From Candidatus Saccharimonadota bacterium (lineage in GTDB: Bacteria > Patescibacteriota > Saccharimonadia > Saccharimonadales > JACOTW01), in contig JACOTW010000010.1 in assembly GCA_016178135.1 (NCBI GenBank), positions 1-44,853 on the forward strand: a stretch of DNA of 44,853 bases, written 5' to 3'. A program made the position numbers and the translations under genes. This document shows, piece after piece, positions 1 through 44,853 of the stretch. Numbering within the stretch: position 1 is the stretch's first letter; every line of letters starts with the position of its first letter. The notes under the pieces were generated by a model that saw only the letters and a list, made by a program, of their open reading frames with translations, did not search any database and had not been told where the DNA came from.

Positions 1-25
1 CATAAAGTAACCATAAGGAATAAAA

Positions 26-427
26 ATGACAAAAACTAAGAAAAAAACTAAAGTATCAGTGTTGTCTCGCCTTCGCAAACCACAAATGATGATAGCGATG
101 GTGTTTGTACTAGGCTTTGGTGGCTTCGGGGTATACAAACTAGCTTTTAGTAGTGCGGCTACCTACCAAACAAGCTGTAGAACACGCTATTTAAAGCTTG
201 GCGATCAAGGCAACTGCGTAAAATATTTACAAGATGTATTAAATAAATCCGGTAGTCAGCCAATTTTAAAAGTTGATGGCAAATTTAGTATCGATACACG
301 ATCTTCGGTCGTAAACTACAAAAACACTAATGGATGGGGCTACGCAGACGGGTACGGTGTAGCAGGACCAGATTTTGCAAATCGCATGTGTTCAGGTGCT
401 ATACCGATAAATTACTGCATAAAATAA
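26..427 (+). CDS. Membrane-anchored/secreted protein with peptidoglycan-binding domain (PG_binding_1-like)
   Basis: Basic N-terminus plus TM helix, then LKLGDQGNCVKYLQDVLN...LKVDGKFSIDTRSSV, matching the PGBD pattern. Confidence 0.7.
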   Translation: MTKTKKKTKVSVLSRLRKPQMMIAMVFVLGFGGFGVYKLAFSSAATYQTSCRTRYLKLGDQGNCVKYLQDVLNKSGSQPILKVDGKFSIDTRSSVVNYKNTNGWGYADGYGVAGPDFANRMCSGAIPINYCIK

Positions 428-433
428 TCTTTA

Positions 434-591
434 CTCGACTCACCCGAAACTCCTCCATCCCCAGACCGAATTCTATCGGCTGCAAACAGTTTTTCTTCTC
501 TCTATGTACCTTCAGGTACCTCTCCTTCAGACAAAACTGTTTTCGCTCGAGCTGATTCGTCCTGGGAACGAGGGATTTTGCGTAAGTCCAG
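434..591. mobile_element. Family A MITE, subtype A1, 158 bp, intergenic
   Basis: Ends CTCGACTCACCCGAAA / TTTGCGTAAGTCCAG; homologous to copies at 12020, 23586, 26976; flanks TTTA/TAGA do not match. Confidence 0.9.
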
Positions 592-616
592 TAGAGTCCC
601 TAAAATGTAAAGGTGA

Positions 617-812
617 TATAGCCCCCGCAAAACAAATTCCCGACTTTTCGAATCACCCTCTTTGGCCCAAAACCGCCTTTCCTCGTTCAACGTATCTAAG
701 GATATGTCTCTCTCGGAAAAGTCAGTTTTTGGCTCAAAGATCATTGCTTCAAAAACTTTGGCTCAAAGATCATTGCTTCAAAAACCCACGAATTTGTTTT
801 GCGGGGGCTATA
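617..812. mobile_element. Family B MITE with internal 29-bp tandem duplication
   Basis: TATAGCCCCCGCAAAACAAATTC ... GAATTTGTTTTGCGGGGGCTATA; duplication 728-756/757-785; near-identical to 6641-6807 in opposite orientation. Confidence 0.92.
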
Positions 813-872
813 GCTTCGGTATCTATGGCGAAACATTTTAGGTTGTTTTAAAGAGGTTTTACATAAGACCAG

Positions 873-1817
873 TCAATACTGATATGGCGTGAGCCAGTGA
901 GCGAATTGTTTTTTATCGCCCCTCAAAACAGCTGCGTAATATTTCATGAGTTTTGCCGTAATCGGACCAATGTAACCATCCCCAATCAGGCGTTTATCTA
1001 CCGACAAAACTGGCGTTATTTTGGCACTAGACCCGCACATAAAAACCTCATCCGCCAAATACAGTTCGCTTCTATCAACACTCCGTTGCTCATGCGCAAG
1101 CTTTAAACTATCTGCGATAGCTAGCACACTATTACGAGTAATACCTTCTAATATATCAGTGGAGCCATCGGGAGTTATCAACTTTCCATCGCGGACGATA
1201 AACAAATTAGCAACCGTACCTTCAGCAACATGACCATGCTCGTCCATAGCAATAGCCTCGTCATAGCCGTTTAGTAAGGCTTCGTTTTTCATCAAACCGG
1301 CATTGGCATAGTTGCCGTTCACTTTGGCACGAGGAGGTATAGCGTTATCTGGAGTTCTAGTCCAACTACTCACGCAAACATCAATTGCATCTTTACCATG
1401 TAAACTACCCATCGGATAGATATAGGCACTGAAGGAATTGGTTAGACCACGCATCTTGGTACCAGGGGCCAGTTCATCTATAAACACCGTTGCCCTAACC
1501 GAAACGTCCTGTTTGACGGCGTTGCGCTTGATTAGCTCTAACATAGTTGATTCAAACTTTTGATAGGACCAGTTTTGCACAAATCCACCGAAGTCCATGA
1601 TCTTAGCCGAATCCACTAGTCGGTTATAGTGATCACGTAGTCTAAAAATATAAAGTTTTTGCCGTTTATCGTTCCATGTGGCACTAAAAACCGTATAAAC
1701 ACTCAACCCGTACAAAACTGGCGCGCTGGCAATGCTCAAATTCGCATCTTCAAAAGGCACAAACTTATCACGCAAATAAACTTCTGTTTGGTTCAAATTG
1801 AATCGTGTGTTTTTCAT
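873..1817 (-). CDS. ilvE: Branched-chain amino acid aminotransferase (PLP fold IV)
   Basis: LYG motif, AKVNGNY (PLP Lys), EGTVANLF, ILEGITR, DEVFMCGSSA; start taken at MKNTR. Confidence 0.88.
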   Translation of the reverse strand: MKNTRFNLNQTEVYLRDKFVPFEDANLSIASAPVLYGLSVYTVFSATWNDKRQKLYIFRLRDHYNRLVDSAKIMDFGGFVQNWSYQKFESTMLELIKRNAVKQDVSVRATVFIDELAPGTKMRGLTNSFSAYIYPMGSLHGKDAIDVCVSSWTRTPDNAIPPRAKVNGNYANAGLMKNEALLNGYDEAIAMDEHGHVAEGTVANLFIVRDGKLITPDGSTDILEGITRNSVLAIADSLKLAHEQRSVDRSELYLADEVFMCGSSAKITPVLSVDKRLIGDGYIGPITAKLMKYYAAVLRGDKKQFAHWLTPYQY

Positions 1818-1818
1818 A

Positions 1819-2982
1819 TTAAAATTGTTGCAGATAATTAGTTGAAAATATGGTATTTTGCTGTTTAACAACCTGCCAGCGTTCTTCTGCCAAGCGCACT
1901 AATGTTTGTACTAATTCAATGTTACTGACTCCAGCCGCCCGCCAGTTATGCGCGTATAGTCCGCCAGGTAAGGGGTTAACCTCGTTAAAATAGACTATTT
2001 CGGTTTTGAAATCTATCAACATGTCAACTCTCGCAATTCCTTGGCAACCCAAGGCTCGGTACACGCTTAGCCCCGTATTTTCAGCTTTCTTGTAGAGTTC
2101 GTCGCTCAATTTTGCTGGCAATTCACTATAACCTTGCGCGCCTTTTGAGCCGCCTTTTTTGCCACCTTTGCCTCCTTGCAAATATTTGGTATCAAAGTCA
2201 AAGAAGTCTTCTGGCTTGGTCAAGGGGCGCTCCAACAAAGCCGGTTTGAGCGTTTCATTACCCATTATTGGCAAAGTTACCTCAATCAAATTAGATATTT
2301 CTTCTTCGATCAAAACTTTTTCATCATAATGCGAAGCGACTTCTATAGCGTTCCGTAATTCCTGATTGCCAGTAACTCGCGTAATTCCAATGCTCGAACC
2401 AAGATGCGCCGGCTTGACGAACATAGGATAGGTAAGTGCTTTTTCTAGCTTGCGTAAAACCTCACTGCTATTTCTAGCAAATATTTCTCGCTGTAAATAC
2501 TCGTACTTAGCAACCGGTATGTCCTTGCTGGCGACAATTTGTTTTGCCAAAACCTTGTCCATGGCCAGAACAGAGGCGTCCAGATCGCAACCTACAAACG
2601 GCACGTTTGCCATGCGTAGTAATCCCATAAGACTGCCGTCTTCACCGTATGTACCATGCATAGCTGGAAATACGACGTCAATCTTGCGCGCGGTCTTACG
2701 GCCAGCGATGCCACTGGATTTGACCAACGTCATTCCACCGTCAAATTGCACACTGACTGGACTGGATTTATGCAAAAAGTCTTGTATACCACCCGAACTA
2801 TACAAATCTATATCTTTGAGTTTTTCATCCCAATACCAGGCACCGTCTTTGGCGACGTAAACCGCCTCAACCTTGTACTGTTTTGTCAGCTCTAACGGCT
2901 TGATGATACTCGCCAACGCCGTTACGATAGAAACATCGTGCTCCGTAGACCGCCCGCCAAATATAACCGCAATCGTTTTCAT
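1819..2982 (-). CDS. ddl: D-alanine--D-alanine ligase
   Basis: FGGRSTEHDVS, HGTYGEDG, GSSIGI, NEVNPLPG. Confidence 0.95.
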   Translation of the reverse strand: MKTIAVIFGGRSTEHDVSIVTALASIIKPLELTKQYKVEAVYVAKDGAWYWDEKLKDIDLYSSGGIQDFLHKSSPVSVQFDGGMTLVKSSGIAGRKTARKIDVVFPAMHGTYGEDGSLMGLLRMANVPFVGCDLDASVLAMDKVLAKQIVASKDIPVAKYEYLQREIFARNSSEVLRKLEKALTYPMFVKPAHLGSSIGITRVTGNQELRNAIEVASHYDEKVLIEEEISNLIEVTLPIMGNETLKPALLERPLTKPEDFFDFDTKYLQGGKGGKKGGSKGAQGYSELPAKLSDELYKKAENTGLSVYRALGCQGIARVDMLIDFKTEIVYFNEVNPLPGGLYAHNWRAAGVSNIELVQTLVRLAEERWQVVKQQNTIFSTNYLQQF

Positions 2983-3024
2983 ACGATTAGTATATACAAT
3001 TAGGCACTACAGTTGCAAGTATAA

Positions 3025-4437
3025 CTACCGATAACTATCCGGCCAGTCGTTTTGCATAAGCACAATATCTCCCGCTGCAACAAAATGTTCAAGATTGGTA
3101 TAAAAATCCAGTGGCACGGGTTCTATGAGTAATTCTCCAGCAAAACCACCCTCATCCAATCCGTCCTGAATAAATGATGTGACAGAATTTTGCATCAGTA
3201 CTACTCGATCAGGTTGGGACTTGGCTATCAGCTGCCCTAATTTATTATGTATGACTCTGGTCAATGCTCCTTGCTCGACCAGACCAGGGGTAACATATAT
3301 TTTACGCCCCGTAGTTTTTAATTCACCCAACAACTTTAGCCCCGCTCTCACACCCTCAATATTCCCATTATAAGTATCATCAATAATCTGCGCACCAGCC
3401 AATTTGTAAGGTTGCATGCGATGTTCGAATGGTTTTGTAGCCGCTACGCCAGCTTTTATTTGCTGATCGCTAAGACCTAGCTGTTCAGCGAGTTCTACGG
3501 CCAGGCCTAAGCTACCGAGCAAATGTTCACCGATCAATTTTGTATGCAATTTAAGCGTCTTTTTGCCACTACTCATAATAAAATCCATACCATCTAAATC
3601 TTGACTCTGTAACTTTATTTTCCAATCCCCCAGACCAGCACCAAAGTACGTTCTGCCTTGGTGTATTCTACTGGTGAGTTCTGGCGAGTCGCCATTAATA
3701 AATACGTTTTTGGGACTACACACGGAGAATATGTGCCTGAAATCTTTAGCTATTGCATCCAGCGAACCATATTCCTCCATATGCGCCGCCGCTACTCCGG
3801 TAATAACAGCTATTTCTGGATGACTGAAATCGGTTAGAAGTTTTATGTCTCCAGGTTTTCCCTCTCCGTATTCAAAGATCAGCACATCCTCTGCGCCATT
3901 CAGGCTATTCACCCATCTGGCATGGCTAATCAGCACGTTTTTGTTACCTGGTGTCGCTACAACTTGTTTGCCCGATGATAAAACAGCCGTCAGAATCTCT
4001 TTGGTTGTAGTCTTGCCGTAGCTTCCCAAAATAGCAATACGTGTAGCCGGCAAAGACATTAGCTTGTTTTTAGCGCGAGCAATTTCTCTTTTTTCTTTTG
4101 GTGTAATTATCGCTAAATCCAGCAATGTGTTGCTGGTTGCTAAAACGCAAATCAAAAATAGTGGCAACAGAAAAAGTAATAAAACCCCAAATAATACATT
4201 AATTTTTAAACATACAACCACGGCAGTCACGAGTAAAAATATCCAGCCAGAATAAGTTATTGCAAGAAGTAATTGTACTCTCGCCGTGGTTTCTAATTTT
4301 TGGCGTTTTTGTACTTTTAATAAATTGGGTAGAGTGATCGTCCATTTTAGAAATTTACTAGAGTTATATTCAACCTGCTGAAGCATATACACCAGTATTT
4401 TTGGTGATTTTGGTAAAAAATAACTCCAAATTCCCAT
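3025..4437 (-). CDS. murF: Mur ligase (MurF-like) with N-terminal TM segments
   Basis: GSYGKTTTK P-loop, IIDDTYNGN, TPGLVEQG; adjacent to ddl. Confidence 0.8.
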   Translation of the reverse strand: MGIWSYFLPKSPKILVYMLQQVEYNSSKFLKWTITLPNLLKVQKRQKLETTARVQLLLAITYSGWIFLLVTAVVVCLKINVLFGVLLLFLLPLFLICVLATSNTLLDLAIITPKEKREIARAKNKLMSLPATRIAILGSYGKTTTKEILTAVLSSGKQVVATPGNKNVLISHARWVNSLNGAEDVLIFEYGEGKPGDIKLLTDFSHPEIAVITGVAAAHMEEYGSLDAIAKDFRHIFSVCSPKNVFINGDSPELTSRIHQGRTYFGAGLGDWKIKLQSQDLDGMDFIMSSGKKTLKLHTKLIGEHLLGSLGLAVELAEQLGLSDQQIKAGVAATKPFEHRMQPYKLAGAQIIDDTYNGNIEGVRAGLKLLGELKTTGRKIYVTPGLVEQGALTRVIHNKLGQLIAKSQPDRVVLMQNSVTSFIQDGLDEGGFAGELLIEPVPLDFYTNLEHFVAAGDIVLMQNDWPDSYR

Positions 4438-4442
4438 GTTAT

Positions 4443-5192
4443 TTACGCAAAATCCTTAATTAATTTTGCTACAACCCCAAGCGCGTCATGGTGTATAAAA
4501 TGTCCAGCTTCTGGAATAACTTCCATCTGTGAACCAGATATAAGTTTATGTAATTTATTGCCAATACTTTGCGATGGTGTCGCTCGATCTTTATCACCAT
4601 AAATGAGTAAGGTAGGCACCGTGATTTTTAACGCGTCTTTTTGTATATCTTGTCTAACTGTTTGTCTAAAGGTTTCCTGCATATGAGGCACCACCAACAT
4701 ATCCGAGCCTACAGCTCCATAAAGCCATTTTTGCAATTTTTGCTTATGACGCCTCGGCATCCAAAAAGTTGATATTTTTCCAATCTTGGCAATGGTTTTT
4801 ATAAGATTTCGTTGGACGGATTTAGTATTACGAACACCTGAAGATGCTAATAAAACAAGTTTTTCGCTTTTCAGTACATCCATAGAAAGTCCACGTATTG
4901 CCAATGCGCCACCATTGGAATGCCCGACAATCACATCAGGTTTGACTCCAAGTTTATCAAGAAAGTTTTTTACAAAATGAGCGTAATCATCTAGTGTCCA
5001 GGCAAATTTGGGACTTTGAGTTTGCCCAAAACCAGGTAGATCGAGTGTAATAACCTCAAATCCACCGGCTAGCTCACGACCTAGATCATTAAAAGTCGCC
5101 AAACTATCTCCCCAGCCATGAAGCAAAACAATTACCTTTCCACGCCCCGCTCTGGTGTAGTTTGTGATGAGTGAATCAACAATCAATTGCAT
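4443..5192 (-). CDS. Alpha/beta hydrolase
   Basis: LHGWG, DLPGFG, GHSNGG nucleophile elbow, AGHFIH. Confidence 0.9.
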   Translation of the reverse strand: MQLIVDSLITNYTRAGRGKVIVLLHGWGDSLATFNDLGRELAGGFEVITLDLPGFGQTQSPKFAWTLDDYAHFVKNFLDKLGVKPDVIVGHSNGGALAIRGLSMDVLKSEKLVLLASSGVRNTKSVQRNLIKTIAKIGKISTFWMPRRHKQKLQKWLYGAVGSDMLVVPHMQETFRQTVRQDIQKDALKITVPTLLIYGDKDRATPSQSIGNKLHKLISGSQMEVIPEAGHFIHHDALGVVAKLIKDFA

Positions 5193-5203
5193 ATTAATTG
5201 GCT

Positions 5204-6106
5204 CTATCTCTGAAGGTTTTGGAGGCGATTTTGCAGTTCTTCTATAGAAATAGCCTTAGCAGGGATGGCGTTGGTTACTAGTGCGCCGAAACCACTGTAT
5301 TGTTCTTTGCGATCGGTGCCAGTATAGGCAACTTGAACAAGTTGACGCGACAAAACGTCAATAGTAAATGTAAATTGCAATGGTGGGGAATTTTTATATT
5401 GATCGGGACGGATATTTTCCAGTCGTGAAATATTAACCAAATTTCCAAATTTTTTAAGTAATGCTACGTAAGCTTCGGTATTAACCTCTACGTCATATAC
5501 ATACACCGATCTACCGTCCCGCCAAACGCGCTTCAGTTTTCCATAATCAGGCTTGTAAACTTGATGTTCGGCCATAAAGCCAAGCAACTCTTGTCTGGCA
5601 ACTTTACTAAGATTGGCTTTTGGCACGATGCCCATCAAGGTGTCGTTGAACAATTGGCCAGCTACTGATTGTCCGTCAGGTGTAATTGGCGTTTTAGCCC
5701 AAACTTTTAAGATACTTGAAAAATCAAGTGGCTCGCCATTTTCGTTTTTTTGTTCGGTCTTGATATCCACATACCTTACATAATCGTCTCTGGGAGTACC
5801 TATACTTTCAGTAGTTACACTCGCCGCCGAATTACCCGACCTGCTTATAAAAGTCATTGACCTAGCTATGTTCTGCGACCCCGATTGTGCCTGAATGATC
5901 TGGTCAAATTGTTGATTATCATTCGGCTCTATAAGACGCTTAGTAAACGAACTTGTACGCAAGCTCGTATTCAGCATATCGGAAAAAACCCGACCCGGAC
6001 TTGTAAAAATAAATCGCCACCAAAGCCAAAAACTCACCAGAACAAGTATCAGCCCAATCCCTAAAATTTTATAAAATATGTTACGCGTTAATAACTTCAT
6101 GGTCAT
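5204..6106 (-). CDS. Hypothetical membrane-anchored protein
   Basis: 300-aa ORF with single N-terminal TM helix, co-oriented with neighbours. Confidence 0.75.
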   Translation of the reverse strand: MTMKLLTRNIFYKILGIGLILVLVSFWLWWRFIFTSPGRVFSDMLNTSLRTSSFTKRLIEPNDNQQFDQIIQAQSGSQNIARSMTFISRSGNSAASVTTESIGTPRDDYVRYVDIKTEQKNENGEPLDFSSILKVWAKTPITPDGQSVAGQLFNDTLMGIVPKANLSKVARQELLGFMAEHQVYKPDYGKLKRVWRDGRSVYVYDVEVNTEAYVALLKKFGNLVNISRLENIRPDQYKNSPPLQFTFTIDVLSRQLVQVAYTGTDRKEQYSGFGALVTNAIPAKAISIEELQNRLQNLQR

Positions 6107-6134
6107 TGACTATACATTGTACATTAAAAACAGC

Positions 6135-6254
6135 TTCAATAGGACGTTTCGCACTTTTTTACCATCCCATGCCAGTCCTGTAGGGCTGCAACAATTTTCG
6201 TTCCAAGCAGAATTACTCTGGAATTGGCGACAAAGTGCGAAACGTCCTATTGAA
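6135..6254. repeat. 120-bp unit with perfect 23-bp inverted repeats (family D-related)
   Basis: TTCAATAGGACGTTTCGCACTTT at 6135-6157 and its exact reverse complement at 6232-6254. Confidence 0.8.
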
Positions 6255-6313
6255 CTTGAACAAATCGCTGATATTATGAGTTCTGCGGCTAAGTGCGAAA
6301 TTCGTGATAAATT

Positions 6314-6388
6314 GGGGCCGTAGTACAATGGCTAGTACGCATCCATGGCATGGATGAGTTGGGAGTTCGATTCTCCCCGGCTCCACCA
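6314..6388 (+). tRNA. tRNA-Ala(GGC)
   Basis: Cloverleaf GGGGCCG..CGGCTCC-A-CCA; anticodon stem CATCC/GGATG, loop ATGGCAT; TTCGATT T-loop. Confidence 0.93.
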
Positions 6389-6420
6389 AAATTACACATT
6401 AATATTACTTTTTTTATTTT

Positions 6421-6645
6421 ATGAACGAACGCTTCGATAAATACGAATTTATGAGACCAGCCTCGTCGAGGAAGGCCACGGCAACAGCCCTAGTATTAGC
6501 CGGCCTAACCATGCCGGGAGTGTTTTTTGGATGGCTAAACGCCAGAAATGATGACGAAAGACTAAATCAGGCACGATTAGAACTAGCTACTACTCAACAG
6601 ACCTTATATGATCCTGCACTGTTCAATGAACAAGTGGAATTATAG
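6421..6645 (+). CDS. Small membrane protein whose stop codon lies in the end of a family B element (possibly truncated)
   Basis: ATG, TM segment; TAG at 6643-6645 is within the TATAG end of the element. Confidence 0.5.
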   Translation: MNERFDKYEFMRPASSRKATATALVLAGLTMPGVFFGWLNARNDDERLNQARLELATTQQTLYDPALFNEQVEL

Positions 6646-6807
6646 TCCCCGCAAAACAAATTCGTGGGTTTTTGAAGCAATGATCTTTGAGTCAAAAACT
6701 GACTTTTCCGAGAGAGACATATCCTTAGATACGTTGAACGAGGAAAGGCGGTTTTGAGCCAAAGAGGGTGATTCGAAAAGTCGGGAATTTGTTTTGCGGG
6801 GGCTATA
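6641..6807. mobile_element. Family B MITE, full length (159-bp core with TATA flanks)
   Basis: TATAGTCCCCGCAAAACAAATTC ... GAATTTGTTTTGCGGGGGCTATA. Confidence 0.92.
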
Positions 6808-6879
6808 GCTGGCAAGATTCATGATGCTAAGCACAATGACGAATTATGGCAAGGCCCAGTCGTTGAGATGATCTGTATA

Positions 6880-7209
6880 CTGGATTTACGTAAAATCGCC
6901 CGTTCCCAGGCTAAATCAGCTCGAGCAGATAGTGGTTTGCCTGAAGAAGAGGTAGCTTTAGGGCTAATTAACATCTATCCGTTGATAGCGAATCTTTAGC
7001 AGCTGTCATGATTTTTATTCTGTTTTCTTGGCTTTTGGTCGTACCTATCGGTACGAACCGAAAACAAAAAACAGATTAAAAGTGACAGACCTGAAGATTT
7101 TAGCCGACAGATAGATGTTAATTAGCTCTTGGCTACATCGAGAGAAGACAGACCGCTACCAGCCGAGATTAGTTGGTCTGGGGATGGGGGAGCTTTGCGA
7201 CAGGTCCAG
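6880..7209. mobile_element. Family A MITE, subtype A2 (159-bp variant), interrupted by a family C element
   Basis: CTGGATTTACGTAAA ... TTTGCGACAGGTCCAG; TATA duplication 6876-6879/7210-7213; 330 bp minus 171 bp insert = 159 bp. Confidence 0.9.
6961..7128. mobile_element. Family C palindromic MITE (168 bp) nested in family A
   Basis: Ends GGGCTAATTAACATCTATC / GATAGATGTTAATTAGCTC (1 mismatch); flanks TTA/TTG; centre CGTACC-TATC-GGTACG. Confidence 0.85.
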
Positions 7210-7273
7210 TATAGGCAGTCTCGTGGGCCTACTCAAAGGTACGGGCGTCTTTGAACATATTCAGAACTCAAAC

Positions 7274-10242
<2,969 letters not shown>

Positions 10243-10254
10243 ACCGCGCCAATC

Positions 10255-11130
10255 TTATGCTTTTGTTCCCATGACACGCAAAGCTTGTATTCGATCATCG
10301 ATTGGCGGATGGGTACTAAAAAGCGTAGCTAGTTTGTGTCCTTTTAGGGGGTTAGCAAAAAATAAATGAGCCGTTGAAGCATTTTGGCGCTTCATGGTAC
10401 TGCCAGTGTGTTTGATTTTCTCAAGCGCACTAGCCAAGCCTTCTGGATAGCGTGTCGTAAGTGCTCCAGTGGCATCTGCTAAGTATTCACGACGACGCGA
10501 TATGGACAGCTGTATAAGTGTAGCTATAATTGGCGCCAAAATAGCCCCGACAATGCCCAAAATAATAAAAACAGTGCCACTGCCACTATCGTCATCATCT
10601 CGAAACCATGCCATCCTTAACATAATGTCGGCGATAATACTCACAACCGCTACCAGAGCAAAGGCAATCATTGAAACTCTAATATCATAATTTTTAACAT
10701 GTCCAAGTTCATGTGCCATAACTCCTTCGAGCTCACTATCTTCCATAGCTTCAAGCAGTCCTGTCGTAGCACACACAATTGCACGTTTAGGGTCGCGGCC
10801 AGTGGCAAAGGCATTCAGGGCAGGATCATCAATAACGAATACGCGGGGCATCGGTAACCCGTCAGTAATAGATAGATTTTCAACGACACGCCAAAGACGT
10901 GGATTATCTGTTTTTTGAATTTCATGAGCACCGTTTATGGCCAACGCCAGTTTCGAACCACCATAGTAGCTAATAAGCGCGTATACGGCCGCGCCAATTA
11001 ACACATACGGCGTAATGAAAGGAGTGCCAGCATATTGCCCAAACAGCCAACCAAGCCCTACCACCAGCCCAACAAACAGCACCATCATAATGACTGTTTT
11101 ACGTTTATTAGCAGCAATTTGCGAATACAT
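10255..11130 (-). CDS. htpX: M48 zinc metalloprotease HtpX
   Basis: NAFATG, AHELGH, SRRREYLAD, FSTHPP; follows lemA. Confidence 0.93.
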   Translation of the reverse strand: MYSQIAANKRKTVIMMVLFVGLVVGLGWLFGQYAGTPFITPYVLIGAAVYALISYYGGSKLALAINGAHEIQKTDNPRLWRVVENLSITDGLPMPRVFVIDDPALNAFATGRDPKRAIVCATTGLLEAMEDSELEGVMAHELGHVKNYDIRVSMIAFALVAVVSIIADIMLRMAWFRDDDDSGSGTVFIILGIVGAILAPIIATLIQLSISRRREYLADATGALTTRYPEGLASALEKIKHTGSTMKRQNASTAHLFFANPLKGHKLATLFSTHPPIDDRIQALRVMGTKA

Positions 11131-11154
11131 AAATATAATGTGTTATGACGTATT

Positions 11155-11715
11155 TTAGAATTTAACTTCTGTTGGTTTTGCTGCAACAGCAACTTCTGCT
11201 TCATCAAGTTCGAAAAATTCGCGAACCTTAAAACCAAGCATGTCAGCAAATATATTGTTTGGAAAGACTTTGATTTTGATGTTCAGATCTCGTGCCGATC
11301 CATTATAAAATCTGCGAGCAGCCTGAACTTTATCCTCTGTATCAACTAGCTCATCTTGCAAGGCTCTGAAATTTTCGTTAGCTTTTAAGTCTGGATAAGC
11401 CTCGGCAACAGCGAACAAGCTTTTTAATGCGCCGCTCAACATATTTTCAGCCTGGGCGGTTTGTTGAACTCCCTTGGCATCTACTATGGCAGAGCGAGCT
11501 TTGGTAACTTCTTCAAAAACGCCTTTTTCGTGGGTCGCATAACCTTGTACGGTGTTAACAAGATTAGGTATCAAGTCAGCTCGACGCTTTAACTGGACAG
11601 TGATATCGCTCCAAGCTTCTTCAACCCGAACATTCAAACGAACCAAGCCGTTGTATATTGCCACACCGGCAATCAGAACAACTGCGATTATACCAATTAT
11701 TACAAATATCATCAT
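11155..11715 (-). CDS. lemA: LemA family protein
   Basis: YNGLV..EEAWSDITVQLKRRADLIPNLV, AEAYPDLKAN. Confidence 0.95.
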   Translation of the reverse strand: MMIFVIIGIIAVVLIAGVAIYNGLVRLNVRVEEAWSDITVQLKRRADLIPNLVNTVQGYATHEKGVFEEVTKARSAIVDAKGVQQTAQAENMLSGALKSLFAVAEAYPDLKANENFRALQDELVDTEDKVQAARRFYNGSARDLNIKIKVFPNNIFADMLGFKVREFFELDEAEVAVAAKPTEVKF

Positions 11716-11780
11716 TCATAACCCCTTTTTAATCAATAATAACAGTATACCACCTAAACCAAATAATCCGGAGCTAAGTT

Positions 11781-11866
11781 TGGTGCGCGGGGCGGGAATC
11801 GAACCCGCACGCCTTTTGGGCACGTGATTTTAAGTCACGACTGTCTACCAATTCCAGCACCCGCGC
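11781..11866 (-). tRNA. tRNA-Leu(TAA)
   Basis: Minus-strand cloverleaf with long variable arm, anticodon TAA, CCA end. Confidence 0.93.
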
Positions 11867-11870
11867 ATTA

Positions 11871-11944
11871 TGGAGGCGCGTACGAGTAACGCTCTCGTCT
11901 AGCAGCTTTTGCAGAGCTGTGCCTAACTTCTCGGCCAACGCGCC
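11871..11944 (-). tRNA. tRNA-Cys(GCA), atypical T-loop
   Basis: GGCGCGT..ACGCGCC-T-CCA; anticodon loop CTGCAAA; T-arm ACGAG-AGCGTTA-CTCGT. Confidence 0.88.
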
Positions 11945-12019
11945 ACAACTATTCTATTATACCGATAGATTTATAAGATGAAAGATGAAAAAATATTACC
12001 TTATCAACCCCTACATATA

Positions 12020-12178
12020 CTGGACTTACGCAAAATCCCTCGTTCCCAGGGCGAATCAGCTCGAGCGAAAACAGTTTTGTCTGAAGGAGAGGTATCTGAA
12101 GGTACATCGATAGAGGAAAAACTGTTTGTAGCCGAGGTTAGTCGGTTTGGGGATGAGGGAGCTTTGCGATAGGTCCAG
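12020..12178. mobile_element. Family A MITE, subtype A1 (159-bp variant)
   Basis: CTGGACTTACGCAAA ... TTTGCGATAGGTCCAG; TATA duplication 12016-12019/12179-12182. Confidence 0.92.
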
Positions 12179-12585
12179 TATACTATTTAGCCAAAATTAG
12201 ATTGCTCACCCAAACAGCTTGCCAACTGTCTCACATATCTCAGTCTAGGTTTTGGGGTACTGGACACTTTTTGCTAAAAAGGTCTGTGCCAAAGAAATCT
12301 TTAGCTCGCACCTCCTCTTCGGCGAAAAAACAGTGCGCGCTTGCGCGTCAGAAATTCTGAATTCCCTTGCAATTCCGCCAAAAAATCGTTGAGTCTAACT
12401 CTGGTGCACCTGATGGCAGGTATCTTGAACTATTAGAAAGTATAAGTGATTGGTTACTGAGTTATCCAGATATAGACTGGAATTTACAGCTTAGCAACGC
12501 TTCACTATCTAGGTTTGTGCCACAGTACCAACTCTGATACGAGCATGTTATTACTCTCGCTAGAAGTCGTTTGAACCATTACTAC

Positions 12586-12614
12586 TTGCATAAATACCAA
12601 TAATATGCTACTAT
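12586..12614 (+). promoter_or_regulatory. Sigma70-type promoter for a leaderless XRE gene
   Basis: TTGCAT-17bp-TACTAT with extended TG; ATG follows 6 nt after the -10. Confidence 0.55.
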
Positions 12615-12620
12615 ACTGCT

Positions 12621-13118
12621 ATGTCAGAAGTAGAACAAGGACAACGAGCCCCTCTTGATCCCAATATGGGTTTGGGAGAGTTTTTAACTTCTATGCAGCT
12701 ATTGGCGGGAGTTCCTCAGAGAGCTTTCTCTGAGGAGTTTCAGGTAAGTCAACAAAGTGTGTCCAGATGGATGAAAGGGACAAGCACCCCAGCATTTGAT
12801 TCGGACAACACTCTACATATTAAAAAGACGTTTGGTCTTACTGACGAGGAACTTAGAGGTCTAATAGCTAACAATGCCCCTTGGGAACGTCCCGATACAA
12901 CGTCAGTGTCATCTGCCTCAACAAACGCAAGGCGAAGACTAGGCGTTTCTCTACTATCACGACCAGAAGAAAATATACCCAATAGGTCTTATGCCGCTCA
13001 AATGCTCGGAGCTTTCGTCGTAAGGGCTGAAAATGGTCCGCCTCTCAACGAGGTTGAAGCTAATTTGATTAGGTTTCTTGTTCAAACTGAGATTGAAGCT
13101 CCAACTCCTAGAGACTAA
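12621..13118 (+). CDS. XRE-family helix-turn-helix protein
   Basis: QRAFSEEFQVSQQSVSRWMKGTSTP HTH pattern. Confidence 0.7.
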   Translation: MSEVEQGQRAPLDPNMGLGEFLTSMQLLAGVPQRAFSEEFQVSQQSVSRWMKGTSTPAFDSDNTLHIKKTFGLTDEELRGLIANNAPWERPDTTSVSSASTNARRRLGVSLLSRPEENIPNRSYAAQMLGAFVVRAENGPPLNEVEANLIRFLVQTEIEAPTPRD

Positions 13119-13273
13119 CATCCTGCTATTTGGGTGTCGCACAAATACCGATTGCACGACATACCTTAACAGAGGTAGACTCTGATATTTAGCGACACAT
13201 GTTCTTGTCAAGTGCTTGGTTATTTTTCGCCGACCCCTGTTATTTTATATATTATGCAATACTCGGTTTTGAG

Positions 13274-13921
13274 CTAGGTTTCAATAAAATAATGCTGTGC
13301 AGAAGCTACATATTCTTCAAATGGCATAGTAGAAATATCAAAGAATGGGAAGCCCAACCGCTCAGCTTCGGCTTTTAGCTCTGTACACTTCTCGGCTTGT
13401 CTTGCGACCCACTCTCGTATTTTGGTTTCATCACCGCCATCTTTCTCTAACCATACATTTATCCAGTCGTGGGGATTTGCTTTTGCATATTCTAATACTT
13501 GGTCAGCGTGAGAGGGGTTAGTAAAGCCTACGAAAGCAGCTCTTATCGTGAAGTCAGCAACTTTCAAATTCTTAACCCATTCAGGCGTAAAGGCAGCACC
13601 TTCAAAAGCAACAGATTCTTTATTTCGGCGGTAATAATCTAGCATACCTACAACTGCCTGTAGTGTTAACTGTGATTCAGTGCCTTTATTTGAGAATGGC
13701 TTCCTTTCGCCACCCTCTGTAAACGAGGTTTTCCATTCCGCACTACCAGCAAGCTCAATATCACGAAGCATTTGGTGAGGGTCGCCTGTAAGCACATTAC
13801 GGATACCGTGTTCTACGGCATCAGCAGCGATAAAGGCTATACCTTTTTCTTTAGCCAAACCAGACATAATGGTTGTCTTGGCTGTTCTTGGTGGTCCACC
13901 GAGTAAGTAAAGAGTGTTCAT
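13274..13921 (-). CDS. P-loop NTPase/kinase-like protein
   Basis: N-terminal LYLLGGPPRTAKTT Walker A variant. Confidence 0.7.
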   Translation of the reverse strand: MNTLYLLGGPPRTAKTTIMSGLAKEKGIAFIAADAVEHGIRNVLTGDPHQMLRDIELAGSAEWKTSFTEGGERKPFSNKGTESQLTLQAVVGMLDYYRRNKESVAFEGAAFTPEWVKNLKVADFTIRAAFVGFTNPSHADQVLEYAKANPHDWINVWLEKDGGDETKIREWVARQAEKCTELKAEAERLGFPFFDISTMPFEEYVASAQHYFIET

Positions 13922-13952
13922 AAGCTAACTATAGCATTCCTTGTATCTGATA

Positions 13953-13974
13953 GGGGAGGTTTTGACACCTCCCC
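13953..13974. terminator. GC-rich hairpin between the hydrolase and kinase genes
   Basis: GGGGAGGT-TTTGAC-ACCTCCCC. Confidence 0.45.
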
Positions 13975-14027
13975 ATACCGTTCTAGTATCAGCTCTTGAG
14001 CGTCATAGTTAATTTCCTTTCTTAGCT

Positions 14028-14807
14028 TTAAGCTTTCTTTTCTTTAATCCACCGTGCAGTCGTTTCGTATAGTCGTTCCATAGCTCCATCTTCTGTAAAC
14101 GGATGGGATGCATCAGGAATAACTATGTGTTCTGTTTCTGCGTTAATGTTGTTGGTATAGTCTTTTCCAAAACGCTTCATAACCTCACCACTATTAGCTG
14201 CATTTACGACAAGCGTATCAATCGTGAAGTTCTTAGCCATCTCCGTACTGCCTGGTGCATAGCCTTCAAAGACCTTACGGGACAGTACGTAGCCTGATCC
14301 ATTCGCTGAAACGTATGAATCAAGTTCTTTAATGTACATGAAGTCGTTCTCTAGATTCTTTTTCGCTTGGGGTTCATCATAGCCATCCGTATGGCTTGCG
14401 TCCCATAAAACAGCAGCGTCAAACGCTTGTTTTGCGGAGTATACAATCGCCAAACCACTATAACTATGACCTACAACACAAACCCACTCCGAACCTTGTT
14501 CTTTGACGTAATCAACAATCGTATCAATATCTGCTGCATTGGTTTTTACACCAAAGTCGCCAATGTTACGTTGCTTTGTATCGTCACCGTAAAAGCTCAC
14601 TCTTAAAGTCGCAATCCCTTGATCTTCAAAGAAACGGGATGCGTTAAAAAGCAGTAGGTCGTGCATCCAACCACCCAAACCAGGAGCTAGAACTGCTAGT
14701 GGAGAGCTGTAGTCGCCACGCAGTACACCATGTATTTCTAATCCACTGTCAGGGATAGGAATATGCACTTCTGTTTCGTGCATAGCTTCCAAACTAATCT
14801 TTTCCAT
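14028..14807 (-). CDS. Alpha/beta hydrolase
   Basis: APGLGG, GHSYSG, C-terminal ASHPF. Confidence 0.85.
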   Translation of the reverse strand: MEKISLEAMHETEVHIPIPDSGLEIHGVLRGDYSSPLAVLAPGLGGWMHDLLLFNASRFFEDQGIATLRVSFYGDDTKQRNIGDFGVKTNAADIDTIVDYVKEQGSEWVCVVGHSYSGLAIVYSAKQAFDAAVLWDASHTDGYDEPQAKKNLENDFMYIKELDSYVSANGSGYVLSRKVFEGYAPGSTEMAKNFTIDTLVVNAANSGEVMKRFGKDYTNNINAETEHIVIPDASHPFTEDGAMERLYETTARWIKEKKA

Positions 14808-15256
14808 ATCAAACTCCTATAAAAAACCGAACAGTAATGACTTGCTCAATCATACACCTGCTCGGTTTTTTGAAGTTTGTTAGTTACTAAGACACACTAA
14901 AAAGTCGCAGAGAATGTATGACTGTTTTAGCTGATTTCGTAAAGTAACATAATTGTTAATCATAATAACACCATATAATGCTAATGTCAATTATTTTCCG
15001 CTTGTACTTTTCTAATAACAGGGACAAACAGCATAGCCTCACAATACCTCAACATAAACCCTAGAGCTTGTCCAAAGCTCTTAGAATGCGTCACAGAGCG
15101 TGTTTCGGTTGGGGTTCTCTTTCATTACTTGCACTTTGAAATTACAGTCCTTCTATTAACGAGATTTTTCCTGAATTTTTTACCTGATAACGTCATTTAT
15201 TCGTTTATTTACCAGACACTAAATCTATTAAAAACGTTGCAAAATCAATGGAGTTT

Positions 15257-15487
15257 CTAGAAATATGTACTGTAACTAAATACTACTTTATTTCGGTTTT
15301 CTTTTGCGGCTTGCATCTTCTCTGCAAACACTTCATTACTCATATAAGAATAATAAGTCGTAAGGCTAATCCCAGCATAACGACAGGCTTCGCTGATTGT
15401 ACTGTTGTGCTGCAAAGCATCAGTTAATCTAAGCATTGTCTTATAGGTGACCTTTGGTTTTCTGCCTACAGCTTTTTTTATTTCCAT
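15257..15487 (-). CDS. Small HTH protein, phage terminase-small-subunit-like
   Basis: GRKPKVT..TISEACRYAGISLTTYY; family assignment from pattern only. Confidence 0.5.
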   Translation of the reverse strand: MEIKKAVGRKPKVTYKTMLRLTDALQHNSTISEACRYAGISLTTYYSYMSNEVFAEKMQAAKENRNKVVFSYSTYF

Positions 15488-15631
15488 TTCGACTCCTTTG
15501 TTTCCGGTGTTACCTCTATTCTAATTATACAAAATTAGTATAACCATAAGATATACTACCCAGGCTTTGTGAACACCCAGATTAGCCTGTTCTACCAAAG
15601 TTTCCTGGCCTTACAGGGCCGTCATGTCCAG

Positions 15632-15654
15632 ATTGGTGGGCGAGAGAGGACTTG
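15632..15654 (-). repeat. Duplicated 3' end of tRNA-Leu(GAG), att-like
   Basis: ATTGGTGGGCGAGAGAGGACTTG vs ATTGGTGCGCGAGAGAGGACTTG at the tRNA 3' end (1 mismatch). Confidence 0.75.
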
Positions 15655-15794
15655 TACCCATTATGCGTTTCTTTGGATAAATCCTCCAGAAACGGCCAAG
15701 CAAGGAAAACTCAAACAGCCGCCCAGGCTGTTTTCGACCCACGGTTCAAGTCTTAAGCCAATTTAAAAACCCAACATGAGTTGGGTTCTAAAAT

Positions 15795-15878
15795 TGGTGC
15801 GCGAGAGAGGACTTGAACCTCCACGCCTTACGGCACTTGCCCCTCAGACAAGCGTGTCTACCATTCCACCACTCGCGC
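15795..15878 (-). tRNA. tRNA-Leu(GAG)
   Basis: Cloverleaf, anticodon loop CTGAGGG, long variable arm, CCA. Confidence 0.92.
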
Positions 15879-15944
15879 GTGAGTTTTTTTAGTATATCAC
15901 TTTGTCTTAAAAAAGATGGAGTGGTATACTCAATCAGTTATTTG

Positions 15945-16021
15945 GGGTGATTAGCTCAGTTGGCTAGAGCATCTCGTTTACACCGAGAGGGTCGGGGGTT
16001 CGAGTCCCTCATCACCCACCA
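15945..16021 (+). tRNA. tRNA-Val(TAC)
   Basis: GGGTGAT..ATCACCC-A-CCA, anticodon loop TTTACAC. Confidence 0.95.
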
Positions 16022-16114
16022 AGTTCACTTGAGAATTTGCCGAGCACCGCAGGGAAAAGGCCGAAGGCCGCTGTCTGGGAGATCTTCCAGATCGAATATT
16101 TACAGTATAATCAA

Positions 16115-16160
16115 TAGTTGTGGCTCTTTAGCTCAGTTCGCAAACGCAGAGGCTTGAAGA
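16115..16160 (+). pseudogene. Partial duplicate of the 5' half of tRNA-Phe
   Basis: TAGTTGTGGCTCTTTAGCTCAGTT identical to 16243-16266, then GCAGAGGCTTGAAGA; no 3' half. Confidence 0.7.
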
Positions 16161-16249
16161 TGCCGGGGGGCGTAGCCGGTAAATAATATTAGTCCCCTTG
16201 GGACACGAGGTTCTTTAACAAATCGTGCGGTGGTAGAATAAGTAGTTGT

Positions 16250-16325
16250 GGCTCTTTAGCTCAGTTGGTAGAGCAGAGGCTTGAAGAGCCTTGTGTCCCC
16301 AGTTCGAGTCTGGGAGGAGCCACCA
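16250..16325 (+). tRNA. tRNA-Phe(GAA)
   Basis: Cloverleaf, anticodon GAA, TTCGAGT T-loop, CCA. Confidence 0.95.
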
Positions 16326-16326
16326 T

Positions 16327-16385
16327 TCGACTCACTGCGTTCGCTCGTGGTAAACCACTCAAGGAGCTCGTGGTAAACCACTCAA
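16327..16385. repeat. Left REP-like arm of the GIY-YIG cassette, with 20-bp direct duplication
   Basis: TCGACTCACTGCGTTCGCTCGTGGTAAACCAC; GCTCGTGGTAAACCACTCAA at 16343-16362 and 16366-16385. Confidence 0.7.
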
Positions 16386-16423
16386 ACAAAAGCTTATAAC
16401 AACTTAAAAAGTAGACCATAAGC

Positions 16424-16687
16424 ATGAAAAGCTGGTATTTATATATAGCTCAGGCTCGAACTGGCCGTTTTTATACCGGCATAACTGTAGATACACAAGC
16501 GAGACTTGATATGCATAATTCAGGGAAAGGCTCAAGATTTGCAGTTCAACAAGGTCCTTTTGTGCTTGTTTATGTATCGCAACCGCTTGAATCAAGTATT
16601 GAAGCCAGAAAACTAGAGATAACTGTTAAGTCTTGGTCTCAGAAAAAGAAAAAAATGTTAATCAACGGAGAGTGGAGTTTGCTATAA
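16424..16687 (+). CDS. GIY-YIG nuclease family protein (UPF0213-like)
   Basis: WYLYI..FYTGIT..RL..HNSGKG..ARKLE..VK. Confidence 0.88.
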   Translation: MKSWYLYIAQARTGRFYTGITVDTQARLDMHNSGKGSRFAVQQGPFVLVYVSQPLESSIEARKLEITVKSWSQKKKKMLINGEWSLL

Positions 16688-16737
16688 TCTATCAGTATTC
16701 GTTCATAAGGTGGTTTACAGCTAACAAGTAAAAATTA

Positions 16738-16769
16738 GCGGTTTACCGCGAGCGAGCGAAGCGAGACGA
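16738..16769. repeat. Right REP-like arm of the GIY-YIG cassette
   Basis: Reverse complement matches 16327-16358 at 26/32 positions. Confidence 0.7.
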
Positions 16770-16845
16770 GCGGGTGTAGCTCAGTTGATAGAGCGCTTCC
16801 TTGCCAAGGAAGAGGCCAGGAGTTTGAGTCTCCTCACCCGCACCA
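16770..16845 (+). tRNA. tRNA-Gly(GCC)
   Basis: GCGGGTG..CACCCGC-A-CCA, anticodon loop TTGCCAA. Confidence 0.95.
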
Positions 16846-17050
16846 AACAAAAGATCCAGCCGTTGGCTGCTAGAGAAGACTGACCCCTAGAATCACTAAA
16901 AGAAGATCTTGCTGATCAATAAAATGAATAACTGGTATTTTACAACACCTTATAAGGATGAACCTTATAATTCATTTGAGACCCAATCAAGGCCTTATTC
17001 ATTTTTGAGCACGTCTTGCAACCCATATAATAGTATGTATAATAATATGT

Positions 17051-17323
17051 ATGGACTTTGAGTGGAACGATGGCAAGAATGCTGAAAATATGAGCAAGCA
17101 CGGCTTATCGTTCTACAAAGCCCAGGAAGCCTTCTTTGATGAAAACAGGGTAATTTTACTCGATAAAGGCCATTCATCAATAGAGAAACGGTACTTTTGT
17201 ATTGGCAAAATTGGCAACGGTGGTATCGCTACCGTTAGATTTACTATAAGAAGTGGCCATATTCGCATCATTGGTGCTGGGTACTGGCGGAAAGGAAAGA
17301 AAATATATGAGCAACACAATTAA
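17051..17323 (+). CDS. brnT: BrnT family toxin (type II TA)
   Basis: MDFEWNDGKNAENMSKHGLSF..D.GHS..EKRYFCIG..IRIIGA. Confidence 0.88.
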   Translation: MDFEWNDGKNAENMSKHGLSFYKAQEAFFDENRVILLDKGHSSIEKRYFCIGKIGNGGIATVRFTIRSGHIRIIGAGYWRKGKKIYEQHN

Positions 17324-17561
17324 CTATACTGATGCGCCCTCAGACATAGAACAAGCCCTGGAAAGAGCTGTCGTCGTTAGCGATTTGCTGCCATCTCCGA
17401 GTGAGCTGGTCAGTAAAGGCGAGAAAGAAAAAATCACTATAGCCGTAGACAAACACAGCCTAGACCTTTTCAAGAAATATGCCAAAAGGCACAATACTAA
17501 ATACCAGCCTATGATTAACGGCGTACTCAGCTCTTACGCAGATAAATTTCTGAACAAATAA
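17307..17561 (+). CDS. BrnA/CopG-like antitoxin
   Basis: Overlaps the toxin end; KITIAVD..LDLFKKYA..KYQPMINGVL RHH-like; start at MSNTINY. Confidence 0.8.
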   Translation: MSNTINYTDAPSDIEQALERAVVVSDLLPSPSELVSKGEKEKITIAVDKHSLDLFKKYAKRHNTKYQPMINGVLSSYADKFLNK

Positions 17562-17616
17562 GCGACAATATCGCCGTGAAGATGTAATGAAGTTATTAAA
17601 AAAGAAAGGTATGTAA

Positions 17617-18558
17617 ATGAAAGCATTTATATTTGATCCGCTTTGGGAAGAGCTAGTAACTGATGAGTTGCTCGATAAGCTAAAAGCGAGCAACGTTGAA
17701 CCTATAGTTACAACAAAAATTGCACCGCTAAGCGAGTGTACTGCCTTATTCGAGGGCGATGACGAACGGATAATTTGCGTCAATCCCGATTATGTTAGTT
17801 GGAAACTCAAGTCTGATGACTACAAAGGCATTCCAAATCTAAAGGCAATACTTGGTGCAGCAACCTCTTTTTCTTGGATTGATGAAAGCTATGCAAATGA
17901 AAACGGCATAACTATTGCAAATGTCCGCAGTTTCTCAACACAAGCCGTTGCAGAATGGGCTGTGGCAATGCTGTTCAATGTTGCACGACAAGTGCCGAGG
18001 TTAATAAAAGACGGCTTTCCATTAGATTTTGATAAAGACTTTATGAAATATAGAGGTGTGGAACTACACGGCAAAACTGTCGGTATCATCGGTCTTGGTA
18101 ATATCGGTAGTGCAATAGCAAAACGATGTATTGGGCTTGGTATGAACGTAACTTACTGGTCAAAATCGCCAAAAGAAAGCGACTATAAGTACGCAGAGTT
18201 AGCCGAACTTTTTGCAAAATCAGACGTTATTTTCCCAACGATGGCACTCAACAATGAAACCAAAAACCTTATAACGCCTGAGCTACTCAAGTCAATGAAA
18301 GTATCTGCTATGTTTATCAGTGTCGTTCACGAGCTTTTTGATGAACAGCTTATTCTGAGTATGGTAAAAGACCGCAAACTCTTCGGGTTTGGCTATGAGG
18401 CTAGTCCAGCTACTTTCAGCGGACACGAGGGCAACGTGTGGGCTGCACCTGCCTATGCTTGGGTTACGGATGGTTCAATGAATAATGTGATGACAAAATG
18501 GGTTGAAAATATGGTGGATGCAGCTAATGGAAAGTTCCCGAATAAGGTAAACCAATGA
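17617..18558 (+). CDS. D-isomer-specific 2-hydroxyacid dehydrogenase family protein
   Basis: GKTVGIIGLGNIG Rossmann motif, AVAEW, NNETKNLI. Confidence 0.85.
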   Translation: MKAFIFDPLWEELVTDELLDKLKASNVEPIVTTKIAPLSECTALFEGDDERIICVNPDYVSWKLKSDDYKGIPNLKAILGAATSFSWIDESYANENGITIANVRSFSTQAVAEWAVAMLFNVARQVPRLIKDGFPLDFDKDFMKYRGVELHGKTVGIIGLGNIGSAIAKRCIGLGMNVTYWSKSPKESDYKYAELAELFAKSDVIFPTMALNNETKNLITPELLKSMKVSAMFISVVHELFDEQLILSMVKDRKLFGFGYEASPATFSGHEGNVWAAPAYAWVTDGSMNNVMTKWVENMVDAANGKFPNKVNQ

Positions 18559-18562
18559 AAAC

Positions 18563-18701
18563 TATAGTCCCCGCAAAACAAATTCGTGGGTTTTTGAAGC
18601 AATGATCTTTGAGCCAAAAACTGACTTTTCCGAGAGAGACATATCCTTAGATACGTTGAACGAGGAAAGGCGGTTTTGGGCCAAAGAGGGTGATTCGAAA
18701 A
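18563..18701. mobile_element. Family B MITE, truncated at one end
   Basis: Near-identical to 6641-6780; second terminal repeat absent. Confidence 0.88.
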
Positions 18702-18828
18702 CACTTAGTGTTGCGCCAAAACTGCCCGATGCCCGAGTAGCTCGTAGCTGAATATCTGGCTTTCGATATAGTCTTTGAACTTTTTACTGATTCTAGAGTT
18801 CTTTCAATTAAATATTTGATACGATTTT

Positions 18829-19071
18829 TTAGGCAGCTTTTTGTTCTAGGTGAGAGATGCGGGTTTCGTGATCTTTTAACTGTGAATCTGTGGTTTCGTT
18901 TGAACTTTCCAACGCTTCCGCAACGGATTCAGAAAGATCATCAATTTTGGCGCTCAATTTATCATCTAGGTTTTTAATATCAGATTTAATGCCAGATTTA
19001 ATATCAGAAGTATGTTGAGACACCGTTGCTGCGATAAATTGCTTTAAGTCTTGAATCGTATCTTCATCCAT
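18829..19071 (-). CDS. Small coiled-coil hypothetical protein
   Basis: Heptad-like sequence ending DHETRISHLEQKAA. Confidence 0.65.
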   Translation of the reverse strand: MDEDTIQDLKQFIAATVSQHTSDIKSGIKSDIKNLDDKLSAKIDDLSESVAEALESSNETTDSQLKDHETRISHLEQKAA

Positions 19072-19104
19072 AAATCTATTTTAGCATAAAATAGTGTGGT
19101 CTAG

Positions 19105-19164
19105 GTGGGGCGTGGCCAGTTGTTTGATTTTGAAGAGGCCACGAATTATGTCACCCGCACCAAA
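19105..19164 (+). pseudogene. Degenerate tRNA-Gly remnant / attR
   Basis: GAAGAGGCCA (19133-19142) and TCACCCGCACCAAA (19151-19164) match tRNA-Gly(GCC) 3' part. Confidence 0.65.
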
Positions 19165-19178
19165 AATGGAGCAAAATC

Positions 19179-19203
19179 GGACACTTCGGTGTCCTTTTTC
19201 TTT
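19179..19203 (+). terminator. Rho-independent terminator
   Basis: GGACAC-TTCG-GTGTCC followed by a T-tract. Confidence 0.75.
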
Positions 19204-19239
19204 CCCGCCAATCTGTAAAGTAGAGCCAGGAGCCGATAA

Positions 19240-19320
19240 TTTTTGTTCCAATTGAGTTAAAGCTGACAAAGCGTAACACCTGTTACGGTGCGAAAGCTTT
19301 GACTCAATTTGGGGCAAAAA
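19240..19320. repeat. About 80-bp imperfect palindrome
   Basis: TTTTGTTCCAATTGAGTTAAAGCT ... CGTAACA-CC-TGTTACG ... AGCTTTGACTCAATTTGGGGCAAAA. Confidence 0.7.
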
Positions 19321-19372
19321 GGGCGGTTTCTGGACTACGGAGTTATTTTGCAAGAGTTTAGTAGCCAGTCAT

Positions 19373-21010
19373 TTAACTTCGAGGCATGTGGTCATAAAGA
19401 TGATCCATCGAATATTCATTACGTAGCAGTGGCTTAATATCATCGATAGTAACATTAACTTTTACGCCCGGATTTAAGATACCGTATGGGTCAAAGATTT
19501 GCTTTACTTTCTGAAACAAAGCATACATGTCTTCGCCATATAACTGGGATAAATAAGGGGCTCTTAGGCGGCCGTCATTATCTTCCCCGCTCGTACTGCC
19601 TCCTAGGCTAATTACCATCGTATAGTAATCGTCTAGTAGCTTGAATACTTTTTGCCTGTCGCCAACTTGGCTAAGATCAAAGAAAGGTTGTATATGCAAA
19701 TTAGCACTGCCAGCATGACCCCAAACTGCAGGTTTTAGATTGTATCTATCAAAGATTTCGTATATTGCCTGTAGGTATTCGTTGAATTTATCTACCGGAA
19801 CAACGCCATCTTCGATAATCGGCAGAGCTTTGGCCATTCCCTCCGCGTGAGTTAATAGAGCCGCAGTACTGTGTCGAATCTTCCATAGATCTTCTTTTTT
19901 ATTTGGTTCTGTTTGAATTTGAAAATTAACCTGATAACGCTTTAATATCTTGCTTGTTTTTTTGGCCATACGCTTTTGGCTACGATCGTTTGCATTATCA
20001 AATTCTATAAGCAAAACCAGTTTTGGAAAAGGAGCGTCAATGATACCTTTCAATTGATTAGGATTATTTTCTTGGATAAAGTTAAGTAAATGCTCGTCAA
20101 CAACCTCAATTGCACTCGGAACTTCCGATAAATTGCGTAGCTCGGCAATAATTTGCTCGGCAACTTGCGTATCATCACAAAAAGCCGCTATAAGGGTCGA
20201 CTCTGCACTATGAACTTGAGTTTTTATGGTTGCCTCTGTTACGATTCCTAACGTACCTTGAGAGCCAACAATAAGTGGCGTCAGGTCAAATGATCCATCC
20301 TTACGCTTCACATCAGCCAGCGCATAACCAGCAGTGTTTTTTGTTACGTTCAACTGTGCTTGTTCAAGGATTTCGGTACTTTCATCAAGAATAGTGTCTA
20401 GATTGCGATATATTTCACCTTCAAACGTAGCAAGCCCAAGTTTTTTATTGAGCTCTCGTTTACTCAATCGTTTTGTTTCAATAACTTCGCCATTGGCCAA
20501 AACAACACGTAAACTTTTGACATAATCGCGAGTCGCACCATATTTGACACTCTTTTCACCGCTCGCGTTATTGGCAATAGCACCACCAATCGTACTATAT
20601 TCAATCGAGGCCGGAAAAGGTGGCAAAAAACGGTTATGAGTATGTAGTGTTTGCTGGAGTTTGCCATAGTTGATCCCCGGCTCAACTACAACACTGCCAG
20701 TTTTAGAATCAAGCTCAAGAACACGATTCATGTGGGCCGGAAAAACCAGCATAACCCCGTAGCCCAGTGCTGCGCCGCCTTGATCTGTTCCAGCTCCGCG
20801 CGCAGTTATAGGAATTACCCGTCCACGTTCTGCCAGTTGCCAACTAAAACGAGCGGTTTTACGAACATCGTTTTCGTTCCGAGGATAAACTACAATTGAA
20901 GGCATGATCTGAAAAATACTATTGTCAGTTGAAAAATACTTGCGGGCATCCGAACTTGTCGTTACTTCGCCCACCAAATGTTCCTGCAGGTAGTATGCAA
21001 TCTTGCTCAT
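19373..21010 (-). CDS. FAD-linked oxidase (GlcD/D-lactate dehydrogenase-like)
   Basis: RGAGTDQGG, STIGGAIANNASG, GSQGTLGIVT, GHAGSANLH, FDPYGILNPG. Confidence 0.88.
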   Translation of the reverse strand: MSKIAYYLQEHLVGEVTTSSDARKYFSTDNSIFQIMPSIVVYPRNENDVRKTARFSWQLAERGRVIPITARGAGTDQGGAALGYGVMLVFPAHMNRVLELDSKTGSVVVEPGINYGKLQQTLHTHNRFLPPFPASIEYSTIGGAIANNASGEKSVKYGATRDYVKSLRVVLANGEVIETKRLSKRELNKKLGLATFEGEIYRNLDTILDESTEILEQAQLNVTKNTAGYALADVKRKDGSFDLTPLIVGSQGTLGIVTEATIKTQVHSAESTLIAAFCDDTQVAEQIIAELRNLSEVPSAIEVVDEHLLNFIQENNPNQLKGIIDAPFPKLVLLIEFDNANDRSQKRMAKKTSKILKRYQVNFQIQTEPNKKEDLWKIRHSTAALLTHAEGMAKALPIIEDGVVPVDKFNEYLQAIYEIFDRYNLKPAVWGHAGSANLHIQPFFDLSQVGDRQKVFKLLDDYYTMVISLGGSTSGEDNDGRLRAPYLSQLYGEDMYALFQKVKQIFDPYGILNPGVKVNVTIDDIKPLLRNEYSMDHLYDHMPRS

Positions 21011-21174
21011 AGATAAAATCAATCCCCCTTGTTTCGTGAAAGCTTTAGCGTCTTCTCAAGATATAATACCACATTGAAAGTGAAAGATTGAGGATCCTAG
21101 CTGGAACAAACGGCGGGGCTAGTCATTCTCTCATTCAGCTTTTTGTAAGAAAGCAGGTTCGAGCCTTGTTGTTT

Positions 21175-21261
21175 TGGTGGGGATGAGAGGACTTGAACCT
21201 CCACGAGATTACTCTCACTAGCTCCTGAAGCTAGCGCGTCTACCAATTCCGCCACATCCCC
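21175..21261 (-). tRNA. tRNA-Leu(CAG)
   Basis: Cloverleaf, anticodon loop TTCAGGA, long variable arm, CCA. Confidence 0.93.
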
Positions 21262-21293
21262 ATAGTAATGATTATAAGGTTCAAGAAATAAAT

Positions 21294-21455
21294 TGAAAGG
21301 ACTTGGTCACGTTCCGCGACCCCGAAACTTCACTATTGGCAACAAGTTGCCATCGGAAGGTTTCCTTGCGAAGTGCCACAGGCACTTCTCACCTCCACGA
21401 GATTGCTCTCACTAGCTCCTGAAGCTAGCGCGTCTACCAATTCCGCCACATCCCC
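21294..21455 (-). pseudogene. Second tRNA-Leu(CAG) copy with an 85-nt hairpin insert in the T-loop and decayed 3' acceptor strand
   Basis: 21391-21457 matches 21197-21263 with 1 mismatch; T-arm remnant TGAAAGGACTTG at 21294-21305. Confidence 0.75.
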
Positions 21456-21492
21456 ATGTATCAGCCCAATATATTGTAATACGTCTGTGTGA

Positions 21493-23274
21493 TTATTTGG
21501 CAACTTTTTCTTGCAAAATCATCCAGTTTTCAACGTTAGCATAGCGGTCTGTAGCATGATTTATGAGGCTTGAATCAAAACCGAAAATACCTCCATAACT
21601 TGCATAGAGAAAATTTGGCTGGTAAAGAACAAGAGCTGGCGCATCAACGCGCCATGCTTCTAGAAACGACCGATATTTCGCGGATCGAACCGCCGGATCT
21701 GATCTGGTACGTCCAGCTTCAAGTGCCGCATCAGCTTGTTTAGATGTATATTCCGATAAATTCAGGCGATTAGCGGATCGCGGATCGGCTTGCGAACTAT
21801 GCCAAAACGGGAAAACGTCAGGATCTGACCCAATCGAAATCCCAAACAACAAAACATCATAGGCATGGCTTGAAATACTTACCTGCAAATCACTGTCCGG
21901 CTGTAAAGTTACCTTTACGTCCACACCTATCGCGCGCCATTGATCACGCAAGGACTGGGCAATGGCCGTGTAATCACTGGTGTTCTGCGAATATAGTTGA
22001 AGATTAAGCTTGGTGCTACCTTTGGCGCGCAACCCATCTTTACCCTTGAGCCATCCGGCATCATCCAGCAACCTGTTAGCTTCGGCAATATTTTGCGGAA
22101 ATTGCACTATGTTTTTATCGTAGCCAGGCTGTGATTTTAGAAGTGGCGATTTGGCAATACTTACCGAAGAATTAATTTTTTTGATGGCCGCATTAACGTC
22201 TACGGCCATAACAAGCGCCTGCCTAACTCGTTGATCGCTTAATAATGGTTGGGTTGTTTTAAAGAAAGCCAGCACTTCGCCATTAATTGGTATATTGTAG
22301 GTTTTTATATCAGTGATACTCTTTAGATTATCGGGTATCGTCTCAAGACCGGCAGCACCGTTAAGCTCGCGCGAGTTTAGACTTTCTAACAAATGTTGCT
22401 CGTTATGGAATGCTCGAACAATAAAATGCTGTAGCTTTGGTTGGCCACGATAAAAGGCACCGTTAGGAACCAGGCCAACTTGTTCTTCTCTGTCATCTGG
22501 GTTATTTCCGCGAACCTCGATAGTTTCCCATTTAAACGGCCCCGATCCCACTGGACGCGAAACATTAAAGCCAGCTGAACGCAATTGAGCAGCGGGGATA
22601 CCAACAAGCAAATGTTTGGGCACTATACCGTTTGTCAAACTATACTTAAACGAACTTAGAGCGTTTGGTAGCGTAAACACAACTGTCAGCGAGTCTTTGG
22701 CTTCTACCTTAATACCTTGCCAGCTATAAAAAAGCGGTGATTTGGCATCTGGATTTTGGATAGTTTGATAGGTAAAAACTACGTCGTCTGCCGTAAGCGA
22801 ACGGCCATCGTGCCAGACAATATTTTTACGCAACGTAACTATATAGTGCGTGCCCCGATCATCTACTGTTAAACTTTCCGCCAGATCACCTACAAGATTG
22901 CTCTGATGATCATAACGCATCAAGCCGGAAAAGACTAAGCGTGCAACACTACTATCTACGGGGTTAGTAGCATATAAGGGATTGGCATTAGTAAAGGTAC
23001 CGAGTACACCTTCTGTAAATGTACCGCCAACAGCCGGTTTAAAAACTTGGTAGTACTGTCCCAATCCGCGTAACTGCACGGTTATGCCAATAATTAGTAA
23101 AATGAAAAGTGCTATCCATGAGACTACAAAACGCCGCACCTGTACTAGCCTGCCCAGCCTACGAAAGAGATGTCTATCTAAATGCTCTTCGGCATTAATA
23201 CTAAAATCTTCAACCTGGCGCTTACCAAGACGTAGACGCCGACGCCACCGTAATTTGGTCATCCGATTTATCAT
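21493..23274 (-). CDS. Peptide/nickel ABC transporter substrate-binding protein (family 5)
   Basis: NPLYA, GDLAE, WHDGRSLTADDVVFT, PVGSGPFK, RVRQAL. Confidence 0.9.
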   Translation of the reverse strand: MINRMTKLRWRRRLRLGKRQVEDFSINAEEHLDRHLFRRLGRLVQVRRFVVSWIALFILLIIGITVQLRGLGQYYQVFKPAVGGTFTEGVLGTFTNANPLYATNPVDSSVARLVFSGLMRYDHQSNLVGDLAESLTVDDRGTHYIVTLRKNIVWHDGRSLTADDVVFTYQTIQNPDAKSPLFYSWQGIKVEAKDSLTVVFTLPNALSSFKYSLTNGIVPKHLLVGIPAAQLRSAGFNVSRPVGSGPFKWETIEVRGNNPDDREEQVGLVPNGAFYRGQPKLQHFIVRAFHNEQHLLESLNSRELNGAAGLETIPDNLKSITDIKTYNIPINGEVLAFFKTTQPLLSDQRVRQALVMAVDVNAAIKKINSSVSIAKSPLLKSQPGYDKNIVQFPQNIAEANRLLDDAGWLKGKDGLRAKGSTKLNLQLYSQNTSDYTAIAQSLRDQWRAIGVDVKVTLQPDSDLQVSISSHAYDVLLFGISIGSDPDVFPFWHSSQADPRSANRLNLSEYTSKQADAALEAGRTRSDPAVRSAKYRSFLEAWRVDAPALVLYQPNFLYASYGGIFGFDSSLINHATDRYANVENWMILQEKVAK

Positions 23275-23285
23275 AATTGAATAGC

Positions 23286-23498
23286 CTAAACAACGATGCC
23301 CAGAATCAAAGAGGCCGCAAATATAAACGCCAGCATAATAGTCATCTGGTGTAGCGTCCTATCAGAACCACGTCGAACTGTATTTATTTCGCCACCGCCA
23401 CCCATGCCAGCACCAAGGGATGCTCCGCGTGTTTGAATCAAAATAAGTATTGTCATAAGTATCATTGAACCAATAGCAATATAATTATAAATACTCAT
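23286..23498 (-). CDS. secG: Preprotein translocase subunit SecG
   Basis: ILIQTRGASLGAGMGG..RRGSDRTL; two TM helices. Confidence 0.88.
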   Translation of the reverse strand: MSIYNYIAIGSMILMTILILIQTRGASLGAGMGGGGEINTVRRGSDRTLHQMTIMLAFIFAASLILGIVV

Positions 23499-23585
23499 CA
23501 GAAAATTCCTCCAAATCTTATTTTCGACGCATTATTGATAATGTGGTAATTTAATTCATGCCAATATCGGAAATTAACAACTATA

Positions 23586-23743
23586 CTGGACTTAAGCGAA
23601 ATCGCTTGTTCCCAAATTGAATCAGCTCGAATAAAAGCAGTTTTATCTGAAGAAGAGGTATCTGTAGATACATCGAAAGCAGAAAAACTGTTTGTAGCCG
23701 AGGCTAGTCGGTCTAGAGATAAGATAGCTTTGCGTGAGTCCAT
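23586..23743. mobile_element. Family A MITE, subtype A1, diverged, 158 bp
   Basis: CTGGACTTAAGCGAAA ... TTTGCGTGAGTCCAT; TATA duplication 23582-23585/23744-23747. Confidence 0.88.
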
Positions 23744-23757
23744 TATATGCATCATTT

Positions 23758-24132
23758 TTATTTCTCCTCCAGAATAGTTGACACTAGATAGTTTACCAAG
23801 CCAATGATCATGCCGGCAAGCATTGCGGCCCAGAAATTCGTAACCTGTAATTGTGAATATAATTTACTGACCAACATGACCATAAAGCCGTTAATAATAA
23901 GCATGAAAAATCCTAGACTAAAAAGAATTGCTGGCAATGATAGGATCACCAATATCGGCTTAATGACGATATTGACCAGGGCCAAAATTAGGCCAGCAAC
24001 AACGATAACGGTCAGTCGGCTGTCATAATTTATGCCTCCGCCCACAATACCCGCGGCGATCCATAAACCAAGGCTGCATACAAACCAGCGCAGTAGAAAA
24101 CTAACAAGAGGTTTGCGTTTCATTGTTGCCAT
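23758..24132 (-). CDS. YvlD/phage-holin-4-like membrane protein
   Basis: LALVNIVIKPILVILSLPAILFSLGFF..INGF; 4 TM segments. Confidence 0.8.
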   Translation of the reverse strand: MATMKRKPLVSFLLRWFVCSLGLWIAAGIVGGGINYDSRLTVIVVAGLILALVNIVIKPILVILSLPAILFSLGFFMLIINGFMVMLVSKLYSQLQVTNFWAAMLAGMIIGLVNYLVSTILEEK

Positions 24133-25355
24133 TGTAACATAGCGGACGGAACTTTGCTTAGCAGATCTACACCGTTTTGAGTGATTAGTACATCGTCTTC
24201 TATTCGCACGCCAATACCTTCTTTGGGGATATAAATGCCTGGCTCGACCGTCAAGACCATCCCAGATTCAAGTCTATGTTCATAATCAGCGCTGTCATGA
24301 GCATCAAGCCCTAGATGATGAGAAACAGCATGTGGGAAAAACTGGCGAACTGATTCATGTTCAATAGTCTTTATGAGACCTAAAGATCTTAGTTTCTCGC
24401 CCATAAATTGCTCAACCTGGCTTTCGTATTCCCTAATTAATATCCCGGGCTTTAGGAGTTCTTCCGCAAAAGTTTTTACTTCATACACGGCTTCATATAT
24501 AGTTTTTTCGCGTTTACTGGGCTCTACTAGCCAGAACATTCTAGTAATGTCTGCCGCGTACTGATCTACCTCTGCACCTACATCCAACAGAACAAAACGG
24601 GCTTTTTGCAGATCATCATTATTTTTAAGATAGTGAATAACACAGGCGTTTGCCCCGCTAGCCACAATAGGCGTAAAAGCGTGACCGCTAGCCCCCCGCT
24701 TACGAAAACCTCTCGTTATATCGGCTTCTATCTCGTATTCATTTTTATAAAATCCGAGCCGCCGCTTAACATCATTGAGAGTTTTGCCAGTAATATCAAT
24801 TGCCTGGCGTAGCGCTTGAAGCTCTGGTGCTTGTTTGACCATTCTCATGGTGGCAAGATGCTGGCGTAAATCCAAAAGTTTTATTTCCGAATTAATATCT
24901 TTGATTTTTTCTAATAAATTCGCACGTGCAGGATTAGTAAAAAAACCATGGGAATCAACGTATGTAGCACTAGCACCCAGGGTTGCAATATGTTTTGCCC
25001 GTTTCAGGCGACTCTCCACCTGCTTCCAGCCAGTTTTTGTATCAAATACCGTTTCTATACCTGAACGTCGAACTAATTCTTCAACGTTTATAGCACCATC
25101 AAAAGTTATTTGATGTGATTCTTGATTTGAGAGAATTAGATATTCCTTGTCTTTATCCAAGACCAGGATGATATCCGGCTCGTCAATACCTGTCAGATAC
25201 CAAAAACTACTGTCTTGTCTGAAAGGAAAAGATGTGTCAGCATTACGTTGAAGTAAACCATTAGCCGTCAATACAATAGGCGCAGTGCCAGTAAACAGGG
25301 CTCGTAATTTTGCCCTATTCCCAATAAAAAAATCCGCCGTAAACCCAGTTTCCAT
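24120..25355 (-). CDS. pepP: Xaa-Pro aminopeptidase (M24)
   Basis: FRQDSSFWYLTG, LDVGAE..YAADITR, HHLGLDAHD, TVEPGIY, VRIEDD; start at METGF. Confidence 0.9.
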   Translation of the reverse strand: METGFTADFFIGNRAKLRALFTGTAPIVLTANGLLQRNADTSFPFRQDSSFWYLTGIDEPDIILVLDKDKEYLILSNQESHQITFDGAINVEELVRRSGIETVFDTKTGWKQVESRLKRAKHIATLGASATYVDSHGFFTNPARANLLEKIKDINSEIKLLDLRQHLATMRMVKQAPELQALRQAIDITGKTLNDVKRRLGFYKNEYEIEADITRGFRKRGASGHAFTPIVASGANACVIHYLKNNDDLQKARFVLLDVGAEVDQYAADITRMFWLVEPSKREKTIYEAVYEVKTFAEELLKPGILIREYESQVEQFMGEKLRSLGLIKTIEHESVRQFFPHAVSHHLGLDAHDSADYEHRLESGMVLTVEPGIYIPKEGIGVRIEDDVLITQNGVDLLSKVPSAMLQWQQ

Positions 25356-25489
25356 AATCAGCCTATAAGTATAGCAGTTCAAGACCACCCAGTACATACT
25401 TCACGCCCAACGCCCGCCCATCAACTGGATCCTGACATTCTATTACCCCCCTTTGCTCGGGGTATGACCCAATAGCACTACGGGGGGTG

Positions 25490-27142
25490 TTAATTTAGGT
25501 ATCGGTGGAGAAGGGTTGCTTTGGTTTTACCTATAACTTGTTCTAAGGATAAGAGAGAGGCTTGTGTTAAGCCGTGCATACTACCAAAAGTTTTGAGGAG
25601 TTTTTTACGAGTGGCTGGACCAATACCTGGTATATCATCCAGTAAACTAGCAGTTGCACGTTTGGTTTTCAAGGTAGAGTGGTAGCTGACGACAAAACGA
25701 TGCGATTCGTCTCTAATACGCTGGAGTAGTTTTACCAAATTAGTATTATGCGGCAGATTTATCAGTACAAAATCACCAGATTCCGTCACAAAACCGTCCA
25801 ATTTATGGAGTGTTTTCGGATCTATTGTCACATTTGACGCATGTTTATTGATCACGATTTGCTCTTCGCGTTTAGCAAGACCAACCATAGGTACATCGCC
25901 AACTCCTCGTGCGTCGCGGGCTTTTATGGCCATTTCTAACTGACCCTTGCCACCATCTATAAGTATAAAGTTTGGTTTGGGCCATCTTTTTAGATTAGTT
26001 TCGCTAAAACGACGCTCGATTGTTTCATGCATATTATAAAAATCATTATTTTGGTCTTTTTTGGTTTTGAACTTACGATATTCGCTTTTGTTACTCGCCC
26101 CATTAGTAAACACCACCATGCTGGCCACCACATCCGTGCCGCTCATATGGCTGATGTCATAACCCTCAATCCGGCGCGGAAAGGCTTTTAAACCCAATAA
26201 ATCAACCAATTCATTGAGGGCGTGATCTTTGCTAATGTCCAGAAATTCTTTGTCACTAAATATTACTTGTTGATTCAGTCGTTTCAAGGCAAATAACTGA
26301 TTTCTTGTCTTCGCCGCCGCTTCAAACTGTGAAGTTTTGGCAAATTGTTTCATGTCTTTTTCTAATTCTTTTTCGATATTTTTACGCTTACCTTCAATAA
26401 CAGCTATCAAGCGTCGCAAATTTGCCCGATAATCTTCTAATGACGTTTTACCCTCCTCAAGCCCTGGGTCTAAACCTAAATGATAATGCAGTGTCGCTCG
26501 TTTTTGCCCAGGTGTCTGGCTAGTAGTAAATGGGAAAATTCGTCTCAAAAATTTGAGGGCCTGACGAACGCTTTGCGTACTTAAATATGGGCCAAAATAA
26601 TGCGCGCCATCGTCTAACGGACGGCGTGTAGTGGTGACAGTCGGGAAGTTGTCATCATAATTGATGCGAATATAAACCATCGATTTATCATCGCGAAGCA
26701 AAATATTATAGCGTGGCATATAACGCCGAACCATCTCGGCCTCCAAAAACAACGCCTCAAGCTCACTATCCACCACCATCCAATCGACATCAGCAATTTC
26801 GGCTATTAGGGCTTGGGTTTTTGGATCACGACTCCGACTTTTTTGAAAATATTGTCGTACACGATTTTTCAGAACCGCCGCCTTGCCCACGTAAATAATC
26901 TCGCCCTTGCTGTTTTTATGAAAGTAAACCCCGGGCGATTGGGGTAAGTTTTTTAATTTGGTGACCAAGCCTTTACTGGACTTACCCAAAATCGCCCGTT
27001 TCCGGAGTGAATTATCTCCAGCGAAAACTGTTTTATCTGAAGGAGAGGCACCTGAAGATACATCGGAAGAAGAAAAACTATTTGCAGCCGATAGAATTCG
27101 ATCTGGGGGTGGAGGAGTTTTGGGTAAGTTGAGTTTATGCAT
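25490..27142 (-). CDS. uvrC: Excinuclease ABC subunit C with an in-frame 54-aa MITE insertion near the N-terminus
   Basis: LPQSPGVY..IIYVGKA..RVRQYF, IEGYDISH, IDGGKGQ, RDESHRF, HhH. Confidence 0.95.
   Translation of the reverse strand: MHKLNLPKTPPPPDRILSAANSFSSSDVSSGASPSDKTVFAGDNSLRKRAILGKSSKGLVTKLKNLPQSPGVYFHKNSKGEIIYVGKAAVLKNRVRQYFQKSRSRDPKTQALIAEIADVDWMVVDSELEALFLEAEMVRRYMPRYNILLRDDKSMVYIRINYDDNFPTVTTTRRPLDDGAHYFGPYLSTQSVRQALKFLRRIFPFTTSQTPGQKRATLHYHLGLDPGLEEGKTSLEDYRANLRRLIAVIEGKRKNIEKELEKDMKQFAKTSQFEAAAKTRNQLFALKRLNQQVIFSDKEFLDISKDHALNELVDLLGLKAFPRRIEGYDISHMSGTDVVASMVVFTNGASNKSEYRKFKTKKDQNNDFYNMHETIERRFSETNLKRWPKPNFILIDGGKGQLEMAIKARDARGVGDVPMVGLAKREEQIVINKHASNVTIDPKTLHKLDGFVTESGDFVLINLPHNTNLVKLLQRIRDESHRFVVSYHSTLKTKRATASLLDDIPGIGPATRKKLLKTFGSMHGLTQASLLSLEQVIGKTKATLLHRYLN
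26976..27133. mobile_element. Family A MITE (A1, 158 bp) in-frame in uvrC
   Basis: TTTA duplication 26972-26975/27134-27137; removing 162 bp gives MHKGLVTKLKNLPQSPGVY. Confidence 0.92.
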
Positions 27143-27147
27143 AAATA

Positions 27148-28002
27148 TTACACCATGACTGAACTATGTTGCTCGCAGTTGTTAGTTTTAGTAGCACAAT
27201 CTACACAAGCTAGAACAAGGCGGTTGCAACTTTTGTCTTCACAATTGATATGATTGCTAGTTTGATTGTCGCAGTGAACGCAAATTCCAATATCTTTGGA
27301 CTTATTAGAAAAAGCTATATTAAGCCGTTCATCAAAAACGAAACACTTGCCCTCCCAATGACCCGAGTCTCTATATTCTTCACCGTATTTTACAATGCCA
27401 CCGTCCAAATGATAGACCTCATCAAAACCCTTATGTTTCATGTAAGCGCTCAAGTATTCACAGCGCACATCGCCAGTGCAGTAGGTCAAAATAGGCTGAT
27501 CTTTTGGCAATTTATCTAACTCTGATTTTATATCACGGAAGTTTTTGATCTTCGGCTTTATAACATTTTTACCCTTAAAGGCACCTATTTCACTTTCATA
27601 ATCATTACGAGCGTCAAGAATGACTACATCTGGATGCTTATCAATATATTCGTGCCACTGTTTTGGCTTGAGTCCTTTTGTGCTATTAAAAACATTGAAC
27701 TGCTCGTCTGGGGCCAGAGTTACTAGTTCTTTGCGAACTTTTACGCTTAGTTTAGGGAAATCATCAGCGTTACCATCGCTCCATTTATACTGAATTTTCT
27801 TAAATAACGGGTGCTTGTTCATGTCTCGAATATACATTTTGATATTTTCTATCTGACCGCCAAGCGTACCGTTGATACCATTCTCCGAGATTATAATCCG
27901 ACCTTTTAGATTTAGCCGTTCACATAAATTACGCTGCCAAAACATTACGGTTTCTGGATCGGCTACCGGTACAAATTTATAAAAAAGAATTATTTTTTGC
28001 AT
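27148..28002 (-). CDS. trhO: Rhodanese-domain tRNA uridine(34) hydroxylase (TrhO/YceA)
   Basis: LFYKF, GINGTLGG, DARNDYESEIG, YCTGDVRCE, GKCFVFDER. Confidence 0.88.
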   Translation of the reverse strand: MQKIILFYKFVPVADPETVMFWQRNLCERLNLKGRIIISENGINGTLGGQIENIKMYIRDMNKHPLFKKIQYKWSDGNADDFPKLSVKVRKELVTLAPDEQFNVFNSTKGLKPKQWHEYIDKHPDVVILDARNDYESEIGAFKGKNVIKPKIKNFRDIKSELDKLPKDQPILTYCTGDVRCEYLSAYMKHKGFDEVYHLDGGIVKYGEEYRDSGHWEGKCFVFDERLNIAFSNKSKDIGICVHCDNQTSNHINCEDKSCNRLVLACVDCATKTNNCEQHSSVMV

Positions 28003-28028
28003 ACTTTAACTATTTTACCTCTGTTAGT

Positions 28029-29774
28029 TTAACGAAGCAATAACAAAGCAGCGATAACTACCCCAAATAATACAGCGATAATAATTATGGCAGGTGGCAA
28101 TGTTTGCGACCGTTGACTGGACTTAGGTGCAACGCCAAAACCATTGGCCCCATAAGCCGAGGGCATTGACTTGCTAGTGTTGTGCGGACTCTGGTTAGAG
28201 ATGGAACCATAGGCTGCATCATCGTTTTTATTGAACTCACGCGAAATCTCTCGTTCTTGGAGTAAACTGGACTTACCCAAAACCCCTCGTTCCCAGAGCG
28301 AATCAGATCGAGCAAAAACAGTTTTATCTGAAGGAGAGGTACCTGATTTACTGTGTCTTAAATGCTCCTGTGAATCTTGGCGATGTAAGCTATCAATTAG
28401 AATAGTTTCAAAACGATTACCGCTCAAAAATTCGCGCACTACACGTCTTAAGCCTATCGTATCAAGCCGACCCGCTTCATACATCTGTTTTACGCTAACA
28501 CCCCCTGATTCCATGTGTTTTGCCACCTCCAGAAGCTCAATCAAGGACATAGTTTCCGTCTTTTTAGGAGCTTCCTGGGCAGCTATCGGTAGCACCTCCA
28601 TTTTTGGCAACACCATTTTTGCCAACCTCTCCGCTTTTACTGGCAATCTATTTTCTGTCCGCTTTTCTTGTTTATTTTCACGATGCGTATCTAGCCGATC
28701 GGTCAATACCGGCCTAGCGATTCCCGGCTTATGTTTGATTGTGAGAGGGGCAAGTTTACGAATTTTTTCTTCGCGATCTGAAATACTAATCTGCAAGTTT
28801 TTTACTTCTTTGGTTAACTTTTCCTGAATGGGTAGCAATCGCTTTTCTGTTTTAATCCGCCCGCGGCGTCGACCAATTAAATAACCCACGATGCCGCCCG
28901 TCAAAACATCGCCGACTCTTTGATGACGTAACGGCAAGACCTTTGGGCTGGTATCCATGGCGTTTGGAGCTGGAGCTACAACATCTGACTCACTCAATAT
29001 CGAGATTGGAGGCACACCCAAACTTGACGGAGGTGCCGATGCGGAAACGGCGATCGGATTAACTGTAACTGGCCGATCATCTTCGGTTTCTTCGGCAATA
29101 TCAAGATCATTCATAGTATCTACCAAAATTTTATCGAGCAAATCTTCGTTAATTTCCTCATCACCATCCAAACCTTCCTGAATATTTTCCAGAAGCATAG
29201 CATTGGCTACGACGGCTGCCTCCTCCGGACTGTCCGGCTCTAATTGGTCAAGTTCCTGTTTTACATCTTCAGTTCTGGCTTGTACATATTGTTCTATGAC
29301 AAATCTTTGTTCGTTGTTCGTCAATTTCTCAAGATTTTTCGATTTGTCTTCTTGTTCTGATTGCTTACTAGACTCTTGCGCAATTTCCTCGTCATCATAT
29401 CTAATAACCTCGGTTACTTGAGTTGATTCACCTTGGAAACGAGGGGTTTTGGGTAGACTGGACTTACGCAAAGCTCCCCCATCCCCAGACCAATTCATCT
29501 CGGCTGGTAGCGGTCTGTCTTCTCTCGATGTAGCTATGGCTACCTCTCCTTCAGTCAAACCACTCCCAACTCGAGCTGATTTAGCCTGGGAACGGGCGAT
29601 TTTACGTAAGTCCAGTAGATCTTGCTTATCGTCTGTAACAATTTCAAAAATTGGTAATTTTTTGTTGGATTTTTTGTTCTTCTTGTCTTTTTTCTCGGCA
29701 ATATCAAAAAAACTCTCAAACGAACTCATCATTCGTTTATCGTTGTCCGAGTTATCGCTACCCGATATTTCCAT
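28029..29774 (-). CDS. Hypothetical protein (acidic, C-terminal TM) with several in-frame MITE-derived segments
   Basis: 581-aa uninterrupted ORF; GGIVGYLIGRRRGRIKTEK; element peptides near both ends. Confidence 0.8.
   Translation of the reverse strand: MEISGSDNSDNDKRMMSSFESFFDIAEKKDKKNKKSNKKLPIFEIVTDDKQDLLDLRKIARSQAKSARVGSGLTEGEVAIATSREDRPLPAEMNWSGDGGALRKSSLPKTPRFQGESTQVTEVIRYDDEEIAQESSKQSEQEDKSKNLEKLTNNEQRFVIEQYVQARTEDVKQELDQLEPDSPEEAAVVANAMLLENIQEGLDGDEEINEDLLDKILVDTMNDLDIAEETEDDRPVTVNPIAVSASAPPSSLGVPPISILSESDVVAPAPNAMDTSPKVLPLRHQRVGDVLTGGIVGYLIGRRRGRIKTEKRLLPIQEKLTKEVKNLQISISDREEKIRKLAPLTIKHKPGIARPVLTDRLDTHRENKQEKRTENRLPVKAERLAKMVLPKMEVLPIAAQEAPKKTETMSLIELLEVAKHMESGGVSVKQMYEAGRLDTIGLRRVVREFLSGNRFETILIDSLHRQDSQEHLRHSKSGTSPSDKTVFARSDSLWERGVLGKSSLLQEREISREFNKNDDAAYGSISNQSPHNTSKSMPSAYGANGFGVAPKSSQRSQTLPPAIIIIAVLFGVVIAALLLLR
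28233..28346. mobile_element. Two nested partial family A ends inside the hypothetical gene
   Basis: Degenerate end 28233-28266, then CTGGACTTACCCAAA...AGGTACCTGA at 28267-28346. Confidence 0.75.
29458..29615. mobile_element. Family A MITE (A2, 158 bp) in-frame, adjacent to an older A remnant (about 29418-29457)
   Basis: TAGA duplication 29454-29457/29616-29619; encodes LDLRKIARS...GALRKSS. Confidence 0.93.
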
Positions 29775-29794
29775 AATCTACATTCTAAAGGATT

Positions 29795-30493
29795 TTATTT
29801 ATTGTCTTCTTTTGAGTCTGTACCTTTTGCTTCGGTTGTATCTGTTGGCTCGACGGTTGGTTCGACTTCATTACCAGACTTAGTGGCGTCTTCGACCAAT
29901 GATGCTTGTGAAGCATCGGCTACAGCAATTTGATCTTTTGGCATCTCTACTATAGCTATTTGCGTTTCGGGTTCGGTCAAGATTGTTACTCCAGCTGGTA
30001 TCGGAAGATCGGCTACAGTCAAATGGTCGCCAACCTGTGCTAATTTACTAGGGTCTACAATCAGCTTGTCGGGTAAATCTTTTGGTAAGGCCTCAACTTC
30101 TACGTGATCAAGTTGCTTGAGTATAAGTAGACTGATTTTTTCTGCAGGAATTTCAACGTCCTTAAAGACGATAGGCACTTCGGCTTCAACTTTTTCATTT
30201 TGCTTAATAGCCTGGAAGACAATATGGCGCATGCGGTGTTTGGTCGGCTCAAAATCAATATCCTTAATAAGTGCCAGGTGGTGTTTGCCACCAACTGATA
30301 GCTGTACTGGATGGTGCTTGCCAGCTTGCTCGTAAGTTTTATGTAGCTTAATGTAATCACCCATAACATGGATGGATGAATGGCCGTGATCGTGGATCAC
30401 CGCCGGAATTAGTCCGTTATTGCGGAGTTTACGTAAGCCCTTGCCTACAATTTCGCGCTCCTGTAAATCTACTGATATATCCTGTACTGTCAT
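29795..30493 (-). CDS. rplY: 50S ribosomal protein L25/Ctc
   Basis: GKGLRKLR..IPAVI, EVEALPKDLPD, acidic tail. Confidence 0.92.
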   Translation of the reverse strand: MTVQDISVDLQEREIVGKGLRKLRNNGLIPAVIHDHGHSSIHVMGDYIKLHKTYEQAGKHHPVQLSVGGKHHLALIKDIDFEPTKHRMRHIVFQAIKQNEKVEAEVPIVFKDVEIPAEKISLLILKQLDHVEVEALPKDLPDKLIVDPSKLAQVGDHLTVADLPIPAGVTILTEPETQIAIVEMPKDQIAVADASQASLVEDATKSGNEVEPTVEPTDTTEAKGTDSKEDNK

Positions 30494-30546
30494 GAATCCT
30501 CCTAAAGTACTTTTATATTATAGCAAAAAACAGTAGTATATGACGA

Positions 30547-31188
30547 ATGTTAGATATAAATCAATTAATTGAAAGTGGCGGCATTTTATTAATTGCTTTG
30601 ATTGTTTTTGCGGAATCAGGGCTTCTTTTAGGTTTCTTTTTGCCAGGTGATACTCTACTATTTGGTGCCGGACTGCTTGCCTCTCAAGGTGAATTATCAA
30701 TATTGCCATTGATCTTGGTAATTATAGCGGCGGCAATTGTTGGTGACAATGTTGGTTACAGTATTGGCCAACGAGCTGGACCACGAATTTTCCGTAAGAA
30801 AGATGGAATTATATTTCGCCAAGAATATATAGAAAAAGCCGAGGCTTTCTATGAGAAACACGGCGGCAAAACAATAGTACTAGCTCGCTTTATCCCCATA
30901 ATACGCACATTTGCTCCGGTAGTAGCTGGTGCTGGCAAGATGTCGCGACGAAGATTCATGTTTTTTAATATTGCTGGCGGAACATTGTGGGGTGCAGGTA
31001 TTACACTGTTGGGCTATTGGTTTGGGCAACGAATCCCTCACCTGGATCAATACATAGAGTACGTGATAATCGGGGTTGTCGTCGCGAGCCTTGGGTTATC
31101 CATGCTTCATTTGTTGAAGGATAAAGAAACTCGCCAAAAACTCAAAATTCGCCTAAGAGATATATTACTTAACAAAAAAAATAATTAG
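30547..31188 (+). CDS. DedA family protein
   Basis: FAESGLLLGFFLPGDTLLF, GDNVGY, ARFIPIIRTF. Confidence 0.92.
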   Translation: MLDINQLIESGGILLIALIVFAESGLLLGFFLPGDTLLFGAGLLASQGELSILPLILVIIAAAIVGDNVGYSIGQRAGPRIFRKKDGIIFRQEYIEKAEAFYEKHGGKTIVLARFIPIIRTFAPVVAGAGKMSRRRFMFFNIAGGTLWGAGITLLGYWFGQRIPHLDQYIEYVIIGVVVASLGLSMLHLLKDKETRQKLKIRLRDILLNKKNN

Positions 31189-31715
31189 TCTTCTATATCC
31201 GTAGTGTGTGCGTGTGCCGCAACGGTTCTGTCGGCAATCGTGTCAAGTAACGAAAGGTCAGGCACAAAATCATCAAGCAACCTAATAGTGCGTAGGGTCG
31301 TGTAATTGCCATGGCAGATTTTACGATATATTTGTTCCTTGAGAAAAGGAGCTGGTCTAAGTATAGAATACATCGGGTTTAGACGCTCGAGTCTGTATTC
31401 ATGACGCTCACAAGTATAGTCGACCAATTCTCTCATAGCCCATAAAGATTCCTGAAAACGATCTTCCATAGTCAACTTATGTTTTCGGTATTCAGGCTCT
31501 TGGGCTATACGAATAACCCTAACAATGCCGTGAATCATCATACGCTCCGCTGTTGTAATAATATCGCCGGCAGTGCTTTCATTATTTTCAAGTCTATGTA
31601 TATTTACCATATCTTCAGGAAATTGAACGATTGCTAAGCCGGCGCAATAACGTATGTATGCTTCGCTACCCTCGCTAAAGTCTTCGGGCGTCAAATATTC
31701 GGCAGCTGGCATCAC
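31185..31715 (-). CDS. Hypothetical protein
   Basis: 176-aa ORF overlapping the uvrA stop. Confidence 0.55.
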
Positions 31716-34522
31716 AAAACCTTCTTTAGAAAATTACCAGTAAAGGAACTGTTGATTTTTGCTACTTGTTCCGGTGTACCTTCGGCGATAATTTGACCAC
31801 CTTTCGCACCACCCTCTGGACCCATATCAATCAAATAATCGGCAGACTTTATGACATCGATATTATGCTCAATAATAATCATACTGTTGCCGGCATCAAC
31901 TAAAGCATGTAAAACATGTAGCAATTTATCAACATCTGCCATGTGCAGGCCAGTCGTTGGTTCGTCAAGTATGTAAAGGGTGCGCCCCGTGGGACGGCGC
32001 GACAATTCACTGGCCAGTTTAATACGCTGCGCCTCGCCACCGGAAAGCGTAGTAGCGGGTTGACCTAGTTTTATATAACCCAGACCAACGTCTACGAGTG
32101 TCTGAAGTCTACGAGAAACTGCCGGAATATTTACAAAAAACTCCAAGGCCTGTTCGCAAGTCATATCCAGTACATCACTAATCGTTTTACCTCTGTAATG
32201 TATCTCCAGAGCTTCACGATTATAGCGTTTACCATTACAAACCTCACAAGTTACATAAACATCCGGCAAAAAATGCATCTCAATCTTGATAATACCGTCG
32301 CCGGCGCAATTTTCACACCGTCCGCCCTTAACATTAAAACTAAATCGACCGGGGCTATAGCCCCGCAATTTAGATTCCGGAACTCCAGCGAATAATTCAC
32401 GAATAGTGGTAAATAAACCTGTGTAAGTTGCCGGGTTAGAACGTGGTGTACGGCCAATGGGCGATTGGTCGATAATTATAGCCTTATCAAGCTGTTTAAT
32501 ACCTTCGATTTCATCATGTCGACCAGGAACTTCATTGGCACGCATCAATCTAGCCGATAACTCTTTGGCCAAAATATCGTTAATTAAGCTGGATTTTCCA
32601 GAACCAGATACGCCACTAACCACAACAAGTTGGCCAAGTGGAATTTTAACGGTAATGTTTTTCAGATTATTTTCACGGGCACCTTTTATGACTAGCGATT
32701 GACCGTTGCCTAATCGACGCTTTTTTGGAGTAGCTATTTTCTTTGATCCTCTTAGATATTGTCCGGTGATACTTTTTTCATTTTTCGTTATATTATCAGG
32801 TGTACCAGCGGCAACAACTTCTCCACCATGTATACCTGCGCCTGGGCCAATATCAAGTACGTAATCGGCTGTCCTGATTGTTTCTTCGTCATGTTCAACC
32901 ACAATTACTGTATTGCCTAGATCTCTAAGATGTTTTAGGGTACTAATAAGTTTAGCGTTATCACGTTGATGCAGGCCAATTGACGGCTCGTCGAGCACAT
33001 AAAGAACCCCTTGTAATCCAGAACCAATTTGAGTAGCTAAACGAATACGTTGTGCCTCACCACCGGAAAGTGTTACCGCGCTACGCGCTAAACTTAAGTA
33101 ATTCAAGCCAACGTCTTGCATAAAAGTCAGGCGAGCTTTAACTTCTTTAAAAATCTGTTTAGCAATTTGTGATTCTTTTTCATTAAGTTGCAAGAGATCA
33201 AAAAAAGTTAAAGCATCATCAATAGACAATTCGCAAATATCCATGATTGATTGGCCGTCAATGGTAATCGCCAAAACCTCCGGCTTTAAGCGTCGACCGT
33301 GACAGGTATTGCAAGGACGCTCACGCATAAAACGCTCTATATCTCGGCGCATAAAGTCGCTTTCGGTTTCTTTATGGCGACGTTCCAAGTTCGGTATAAC
33401 TCCTTCGTAGGTTGTTTCAAAAGCACGACCACCACCCAGACTTACCCGATATTTCTGTATACCAGTACCGTATAAAATACGCTCTAAATCATCAGCTTTG
33501 AGCTCACCAGTTGGCACATGCAAACTAAATGAATATTCATCGGCTACGGCCTGCATTTTTTTCATATACCAAGCGTCGGCAGTAACTCGATTAAATGGCC
33601 TGATAGCACCCTCGGCTATAGTTAGCCGGCCGTTTGGAATTACTAACTCCGGATCAACCTCCATACGCGAACCTAAGCCAGTACAGATTGGACAAGCACC
33701 ATGTGGACTATTAAAACTAAAAGTTCGAGGCTCTAACTCTGGAATGGTTACATCTGGGTGATCAATACAGGCATACATCAGGCTATAGGCAAATTCGTCA
33801 TTACTATCGGCATTCAAGATTTTAAGCTTGCCGTCGGCAACATCAAATGCTTGCTCCACGCTCTGCGCCAAGCGTCCGCTGTTATCCTCATTATTGACTA
33901 TACGATCAACTACTATTTCTATATTGTGTTTATAGTTTTTATCAAGTACCGGAAATTCATCAAGTGCATACACCACGCCATCAACACGTGCCCTGGCAAA
34001 ACCGGCACGCATGTATTGTTCTGATATATGTTCAAAAGCACCTTTTTTGTCTATAACGATTGGGGCTAAAATCATTAGACGAGCACCATCTGTCAAGACT
34101 GACACCTGGTCAACAATAGCGCTGATGGTCTGACGTTCAACTGACTTTCCGCAAACTGAACAATGCGGTACACCTACACGAGCAAACAGTAAACGTAGGT
34201 AATCATATATTTCCGTGACAGTCGCCACTGTACTTCTAGGGTTTCGACTAGTCGATTTTTGATCAATAGATATAGCCGGACTAAGCCCGTCAATCTGATC
34301 CACGTCTGGTTTTTCCATTATACCCAAGAACTGTCTAGCATAAGAGCTAAGCGATTCAACGTATCGGCGCTGACCTTCGGCATAGATAGTGTCAAAAGCT
34401 AGGGATGATTTTCCGGAACCCGACAGGCCCGTAATAACAACCAGTTTACCGCGAGGAATAATAACATCAATATTTTTCAGGTTGTGCTCACGGGCACCTT
34501 TAACAATAATTTGGTCGCTCAT
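31712..34522 (-). CDS. uvrA: Excinuclease ABC subunit A
   Basis: GAREHNLKN, two Walker A motifs, two LSGGEAQRI signatures, Zn fingers. Confidence 0.98.
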
Positions 34523-34608
34523 AAAAGTCGAGTAATTATACCCGAAAAACAGATAAAATTCCAGTGTACGTTTTGTAACCTTGTCAACTCAAAGCAGCAA
34601 AGCTCGTG

Positions 34609-35241
34609 TTAGAAAAAATACCTGAAGATATTAACTGTAATTTCCCCAAAAGCAATTACCAAACCAATACCTGCCACACCCACTACGCATCCGAACAAAA
34701 ACAACAAAGAATCGCTAAAAATTAACCCGAGAGCAACTACTACGGCACCAAGCGAAGGGATAGTATCAAGACCTGAAAATGGTGGCGCCAAAAAAGCACT
34801 AAGTGCTAAAGTAAAAAAAATAGCACCAGCCAAGCGCGTAAAATAAAAATTATTAATAAGCCCTCTCAAACGTGGTCTGGAAAACTTCTCAAACCATTGA
34901 ATTCGATCAATCATAAACGGTATAGTTTTTTTTTGAAACATTTCTCCAAACTCCTTTTTGCGCCAACTTTTAGGCAACCACAAGGTTTTCATACCAACAA
35001 TCATCTCTAAACTTAAAAGCATGACAATAAGTTCAAATACGTGAGTCACACCTCCTGTTGGCAATGGCAATGCTGGTATGAACATGAGAAACAAAATAGC
35101 TACAGCAAAACCGCGTTCTTCAAAAATCATCTCCAACGAACCCAGTGTTTTTTTGTCATTATTATCAAGCCACTCTTTAAATTGCTGGCTAAAAAGTTGC
35201 TTAGAGCCTATGCTAGGTAGTTTCTTGGGTGTTGAACTCAT
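34609..35241 (-). CDS. ExoD-like membrane protein
   Basis: FIPALPLPTGG..LWLPK..FSRPRL..PFSGLDTIP; start at MSSTPKK with TACACT 6 nt upstream. Confidence 0.78.
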   Translation of the reverse strand: MSSTPKKLPSIGSKQLFSQQFKEWLDNNDKKTLGSLEMIFEERGFAVAILFLMFIPALPLPTGGVTHVFELIVMLLSLEMIVGMKTLWLPKSWRKKEFGEMFQKKTIPFMIDRIQWFEKFSRPRLRGLINNFYFTRLAGAIFFTLALSAFLAPPFSGLDTIPSLGAVVVALGLIFSDSLLFLFGCVVGVAGIGLVIAFGEITVNIFRYFF

Positions 35242-35275
35242 AAGCCCAGTGTAACAAACAATGGTCAATAATATA

Positions 35276-35434
35276 CCGGACCTACCCAAAGCTCCCCCAT
35301 CCCCAGACCAATTCATCTCGGCTGGTAGCGGTCTGTCTTCTCTCGATGTAGCTATGGCTACCTCTCCTTCAGTCAAACCACTCCCAACTCGAGCTGATTT
35401 AGCCTGGGAACGGGCGATTTTGCGACAGGTCCAG
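35276..35434. mobile_element. Family A MITE (A2, 159-bp variant), intergenic
   Basis: TATA duplication 35272-35275/35435-35438; interior essentially identical to 29458-29615. Confidence 0.93.
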
Positions 35435-35451
35435 TATACGAAACACTCTAC

Positions 35452-36876
35452 CTATAGGATACTTTGGCCGTACAATTCAAGTTCTTCTAGCAAATAACGA
35501 GCATTATCGGATAGGTCGGTTCGTGTCCGCAACTCCTTTAAACGGGCAAAATAACGTGCTATCCAGCTTTCAGTATTGCCACCAAGCAGTTTATGCTCTT
35601 TGAATTTTTCCCAGATAGCTCGATCTTTATCATTCAAAACTTTTGGATAATTTCTAGCCTTGTAGAGTGGCAGAAGCGCACTCAATCGCTCATCGCTAAA
35701 CTCAACATCGAGCGTAGATAATTCGTTCGGCTTCGTCGTTCTTACCAAACGCATCTTGCTACGATCCTGATCATCAAAAAAACCGTCATACAGCCTAGCA
35801 TCCACATTACTTTCGTCTAGCAATGTTGAGGTTTGTTGTTCATCCAGAATTTTAAGAGCAGCTAGTAGATGTTCGGTAAAATCTGGCTGGCTAGTTAATT
35901 TTTTATAATTTTTCCGTATTTGATCGAGCGGTAATTCCAGACGCAACTGACTGGCTTCATCTAAAACACTTAACGGAGCAACGGCCGGACAATGATTAAA
36001 CTGCAATGTTTTGACGGGTAGTCGCACGCCTGGATCATCGGCTCGACGACGCCAAGCTTCAGTCAAAGCTTTCGGGGTGAGTCCGAAGAATTCTTCTGGA
36101 TCATAGCGCAAATCATACACTAACATTCCTTGTCTGGCTGGATGTTTGGCTATGATCGCCCCCGCTGTGGTTTTTTCAAATTCACCCTGATATTTGCCAG
36201 AGGTATACAAAAACAATTGATTGGTATTAATGAATTCAGCAACTTTCTTTTTTTCGCGCAGAGTAAGTAGAAAATCGAAGAGCTTCGGCTGCTTGGCACG
36301 AATCAACTTGGCAACGGCAATCGAAGCATTAACATCGCTAAGAGCATCATGAGCATTGGAATGGTCAAGTTTATTGGCAATCGTTAAAAGTTCTAGGCGA
36401 TTTGATGGCTGACCATTACTGTCAAATGGCCATTTAATACCTTCGGGGCGTAGTGCTCTAGTCATCCGTACTACATCCAACAAATCCCAACGAGACCTCC
36501 CATCCTGCCACTGCCATTCATATGGATCATAGAAATTTCGATAGTGCAAAAAACGCATGAATTCATCATCAAAACGAATAGTATTGAAACCTACGAATAT
36601 CGTGCCAGGTCGGGCGATATCCTGATGAAATAAACTCAAAAATTCAGCCTCACTAATACCATCGGCAAGAGTTTTTTGTGGCGTTATACCTGTCAGCAAA
36701 ATAGCATCTGGATCGGGTAATATGTCTTCAGTTAATCTAATATAGTAATTATGTGGCTCTTCGACTGGTTCCAGATCTAAGGTTGTTCGCTGGCCAGCAA
36801 ACTGCATGATGCGTGCTTCCCGCGGATTGAAACCAGTAGTCTCTAAATCATAGAAATAAAAAGTCGGTTGGCTCAT
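35452..36876 (-). CDS. sbcB: Exodeoxyribonuclease I
   Basis: FYDLETTG, RFDDEF, AHDALSDV (DEDDh); start at MSQPTF. Confidence 0.92.
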   Translation of the reverse strand: MSQPTFYFYDLETTGFNPREARIMQFAGQRTTLDLEPVEEPHNYYIRLTEDILPDPDAILLTGITPQKTLADGISEAEFLSLFHQDIARPGTIFVGFNTIRFDDEFMRFLHYRNFYDPYEWQWQDGRSRWDLLDVVRMTRALRPEGIKWPFDSNGQPSNRLELLTIANKLDHSNAHDALSDVNASIAVAKLIRAKQPKLFDFLLTLREKKKVAEFINTNQLFLYTSGKYQGEFEKTTAGAIIAKHPARQGMLVYDLRYDPEEFFGLTPKALTEAWRRRADDPGVRLPVKTLQFNHCPAVAPLSVLDEASQLRLELPLDQIRKNYKKLTSQPDFTEHLLAALKILDEQQTSTLLDESNVDARLYDGFFDDQDRSKMRLVRTTKPNELSTLDVEFSDERLSALLPLYKARNYPKVLNDKDRAIWEKFKEHKLLGGNTESWIARYFARLKELRTRTDLSDNARYLLEELELYGQSIL

Positions 36877-36888
36877 AGAGCTAATAGT

Positions 36889-36959
36889 ACACGATTTTCG
36901 CACTTTTCCATTGACCTTTGGTCACACCAAGAAACAATGAAAAAGTGCAAAACTCGTGT
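36889..36959. repeat. Family D hairpin (25-bp arms, 22/25 match) between obgE and sbcB
   Basis: ACACGATTTTCGCACTTTTCCATTG ... CAATGAAAAAGTGCAAAACTCGTGT. Confidence 0.75.
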
Positions 36960-36972
36960 TATTTTGTGTAAA

Positions 36973-37065
36973 CTGGACCTGTTGCAAAATCCCTCGTTCC
37001 CAAAGCGAATCAGCTCGAGCCGAGATTAGTCGGTCTGGAGATGGGGGAGCTTTGCGTCAGTCCAG
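36973..37065. mobile_element. Internally deleted family A MITE (93 bp) supplying the obgE C-terminus and stop
   Basis: Both termini present; TAAA duplication 36969-36972/37066-37069. Confidence 0.9.
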
Positions 37066-38486
37066 TAAAACTCAATTTCTCCTAAGGATGGATTGCCAAA
37101 AATAATTTTGTCGTCTGTTTTTATACCTTGGCGAGTGAGCTCATGCATAATGCCCATTTTTTTCATAATATCACGTAGGCGCCGTACACCAGCCGAATTA
37201 GCAAAATCAGTTCTAGCGGCAAAACGTTCAATTTTTTTGCCGGTAATCTCATAACCTCGACTGATTTTTTTAACATGCCAAGCTTCTTCATTCTCAATCG
37301 TTAAAATTGGCAATGAACTGACCTCGTTAACCTCGTCAGGTTGTTTGGCGCGCTCCGTATCAACAATAGTTTTTAGCTTATACAATAATTCAGATATATT
37401 TTGTTTGCTCTGTGAAGATATAGCTACTACAGACACACCTTTGGGAAGAGCTTTTTTAAGTGTTTTGATATGATTAGCGACTATTTTGTCGTCAAGACCT
37501 TCAATTTTGGTCAATGCCACTATTCGTGGACGCTTTGATAAATCTATCTTGTAGGCTTTTAGCTCGCCTTCAACTATCTTGAACGATTCTACAATATCTT
37601 CATCATAAACGTCTATCAACTGTAGGAGCACGCCAGTTCGTTCCACGTGTCGTAAAAACTCGTCGCCCAGCCCTTTGCCTTGACTCGCCCCTTCTATGAG
37701 TCCCGGGATATCGGCAATCAATAGACTAGACTTATCGTCAATATCCACTACTCCTAGATTTGGAGTAAGTGTAGTGAATGGGTAGTTAGCAATTTCTGGC
37801 TTGGCATTACTAACGCTGGCCAAAAGAGTAGATTTACCGGCATTTGGTAGACCGATCAATCCAACATCGGCAATCATTTTCAGTTCTAATGTTACGGAAA
37901 ACTCCTGGCCCTTTTCGCCCTTTTCTGCTACTTGTGGTGCTTGACGAGTAGACGAAACAAAATGAGCGTTGCCAAATCCGCCCTTGCCACCCTTGGCCAA
38001 AATAACTTCTTGACCATCAACTGTCAAATCGGCCAATAGTTGGGCGTGTTCGTTTAAACTCGACTTACGCGAAATCTCTCGTTCTCGGTGTAAATCAGCT
38101 CCAACTAAGTCTGTTTTATCTGAAGAACTGTTAGCATTCGAGATTATTTGGTCTGGGGATGGGGGAGCTTTGCGTAAATCCAGTTTAGGTGATTTGAGCA
38201 TAACCGTCGTACCAACAGGTACCGCCACTCGCGTATCAGTGCCACTTCTACCATGTTTTTTTCTTTTGTCGCCAGGTTTGCCAGATTGAGCAATTAACTC
38301 TCTTTGATAACGAAAATTGGCAAGTGTGTTTTGATTGCGACTGGCTACGAATATGATATCGCCACCATCGCCACCATCGCCACCATCCGGTCCACCTAGA
38401 CGGATATATTTTTCATGACGAAAACTAACCCGCCCATCGCCACCACTACCGGCCTTTAATGTAACTTCTGCTTTATCCACAAACAT
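37026..38486 (-). CDS. obgE: GTPase ObgE/CgtA with internal MITE-derived insertion and MITE-derived C-terminus
   Basis: MFVDKA..GGPDGGDGG, GLPNAGKST, YPFTTL, DIPG, TKIE. Confidence 0.97.
   Translation of the reverse strand: MFVDKAEVTLKAGSGGDGRVSFRHEKYIRLGGPDGGDGGDGGDIIFVASRNQNTLANFRYQRELIAQSGKPGDKRKKHGRSGTDTRVAVPVGTTVMLKSPKLDLRKAPPSPDQIISNANSSSDKTDLVGADLHREREISRKSSLNEHAQLLADLTVDGQEVILAKGGKGGFGNAHFVSSTRQAPQVAEKGEKGQEFSVTLELKMIADVGLIGLPNAGKSTLLASVSNAKPEIANYPFTTLTPNLGVVDIDDKSSLLIADIPGLIEGASQGKGLGDEFLRHVERTGVLLQLIDVYDEDIVESFKIVEGELKAYKIDLSKRPRIVALTKIEGLDDKIVANHIKTLKKALPKGVSVVAISSQSKQNISELLYKLKTIVDTERAKQPDEVNEVSSLPILTIENEEAWHVKKISRGYEITGKKIERFAARTDFANSAGVRRLRDIMKKMGIMHELTRQGIKTDDKIIFGNPSLGEIEFYWTDAKLPHLQTD
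38059..38183. mobile_element. Family A MITE remnant (125 bp, 33 bp shorter than full length) in-frame in obgE
   Basis: CTCGACTTACGCGAAA ... TTTGCGTAAATCCAG; encodes LDLRKAPPSPDQ...EISRKSS. Confidence 0.88.
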
Positions 38487-38535
38487 ATATACCTAGAATA
38501 CAGGGGTTAGGTCAACTAGTCCAGACTGGACCCGT

Positions 38536-39651
38536 CTAGCGATAAATGTAGCGTGGAAAACGAGACACAGGAACCCAGTCGCTATAACCAACCCTGCCCC
38601 AGCCAGCCAGACCATTCATATCAGAATATTTTATCTGGGAACCATCGGGAGAAACTGCCTCCACAACCCCAACATGTCCGGCATAACCAGCGTCAGTCTG
38701 TAAAATAGCACCCTGTACAGGCGCAGTACTTACTGTCCACCCACTTATACGAGCCACATTATCCCAGGTATTGGCATTACCCCAGTTGGACGGCACAGCA
38801 ATCTTAGAAGCAACATACCAAGTACAAAAGCCATAAGCATAAGCGTTATGTCCATAAATAGCCGACGAACCAAAAGAAAAACCAACCAAATAATTTGACG
38901 CAACACGCGTCGTGGCTATAGTGCCATCAGGAATTACAATTTTATCGCCAACTATTAGGCCACTCACTTCAGCATCATTTATTGCAATTAACGCGTCTTT
39001 GTTAGCGCTATATTTTCGGGCAAGACTATCCGGAGTATCGCCAGCTTTGACCACATAAACAATACCGTTGACGGGGGGTATATTAAGCTCTTTGGCTTCG
39101 GGTACATTATTGCCGTTTAAATCGTTAGACCACCTAATACTATCCGAAGTTACGCCAAATTTAGCAGCTATACTACCAACGTTATCGCCAGCAACCACCG
39201 TGTATGTCTGAATGTCTTTTTTGGATTTAAGCGCCGTAGCTACAACCTGTGGCTTAGATATAACTTGTTCGTCAGATGAGGCGAAACTTAACTGGGCGTT
39301 AACCGAATCAGCCTGCTCACCAACCGACGGCGCTTCAAATAAATTAGCTAATCTAGCAGCCTGCACCGCGATATCAGCCGAAGATATTTGATCTAAGGGG
39401 TTGGCGGCGGCAAATTCCGAATCATTAGCCAACGCGCTCTGACGAATACTTTCGCCAGAACTTGGATTTCTAACCACAAAACTAATTACCCCTATCAACA
39501 AGGCAATATTAGCAGTTAACAGACCGTAACGAATAATGCGTTTACGGGATTTATTATAAGCTCGGCGTAAAATACGCCGACTAACTTTTGGTAAACCTAA
39601 CCGCTGCGAAAGCGATCCAGTGATGATACGAATAAATGCTCCGTCCCACAT
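38536..39651 (-). CDS. LysM x2 plus CHAP peptidoglycan hydrolase
   Basis: YTVVAGD..IAAKFGV, YVVKAGDT, YAYGFCTWYV..WGNANTW..GHVGVVE. Confidence 0.9.
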   Translation of the reverse strand: MWDGAFIRIITGSLSQRLGLPKVSRRILRRAYNKSRKRIIRYGLLTANIALLIGVISFVVRNPSSGESIRQSALANDSEFAAANPLDQISSADIAVQAARLANLFEAPSVGEQADSVNAQLSFASSDEQVISKPQVVATALKSKKDIQTYTVVAGDNVGSIAAKFGVTSDSIRWSNDLNGNNVPEAKELNIPPVNGIVYVVKAGDTPDSLARKYSANKDALIAINDAEVSGLIVGDKIVIPDGTIATTRVASNYLVGFSFGSSAIYGHNAYAYGFCTWYVASKIAVPSNWGNANTWDNVARISGWTVSTAPVQGAILQTDAGYAGHVGVVEAVSPDGSQIKYSDMNGLAGWGRVGYSDWVPVSRFPRYIYR

Positions 39652-39789
39652 GTGTGGGATACACCTGAAGGGTTAGTTCTTATTATTTACAGGACAGTTC
39701 GACCAATCCTGATTATTACTTTACGCCTTAGGGTAACAACCCGCGTATGCCCGACTCAAAAGAGACGCCAAAGGGGAAGTTACCGGAAA

Positions 39790-39818
39790 ATTATAGCAAA
39801 ATAACCGCTGGAAGGCAA
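39790..39818 (-). promoter_or_regulatory. Sigma70 promoter for the LysM-CHAP gene
   Basis: Minus strand TTGCCT-17bp-TATAAT with extended TG. Confidence 0.6.
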
Positions 39819-39843
39819 TCTTTTTTACAGCTATTTATCCCCG

Positions 39844-40875
39844 TTAAGAGCATAGTTTTTTACAGTGCTTGACAGTTAGGGCTTCGTGTTCGGCTAGGGT
39901 ACGCGAAAAATATGTGATGCCGTCATCCCCTGCAACAAAATATAAATAATCGGTATTGCTGGGATTTGCCACTGCCGTAAGCGACGCCAAACTTACATTA
40001 CTAATTGGGCCTGGAGTTAATCCGACATGCAGATGAGTATTAAATGGCGAGTCATAAGTAAGTGAGGCATCTTTACCAGCAATTATTGAACCATAGAAAG
40101 CCGTAACGTCCGAGCCAAGCATCATGCCTTCTCGAAATCTCTTAATAAAGACCTGTGCTACAGTTGGCTTATCTTTGGGGTTATTAACCTCTTGATCGAC
40201 TATTGATGCTAGTATAACTCCTTCGTGAACAGTCAGGCCCTGCTTAATAATTCCAGCCCTTAGTTCAGGGGTCAAGTGTTTATTCATTTCATCCAACGAA
40301 GCTCGAATAATCGTTTCCACCTTGGTGCTATTTGTTTTCTGGAATGATTCCGGATATAAATAACCTTCTAGTGAAGCTTCTTTGGGTTTATTCGCCAGTG
40401 CTGGATGATCCAAATAAAGTGCAGGATTAAGTGCCAGGTCAACATTAGTCGCTGTAAATCCAGAATTAATTAGTGCTTGGCGAATCTGATCTAGGCGTTG
40501 ACCTGGCAAGATAGTTACCAGATCCGTTTTTATTTTGCCTTGAGAAATAATCGCCACAATCTCCTGAACGCTTTGATTGGATCGAAGCAAATATGTTCCA
40601 GCTTGTAACTTGTCGCGGATATTTTGAAAACGAACATACCATTCAAAGGCCCAGGTAGATTTAATAAGACCCTTGTCTTGAAGAATAGTGCCAATTTCTT
40701 TTATTCCAGTTCCAGATGGTATGGTGATCTGCTGAACGTGCTGGGAAGCATTCACCGGTTTCAGGTTTTCCAAATAAATATGTCGCGTTGCAAAAATTGC
40801 CCCGCCAAGTAAAACTACTAGGGTCAAGACAATAACTACTAGTGGTCTAAGCCATCGTTGACTAGATTTACGCAC
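39844..40875 (-). CDS. mltG: Endolytic transglycosylase MltG
   Basis: LQAGTY, LEGYLYPESF, LASIVDQE, SPFNT..GLTPGPISN, YLYFVA. Confidence 0.92.
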   Translation of the reverse strand: MRKSSQRWLRPLVVIVLTLVVLLGGAIFATRHIYLENLKPVNASQHVQQITIPSGTGIKEIGTILQDKGLIKSTWAFEWYVRFQNIRDKLQAGTYLLRSNQSVQEIVAIISQGKIKTDLVTILPGQRLDQIRQALINSGFTATNVDLALNPALYLDHPALANKPKEASLEGYLYPESFQKTNSTKVETIIRASLDEMNKHLTPELRAGIIKQGLTVHEGVILASIVDQEVNNPKDKPTVAQVFIKRFREGMMLGSDVTAFYGSIIAGKDASLTYDSPFNTHLHVGLTPGPISNVSLASLTAVANPSNTDYLYFVAGDDGITYFSRTLAEHEALTVKHCKKLCS

Positions 40876-40969
40876 AAATCCCTCTTTTCCGAAGCAAATC
40901 AGCTTGACACCAGTTTCGCAAAATCGTCCATTCCCAGAGTGAATTATCTCGAGCGAAAACTGTTTTCCC
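40862..40969. mobile_element. Two degenerate partial family A ends
   Basis: CTAGATTTACGCACAAATCCCTC.. and CGCAAAATCGTCCATTCCCAGAGTGAATTATCTCGAGCGAAAACTGTTTT. Confidence 0.7.
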
Positions 40970-41572
40970 TAAACTGGACTTACGCAAAATCGCCCGTTCC
41001 CAGGCTAAATCAGCTCGAGTTGGGAGTGGTTTGGCTGAAGGAGAGGGAGTCGTAGCTACATCGAGAGAAGGCAGACCGCTATCAGCCGAGATTAGTTGGT
41101 CTGGGGATGGGGGAGCTTTGCGTAAGTCCAGTAAAGTAATATAGCCCCCGCAAAACAAATTCGGGGGTTTTGGAGCCGATGATCTTCGAGTCAAAAACTG
41201 GCTTTTCCGAGGGAAGCATATCATTAGATAAGGTGAGTGAGGAAAGACAGCTTTTGGTTCGGCCTTTAGAGAGGTCAGTGCTTCGTCTTGTAAGTAAATG
41301 TCTTTTTGAGTTTTTTGGCCCAAATTTTCGGCAAACTTTCGCACAATTTTTGTTTGGCCGGTATCTTGCCCGTCCAGGCCTCGTGGTAGCCCAACAATAA
41401 TAGTTTGCACTTGTTCTTTTACGCACAATTCTTCCAGATAGTCCCAAATTTTTTCATCATTTAATACCGTGTCATAGGGATGTGCCAAACGAGCCACGCT
41501 ACTAGCAATAGCCACTCCAATACGTACATTGCCAATATCAAGGGCCACAAATTTATGGATTGCTGGTGCCAT
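40868..41572 (-). CDS. ruvX: RuvX/YqgF with its C-terminus replaced by MITE-derived sequence (possibly non-functional)
   Basis: ALDIGNVRIGVA, IIVGLP, QDEALTS; then family B and A peptides. Confidence 0.8.
   Translation of the reverse strand: MAPAIHKFVALDIGNVRIGVAIASSVARLAHPYDTVLNDEKIWDYLEELCVKEQVQTIIVGLPRGLDGQDTGQTKIVRKFAENLGQKTQKDIYLQDEALTSLKAEPKAVFPHSPYLMICFPRKSQFLTRRSSAPKPPNLFCGGYITLLDLRKAPPSPDQLISADSGLPSLDVATTPSPSAKPLPTRADLAWERAILRKSSLGKTVFARDNSLWEWTILRNWCQADLLRKRGICA
40974..41131. mobile_element. Family A MITE (A2, 158 bp) in-frame in the ruvX ORF
   Basis: Perfect 15-bp terminal repeats; TAAA duplication 40970-40973/41132-41135. Confidence 0.93.
41140..41258. mobile_element. Diverged partial family B MITE read in-frame in ruvX
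   Basis: TATAGCCCCCGCAAAACAAATTCGGGGG...; encodes PKAVFPHSPYL...NLFCGGY. Confidence 0.85.
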
Positions 41573-43262
41573 TTGAGCTGTTGTCATTATTAACCTGTTC
41601 AAACGTAATTGTTATTTTGCCGGTTTGCTTTGGCATTTTGTAGACCCAAAATGGGCTGTAATTTATAGTAACTTCTTTTACGCCCGGACGACTACCGATT
41701 ATATTCTGGGCTTCACCTTTTTTCTTGCCAGCTATAGCCTTTTTAATACCGGTAACGTCTGATTGTACGCCAGCCACGACTTCAGTTTGCAACAAAAATC
41801 TTACATCACCGTTAGCCTGCTTATTAACATCTCTGAAAACCGTCGCATCAAGACCGTTGTCAAGAATTTTTTGTTTCTTAGTGTCTATATGGCCCTTGGA
41901 GTCTTCTTCTATTAGTTGTTTGACGGCATCGAGTTTTACTCCCGTCATAACATAACTGACCGTAACACTGACATTCACTTCTGTTGCCTGATCACCAACA
42001 CTAGGTGCGGAAGTAACTACCGGAGCGCCGACCGTCAAAGTATCAGGTAACGCCAGATAACCTTCGGCTACTAGTAATTTAGAAACCTCGGCCTTACTGG
42101 TCTGTAGATTCTGATCCAAGATTTTCTGCTTGGCACTATCCAGGTCCGCTTGGCTTACGACTTTAACAATATTGCTAGTACCGCCACTCATGGCCGAGCC
42201 TTTACCAGTCATGGTCGGAAAATTGGACACAGCATAATCCCTTGCACTCAAGTTATAGCTATCACCGCCATTTTGAGCCATAACGACAACCGATGCAGAT
42301 TGTTTATTTGCCTGACAAGTATCGCCAGTGTAGCTACTCGGCTCAACGTCAACTGCTTCGGTGGTAATAAAATTCTTGCTACCAGAAGATATAGTGGTTC
42401 CAGCAGGTACAGTTCTAACAATATCTCCGAGTTTATCAGTCTTATTGCAGTTAATGAATTTCACGGTACCAGAGGCCTTGGTACCTAAGTCTTTTTCGCC
42501 TGTCGCCATCGCTTTTATGGCATCGGTTTTTTTATATTCTTTAGTAATTGCAGGGACAATTTTTTGCTGTTTGTCGAGTTCTTTGGCTGCCGAACTGGCT
42601 GTCATCGTCAAACTAGCCGCGTAACTGGTAGTATAAGTTTTTATAACAATCCTGGCACTGGGCATGACAAAAAAGGCAAAATACCAAAATACAATAAGCC
42701 CGACTAATAAAATGCTACCTAGAATTAGTTTTGTGCGGAATTTGTCAAAATTCGGGATTTTGAATTTCTTGTTCTTTTTCGGTTTGGTGGTTTTTGGTAG
42801 TTTTTCTTCGGGCTCCAAATCATCATTGTCAAACTCAATAGTTTCATCTTCTGGCTGACGAGACAAGCTAGCCAATTCACCAATTGGCCTTGTATTATCA
42901 ATACTGGTGCCAGTTGCTTCTTCTGGGCCAACATCTTCGCTAACCGTCAGTGGTGTGCTGTCAGGCATAGATGGCGAGGGTGGAATTGCTGGCTTAGTTT
43001 GCAATGTCCTGGCAACATGCACGCCTACCGCACCAGCTAGGGGTAAAATACCGGTTTCCGACGTAATCAGTACGATGTGTTTTTTGGCCGTATCACCCGT
43101 ACGTTTCAATAATCGCATATTTACAATGCTCTGCAATACGGTGGCCCGCTTTGGTAAAACTAGTGCTACGATCCTGTGCGAACTACCACGCACCTTATCT
43201 ATAATGCTGGTAATTTCATCGTCAAGATCAATATAAATAGTGTCTTTTGGCTGTTCAGCCAT
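41553..43262 (-). CDS. Hypothetical membrane protein downstream of ftsA (large extracellular beta-rich region)
   Basis: IYIDLDDEITSIIDKV N-domain, one TM helix, KASGTVKFIN..VPAGT segment. Confidence 0.75.
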   Translation of the reverse strand: MAEQPKDTIYIDLDDEITSIIDKVRGSSHRIVALVLPKRATVLQSIVNMRLLKRTGDTAKKHIVLITSETGILPLAGAVGVHVARTLQTKPAIPPSPSMPDSTPLTVSEDVGPEEATGTSIDNTRPIGELASLSRQPEDETIEFDNDDLEPEEKLPKTTKPKKNKKFKIPNFDKFRTKLILGSILLVGLIVFWYFAFFVMPSARIVIKTYTTSYAASLTMTASSAAKELDKQQKIVPAITKEYKKTDAIKAMATGEKDLGTKASGTVKFINCNKTDKLGDIVRTVPAGTTISSGSKNFITTEAVDVEPSSYTGDTCQANKQSASVVVMAQNGGDSYNLSARDYAVSNFPTMTGKGSAMSGGTSNIVKVVSQADLDSAKQKILDQNLQTSKAEVSKLLVAEGYLALPDTLTVGAPVVTSAPSVGDQATEVNVSVTVSYVMTGVKLDAVKQLIEEDSKGHIDTKKQKILDNGLDATVFRDVNKQANGDVRFLLQTEVVAGVQSDVTGIKKAIAGKKKGEAQNIIGSRPGVKEVTINYSPFWVYKMPKQTGKITITFEQVNNDNSSNGTSNP

Positions 43263-43367
43263 GCGTATATCCTTTGGAAGCATCAAACGAGTATCTGGCT
43301 TGAATCAAACTAGCCCGTCCACAATCTGACAACTGATCAATTTTTATACTGTATTCTGATGATTGTT

Positions 43368-44669
43368 TCATGCTCTTAACATCCTGTCTATTTTCTCCCG
43401 AATTGAGCCGACGTTACTGTTGTCTTGATTCAACGTATCAAGACCAACCCTAAGCAAACCCATGGCAGTTATAAAAGTATGATCGGTAACTGAACCAGTT
43501 TTGTCAACAATCCCCACCACCTGCTCTGGTTGAATATGCTGCACGACTGGTTTCCGAGTAAACGGCAGACCCCGATACCAGTTGGTTTCTTCTAGCTCAT
43601 TCATCAACATATCGAGACTTGAACCACCACCACAAAGCAATAAACGATTGGGAAGATGATCGAGTTGAGTAAACTCTCCGAGGGCTAGTTCCACACCACT
43701 AATCCATACATCAAGTGTTTTATCTAAAGCTTTTTCAATAGCAGGCACTTTTTGTGGCGGTGCCTTATGCGTACCCAGTGACAATTTTAGAGCTTCAGCT
43801 TGCAGAAAATCAACGCCAAGATCACGCTCAATAGCGCGCGTATAGGCCCGCCCGCCAATACCAAACATCTTTGTCCCTTGCACACCGCCCTCATTAATCA
43901 CCGCCACATCAGTAGTTCCACCACCAACATCCATCAAAACCGCACTCATGCTGGCATTTGGATCATCACCAATAACCGAACGAGCCACCGCGAACGGCTC
44001 GGCCGCTACAGCCAATAGGTCGAGGTCAAGTTCCTGGGCAGTTCGTTCCAGTGCTCCAATATGAATCATTGGCGCAAACGCCGTATAAAGCTGAACGACC
44101 ACTTCTTTGCCCTGAAAGCCTACTGGATTAGTAACCTTATAGCCATCGATATCAATATTCACTAACGCACTATTCACTAGCCGAATCTCCACCTCTTTGC
44201 CGCCAAGCTCCCAGACCAGCTGTTGTTTGGCTTTAGTCTGTGCACGATCTTGAACTAATTTAATAATTTGCTCGACTTCGTCGATATCTAGTGGTTTGTT
44301 CGGATTTTTACGACTGCAACGCACGGTTGTAGTAGTTCCCTTTACCAACTCGCCGGCAATACCAATGACAGCCGTACGAACGCTCACGCCAGACTGTTGT
44401 TCGGCCTGATTAAGAGCTTTGTCGCAATTGCCGACAACTGCGGCAATATCGGCAATAGCGCCAGCCTGCATGTCGGTTAATTGTTGATGGGCACGACCAA
44501 CACCAATAATTTCCAATTGGTCATCTTTTACTTGAGCAATCAGCGCTTTGACGTTTTCGGTGCCGATATCCAATCCCAAGATATATTCGCCTGTTTTGCC
44601 AACTTTTGACTTATGGGCAATTATAGAACTGGAGACGGACTGGGAAATGGTCTTAATTTTATCAAGCAT
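43368..44669 (-). CDS. ftsA: FtsA-like actin-fold ATPase
   Basis: GLDIGTENVK, MDVGGGTTD, AEALK, LCGGGS; start at MLDKIK. Confidence 0.82.
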   Translation of the reverse strand: MLDKIKTISQSVSSSIIAHKSKVGKTGEYILGLDIGTENVKALIAQVKDDQLEIIGVGRAHQQLTDMQAGAIADIAAVVGNCDKALNQAEQQSGVSVRTAVIGIAGELVKGTTTTVRCSRKNPNKPLDIDEVEQIIKLVQDRAQTKAKQQLVWELGGKEVEIRLVNSALVNIDIDGYKVTNPVGFQGKEVVVQLYTAFAPMIHIGALERTAQELDLDLLAVAAEPFAVARSVIGDDPNASMSAVLMDVGGGTTDVAVINEGGVQGTKMFGIGGRAYTRAIERDLGVDFLQAEALKLSLGTHKAPPQKVPAIEKALDKTLDVWISGVELALGEFTQLDHLPNRLLLCGGGSSLDMLMNELEETNWYRGLPFTRKPVVQHIQPEQVVGIVDKTGSVTDHTFITAMGLLRVGLDTLNQDNSNVGSIREKIDRMLRA

Positions 44670-44684
44670 AATCTTAATAATTAT

Positions 44685-44764
44685 ACACGAGTTTCGCACT
44701 TCGCCATTGATGCGTAAAATCTCATCCCAAATGCGACTTTGCCGTAACTTTCGCTAATTCCAGT
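44685..44764. repeat. Family D arm plus a degenerate A-like end upstream of ftsA
   Basis: ACACGAGTTTCGCACTTCGCCATTG resembles the 36889 arm; ends TTTCGCTAATTCCAG. Confidence 0.55.
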
Positions 44765-44853
44765 GTAGCAGTCTCCGGATTTTCTGCGTAATATTGCGCG
44801 AACTGGGCTGGTGTCATCATGTTTGGTAGTCCCATATGCCAGCGCCGGTGGAT

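Follow-up and report, generated by a model that had tools for sequence, protein, structure and literature searches.

The present study confirmed that a short repeat, family A, is a real repeat family. It is very probably a non-autonomous DNA transposon (MITE) whose insertions are tolerated only where translation runs through them. The window analyzed was one whole contig (44.9 kb) of a 0.8-Mb genome. The ten two-ended copies listed in the original prediction were all present in the window, together with partial copies:

434 to 591, minus strand: full 158-nt copy between ORFs; flanks TCTA and TAAA in element orientation, unmatched
6880 to 7206, plus strand: copy split at its centre into halves at 6880-6962 and 7131-7206; TATA repeat outside
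6963 to 7130: nested 168-nt palindromic element inside the 6880 copy
12020 to 12178, plus strand: 159-nt copy whose 3' terminus is the longer variant, outside long ORFs; TATA repeat
23586 to 23743, plus strand: 158-nt copy, bridged by a contig from another study, downstream of a holin-like gene (23758-24132); TATA repeat
26976 to 27133, plus strand: 158-nt copy forming UvrC codons 4-57 on the minus strand; TTTA repeat
28267 to 28345, plus strand: partial copy (model positions 1-79) in a 581-aa ORF, at about codons 477-503
29458 to 29615, minus strand: 158-nt copy forming codons 54-107 of the 581-aa ORF, in the same orientation; TAGA repeat (plus strand)
35276 to 35434, minus strand: 159-nt copy at the 5' end of an ExoD-like gene (34609-35376); TATA repeat, with which its length is not a multiple of three
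36973 to 37065, plus strand: 93-nt internal-deletion copy overlapping the obg stop codon; TAAA repeat
38059 to 38183, plus strand: 125-nt internal-deletion copy forming Obg residues ~102-144 on the minus strand, inside the GTP1_OBG domain (125+4=129, or 43 codons)
40914 to 40971, plus strand: partial copy (model positions 7-64) encoding the final residues of the RuvX ORF
40974 to 41131, plus strand: 158-nt copy forming RuvX ORF residues 158-211 on the minus strand; TAAA repeat

The terminal 15-mer (up to two mismatches) occurs 15 times in the window against 0.16 expected, and none of 100 shuffles contained as many. A genome-wide search of 799,899 bp on 14 contigs found 223 non-redundant loci, 100 of them full length; they occupy 3.1% of the sequence and lie on all 14 contigs. 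Full-length copies measure 125-182 nt, with a mode at 158 nt (n=57) and further groups at 159 nt (n=17) and 160 nt (n=11). The median identity between nearest-neighbour copies is 95.6%. Family A has 15-16-nt inverted ends (CTGGAC...GTCCAG), with the terminal inverted repeats CTGGACTTACGCAAA / TTTGCGTAAGTCCAG and a variant terminus 1 nt longer; the latter forms one end of the 159-nt copies at 12020 and 35276. The consensus is 56% self-complementary and folds into a predicted hairpin of -52.9 kcal/mol (z = -4.4). Only two 52-codon frames of the consensus are open, which leaves no room for a transposase. Short length, the absence of a transposase gene, terminal inverted repeats, target-site duplications and many dispersed copies are the features of a MITE, and the genome-wide counts strengthened this assignment, which had been made on the window alone. 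Named public records with family A are all Saccharibacteria or Saccharimonadales MAGs, except one called just "bacterium", in agreement with the CPR origin that had been proposed for the window.

Misassembly had been raised as a concern with the original prediction. Two contigs from a different study (Logan; 6,845 nt and 4,442 nt) cover 23000-28272 and 36505-40946 with no differences and bridge four window copies. Since the Logan contigs shown end at the high-identity copies 29458, 35276, and 40974, these copies are without independent bridging.

An exact 4-bp repeat flanks 53 of the 100 full copies, and 15 of 24 full copies in other genomes. The left flank reads T (95), W, W, A (97), the right flank reads T (93), W, W, A (93), and positions further out show no preference. 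In the window, the exact TNNA repeats reported earlier at eight of the ten copies (TATA four times, TAAA twice, TTTA, and TAGA) were all recovered; copies 434 and 38059 have no matching flanks. Nearest neighbours share an identical flanking 4-mer in 5 of 35 cases against 5.8 expected. Because the 4-mer is independent of element lineage, it derives from the target. Family A inserts at T-W-W-A sites and duplicates them.

The distribution of family A in genes follows the reading frame. We defined "deep inside" as lying 30 or more codons away from either end of an ORF that is itself 150 aa or longer, with ORF classes taken from our own ORF rules rather than from a gene caller. Twenty-seven of the 66 full copies with a length plus 4 divisible by three lie deep inside long ORFs (26 genes), against 0 of the other 34 (Fisher p=1.9e-6); this is the outcome of the genome-wide tally of coding and intergenic copies that had been proposed. 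In-silico excision of these 34 copies restored no real gene, the sole candidate adjoining a tRNA end. Variants 1-2 nt longer occur outside genes or at gene edges only. Off-size internal copies keep the frame (125+4, 152+4, and 161+4), and 20 of the 123 partial loci also reside in frame in genes. Internal copies have the same orientation as the host gene in 14 cases and the opposite orientation in 13. Codon phase 0, the sole stop-free phase, is used by 26 of the 27; the one copy read in another phase has lost both stops of that frame.

The consensus of 57 genomic 158-nt copies is stop-free only in the frame from the terminal CTG, on both strands, which upholds what the window had suggested, and the peptides beginning LDLRKIARSQ and LDLRKAPPSP were read as described in the 581-aa ORF, UvrC, Obg, and the RuvX ORF. 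A 158-nt copy and its 4-bp duplication make 162 nt and, therefore, add 54 codons. This core size stood as the commonest form in the genome, but only five of the ten window copies have it (434, 23586, 26976, 29458, and 40974). The frame rule suggests that family A is translated through. Landing in phase 0 in either orientation would leave a gene intact, and the ~54-aa peptide translated from the element would be hydrophilic and poorly ordered, placed in loops, linkers, and termini. Insertions in other phases and the variants 1-2 nt longer would break genes, and both are confined to gene edges or to sequence outside genes.

Multiple-of-three length, a single phase, and the absence of stops, all found in internal copies, would not be needed if the element never reached the protein, whether through RNA splicing, DNA excision in expressing cells, or a bypass of the hairpin during translation, leaving normal proteins. 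The strong predicted RNA hairpin could signal such processing or bypass. However, the copy in another phase would not have had to lose its two stops, Rfam matched only tRNAs on the window, with no intron and no further RNA family, and none of the 40 proteins scanned has a Pfam family of the intein or Hint type. We consider this explanation highly improbable. A 54-aa insert is also smaller than the size of an intein. The identity of family A as an intein or intron was rejected, with no Hint/intein domain on host proteins and no self-splicing RNA on the window.

Pfam families were assigned to 22 of the 26 host genes, and 4 host ORFs are without one; the Pfam scan of 40 host proteins gave no family common to all. 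The hosts include Obg, DHFR, TruB, KsgA, MnmA, PriA, DnaX, UvrD, and Mur ligase. A domain match is split by or encloses the element in Obg, an epimerase, DHFR, TruB, KsgA, MnmA, an AddA-like helicase, and an LPG-synthase-like membrane protein, and the element lies between domains in Mur ligase, PepN, PriA, UvrD, and an RsuA-like synthase. The host genes in the window are as follows:

25490 to 27142, minus strand: uvrC, 550 aa; GIY-YIG begins at residue 70
28029 to 29774, minus strand: 581-aa ORF without a Pfam family, acidic, with a C-terminal hydrophobic stretch
37026 to 38486, minus strand: obg, 486 aa (orthologues 418-430 aa)
40868 to 41602, minus strand: ruvX ORF, 244 aa

The original prediction placed the element inside conserved proteins and proposed a search for empty sites in orthologues. 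This holds for Obg: orthologues in all 25 relatives lack the segment, and the 23 that were aligned all have a gap of 48-49 columns exactly at the element. Empty sites were also found for TruB and the RluD-like synthase, for each of which 11 of 12 relatives are without the segment and have both flanks contiguous. In the predicted Obg structure (Obg only; alignment of 24 rows), the strands flanking the insert have pLDDT values of 81-92 and the insert 47-64. The UvrC insert is N-terminal, three codons past the start (MHK, element, KGLVTKLKNLPQSPGVYF), and N-terminal cases such as this could start translation downstream of the element. The claim did not hold for RuvX. The ORF matches orthologues (frames of 133-157 aa) only at residues ~5-125; residues 114-158 are a family B repeat (41133-41278), followed by family A. 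Family A in RuvX is part of a repeat-derived C-terminal tail that replaces the normal C-terminus and not an internal insert.

This loss of the normal RuvX C-terminus, together with the small genome, would be expected if the host genes were dead or dying and the insertions marked decay in a reduced genome; host-dependent lineages with small genomes lose genes. In contrast, the host ORFs keep their full length and are conserved on both sides of the element (for Obg, 49-67% identity to its 23 orthologues on either side of the insert), and no frameshifts or stops were found in the 26 host genes. Many hosts, such as Obg, DnaX, PriA, and Mur ligase, are normally essential. Frame-breaking variants are absent from genes and, therefore, selection is still acting on the hosts. 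Gene decay is hardly credible as an explanation.

The inserted peptide is probably tolerated filler rather than a functional module. A domesticated module retained because of its sequence, such as a tag for interaction or localisation, might account for the occurrence of the peptide in many housekeeping proteins and for stop avoidance outside genes, where both frames are open in 25 of 33 copies against 9.0 expected under uniform mutation. However, a column shuffle explains most of this avoidance (21.1 expected against 25 observed). When codons were compared with the consensus, the non-synonymous to synonymous ratio was 6.5 for internal copies in the translated frame, 6.6 for the frame of the untranslated strand, and 4-5 for other copies, with no sign of purifying selection. 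Moreover, the two orientations encode unrelated peptides at near-equal frequencies (14 and 13), positions in different proteins are unrelated, and the confidence of the insert is low in the Obg model. A functional module is, thus, very unlikely.

The untranslated strand is also open in 23 of 24 internal copies, and diverged relatives of family A in other genomes often have no open frame. Since stops are avoided outside genes, the untranslated strand stays open, and the relatives are often closed, it is conceivable, at somewhat less than even likelihood, that selection among element lineages made family A coding-neutral both ways (its length plus the duplication divisible by three, and neither strand with stops). 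This would be the sole way to multiply with almost no non-coding space; ORFs cover ~84% of the genome. If so, Saccharibacteria would have in this element a continuing source of protein insertions, some of them perhaps co-opted later.

Transposition would be performed by a staggered-cut transposase supplied in trans. A transposase flanked by the same termini, which the original prediction suggested looking for, was not found: no autonomous element with family A ends was detected in the 96.7%-complete assembly or in the fetched loci, and no paired termini in the genome enclose a transposase. None of nine transposase Pfam families occurs in the genome. It contains two broken rve remnants without family A ends, and the intact rve insertion sequences of two other genomes (G032 and G027) have different ends. 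Where family A termini stand alone in other MAGs, they belong to truncated copies.

Two Y1_Tnp genes (192 and 204 aa) are the only transposase-family genes found intact in the genome. Of 5 genomes with the element, 4 have Y1 genes, compared with 7 of the 36 other genomes (p=0.014, although kin are not independent). These genes are what would be expected if Y1/HUH (RAYT-like) transposases, rather than a DDE enzyme, moved family A as a REPIN-like palindromic doublet, a scenario that would leave the coding consequences unchanged. However, variable, target-derived 4-bp duplications are the mark of staggered cuts, and we know of no HUH enzyme that makes these. To our knowledge, REPINs are extragenic and have not been reported with target duplications. 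The 3 kb on each side of the two Y1 genes contain no copy of family A, B, or C, and G032 carries family A without a Y1 gene. Mobilization by Y1/HUH enzymes is, thus, unlikely. Family A shares with REPIN/RAYT systems (for REP families, see PMC3733652) palindromic doublets and a genome that also has Y1/HUH transposase-like genes. It differs in its target-derived duplications and in having no copy that flanks Y1 genes, and was not assigned to REPIN/RAYT.

No prior description of family A was found in the literature searched; the in-frame behaviour itself is known from Rickettsia palindromic elements (RPEs). Correia/NEMIS, RUP, ERIC, and BOX elements are chiefly intergenic and act on transcription or RNA stability, and we know of no systematic in-frame residence of these elements in housekeeping genes. 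These elements are listed in PMC10969869. They resemble family A as short non-autonomous repeats with inverted ends, high copy numbers, and hairpin-forming transcripts. The Coxiella burnetii MITEs QMITE1 and QMITE2 (~50 copies), in the excerpt of PMC5896051, overlap annotated ORFs and are occasionally in frame or supply a C-terminus (the enhC extension). According to the same excerpt, they lie mostly in hypothetical genes or gene ends, whereas 22 of the 26 internal hosts of family A belong to recognisable conserved families, with several domains interrupted. Coding palindromes in Nematomorpha mitochondria also place inverted repeats within protein-coding genes with both arms coding; however, as outlined in the excerpt of PMC6649704, these are organellar, eukaryotic, perfect long inverted repeats, while family A is dispersed with target duplications.

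RPEs are the closest in behaviour, as the original prediction had noted. The account of RPEs in part of PMC10969869 (citing Ogata et al. 2000, 2002) gives 44 insertions in R. conorii genes and describes ~150-bp palindromes with an open frame that sit in frame in numerous conserved but unrelated genes of a small genome, forming translational fusions. Family A is similarly palindromic with an open frame and in frame in many unrelated conserved genes. Compared with RPEs by their description in that part, it belongs to Saccharibacteria/CPR and not to Alphaproteobacteria, and has clear terminal inverted repeats, 4-bp TWWA target duplications, near-equal orientations, and, in the variants 1-2 nt longer of the same genome, a natural control. 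Family A was not filed as an RPE because its named carriers are Saccharibacteria MAGs.

The same part of PMC10969869 presents frequent in-frame residence in housekeeping proteins as a Rickettsia speciality that might exist elsewhere. Family A clearly adds a second case, from a lineage (CPR) that is unrelated and very streamlined, with a built-in control in variants 1-2 nt longer that are never inside genes. Repeat-derived segments in essential proteins will confront gene callers, orthology tools, and structure predictors. The host genes also represent ~26 natural experiments on where known folds tolerate 54 extra residues, and family A offers a simple source of lineage-specific protein insertions in CPR genomes.

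The window is contig C9 in its entirety, from an assembly of 799,899 bp in 14 contigs, with 43% G+C and a completeness of 96.7%. The 15-nt terminus of family A, a ~158-nt MITE with CTGGAC...GTCCAG inverted ends, occurred 15 times in the window with no more than two mismatches (0.16 expected), and repeat finding in the window recovered the family in both orientations. A 15-mer match at 2762, inside ddl, was attributed to chance; it was not recovered by a profile built from seven window copies. When run over the whole genome, this profile gave 323 matches, which corresponded to 223 non-redundant family A loci with a total of 24,987 bp (3.1% of the genome); 100 of the 223 loci covered the model from end to end. 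After copy ends were fixed on the CTGGAC/GTCCAG hexamers, full copies measured 158 nt (n=57), 159 nt (n=17), or 160 nt (n=11), and the lengths of the others were spread over 125-182 nt. In the 159- and 160-nt forms, one or both termini have an extra base, with CTGGACCTGTCGC replacing CTGGACTTACGC. The copies form sub-lineages: the median nearest-neighbor identity is 95.6% (maximum 98.1%), against an all-pairs median of 78.5%. As RNA or single-stranded DNA, family A is predicted to form a long hairpin (-52.9 kcal/mol, z = -4.4) with its 16-bp termini at the base, and an Rfam scan of the window returned tRNAs only.

The ten window copies named in the original prediction are all real, and eight have the exact 4-bp repeats described. 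The proposed 158-nt core was correct for five of the ten, but not for the following five.

Window copies of family A that deviate from the 158-nt core
12020: family A, 159 nt
35276: family A, 159 nt
6880-7206: family A split mid-copy by another 168-nt palindromic repeat
36973-37065: family A, 93-nt deletion form
38059-38183: family A, 125-nt form

The 158-nt consensus is stop-free in the frame from its first base on both strands, as had been read from the window sequence, and only in that frame; the other four frames contain two to three stops each. An insertion with its 4-bp duplication lengthens the target by 162 nt (54 codons). We took the longest stop-free frame across each full copy and, under our own ORF rules, regarded the copy as internal when 30 codons or more separated it from both the first start and the stop of an ORF of at least 150 aa. 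In this tally of genic and intergenic copies, 27 of the 66 copies for which (length+4) was divisible by three were internal, in 26 genes, versus none of the 34 for which it was not (Fisher p=1.9e-6). The internal copies divide 14 to 13 between the two orientations of reading, and 26 of the 27 are in phase 0. Internal copies of odd length remained in frame (125+4, 152+4, and 161+4). The single phase exception, at C4:26578-26735 (locus L009) in a 609-aa DUF2142-like membrane protein, is read in the +1 frame, and the two stops of the consensus +1 frame are absent from this copy. The in silico excision of the 34 frame-breaking copies did not restore any gene; the single candidate, a seemingly restored 185-aa ORF at C8:76387, was spurious and adjoins a tRNA 3' end and a fragment of family B, another repeat. 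Partial family A loci were inside long ORFs in 20 of 123 cases. Since 84% of the genome lies in ORFs of at least 100 aa, family A is depleted from genes overall, and the genic copies that remain keep the frame. We consider it almost certain that family A is a MITE family retained within genes only if the frame is preserved, and very likely that it is translated through in its host genes.

A Pfam scan of all 26 internally hit ORFs assigned families to 22. The positions of family A relative to the host domains, together with copies near gene starts and ends, are listed below.

Host proteins and the position of family A
Obg: GTP1_OBG match in two stretches, insert at residues 102-144
NAD-dependent epimerase: domain match interrupted
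DHFR: domain match interrupted; profile position 85 resumes at residue 140
TruB: domain match interrupted; profile position 63 resumes at residue 146
KsgA/RsmA: domain match interrupted
MnmA: domain match interrupted, C-terminal barrel
AddA-like helicase: UvrD_C match interrupted
LPG-synthase-like membrane protein: domain match interrupted
FtsJ/TlyA, ROK, TsaE, NUDIX, and RluD-like synthase: element abuts a truncated profile match
Second pseudouridine synthase, Mur ligase, aminopeptidase N, and PriA: element between or after domains
UvrD/PcrA, DnaX, glycosyltransferase (two copies), and DUF2142-like protein: element between or after domains
UvrC, MiaA, HtrA, prepilin peptidase, IscS, and FemAB: copies near gene start or end, in frame in the longest ORF

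In the N-terminal cases of the last group, translation may start downstream of the element. The UvrC copy lies after codon 3 (MHK, 54 aa, then KGLVTKLKNLPQSPGVYF), and GIY-YIG begins at residue 70. We also noted a cluster of five family A copies on contig C4, across three neighboring genes.

Neighboring genes with clustered family A copies
C4:23366-24817: glycosyltransferase, two copies in frame
C4:24764-25957: LPG-synthase-like membrane protein, two copies in frame
C4:26009-27838: next gene, one copy

Empty sites were identified in relatives. For Obg, all 25 related genomes of the order gave two adjoining matches (residues 1-~97 and ~145-474). In a MAFFT alignment, which omits one contig-end fragment and one genome returning no locus, all 23 complete orthologues had a 48-49-column gap exactly at the element, which confirmed the empty site expected at Obg. 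TruB (matches 1-~96 and ~151-273) and the RluD-like synthase (1-~115 and ~190-354) each had an empty site in 11 of 12 relatives, with the two matches contiguous or nearly so in DNA. An AlphaFold2 model of Obg from 24 sequences had a mean pLDDT of 76.8, with 81-92 in the strands flanking the insert and 47-64 in the insert itself, which was modeled with two short helices. This prediction is compatible with the insert being an excursion from the fold, as weak evidence.

RuvX had also been proposed as the site of an internal insertion, which did not hold. In 14 of 15 relatives, the orthologous frame is 133-157 aa long, and its match to the 244-aa ORF is confined to residues ~5-125. The segment of residues 114-158 belongs to family B and has matches at dozens of other genomic sites; family A accounts for residues 158-211, and a partial A copy for the final 33. 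Therefore, the C terminus of RuvX has been replaced by read-through into nested repeats, and family A sits within this replacement. With this correction, the overall interpretation of the original prediction was supported.

Twelve runs from three studies, all of them DNA and none RNA, contain the window stretch. Contigs from a run belonging to a study that is not the likely source were identical to the window over 23000-28272 and 36505-40946. They bridge the copies at 23586, 26976, 36973, and 38059, including the UvrC and Obg insertions, without differences. The contigs listed stop at 29458, 35276, and 40974, as is expected of near-identical repeats, and these three copies are unbridged among them. 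None of the joints listed skipped exactly one element, as a presence/absence allele would.

The four bases on either side of the copies read T-W-W-A (n=100), with T in 95 and A in 97 of 100 left flanks and each in 93 of 100 right flanks. No base preference was detected beyond the flanking 4-mer in these 100 copies, and the left and right 4-mers were identical in 53. Of the 158-nt copies, 35 have exact repeats; the 4-mer was shared with the nearest relative in five of these, versus 5.8 expected from 4-mer frequencies. Since the nearest relatives do not share the 4-mer more often than expected, it derives from the target and not from the element, as a staggered cut and repair would leave it. Because the duplications are target-derived, we favor as the putative mover a staggered-cut enzyme that would act in trans and might come from a phage, a plasmid, or an IS since lost.

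Each terminus in the genome was paired with the next inward-facing one, and no transposase was found between any of the 27 pairs (282-7,191 bp), including one candidate that was read, C4:91404-92771. It was rejected as an autonomous partner: two inward-facing half copies, one with a nested family B repeat, lie on either side of an ordinary gene (324 aa; HExxH-like motif, coiled-coil-like sequence). The arrangement may have arisen by chance, or the gene may be a mobilized passenger. Eight DDE, DEDD, and TnpB families (PF01609, PF13358, PF13359, PF05598, PF00872, PF07282, PF01548, and PF01610) had no match in the genome. PF00665 (rve) had two, both broken remnants without family A ends. The remnants and the only intact transposase-family genes found in this genome, two Y1/HUH paralogues, are as follows.

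Transposase-related genes
C2:65485-66363 (L109) and C8:89981-90860 (L110): broken IS3-like and rve-type transposase remnants
C13:24701-25279 (L163): intact Y1/HUH (RAYT-like) gene, 192 aa
C3:27435-28049 (L162): intact Y1/HUH (RAYT-like) gene, 204 aa

No inverted ends resembling those of families A, B, or C (a third repeat) were present at the two remnants. The related genomes G032 and G027 have an intact rve element, the inverted ends of which differ from those of family A. Lone 18-mer termini in named MAG loci were truncated or mini copies, and no long shared element was found between them. No copies of families A, B, or C were located near either Y1 gene, and the only repeats in the flanks of these genes are two short ones, present in 2-3 copies each and unconnected with family A. 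Y1 matches numbered six in the related genome G012 and nine in G027. Y1 genes were present in four of five element-carrying genomes versus seven of 36 others (p=0.014, with kin that are not independent); G032 carries the element and has no Y1 gene.

We did not detect purifying selection on the family A peptide when internal and other copies were compared by codon differences from the consensus. By this consensus-based count, the non-synonymous/synonymous ratio was 6.5 in the translated frame of internal copies, 6.6 in their untranslated-strand frame, and 4.0-5.0 in other copies. Frame 0 is open on both strands in 1.6-3% of shuffles of random sequence of family A composition. Stops, in contrast, were avoided. 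Both frames were open in 25 of 33 non-internal 158-nt copies, a class that includes gene-end copies that are possibly translated, versus 9.0 expected (maximum 17 over 2,000 trials) under a random placement of differences. The untranslated strand was open in 23 of 24 internal copies. A column-composition shuffle gave 21.1 expected (maximum 27) against the 25 observed. This shuffle accounts for most of the stop avoidance; thus, the variation is mostly inherited from stop-free source lineages. The pattern fits, but does not prove, selection among element lineages for coding neutrality.

Family B (~168 nt, inverted ends TATAG(T/C)CCCCGCAAAACAAATTC...) has 65 loci and 23 full copies genome-wide, of which one was internal, marginally, in a 164-aa ORF. 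Partial B matches occur in long open frames elsewhere (e.g., C3:7812-7934 and C4:74956-75063), and, thus, family B is not a clean negative control. Family C is palindromic, with 168 nt, nine loci, and three full copies.

Families B and C in the window and A-C composites
617-816, 6641-6808, 18556-18701, and 41133-41278: family B, window
6963-7130: family C, window, nested in the family A centre
C4:8547-8871, C1:13266-13590, and C13:12658-12896: family C nested in the family A centre

In four places, family A is interrupted at one common model position (about 81-83); therefore, either the A centre is a hot target or the A-C composite itself moved. Separately, a 67-nt direct repeat in the window (21197-21263 and 21391-21457; 99% identical, 194 nt apart) overlaps a tRNA at 21178-21261 and may have arisen by partial duplication of the tRNA, for example as a scar left by integration.

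Among 40 related genomes, family A was present in four, all from other families of the order, at 70-89% identity. The terminal 18-mer was found in 50 stretches of a species-representative genome collection, and the profile found the element in 30, all titled Saccharibacteria, Saccharimonas, Saccharimonadia, or Saccharimonadales, except three contigs of one 'bacterium' record. Of the 20 18-mer loci without the element, 18 were from other phyla, approximately the estimated chance level for an 18-mer there; three viral contigs with the 18-mer did not contain the element. Exact 4-bp repeats flanked 15 of 24 full copies from other genomes. In-frame cases there include a 188-nt form (188+4=192) just past the start of a PurK-like gene and a copy near the C terminus of a membrane protein, and many diverged forms have no open frame. 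A peptide profile recovered 70 proteins among 1.84 billion cluster representatives, a lower bound that says little on spread because hosts cluster with insert-free orthologues. Most are short ORFs, and ~15 are longer, with the peptide at varied positions.

In Coxiella, QMITEs overlap ORFs and in some cases lengthen them (PMC5896051). For Rickettsia palindromic elements (RPE), the review PMC10969869 calls the frequency of in-frame fusion unusual and suggests that the mechanism is possible elsewhere; judged by the RPE descriptions in that review, family A shows the same behavior. Full-text literature, drawn mostly from non-subscription journals, yielded no account of an element of this kind in Saccharibacteria, Patescibacteria, or CPR. 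In contrast to RPE, family A has explicit inverted ends, target duplications, and same-genome variants that provide a natural control. We file family A as an RPE-like protein-coding MITE in a new phylum, likened to RPE by its behavior and not by its sequence.

Follow-up and report, generated by a model that had tools for sequence, protein, structure and literature searches.

Family A, the repeat analysed in this work, is mobile but non-autonomous; its ends are of IS701 type, its target duplications are TNNA (4 bp), and only one of its two strands is tuned for folding. It is a MITE-like repeat of 158 bp, present in 104 full-length copies among 226 matches in the 0.8-Mb Saccharimonadales genome from which the window, i.e., the whole 44,853-nucleotide stretch of DNA considered here, was taken. 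The covariation across the lineages of the family is real, and the explanation that we tentatively prefer is that family A is likely moved in trans by an IS701-family transposase, and that the rod formed by one strand was likely selected while the element spread, the selected form probably being single-stranded DNA at the fork. Less probable explanations of the fold, at the level of RNA or of mutation, are weighed below.

The copies, their host genes and the candidate mobiliser

The copies of family A are short, dispersed and without a transposase, as bacterial MITEs are, and they carry both terminal inverted repeats and a target-site duplication. An exact 4-bp duplication was found at 46 of the 70 copies with paired ends, with no duplication of 5–8 bp, and, with refined ends, at 53 of the 104 full-length copies; all 53 are of the form T-N-N-A. 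The eight copies that the original prediction had divided into subtypes A1 and A2 are indeed one family (CM scores of 149–169 bits for the seven uninterrupted copies), but the stems quoted for them are not shared throughout: the copy at 26976 has A3 outer arms, that at 23586 is decayed, that at 6880 is split and that at 434 is chimeric. This third subtype, A3, exists beside A1 and A2 in the arms of the family, and whole helices are swapped between subtypes. The 5' and 3' inner arms are of matching type in 87 of 90 typed copies. The features of the window are the following:

434–591, minus strand: family A copy whose inner stem and apex are A1 and whose 3' outer arm is of type A3 (chimeric 3' arm); folding strand minus; no target duplication
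484–542, no strand assigned: A1 inner stem (484–493 with 533–542) around a purine-rich internal loop, and apical hairpin 506–519
6643–6805, plus strand: family B element, 163 bp, TA duplication, other termini but a structured core as in family A, whose model scores it at 77 bits (opposite strand 18.5)
6880–7209, plus strand: family A copy, A2, TATA duplication, apex interrupted by family C; 330 bp in all
6963–7130, no strand assigned: family C palindromic element nested in the 6880 copy, about 170 bp, ends approximate
12020–12178, plus strand: intergenic family A copy, A1, 159 bp, TATA duplication; its right end is the longer variant
23586–23743, plus strand: family A copy, decayed A1, TATA duplication, intergenic
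25490–27142, minus strand: uvrC, host gene carrying an in-frame family A copy
26976–27133, plus strand: family A copy, A3-type arms and A1-type apex, TTTA duplication; uvrC codons 4–57, in frame, antisense
28267–28393, plus strand: half copy of family A, in-frame part of ORF 28029–29774
29458–29615, minus strand: family A copy, A2, TAGA duplication; in frame and sense in ORF 28029–29774
29509–29564, minus strand: A2 inner stem (29556–29564 with 29509–29517; two G·T wobbles on the minus strand) and apical hairpin 29530–29543
35276–35434, minus strand: family A copy, A2, 159 bp, TATA duplication; 5' end of ORF 34609–35376
36973–37065, plus strand: internally deleted family A copy, TAAA duplication
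37026–38486, minus strand: obgE, host gene carrying an in-frame family A copy
38059–38183, plus strand: internally deleted family A copy, 125 bp (129 with target); obgE residues about 102–143, in frame, antisense
40974–41131, plus strand: family A copy, A2, TAAA duplication; 3' tail of ruvX/yqgF

The reading frames of uvrC and obgE are predicted to run through their copies in frame. More generally, the length added is a multiple of three in 25 of 28 mid-gene copies versus 29 of 51 intergenic ones (p 0.005). Removal from transcripts, which the original prediction had raised, is thus unlikely, because the mid-gene copies keep the frame; a self-removing element of the intron or IStron type would be tolerated in genes independently of frame, and here a frame filter is seen instead. 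A length of 3n minus the duplication, together with a frame open on both strands, would let the copies survive inside genes.

As for the mobiliser, an autonomous IS701-like element from another Saccharimonadales genome (L186) matches an end variant of family A at both of its ends, over 16 nt, and is flanked by TTTA. Its transposase scores 239 bits on NF049921 (cut-off 250), and that of a relative, L175, 332 bits. Related ends are carried by other IS701-like elements and by ISPlag1, as far as the latter is described in PMC2464740; the ends of the IS701 in the carrier G332 differ from those of family A. On the matching ends and the duplication length, the mobiliser is likely an IS701-family transposase acting in trans. 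The matching IS was found only in that other genome, and searches of the present genome and of four further carriers yielded no transposase that fits: the L186 protein gave no match in five carriers, DDE_Tnp_1 none in the genome itself (0/1), DDE_3 none in five genomes and DDE_5 was present in one of five (G332 only). Family A was in turn absent from all five genomes with IS701-like genes, so that none of the genomes searched has both partners. A metagenome scan with a pattern covering the longer end variant only returned 43 matches, none with the element; viral scans gave chance matches, nothing or a single match (L200), and a plasmid scan gave no match.

The one 1.4-kb span between two family A ends has a host gene inside. 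Origin of the element from the left end of the IS was rejected as unproven: the two share a purine motif and a Shine-Dalgarno-like run, but when compared with shuffles the likeness of the 5' arm failed to reach significance in 13 of 15 lineages and was marginal in the other two, and scattered matches to the other arm are inconsistent. Inside their termini, the IS ends show no consistent similarity to the family A arms.

Family B has an apex-anchored architecture in common with family A despite different ends and duplications. TA was found duplicated in 23 of 24 family B copies; a change of end sequence thus goes with a change of duplication length, as it does among DDE families. In 27 of 35 representatives the 3' arm has a bulged A with G-C at 28–32 nt from the apex, mostly at 31; the apical loop is of 4 nt in 32 of 35 and the internal loop is purine-rich.

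Stems, covariation and the folding strand

All six motifs quoted in the original prediction were found in the sequence, and the A1 and A2 stems exist. They had been placed at the same positions, which is correct for the apical and outer helices, covarying column by column, but not for the inner helix, slid by one base. The register of pairing there is 179 for A1 and 180 for A2, with 10 of 11 columns paired in each case, and each pairs poorly in the register of the other; because the registers differ, the contrast between the two inner stems is a one-base helix slide and not a column-wise compensation. The register shift is also the reason why the RNAalifold consensus leaves the inner stem unpaired, and the covariation counts given below omit most of it. 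The motifs had moreover been read from opposite strands, those of A1 from the strand of the 434 copy that folds weakly, those of A2 from a strongly folding strand, and the two G·T wobbles of the A2 inner stem are A·C on the opposite strand. The two strands of the 29458 copy fold as RNA at -95.4 vs. -60.9 kcal/mol. The folding is far stronger than chance would give: in the two copies examined, the folding strand gave z values of -13.4 and -6.3, with 0 of 200 shuffles equally good; the inner stem of the 26976 copy has two mismatches. An Rfam scan of the window returned tRNAs alone at the gathering threshold and no structured-RNA family for family A, the best E over the 29458 copy being 1.9.

That the hairpin is kept beyond the termini, as originally proposed, is borne out by changes of the compensatory and wobble kind, which keep it on one strand in lineages only 54–86% identical to each other. 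Both sides have changed in 27 of 40 pairs, which none of 500 shuffles reached; the paired fraction is 93% in the true register versus 28–52% in slid controls, and co-changes on the same branch number 20 against 8.2 ± 2.6 expected (1/2000), counts to be read bearing in mind that the lineages are not independent and that mosaic copies blur the tree.

By RNA energies (-78 vs. -58) one and the same strand folds better in 89 of 92 copies, and by DNA energies (-38 vs. -27) in 91 of 92. Strand-neutral mismatch counts over 19 lineages give the same picture, with 111 G·T against 28 A·C and with 173 purine-purine against 24 pyrimidine-pyrimidine. Isolated A·G and C·T mismatches stand at 17:6, an excess predicted by DNA but not by RNA energies, which is suggestive only. 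A·A vs. T·T mismatches are unbiased, and every favoured mismatch contains G.

Orientation, probable timing of selection and alternative explanations

The folding strand is the C-rich strand at 91 of 131 scorable loci (91:40), and 12 of 13 contigs agree. GC skew predicts orientation (p 0.0007), whereas transcription does not (p 0.71; likelihood-ratio, n = 107), replication direction being deduced here from GC skew alone in a 14-contig assembly. Family A copies in genes are 25 sense vs. 28 antisense, and those between co-directed genes 14 vs. 19. The full-length copies of the two largest contigs show no orientation bias (18 vs. 19), and in six other genomes the bias has the same direction but is not significant (38:24, p 0.10). 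Being mostly on the C-rich strand, the folding strand is off the presumed lagging-strand template, the opposite of what the simplest single-stranded DNA model would have. Target asymmetry was rejected as the cause of the bias, as palindromic targets lean alike (11:5) and the 4-mers occur with about equal frequency on the two strands. Progressive loss is disfavoured: the two younger thirds of the copies are biased (42:16) and the oldest third is not (14:15; p 0.03), an age pattern that might also come from rearrangement of old copies. In the survey of PMC3971601, IS701 itself showed no replication orientation bias. A literature search, outside of which most subscription journals lie, found nothing on this family or on replication-oriented MITE hairpins.

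Changes from Watson-Crick pairs to G·T vs. A·C are 17:1 on internal branches and 76:42 at the tips (p 0.012). After insertion, single-copy mutations affect stems and loops equally (0.017 per unpaired and 0.016 per paired site in 52 copies) and are symmetric (G>A 23, C>T 21, A>G 19, T>C 14). We infer that selection acts on donor lineages. As points against this, the tips keep some G·T bias (63:40 in this genome), tip-branch changes per site are fewer at paired sites (2.8 vs. 3.5), and the difference between tips and internal branches in keeping or breaking pairs is only marginal (p 0.052).

Among the roles suggested originally, one in mobility appears to fit this evidence best. The folded species would then be DNA, and insertion would be coupled to the fork: a fork or a gap would expose one strand of the element, the rod would unite in one duplex both ends of a segment whose shortness makes looping difficult and would offer a fixed apical surface, and well-folding variants would found new subtypes and insert in a preferred orientation.

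The alternative that survives best, though unlikely in our view, is that the fold was selected as RNA during spread: donor transcripts would form the rod and promote or template mobilisation, for example through an R-loop or transposase binding, and the orientation bias would come separately from fork-coupled insertion. The bcr1 element, according to the summary in PMC3184786, is transcribed and shows compensation at the RNA level. RNA-like are also the G·U wobbles, the bulged A, the purine-rich internal loop and the 4-nt apical loop, and the strand gap is larger by RNA than by DNA energies; nevertheless, the orientation has no tie to the direction of transcription, the fold has no Rfam match, and RNA energies do not predict the isolated A·G over C·T. 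IS701-type DDE enzymes are not known to have an RNA partner.

Less probable again is that there was no selection on the fold. Palindromes self-correct through template switching, which between the arms would re-perfect the palindrome and give paired changes, while strand-biased mutation or repair would favour G over C on one strand. The whole-helix swaps, the presence of G in all favoured mismatches and the lack of bias between A·A and T·T agree with it; however, bulges and loops persist at fixed distances (the bulged A in 27 of 35) rather than being erased, mutation in resident copies is symmetric, and the folding strand is mostly the C-rich one, where replication bias should remove G.

We consider it improbable that the rod benefits or spares the host as RNA, whether by affecting the stability of mRNA, by being a substrate of RNase III or by being excised from transcripts. 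Roles of this kind have been proposed for Correia and ERIC elements, which act in this way according to PMC10969869 and PMC2229807. The host has an RNase III, and family B leans antisense to transcription (30:13), avoiding the sense orientation. Against this, the orientation of family A is independent of transcription, single-copy mutations spare neither stems nor loops, sense copies are unprotected (G·U 11 vs. A·C 13) and the strong frame filter argues against excision; the mRNA-level reasons for selection offered originally are therefore not supported. Processing of some copies may nevertheless occur as a by-product.

Equally improbable is mobilisation by a resident RAYT-like HUH nuclease, and not IS701, recognising the single-stranded rod as proposed for REPINs, whose hairpins are kept by compensation (PMC3116915): HUH enzymes do recognise single-stranded DNA hairpins of fixed geometry and Y1_Tnp genes occur in 5 of 5 carriers tested (carriers only, so that presence is uninformative), with two such genes in this genome, but these genes are flanked by their own short palindromes (by eye), none of 11 loci has an abutting family A copy (two 32–37-bit matches lie several hundred bases away), and ends and duplication length vary jointly, TNNA for A and TA for B, as in DDE families.

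Comparison with known systems

Returning to the rod as single-stranded DNA, a broader and doubtful proposal is a foldback superfamily of Patescibacteria, in which one conserved rod of a single strand, with its fixed apical helix, its purine loop and its bulged A, would be a portable mobility module on the ends of different DDE families, one IS701-type with TNNA and another with TA, coupling insertion to the fork. If so, DDE transposition would pass through a structured single strand, a type of intermediate linked until now with HUH systems. Long hairpins are predicted for many bacterial MITEs, and the reviews consulted ascribe them to effects on host mRNA; here the signals are separable, as the fold is kept between spreading lineages, on one strand and independently of transcription, and orientation follows replication. 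If the preferred explanation is true, one small transposase and a substrate of 158 bp would allow a direct test of the long-standing question of why the interiors of MITEs and RPE-like elements remain palindromes, and family A would be a parasite saturating a 0.8-Mb genome while being frame-neutral and structurally tuned at once.

IS701 elements of the ISPlag1/NF049921 type resemble family A in the T-N-N-A flank and in a terminal repeat nearly identical to the L186 and ISPlag1 ends; family A differs in that it has no transposase, its interior is not demonstrably derived from IS ends and its orientation is biased, unlike that of IS701 in the survey cited above. Correia/NEMIS and ERIC elements are likewise described as MITEs of about 100–160 bp whose transcripts form long hairpins, but with a reported RNase-mediated action on co-transcribed mRNA, whereas family A has no orientation or constraint linked to transcription. 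The bcr1 element of the Bacillus cereus group (Klevan et al. 2007, summarised in PMC3184786) is similar in being about 155 bp long and mobile, with a fold kept by compensatory changes and individual copies losing stability; it is described with a 5-bp duplication and a cruciform-like fold, while family A is an unbranched rod with a core common to two end types. For REPINs, selection of length and hairpin capacity with compensatory changes has been argued to act on the replicating entity as single-stranded DNA (PMC3116915); these are RAYT/HUH-associated REP doublets, whereas family A inserts into genes, has ends of DDE type and duplicates 4 bp.

Finally, family A appears to work like a palindromic element of Rickettsia (RPE; Ogata and co-workers, summarised in PMC10969869 and PMC2229807), a comparison made on features and peptides, not on RPE DNA. 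Both are described as rod-shaped repeats of about 150 bp, in frame in conserved genes of a host-dependent bacterium, as found here for uvrC, obgE and most mid-gene copies; six family A peptides matched no NCBIfam family at E ≤ 5. The TNNA duplication, the IS701-type ends, the frame open on both strands and the replication-linked orientation set family A apart from the RPEs.

Copies and ends of family A

Family A is a real feature of its genome, in which the window is contig C9 of 14 (799,899 bp in all). An HMM built on six window copies gave 226 distinct matches there, 104 of them full length and usually 158 bp long, or 159–160 bp where a longer end variant is present; matches less than 500 bp apart were nearly always co-oriented (one mixed locus among 147). 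The family is patchy among relatives, with 5 of 40 positive by BLAST, and the other carriers of the repeat are labelled Saccharibacteria or Saccharimonadia. The exact end pattern occurred in 12 of 400 relatives, some by chance, and a covariance model found the family in 2 of 150 genomes sampled phylum-wide, one with at least 19 copies. An A1 copy was also seen on a 1.5-kb contig labelled Pseudomonadales (L023), which is probably mis-binned. A term search found no mention of the host phylum in the main text of a broad MITE survey (PMC11602168).

An exact 4-bp duplication was present at 46 of the 70 paired-end copies, with none at 5–8 bp, and all 53 exact duplications read T-N-N-A. The terminal repeat of ISPlag1 (IS701 group), as given in PMC2464740, shows one difference from family A in its first 13 bases. 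Starting from the IS701 transposase of the carrier G332, the search reached an element, L186, both ends of which match, over 16 nt, the end variant of family A; its left flank is TTTA, and its 353-aa protein scored 239 bits on NF049921, just below the cut-off of 250. Related ends were found on other IS701-like elements of Patescibacteria. Since an L186-type transposase gene was found neither in the own genome nor in four other carriers, and family A was absent from all five IS-bearing genomes examined, it is the ends and the duplication that suggest an IS701-type mobiliser. Six IS701-like loci (L176, L177, L189, L191, L193 and L195) carry a small GC-rich hairpin between left end and start codon. 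RAYT-like genes (background in part of PMC3733652) were present in five of five carriers, flanked by palindromes of their own; these short palindromes were seen at the Saccharimonadales RAYT-like Y1 genes L279–L288, including L282 and L285 (contigs C3 and C13 of the own genome), the flanks of L285 being degenerate short tandem arrays.

Compensatory change in the stems and its timing

The original prediction held that A1 and A2 keep the same stems at the same positions with different sequence. The quoted stems are indeed present and fold far better than shuffles, and both subtypes possess them; the positions, instead, differ, as the inner helix of A2 is slid by one base relative to A1, with 10 of 11 columns pairing in a subtype's own register and 4–6 in the other's. 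Moreover, the strand quoted was the weakly folding one for A1 and the strongly folding one for A2, and several copies listed as subtype members are decayed, mosaic or interrupted. A third subtype, A3, resembles A1 in its inner stem and A2 in its apex.

When 31 copies of the own and other genomes were aligned on sequence alone, both sides were altered in 27 of 40 consensus pairs, a value reached by 0/500 shuffles, and pairing was 93% in the true register vs 28–52% in slid controls. Because the shuffle of the covariation tool ignores relatedness, changes were also counted on the branches of a tree of 88 ungapped cores, made up of the 76 own copies (out of 104) that had a 138-nt core and scored >100, plus 12 others. 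Both partners changed on the same branch 20 times (45 pairs), compared with 8.2±2.6 for permuted partners (1/2000). Of 92 copies, 2 were untyped, and 87 of the other 90 had inner arms of matching type; unlike the inner arms, apex and end types reassort among copies. The fold is thus kept beyond the termini, as had been proposed, covariation being found on both alignment and tree.

Single-copy mutations, scored in 52 copies of five subtypes, fell on unpaired sites at a rate of 0.017 per site and on Watson-Crick sites at 0.016; 29 led to G·T and 19 to A·C (p 0.19), with a symmetric spectrum. On the tree, the ratio of G·T to A·C gains was 17:1 on internal branches and 76:42 on tips (p 0.012). We read the internal-branch bias, together with the equal single-copy rates, as selection on the fold acting mainly on spreading lineages; the tips retain some G·T bias, which counts against a clean split, and the keep-versus-break contrast between tips and internal branches was marginal (p 0.052).

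One strand, shared architecture and replication

With RNA energies the same strand was the better folder in 89 of 92 copies, and with DNA energies in 91 of 92. When arm was aligned against arm, favouring neither strand, 19 lineages of <70% identity gave 111 G·T vs 28 A·C and 173 purine-purine vs 24 pyrimidine-pyrimidine mismatches; 16 lineages leaned the same way, two (the weakest matches) the opposite way and one was tied, and, as the lineages have common ancestry, p-values for this bias are overstated. For isolated outer-stem mismatches (20 representatives), the counts were 45 G·T vs 11 A·C, 14 G·G vs 0 C·C, 17 A·G vs 6 C·T and 2 A·A vs 5 T·T. Two weak rods whose ends are different (L104 and L107, genome G428) have a GA/GCA internal loop twice and no G·T strand bias.

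Read outward from the apex in 35 representatives, the architecture begins with a short helix closed by a 4-nt loop (32/35; loop end TA in 26); then come a purine-rich internal loop, a stem of ~10 bp and, in 27/35, a bulged A with G-C after it, mostly lying 31 nt out on the 3' arm. It is found on different ends: family B, whose ends are unrelated to those of family A (TA duplication in 23/24, 163 bp in 21/24), scored 77 bits with the family A model and 18.5 on its other strand, the family C rod scored 29, and weaker matches in other genomes have ends different again. We take TA-duplicating ends such as those of family B to be IS630-like; a search of 5 genomes gave no IS630 gene. In the own genome family B avoids the sense orientation and has a longer perfect terminal duplex (21–22 bp), which could make it an RNase III substrate. 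Family C (window 6963-7130; contigs C1, C2, C4 and C8 of the own genome), a rod of ~170 bp whose apical hairpin is A1-like, inserts at the apex of A2 copies; of its 11 matches, 9 have the better-folding strand on the C-rich strand. A ~42-bp hairpin, nested at one constant place in several A3 copies and with a similar one in genome G263 (L055), appears to be a fourth, smaller mobile palindrome:

Own genome, C1:8960-9159, A3 copy with nested ~42-bp perfect hairpin
Own genome, C8:84771-84972, same
Own genome, C14:41563-41779, same

GC skew served as proxy for replication direction (of 438 long ORFs that could be scored, the G-rich strand holds 307). Among full-length copies, leaving out 10 in flat regions, the folding strand lay on the C-rich strand in 61 of 94; the figure was 103 of 148 for events and, after declustering (147 loci; 15 flat and one mixed dropped), 91 of 131 for loci, with the lean in 12 of 13 contigs. 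When the two were used together as predictors, skew predicted orientation (p 0.0007) and transcription did not (p 0.71): sense copies exceeded antisense 21:9 in C-rich-strand genes, and antisense exceeded sense 51:26 in G-rich-strand genes. The bias was greater among younger copies; regions around matches in six other genomes gave 38:24 (p 0.10; 19 unscorable). As judged by GC skew, family A orientation follows replication; a survey saw no such orientation bias for IS701 (PMC3971601). Family B, unlike family A, leaned antisense to transcription (30 antisense vs 13 sense, own genome).

The replication link and the excess of A·G over C·T, favoured by 1.3 kcal/mol with DNA energies and by 0 with RNA energies, incline us to single-stranded DNA rather than RNA as the folded species. 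On the other hand, A·G pairs occur commonly in RNA as well, and the presumed lagging-strand template is not the strand that is preferred, which keeps this step tentative.

Host genes and known systems

Within genes, 25 copies are sense and 28 antisense (14 vs 19 between co-directed genes). Additions were multiples of three in 25 of 28 mid-gene vs 29 of 51 intergenic copies (p 0.005), and the reading frames of uvrC and obgE continue through their inserted copies. These observations, with the RPE-like behaviour described below, argue against the suggested removal from transcripts; since the host has RNase III, processing of family A transcripts may occur as a side effect. One frame was open on both strands in eight of eight chosen representatives of 158- and 161-nt lineages (54–86% identical where compared; 1–6% of shuffles), and was missing in 157-nt lineages and several other copies. 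Two further window loci were noted; in the first, the 3' end of ruvX/yqgF has given way to the remnant of a family B element, one complete A2 copy and half of an A3 copy, each read in frame:

40868-41602, minus strand, ruvX/yqgF, match to its profile ending at position 100 of 130
11784-21457, tRNA cluster, in which 21391-21457 partly duplicates the 21178-21261 tRNA

What goes beyond an ordinary MITE is that a structure conserved on one strand, and common to different end types, is combined with a replication-linked orientation. Compensation as in family A is described for bcr1, a mobile repeat of ~155 bp (section 8 of PMC3184786), and for REPINs, in which PMC3116915 links it to the entity that replicates; in genes, family A behaves like RPEs, for which in-frame invasion is reported in PMC10969869 and PMC2229807.
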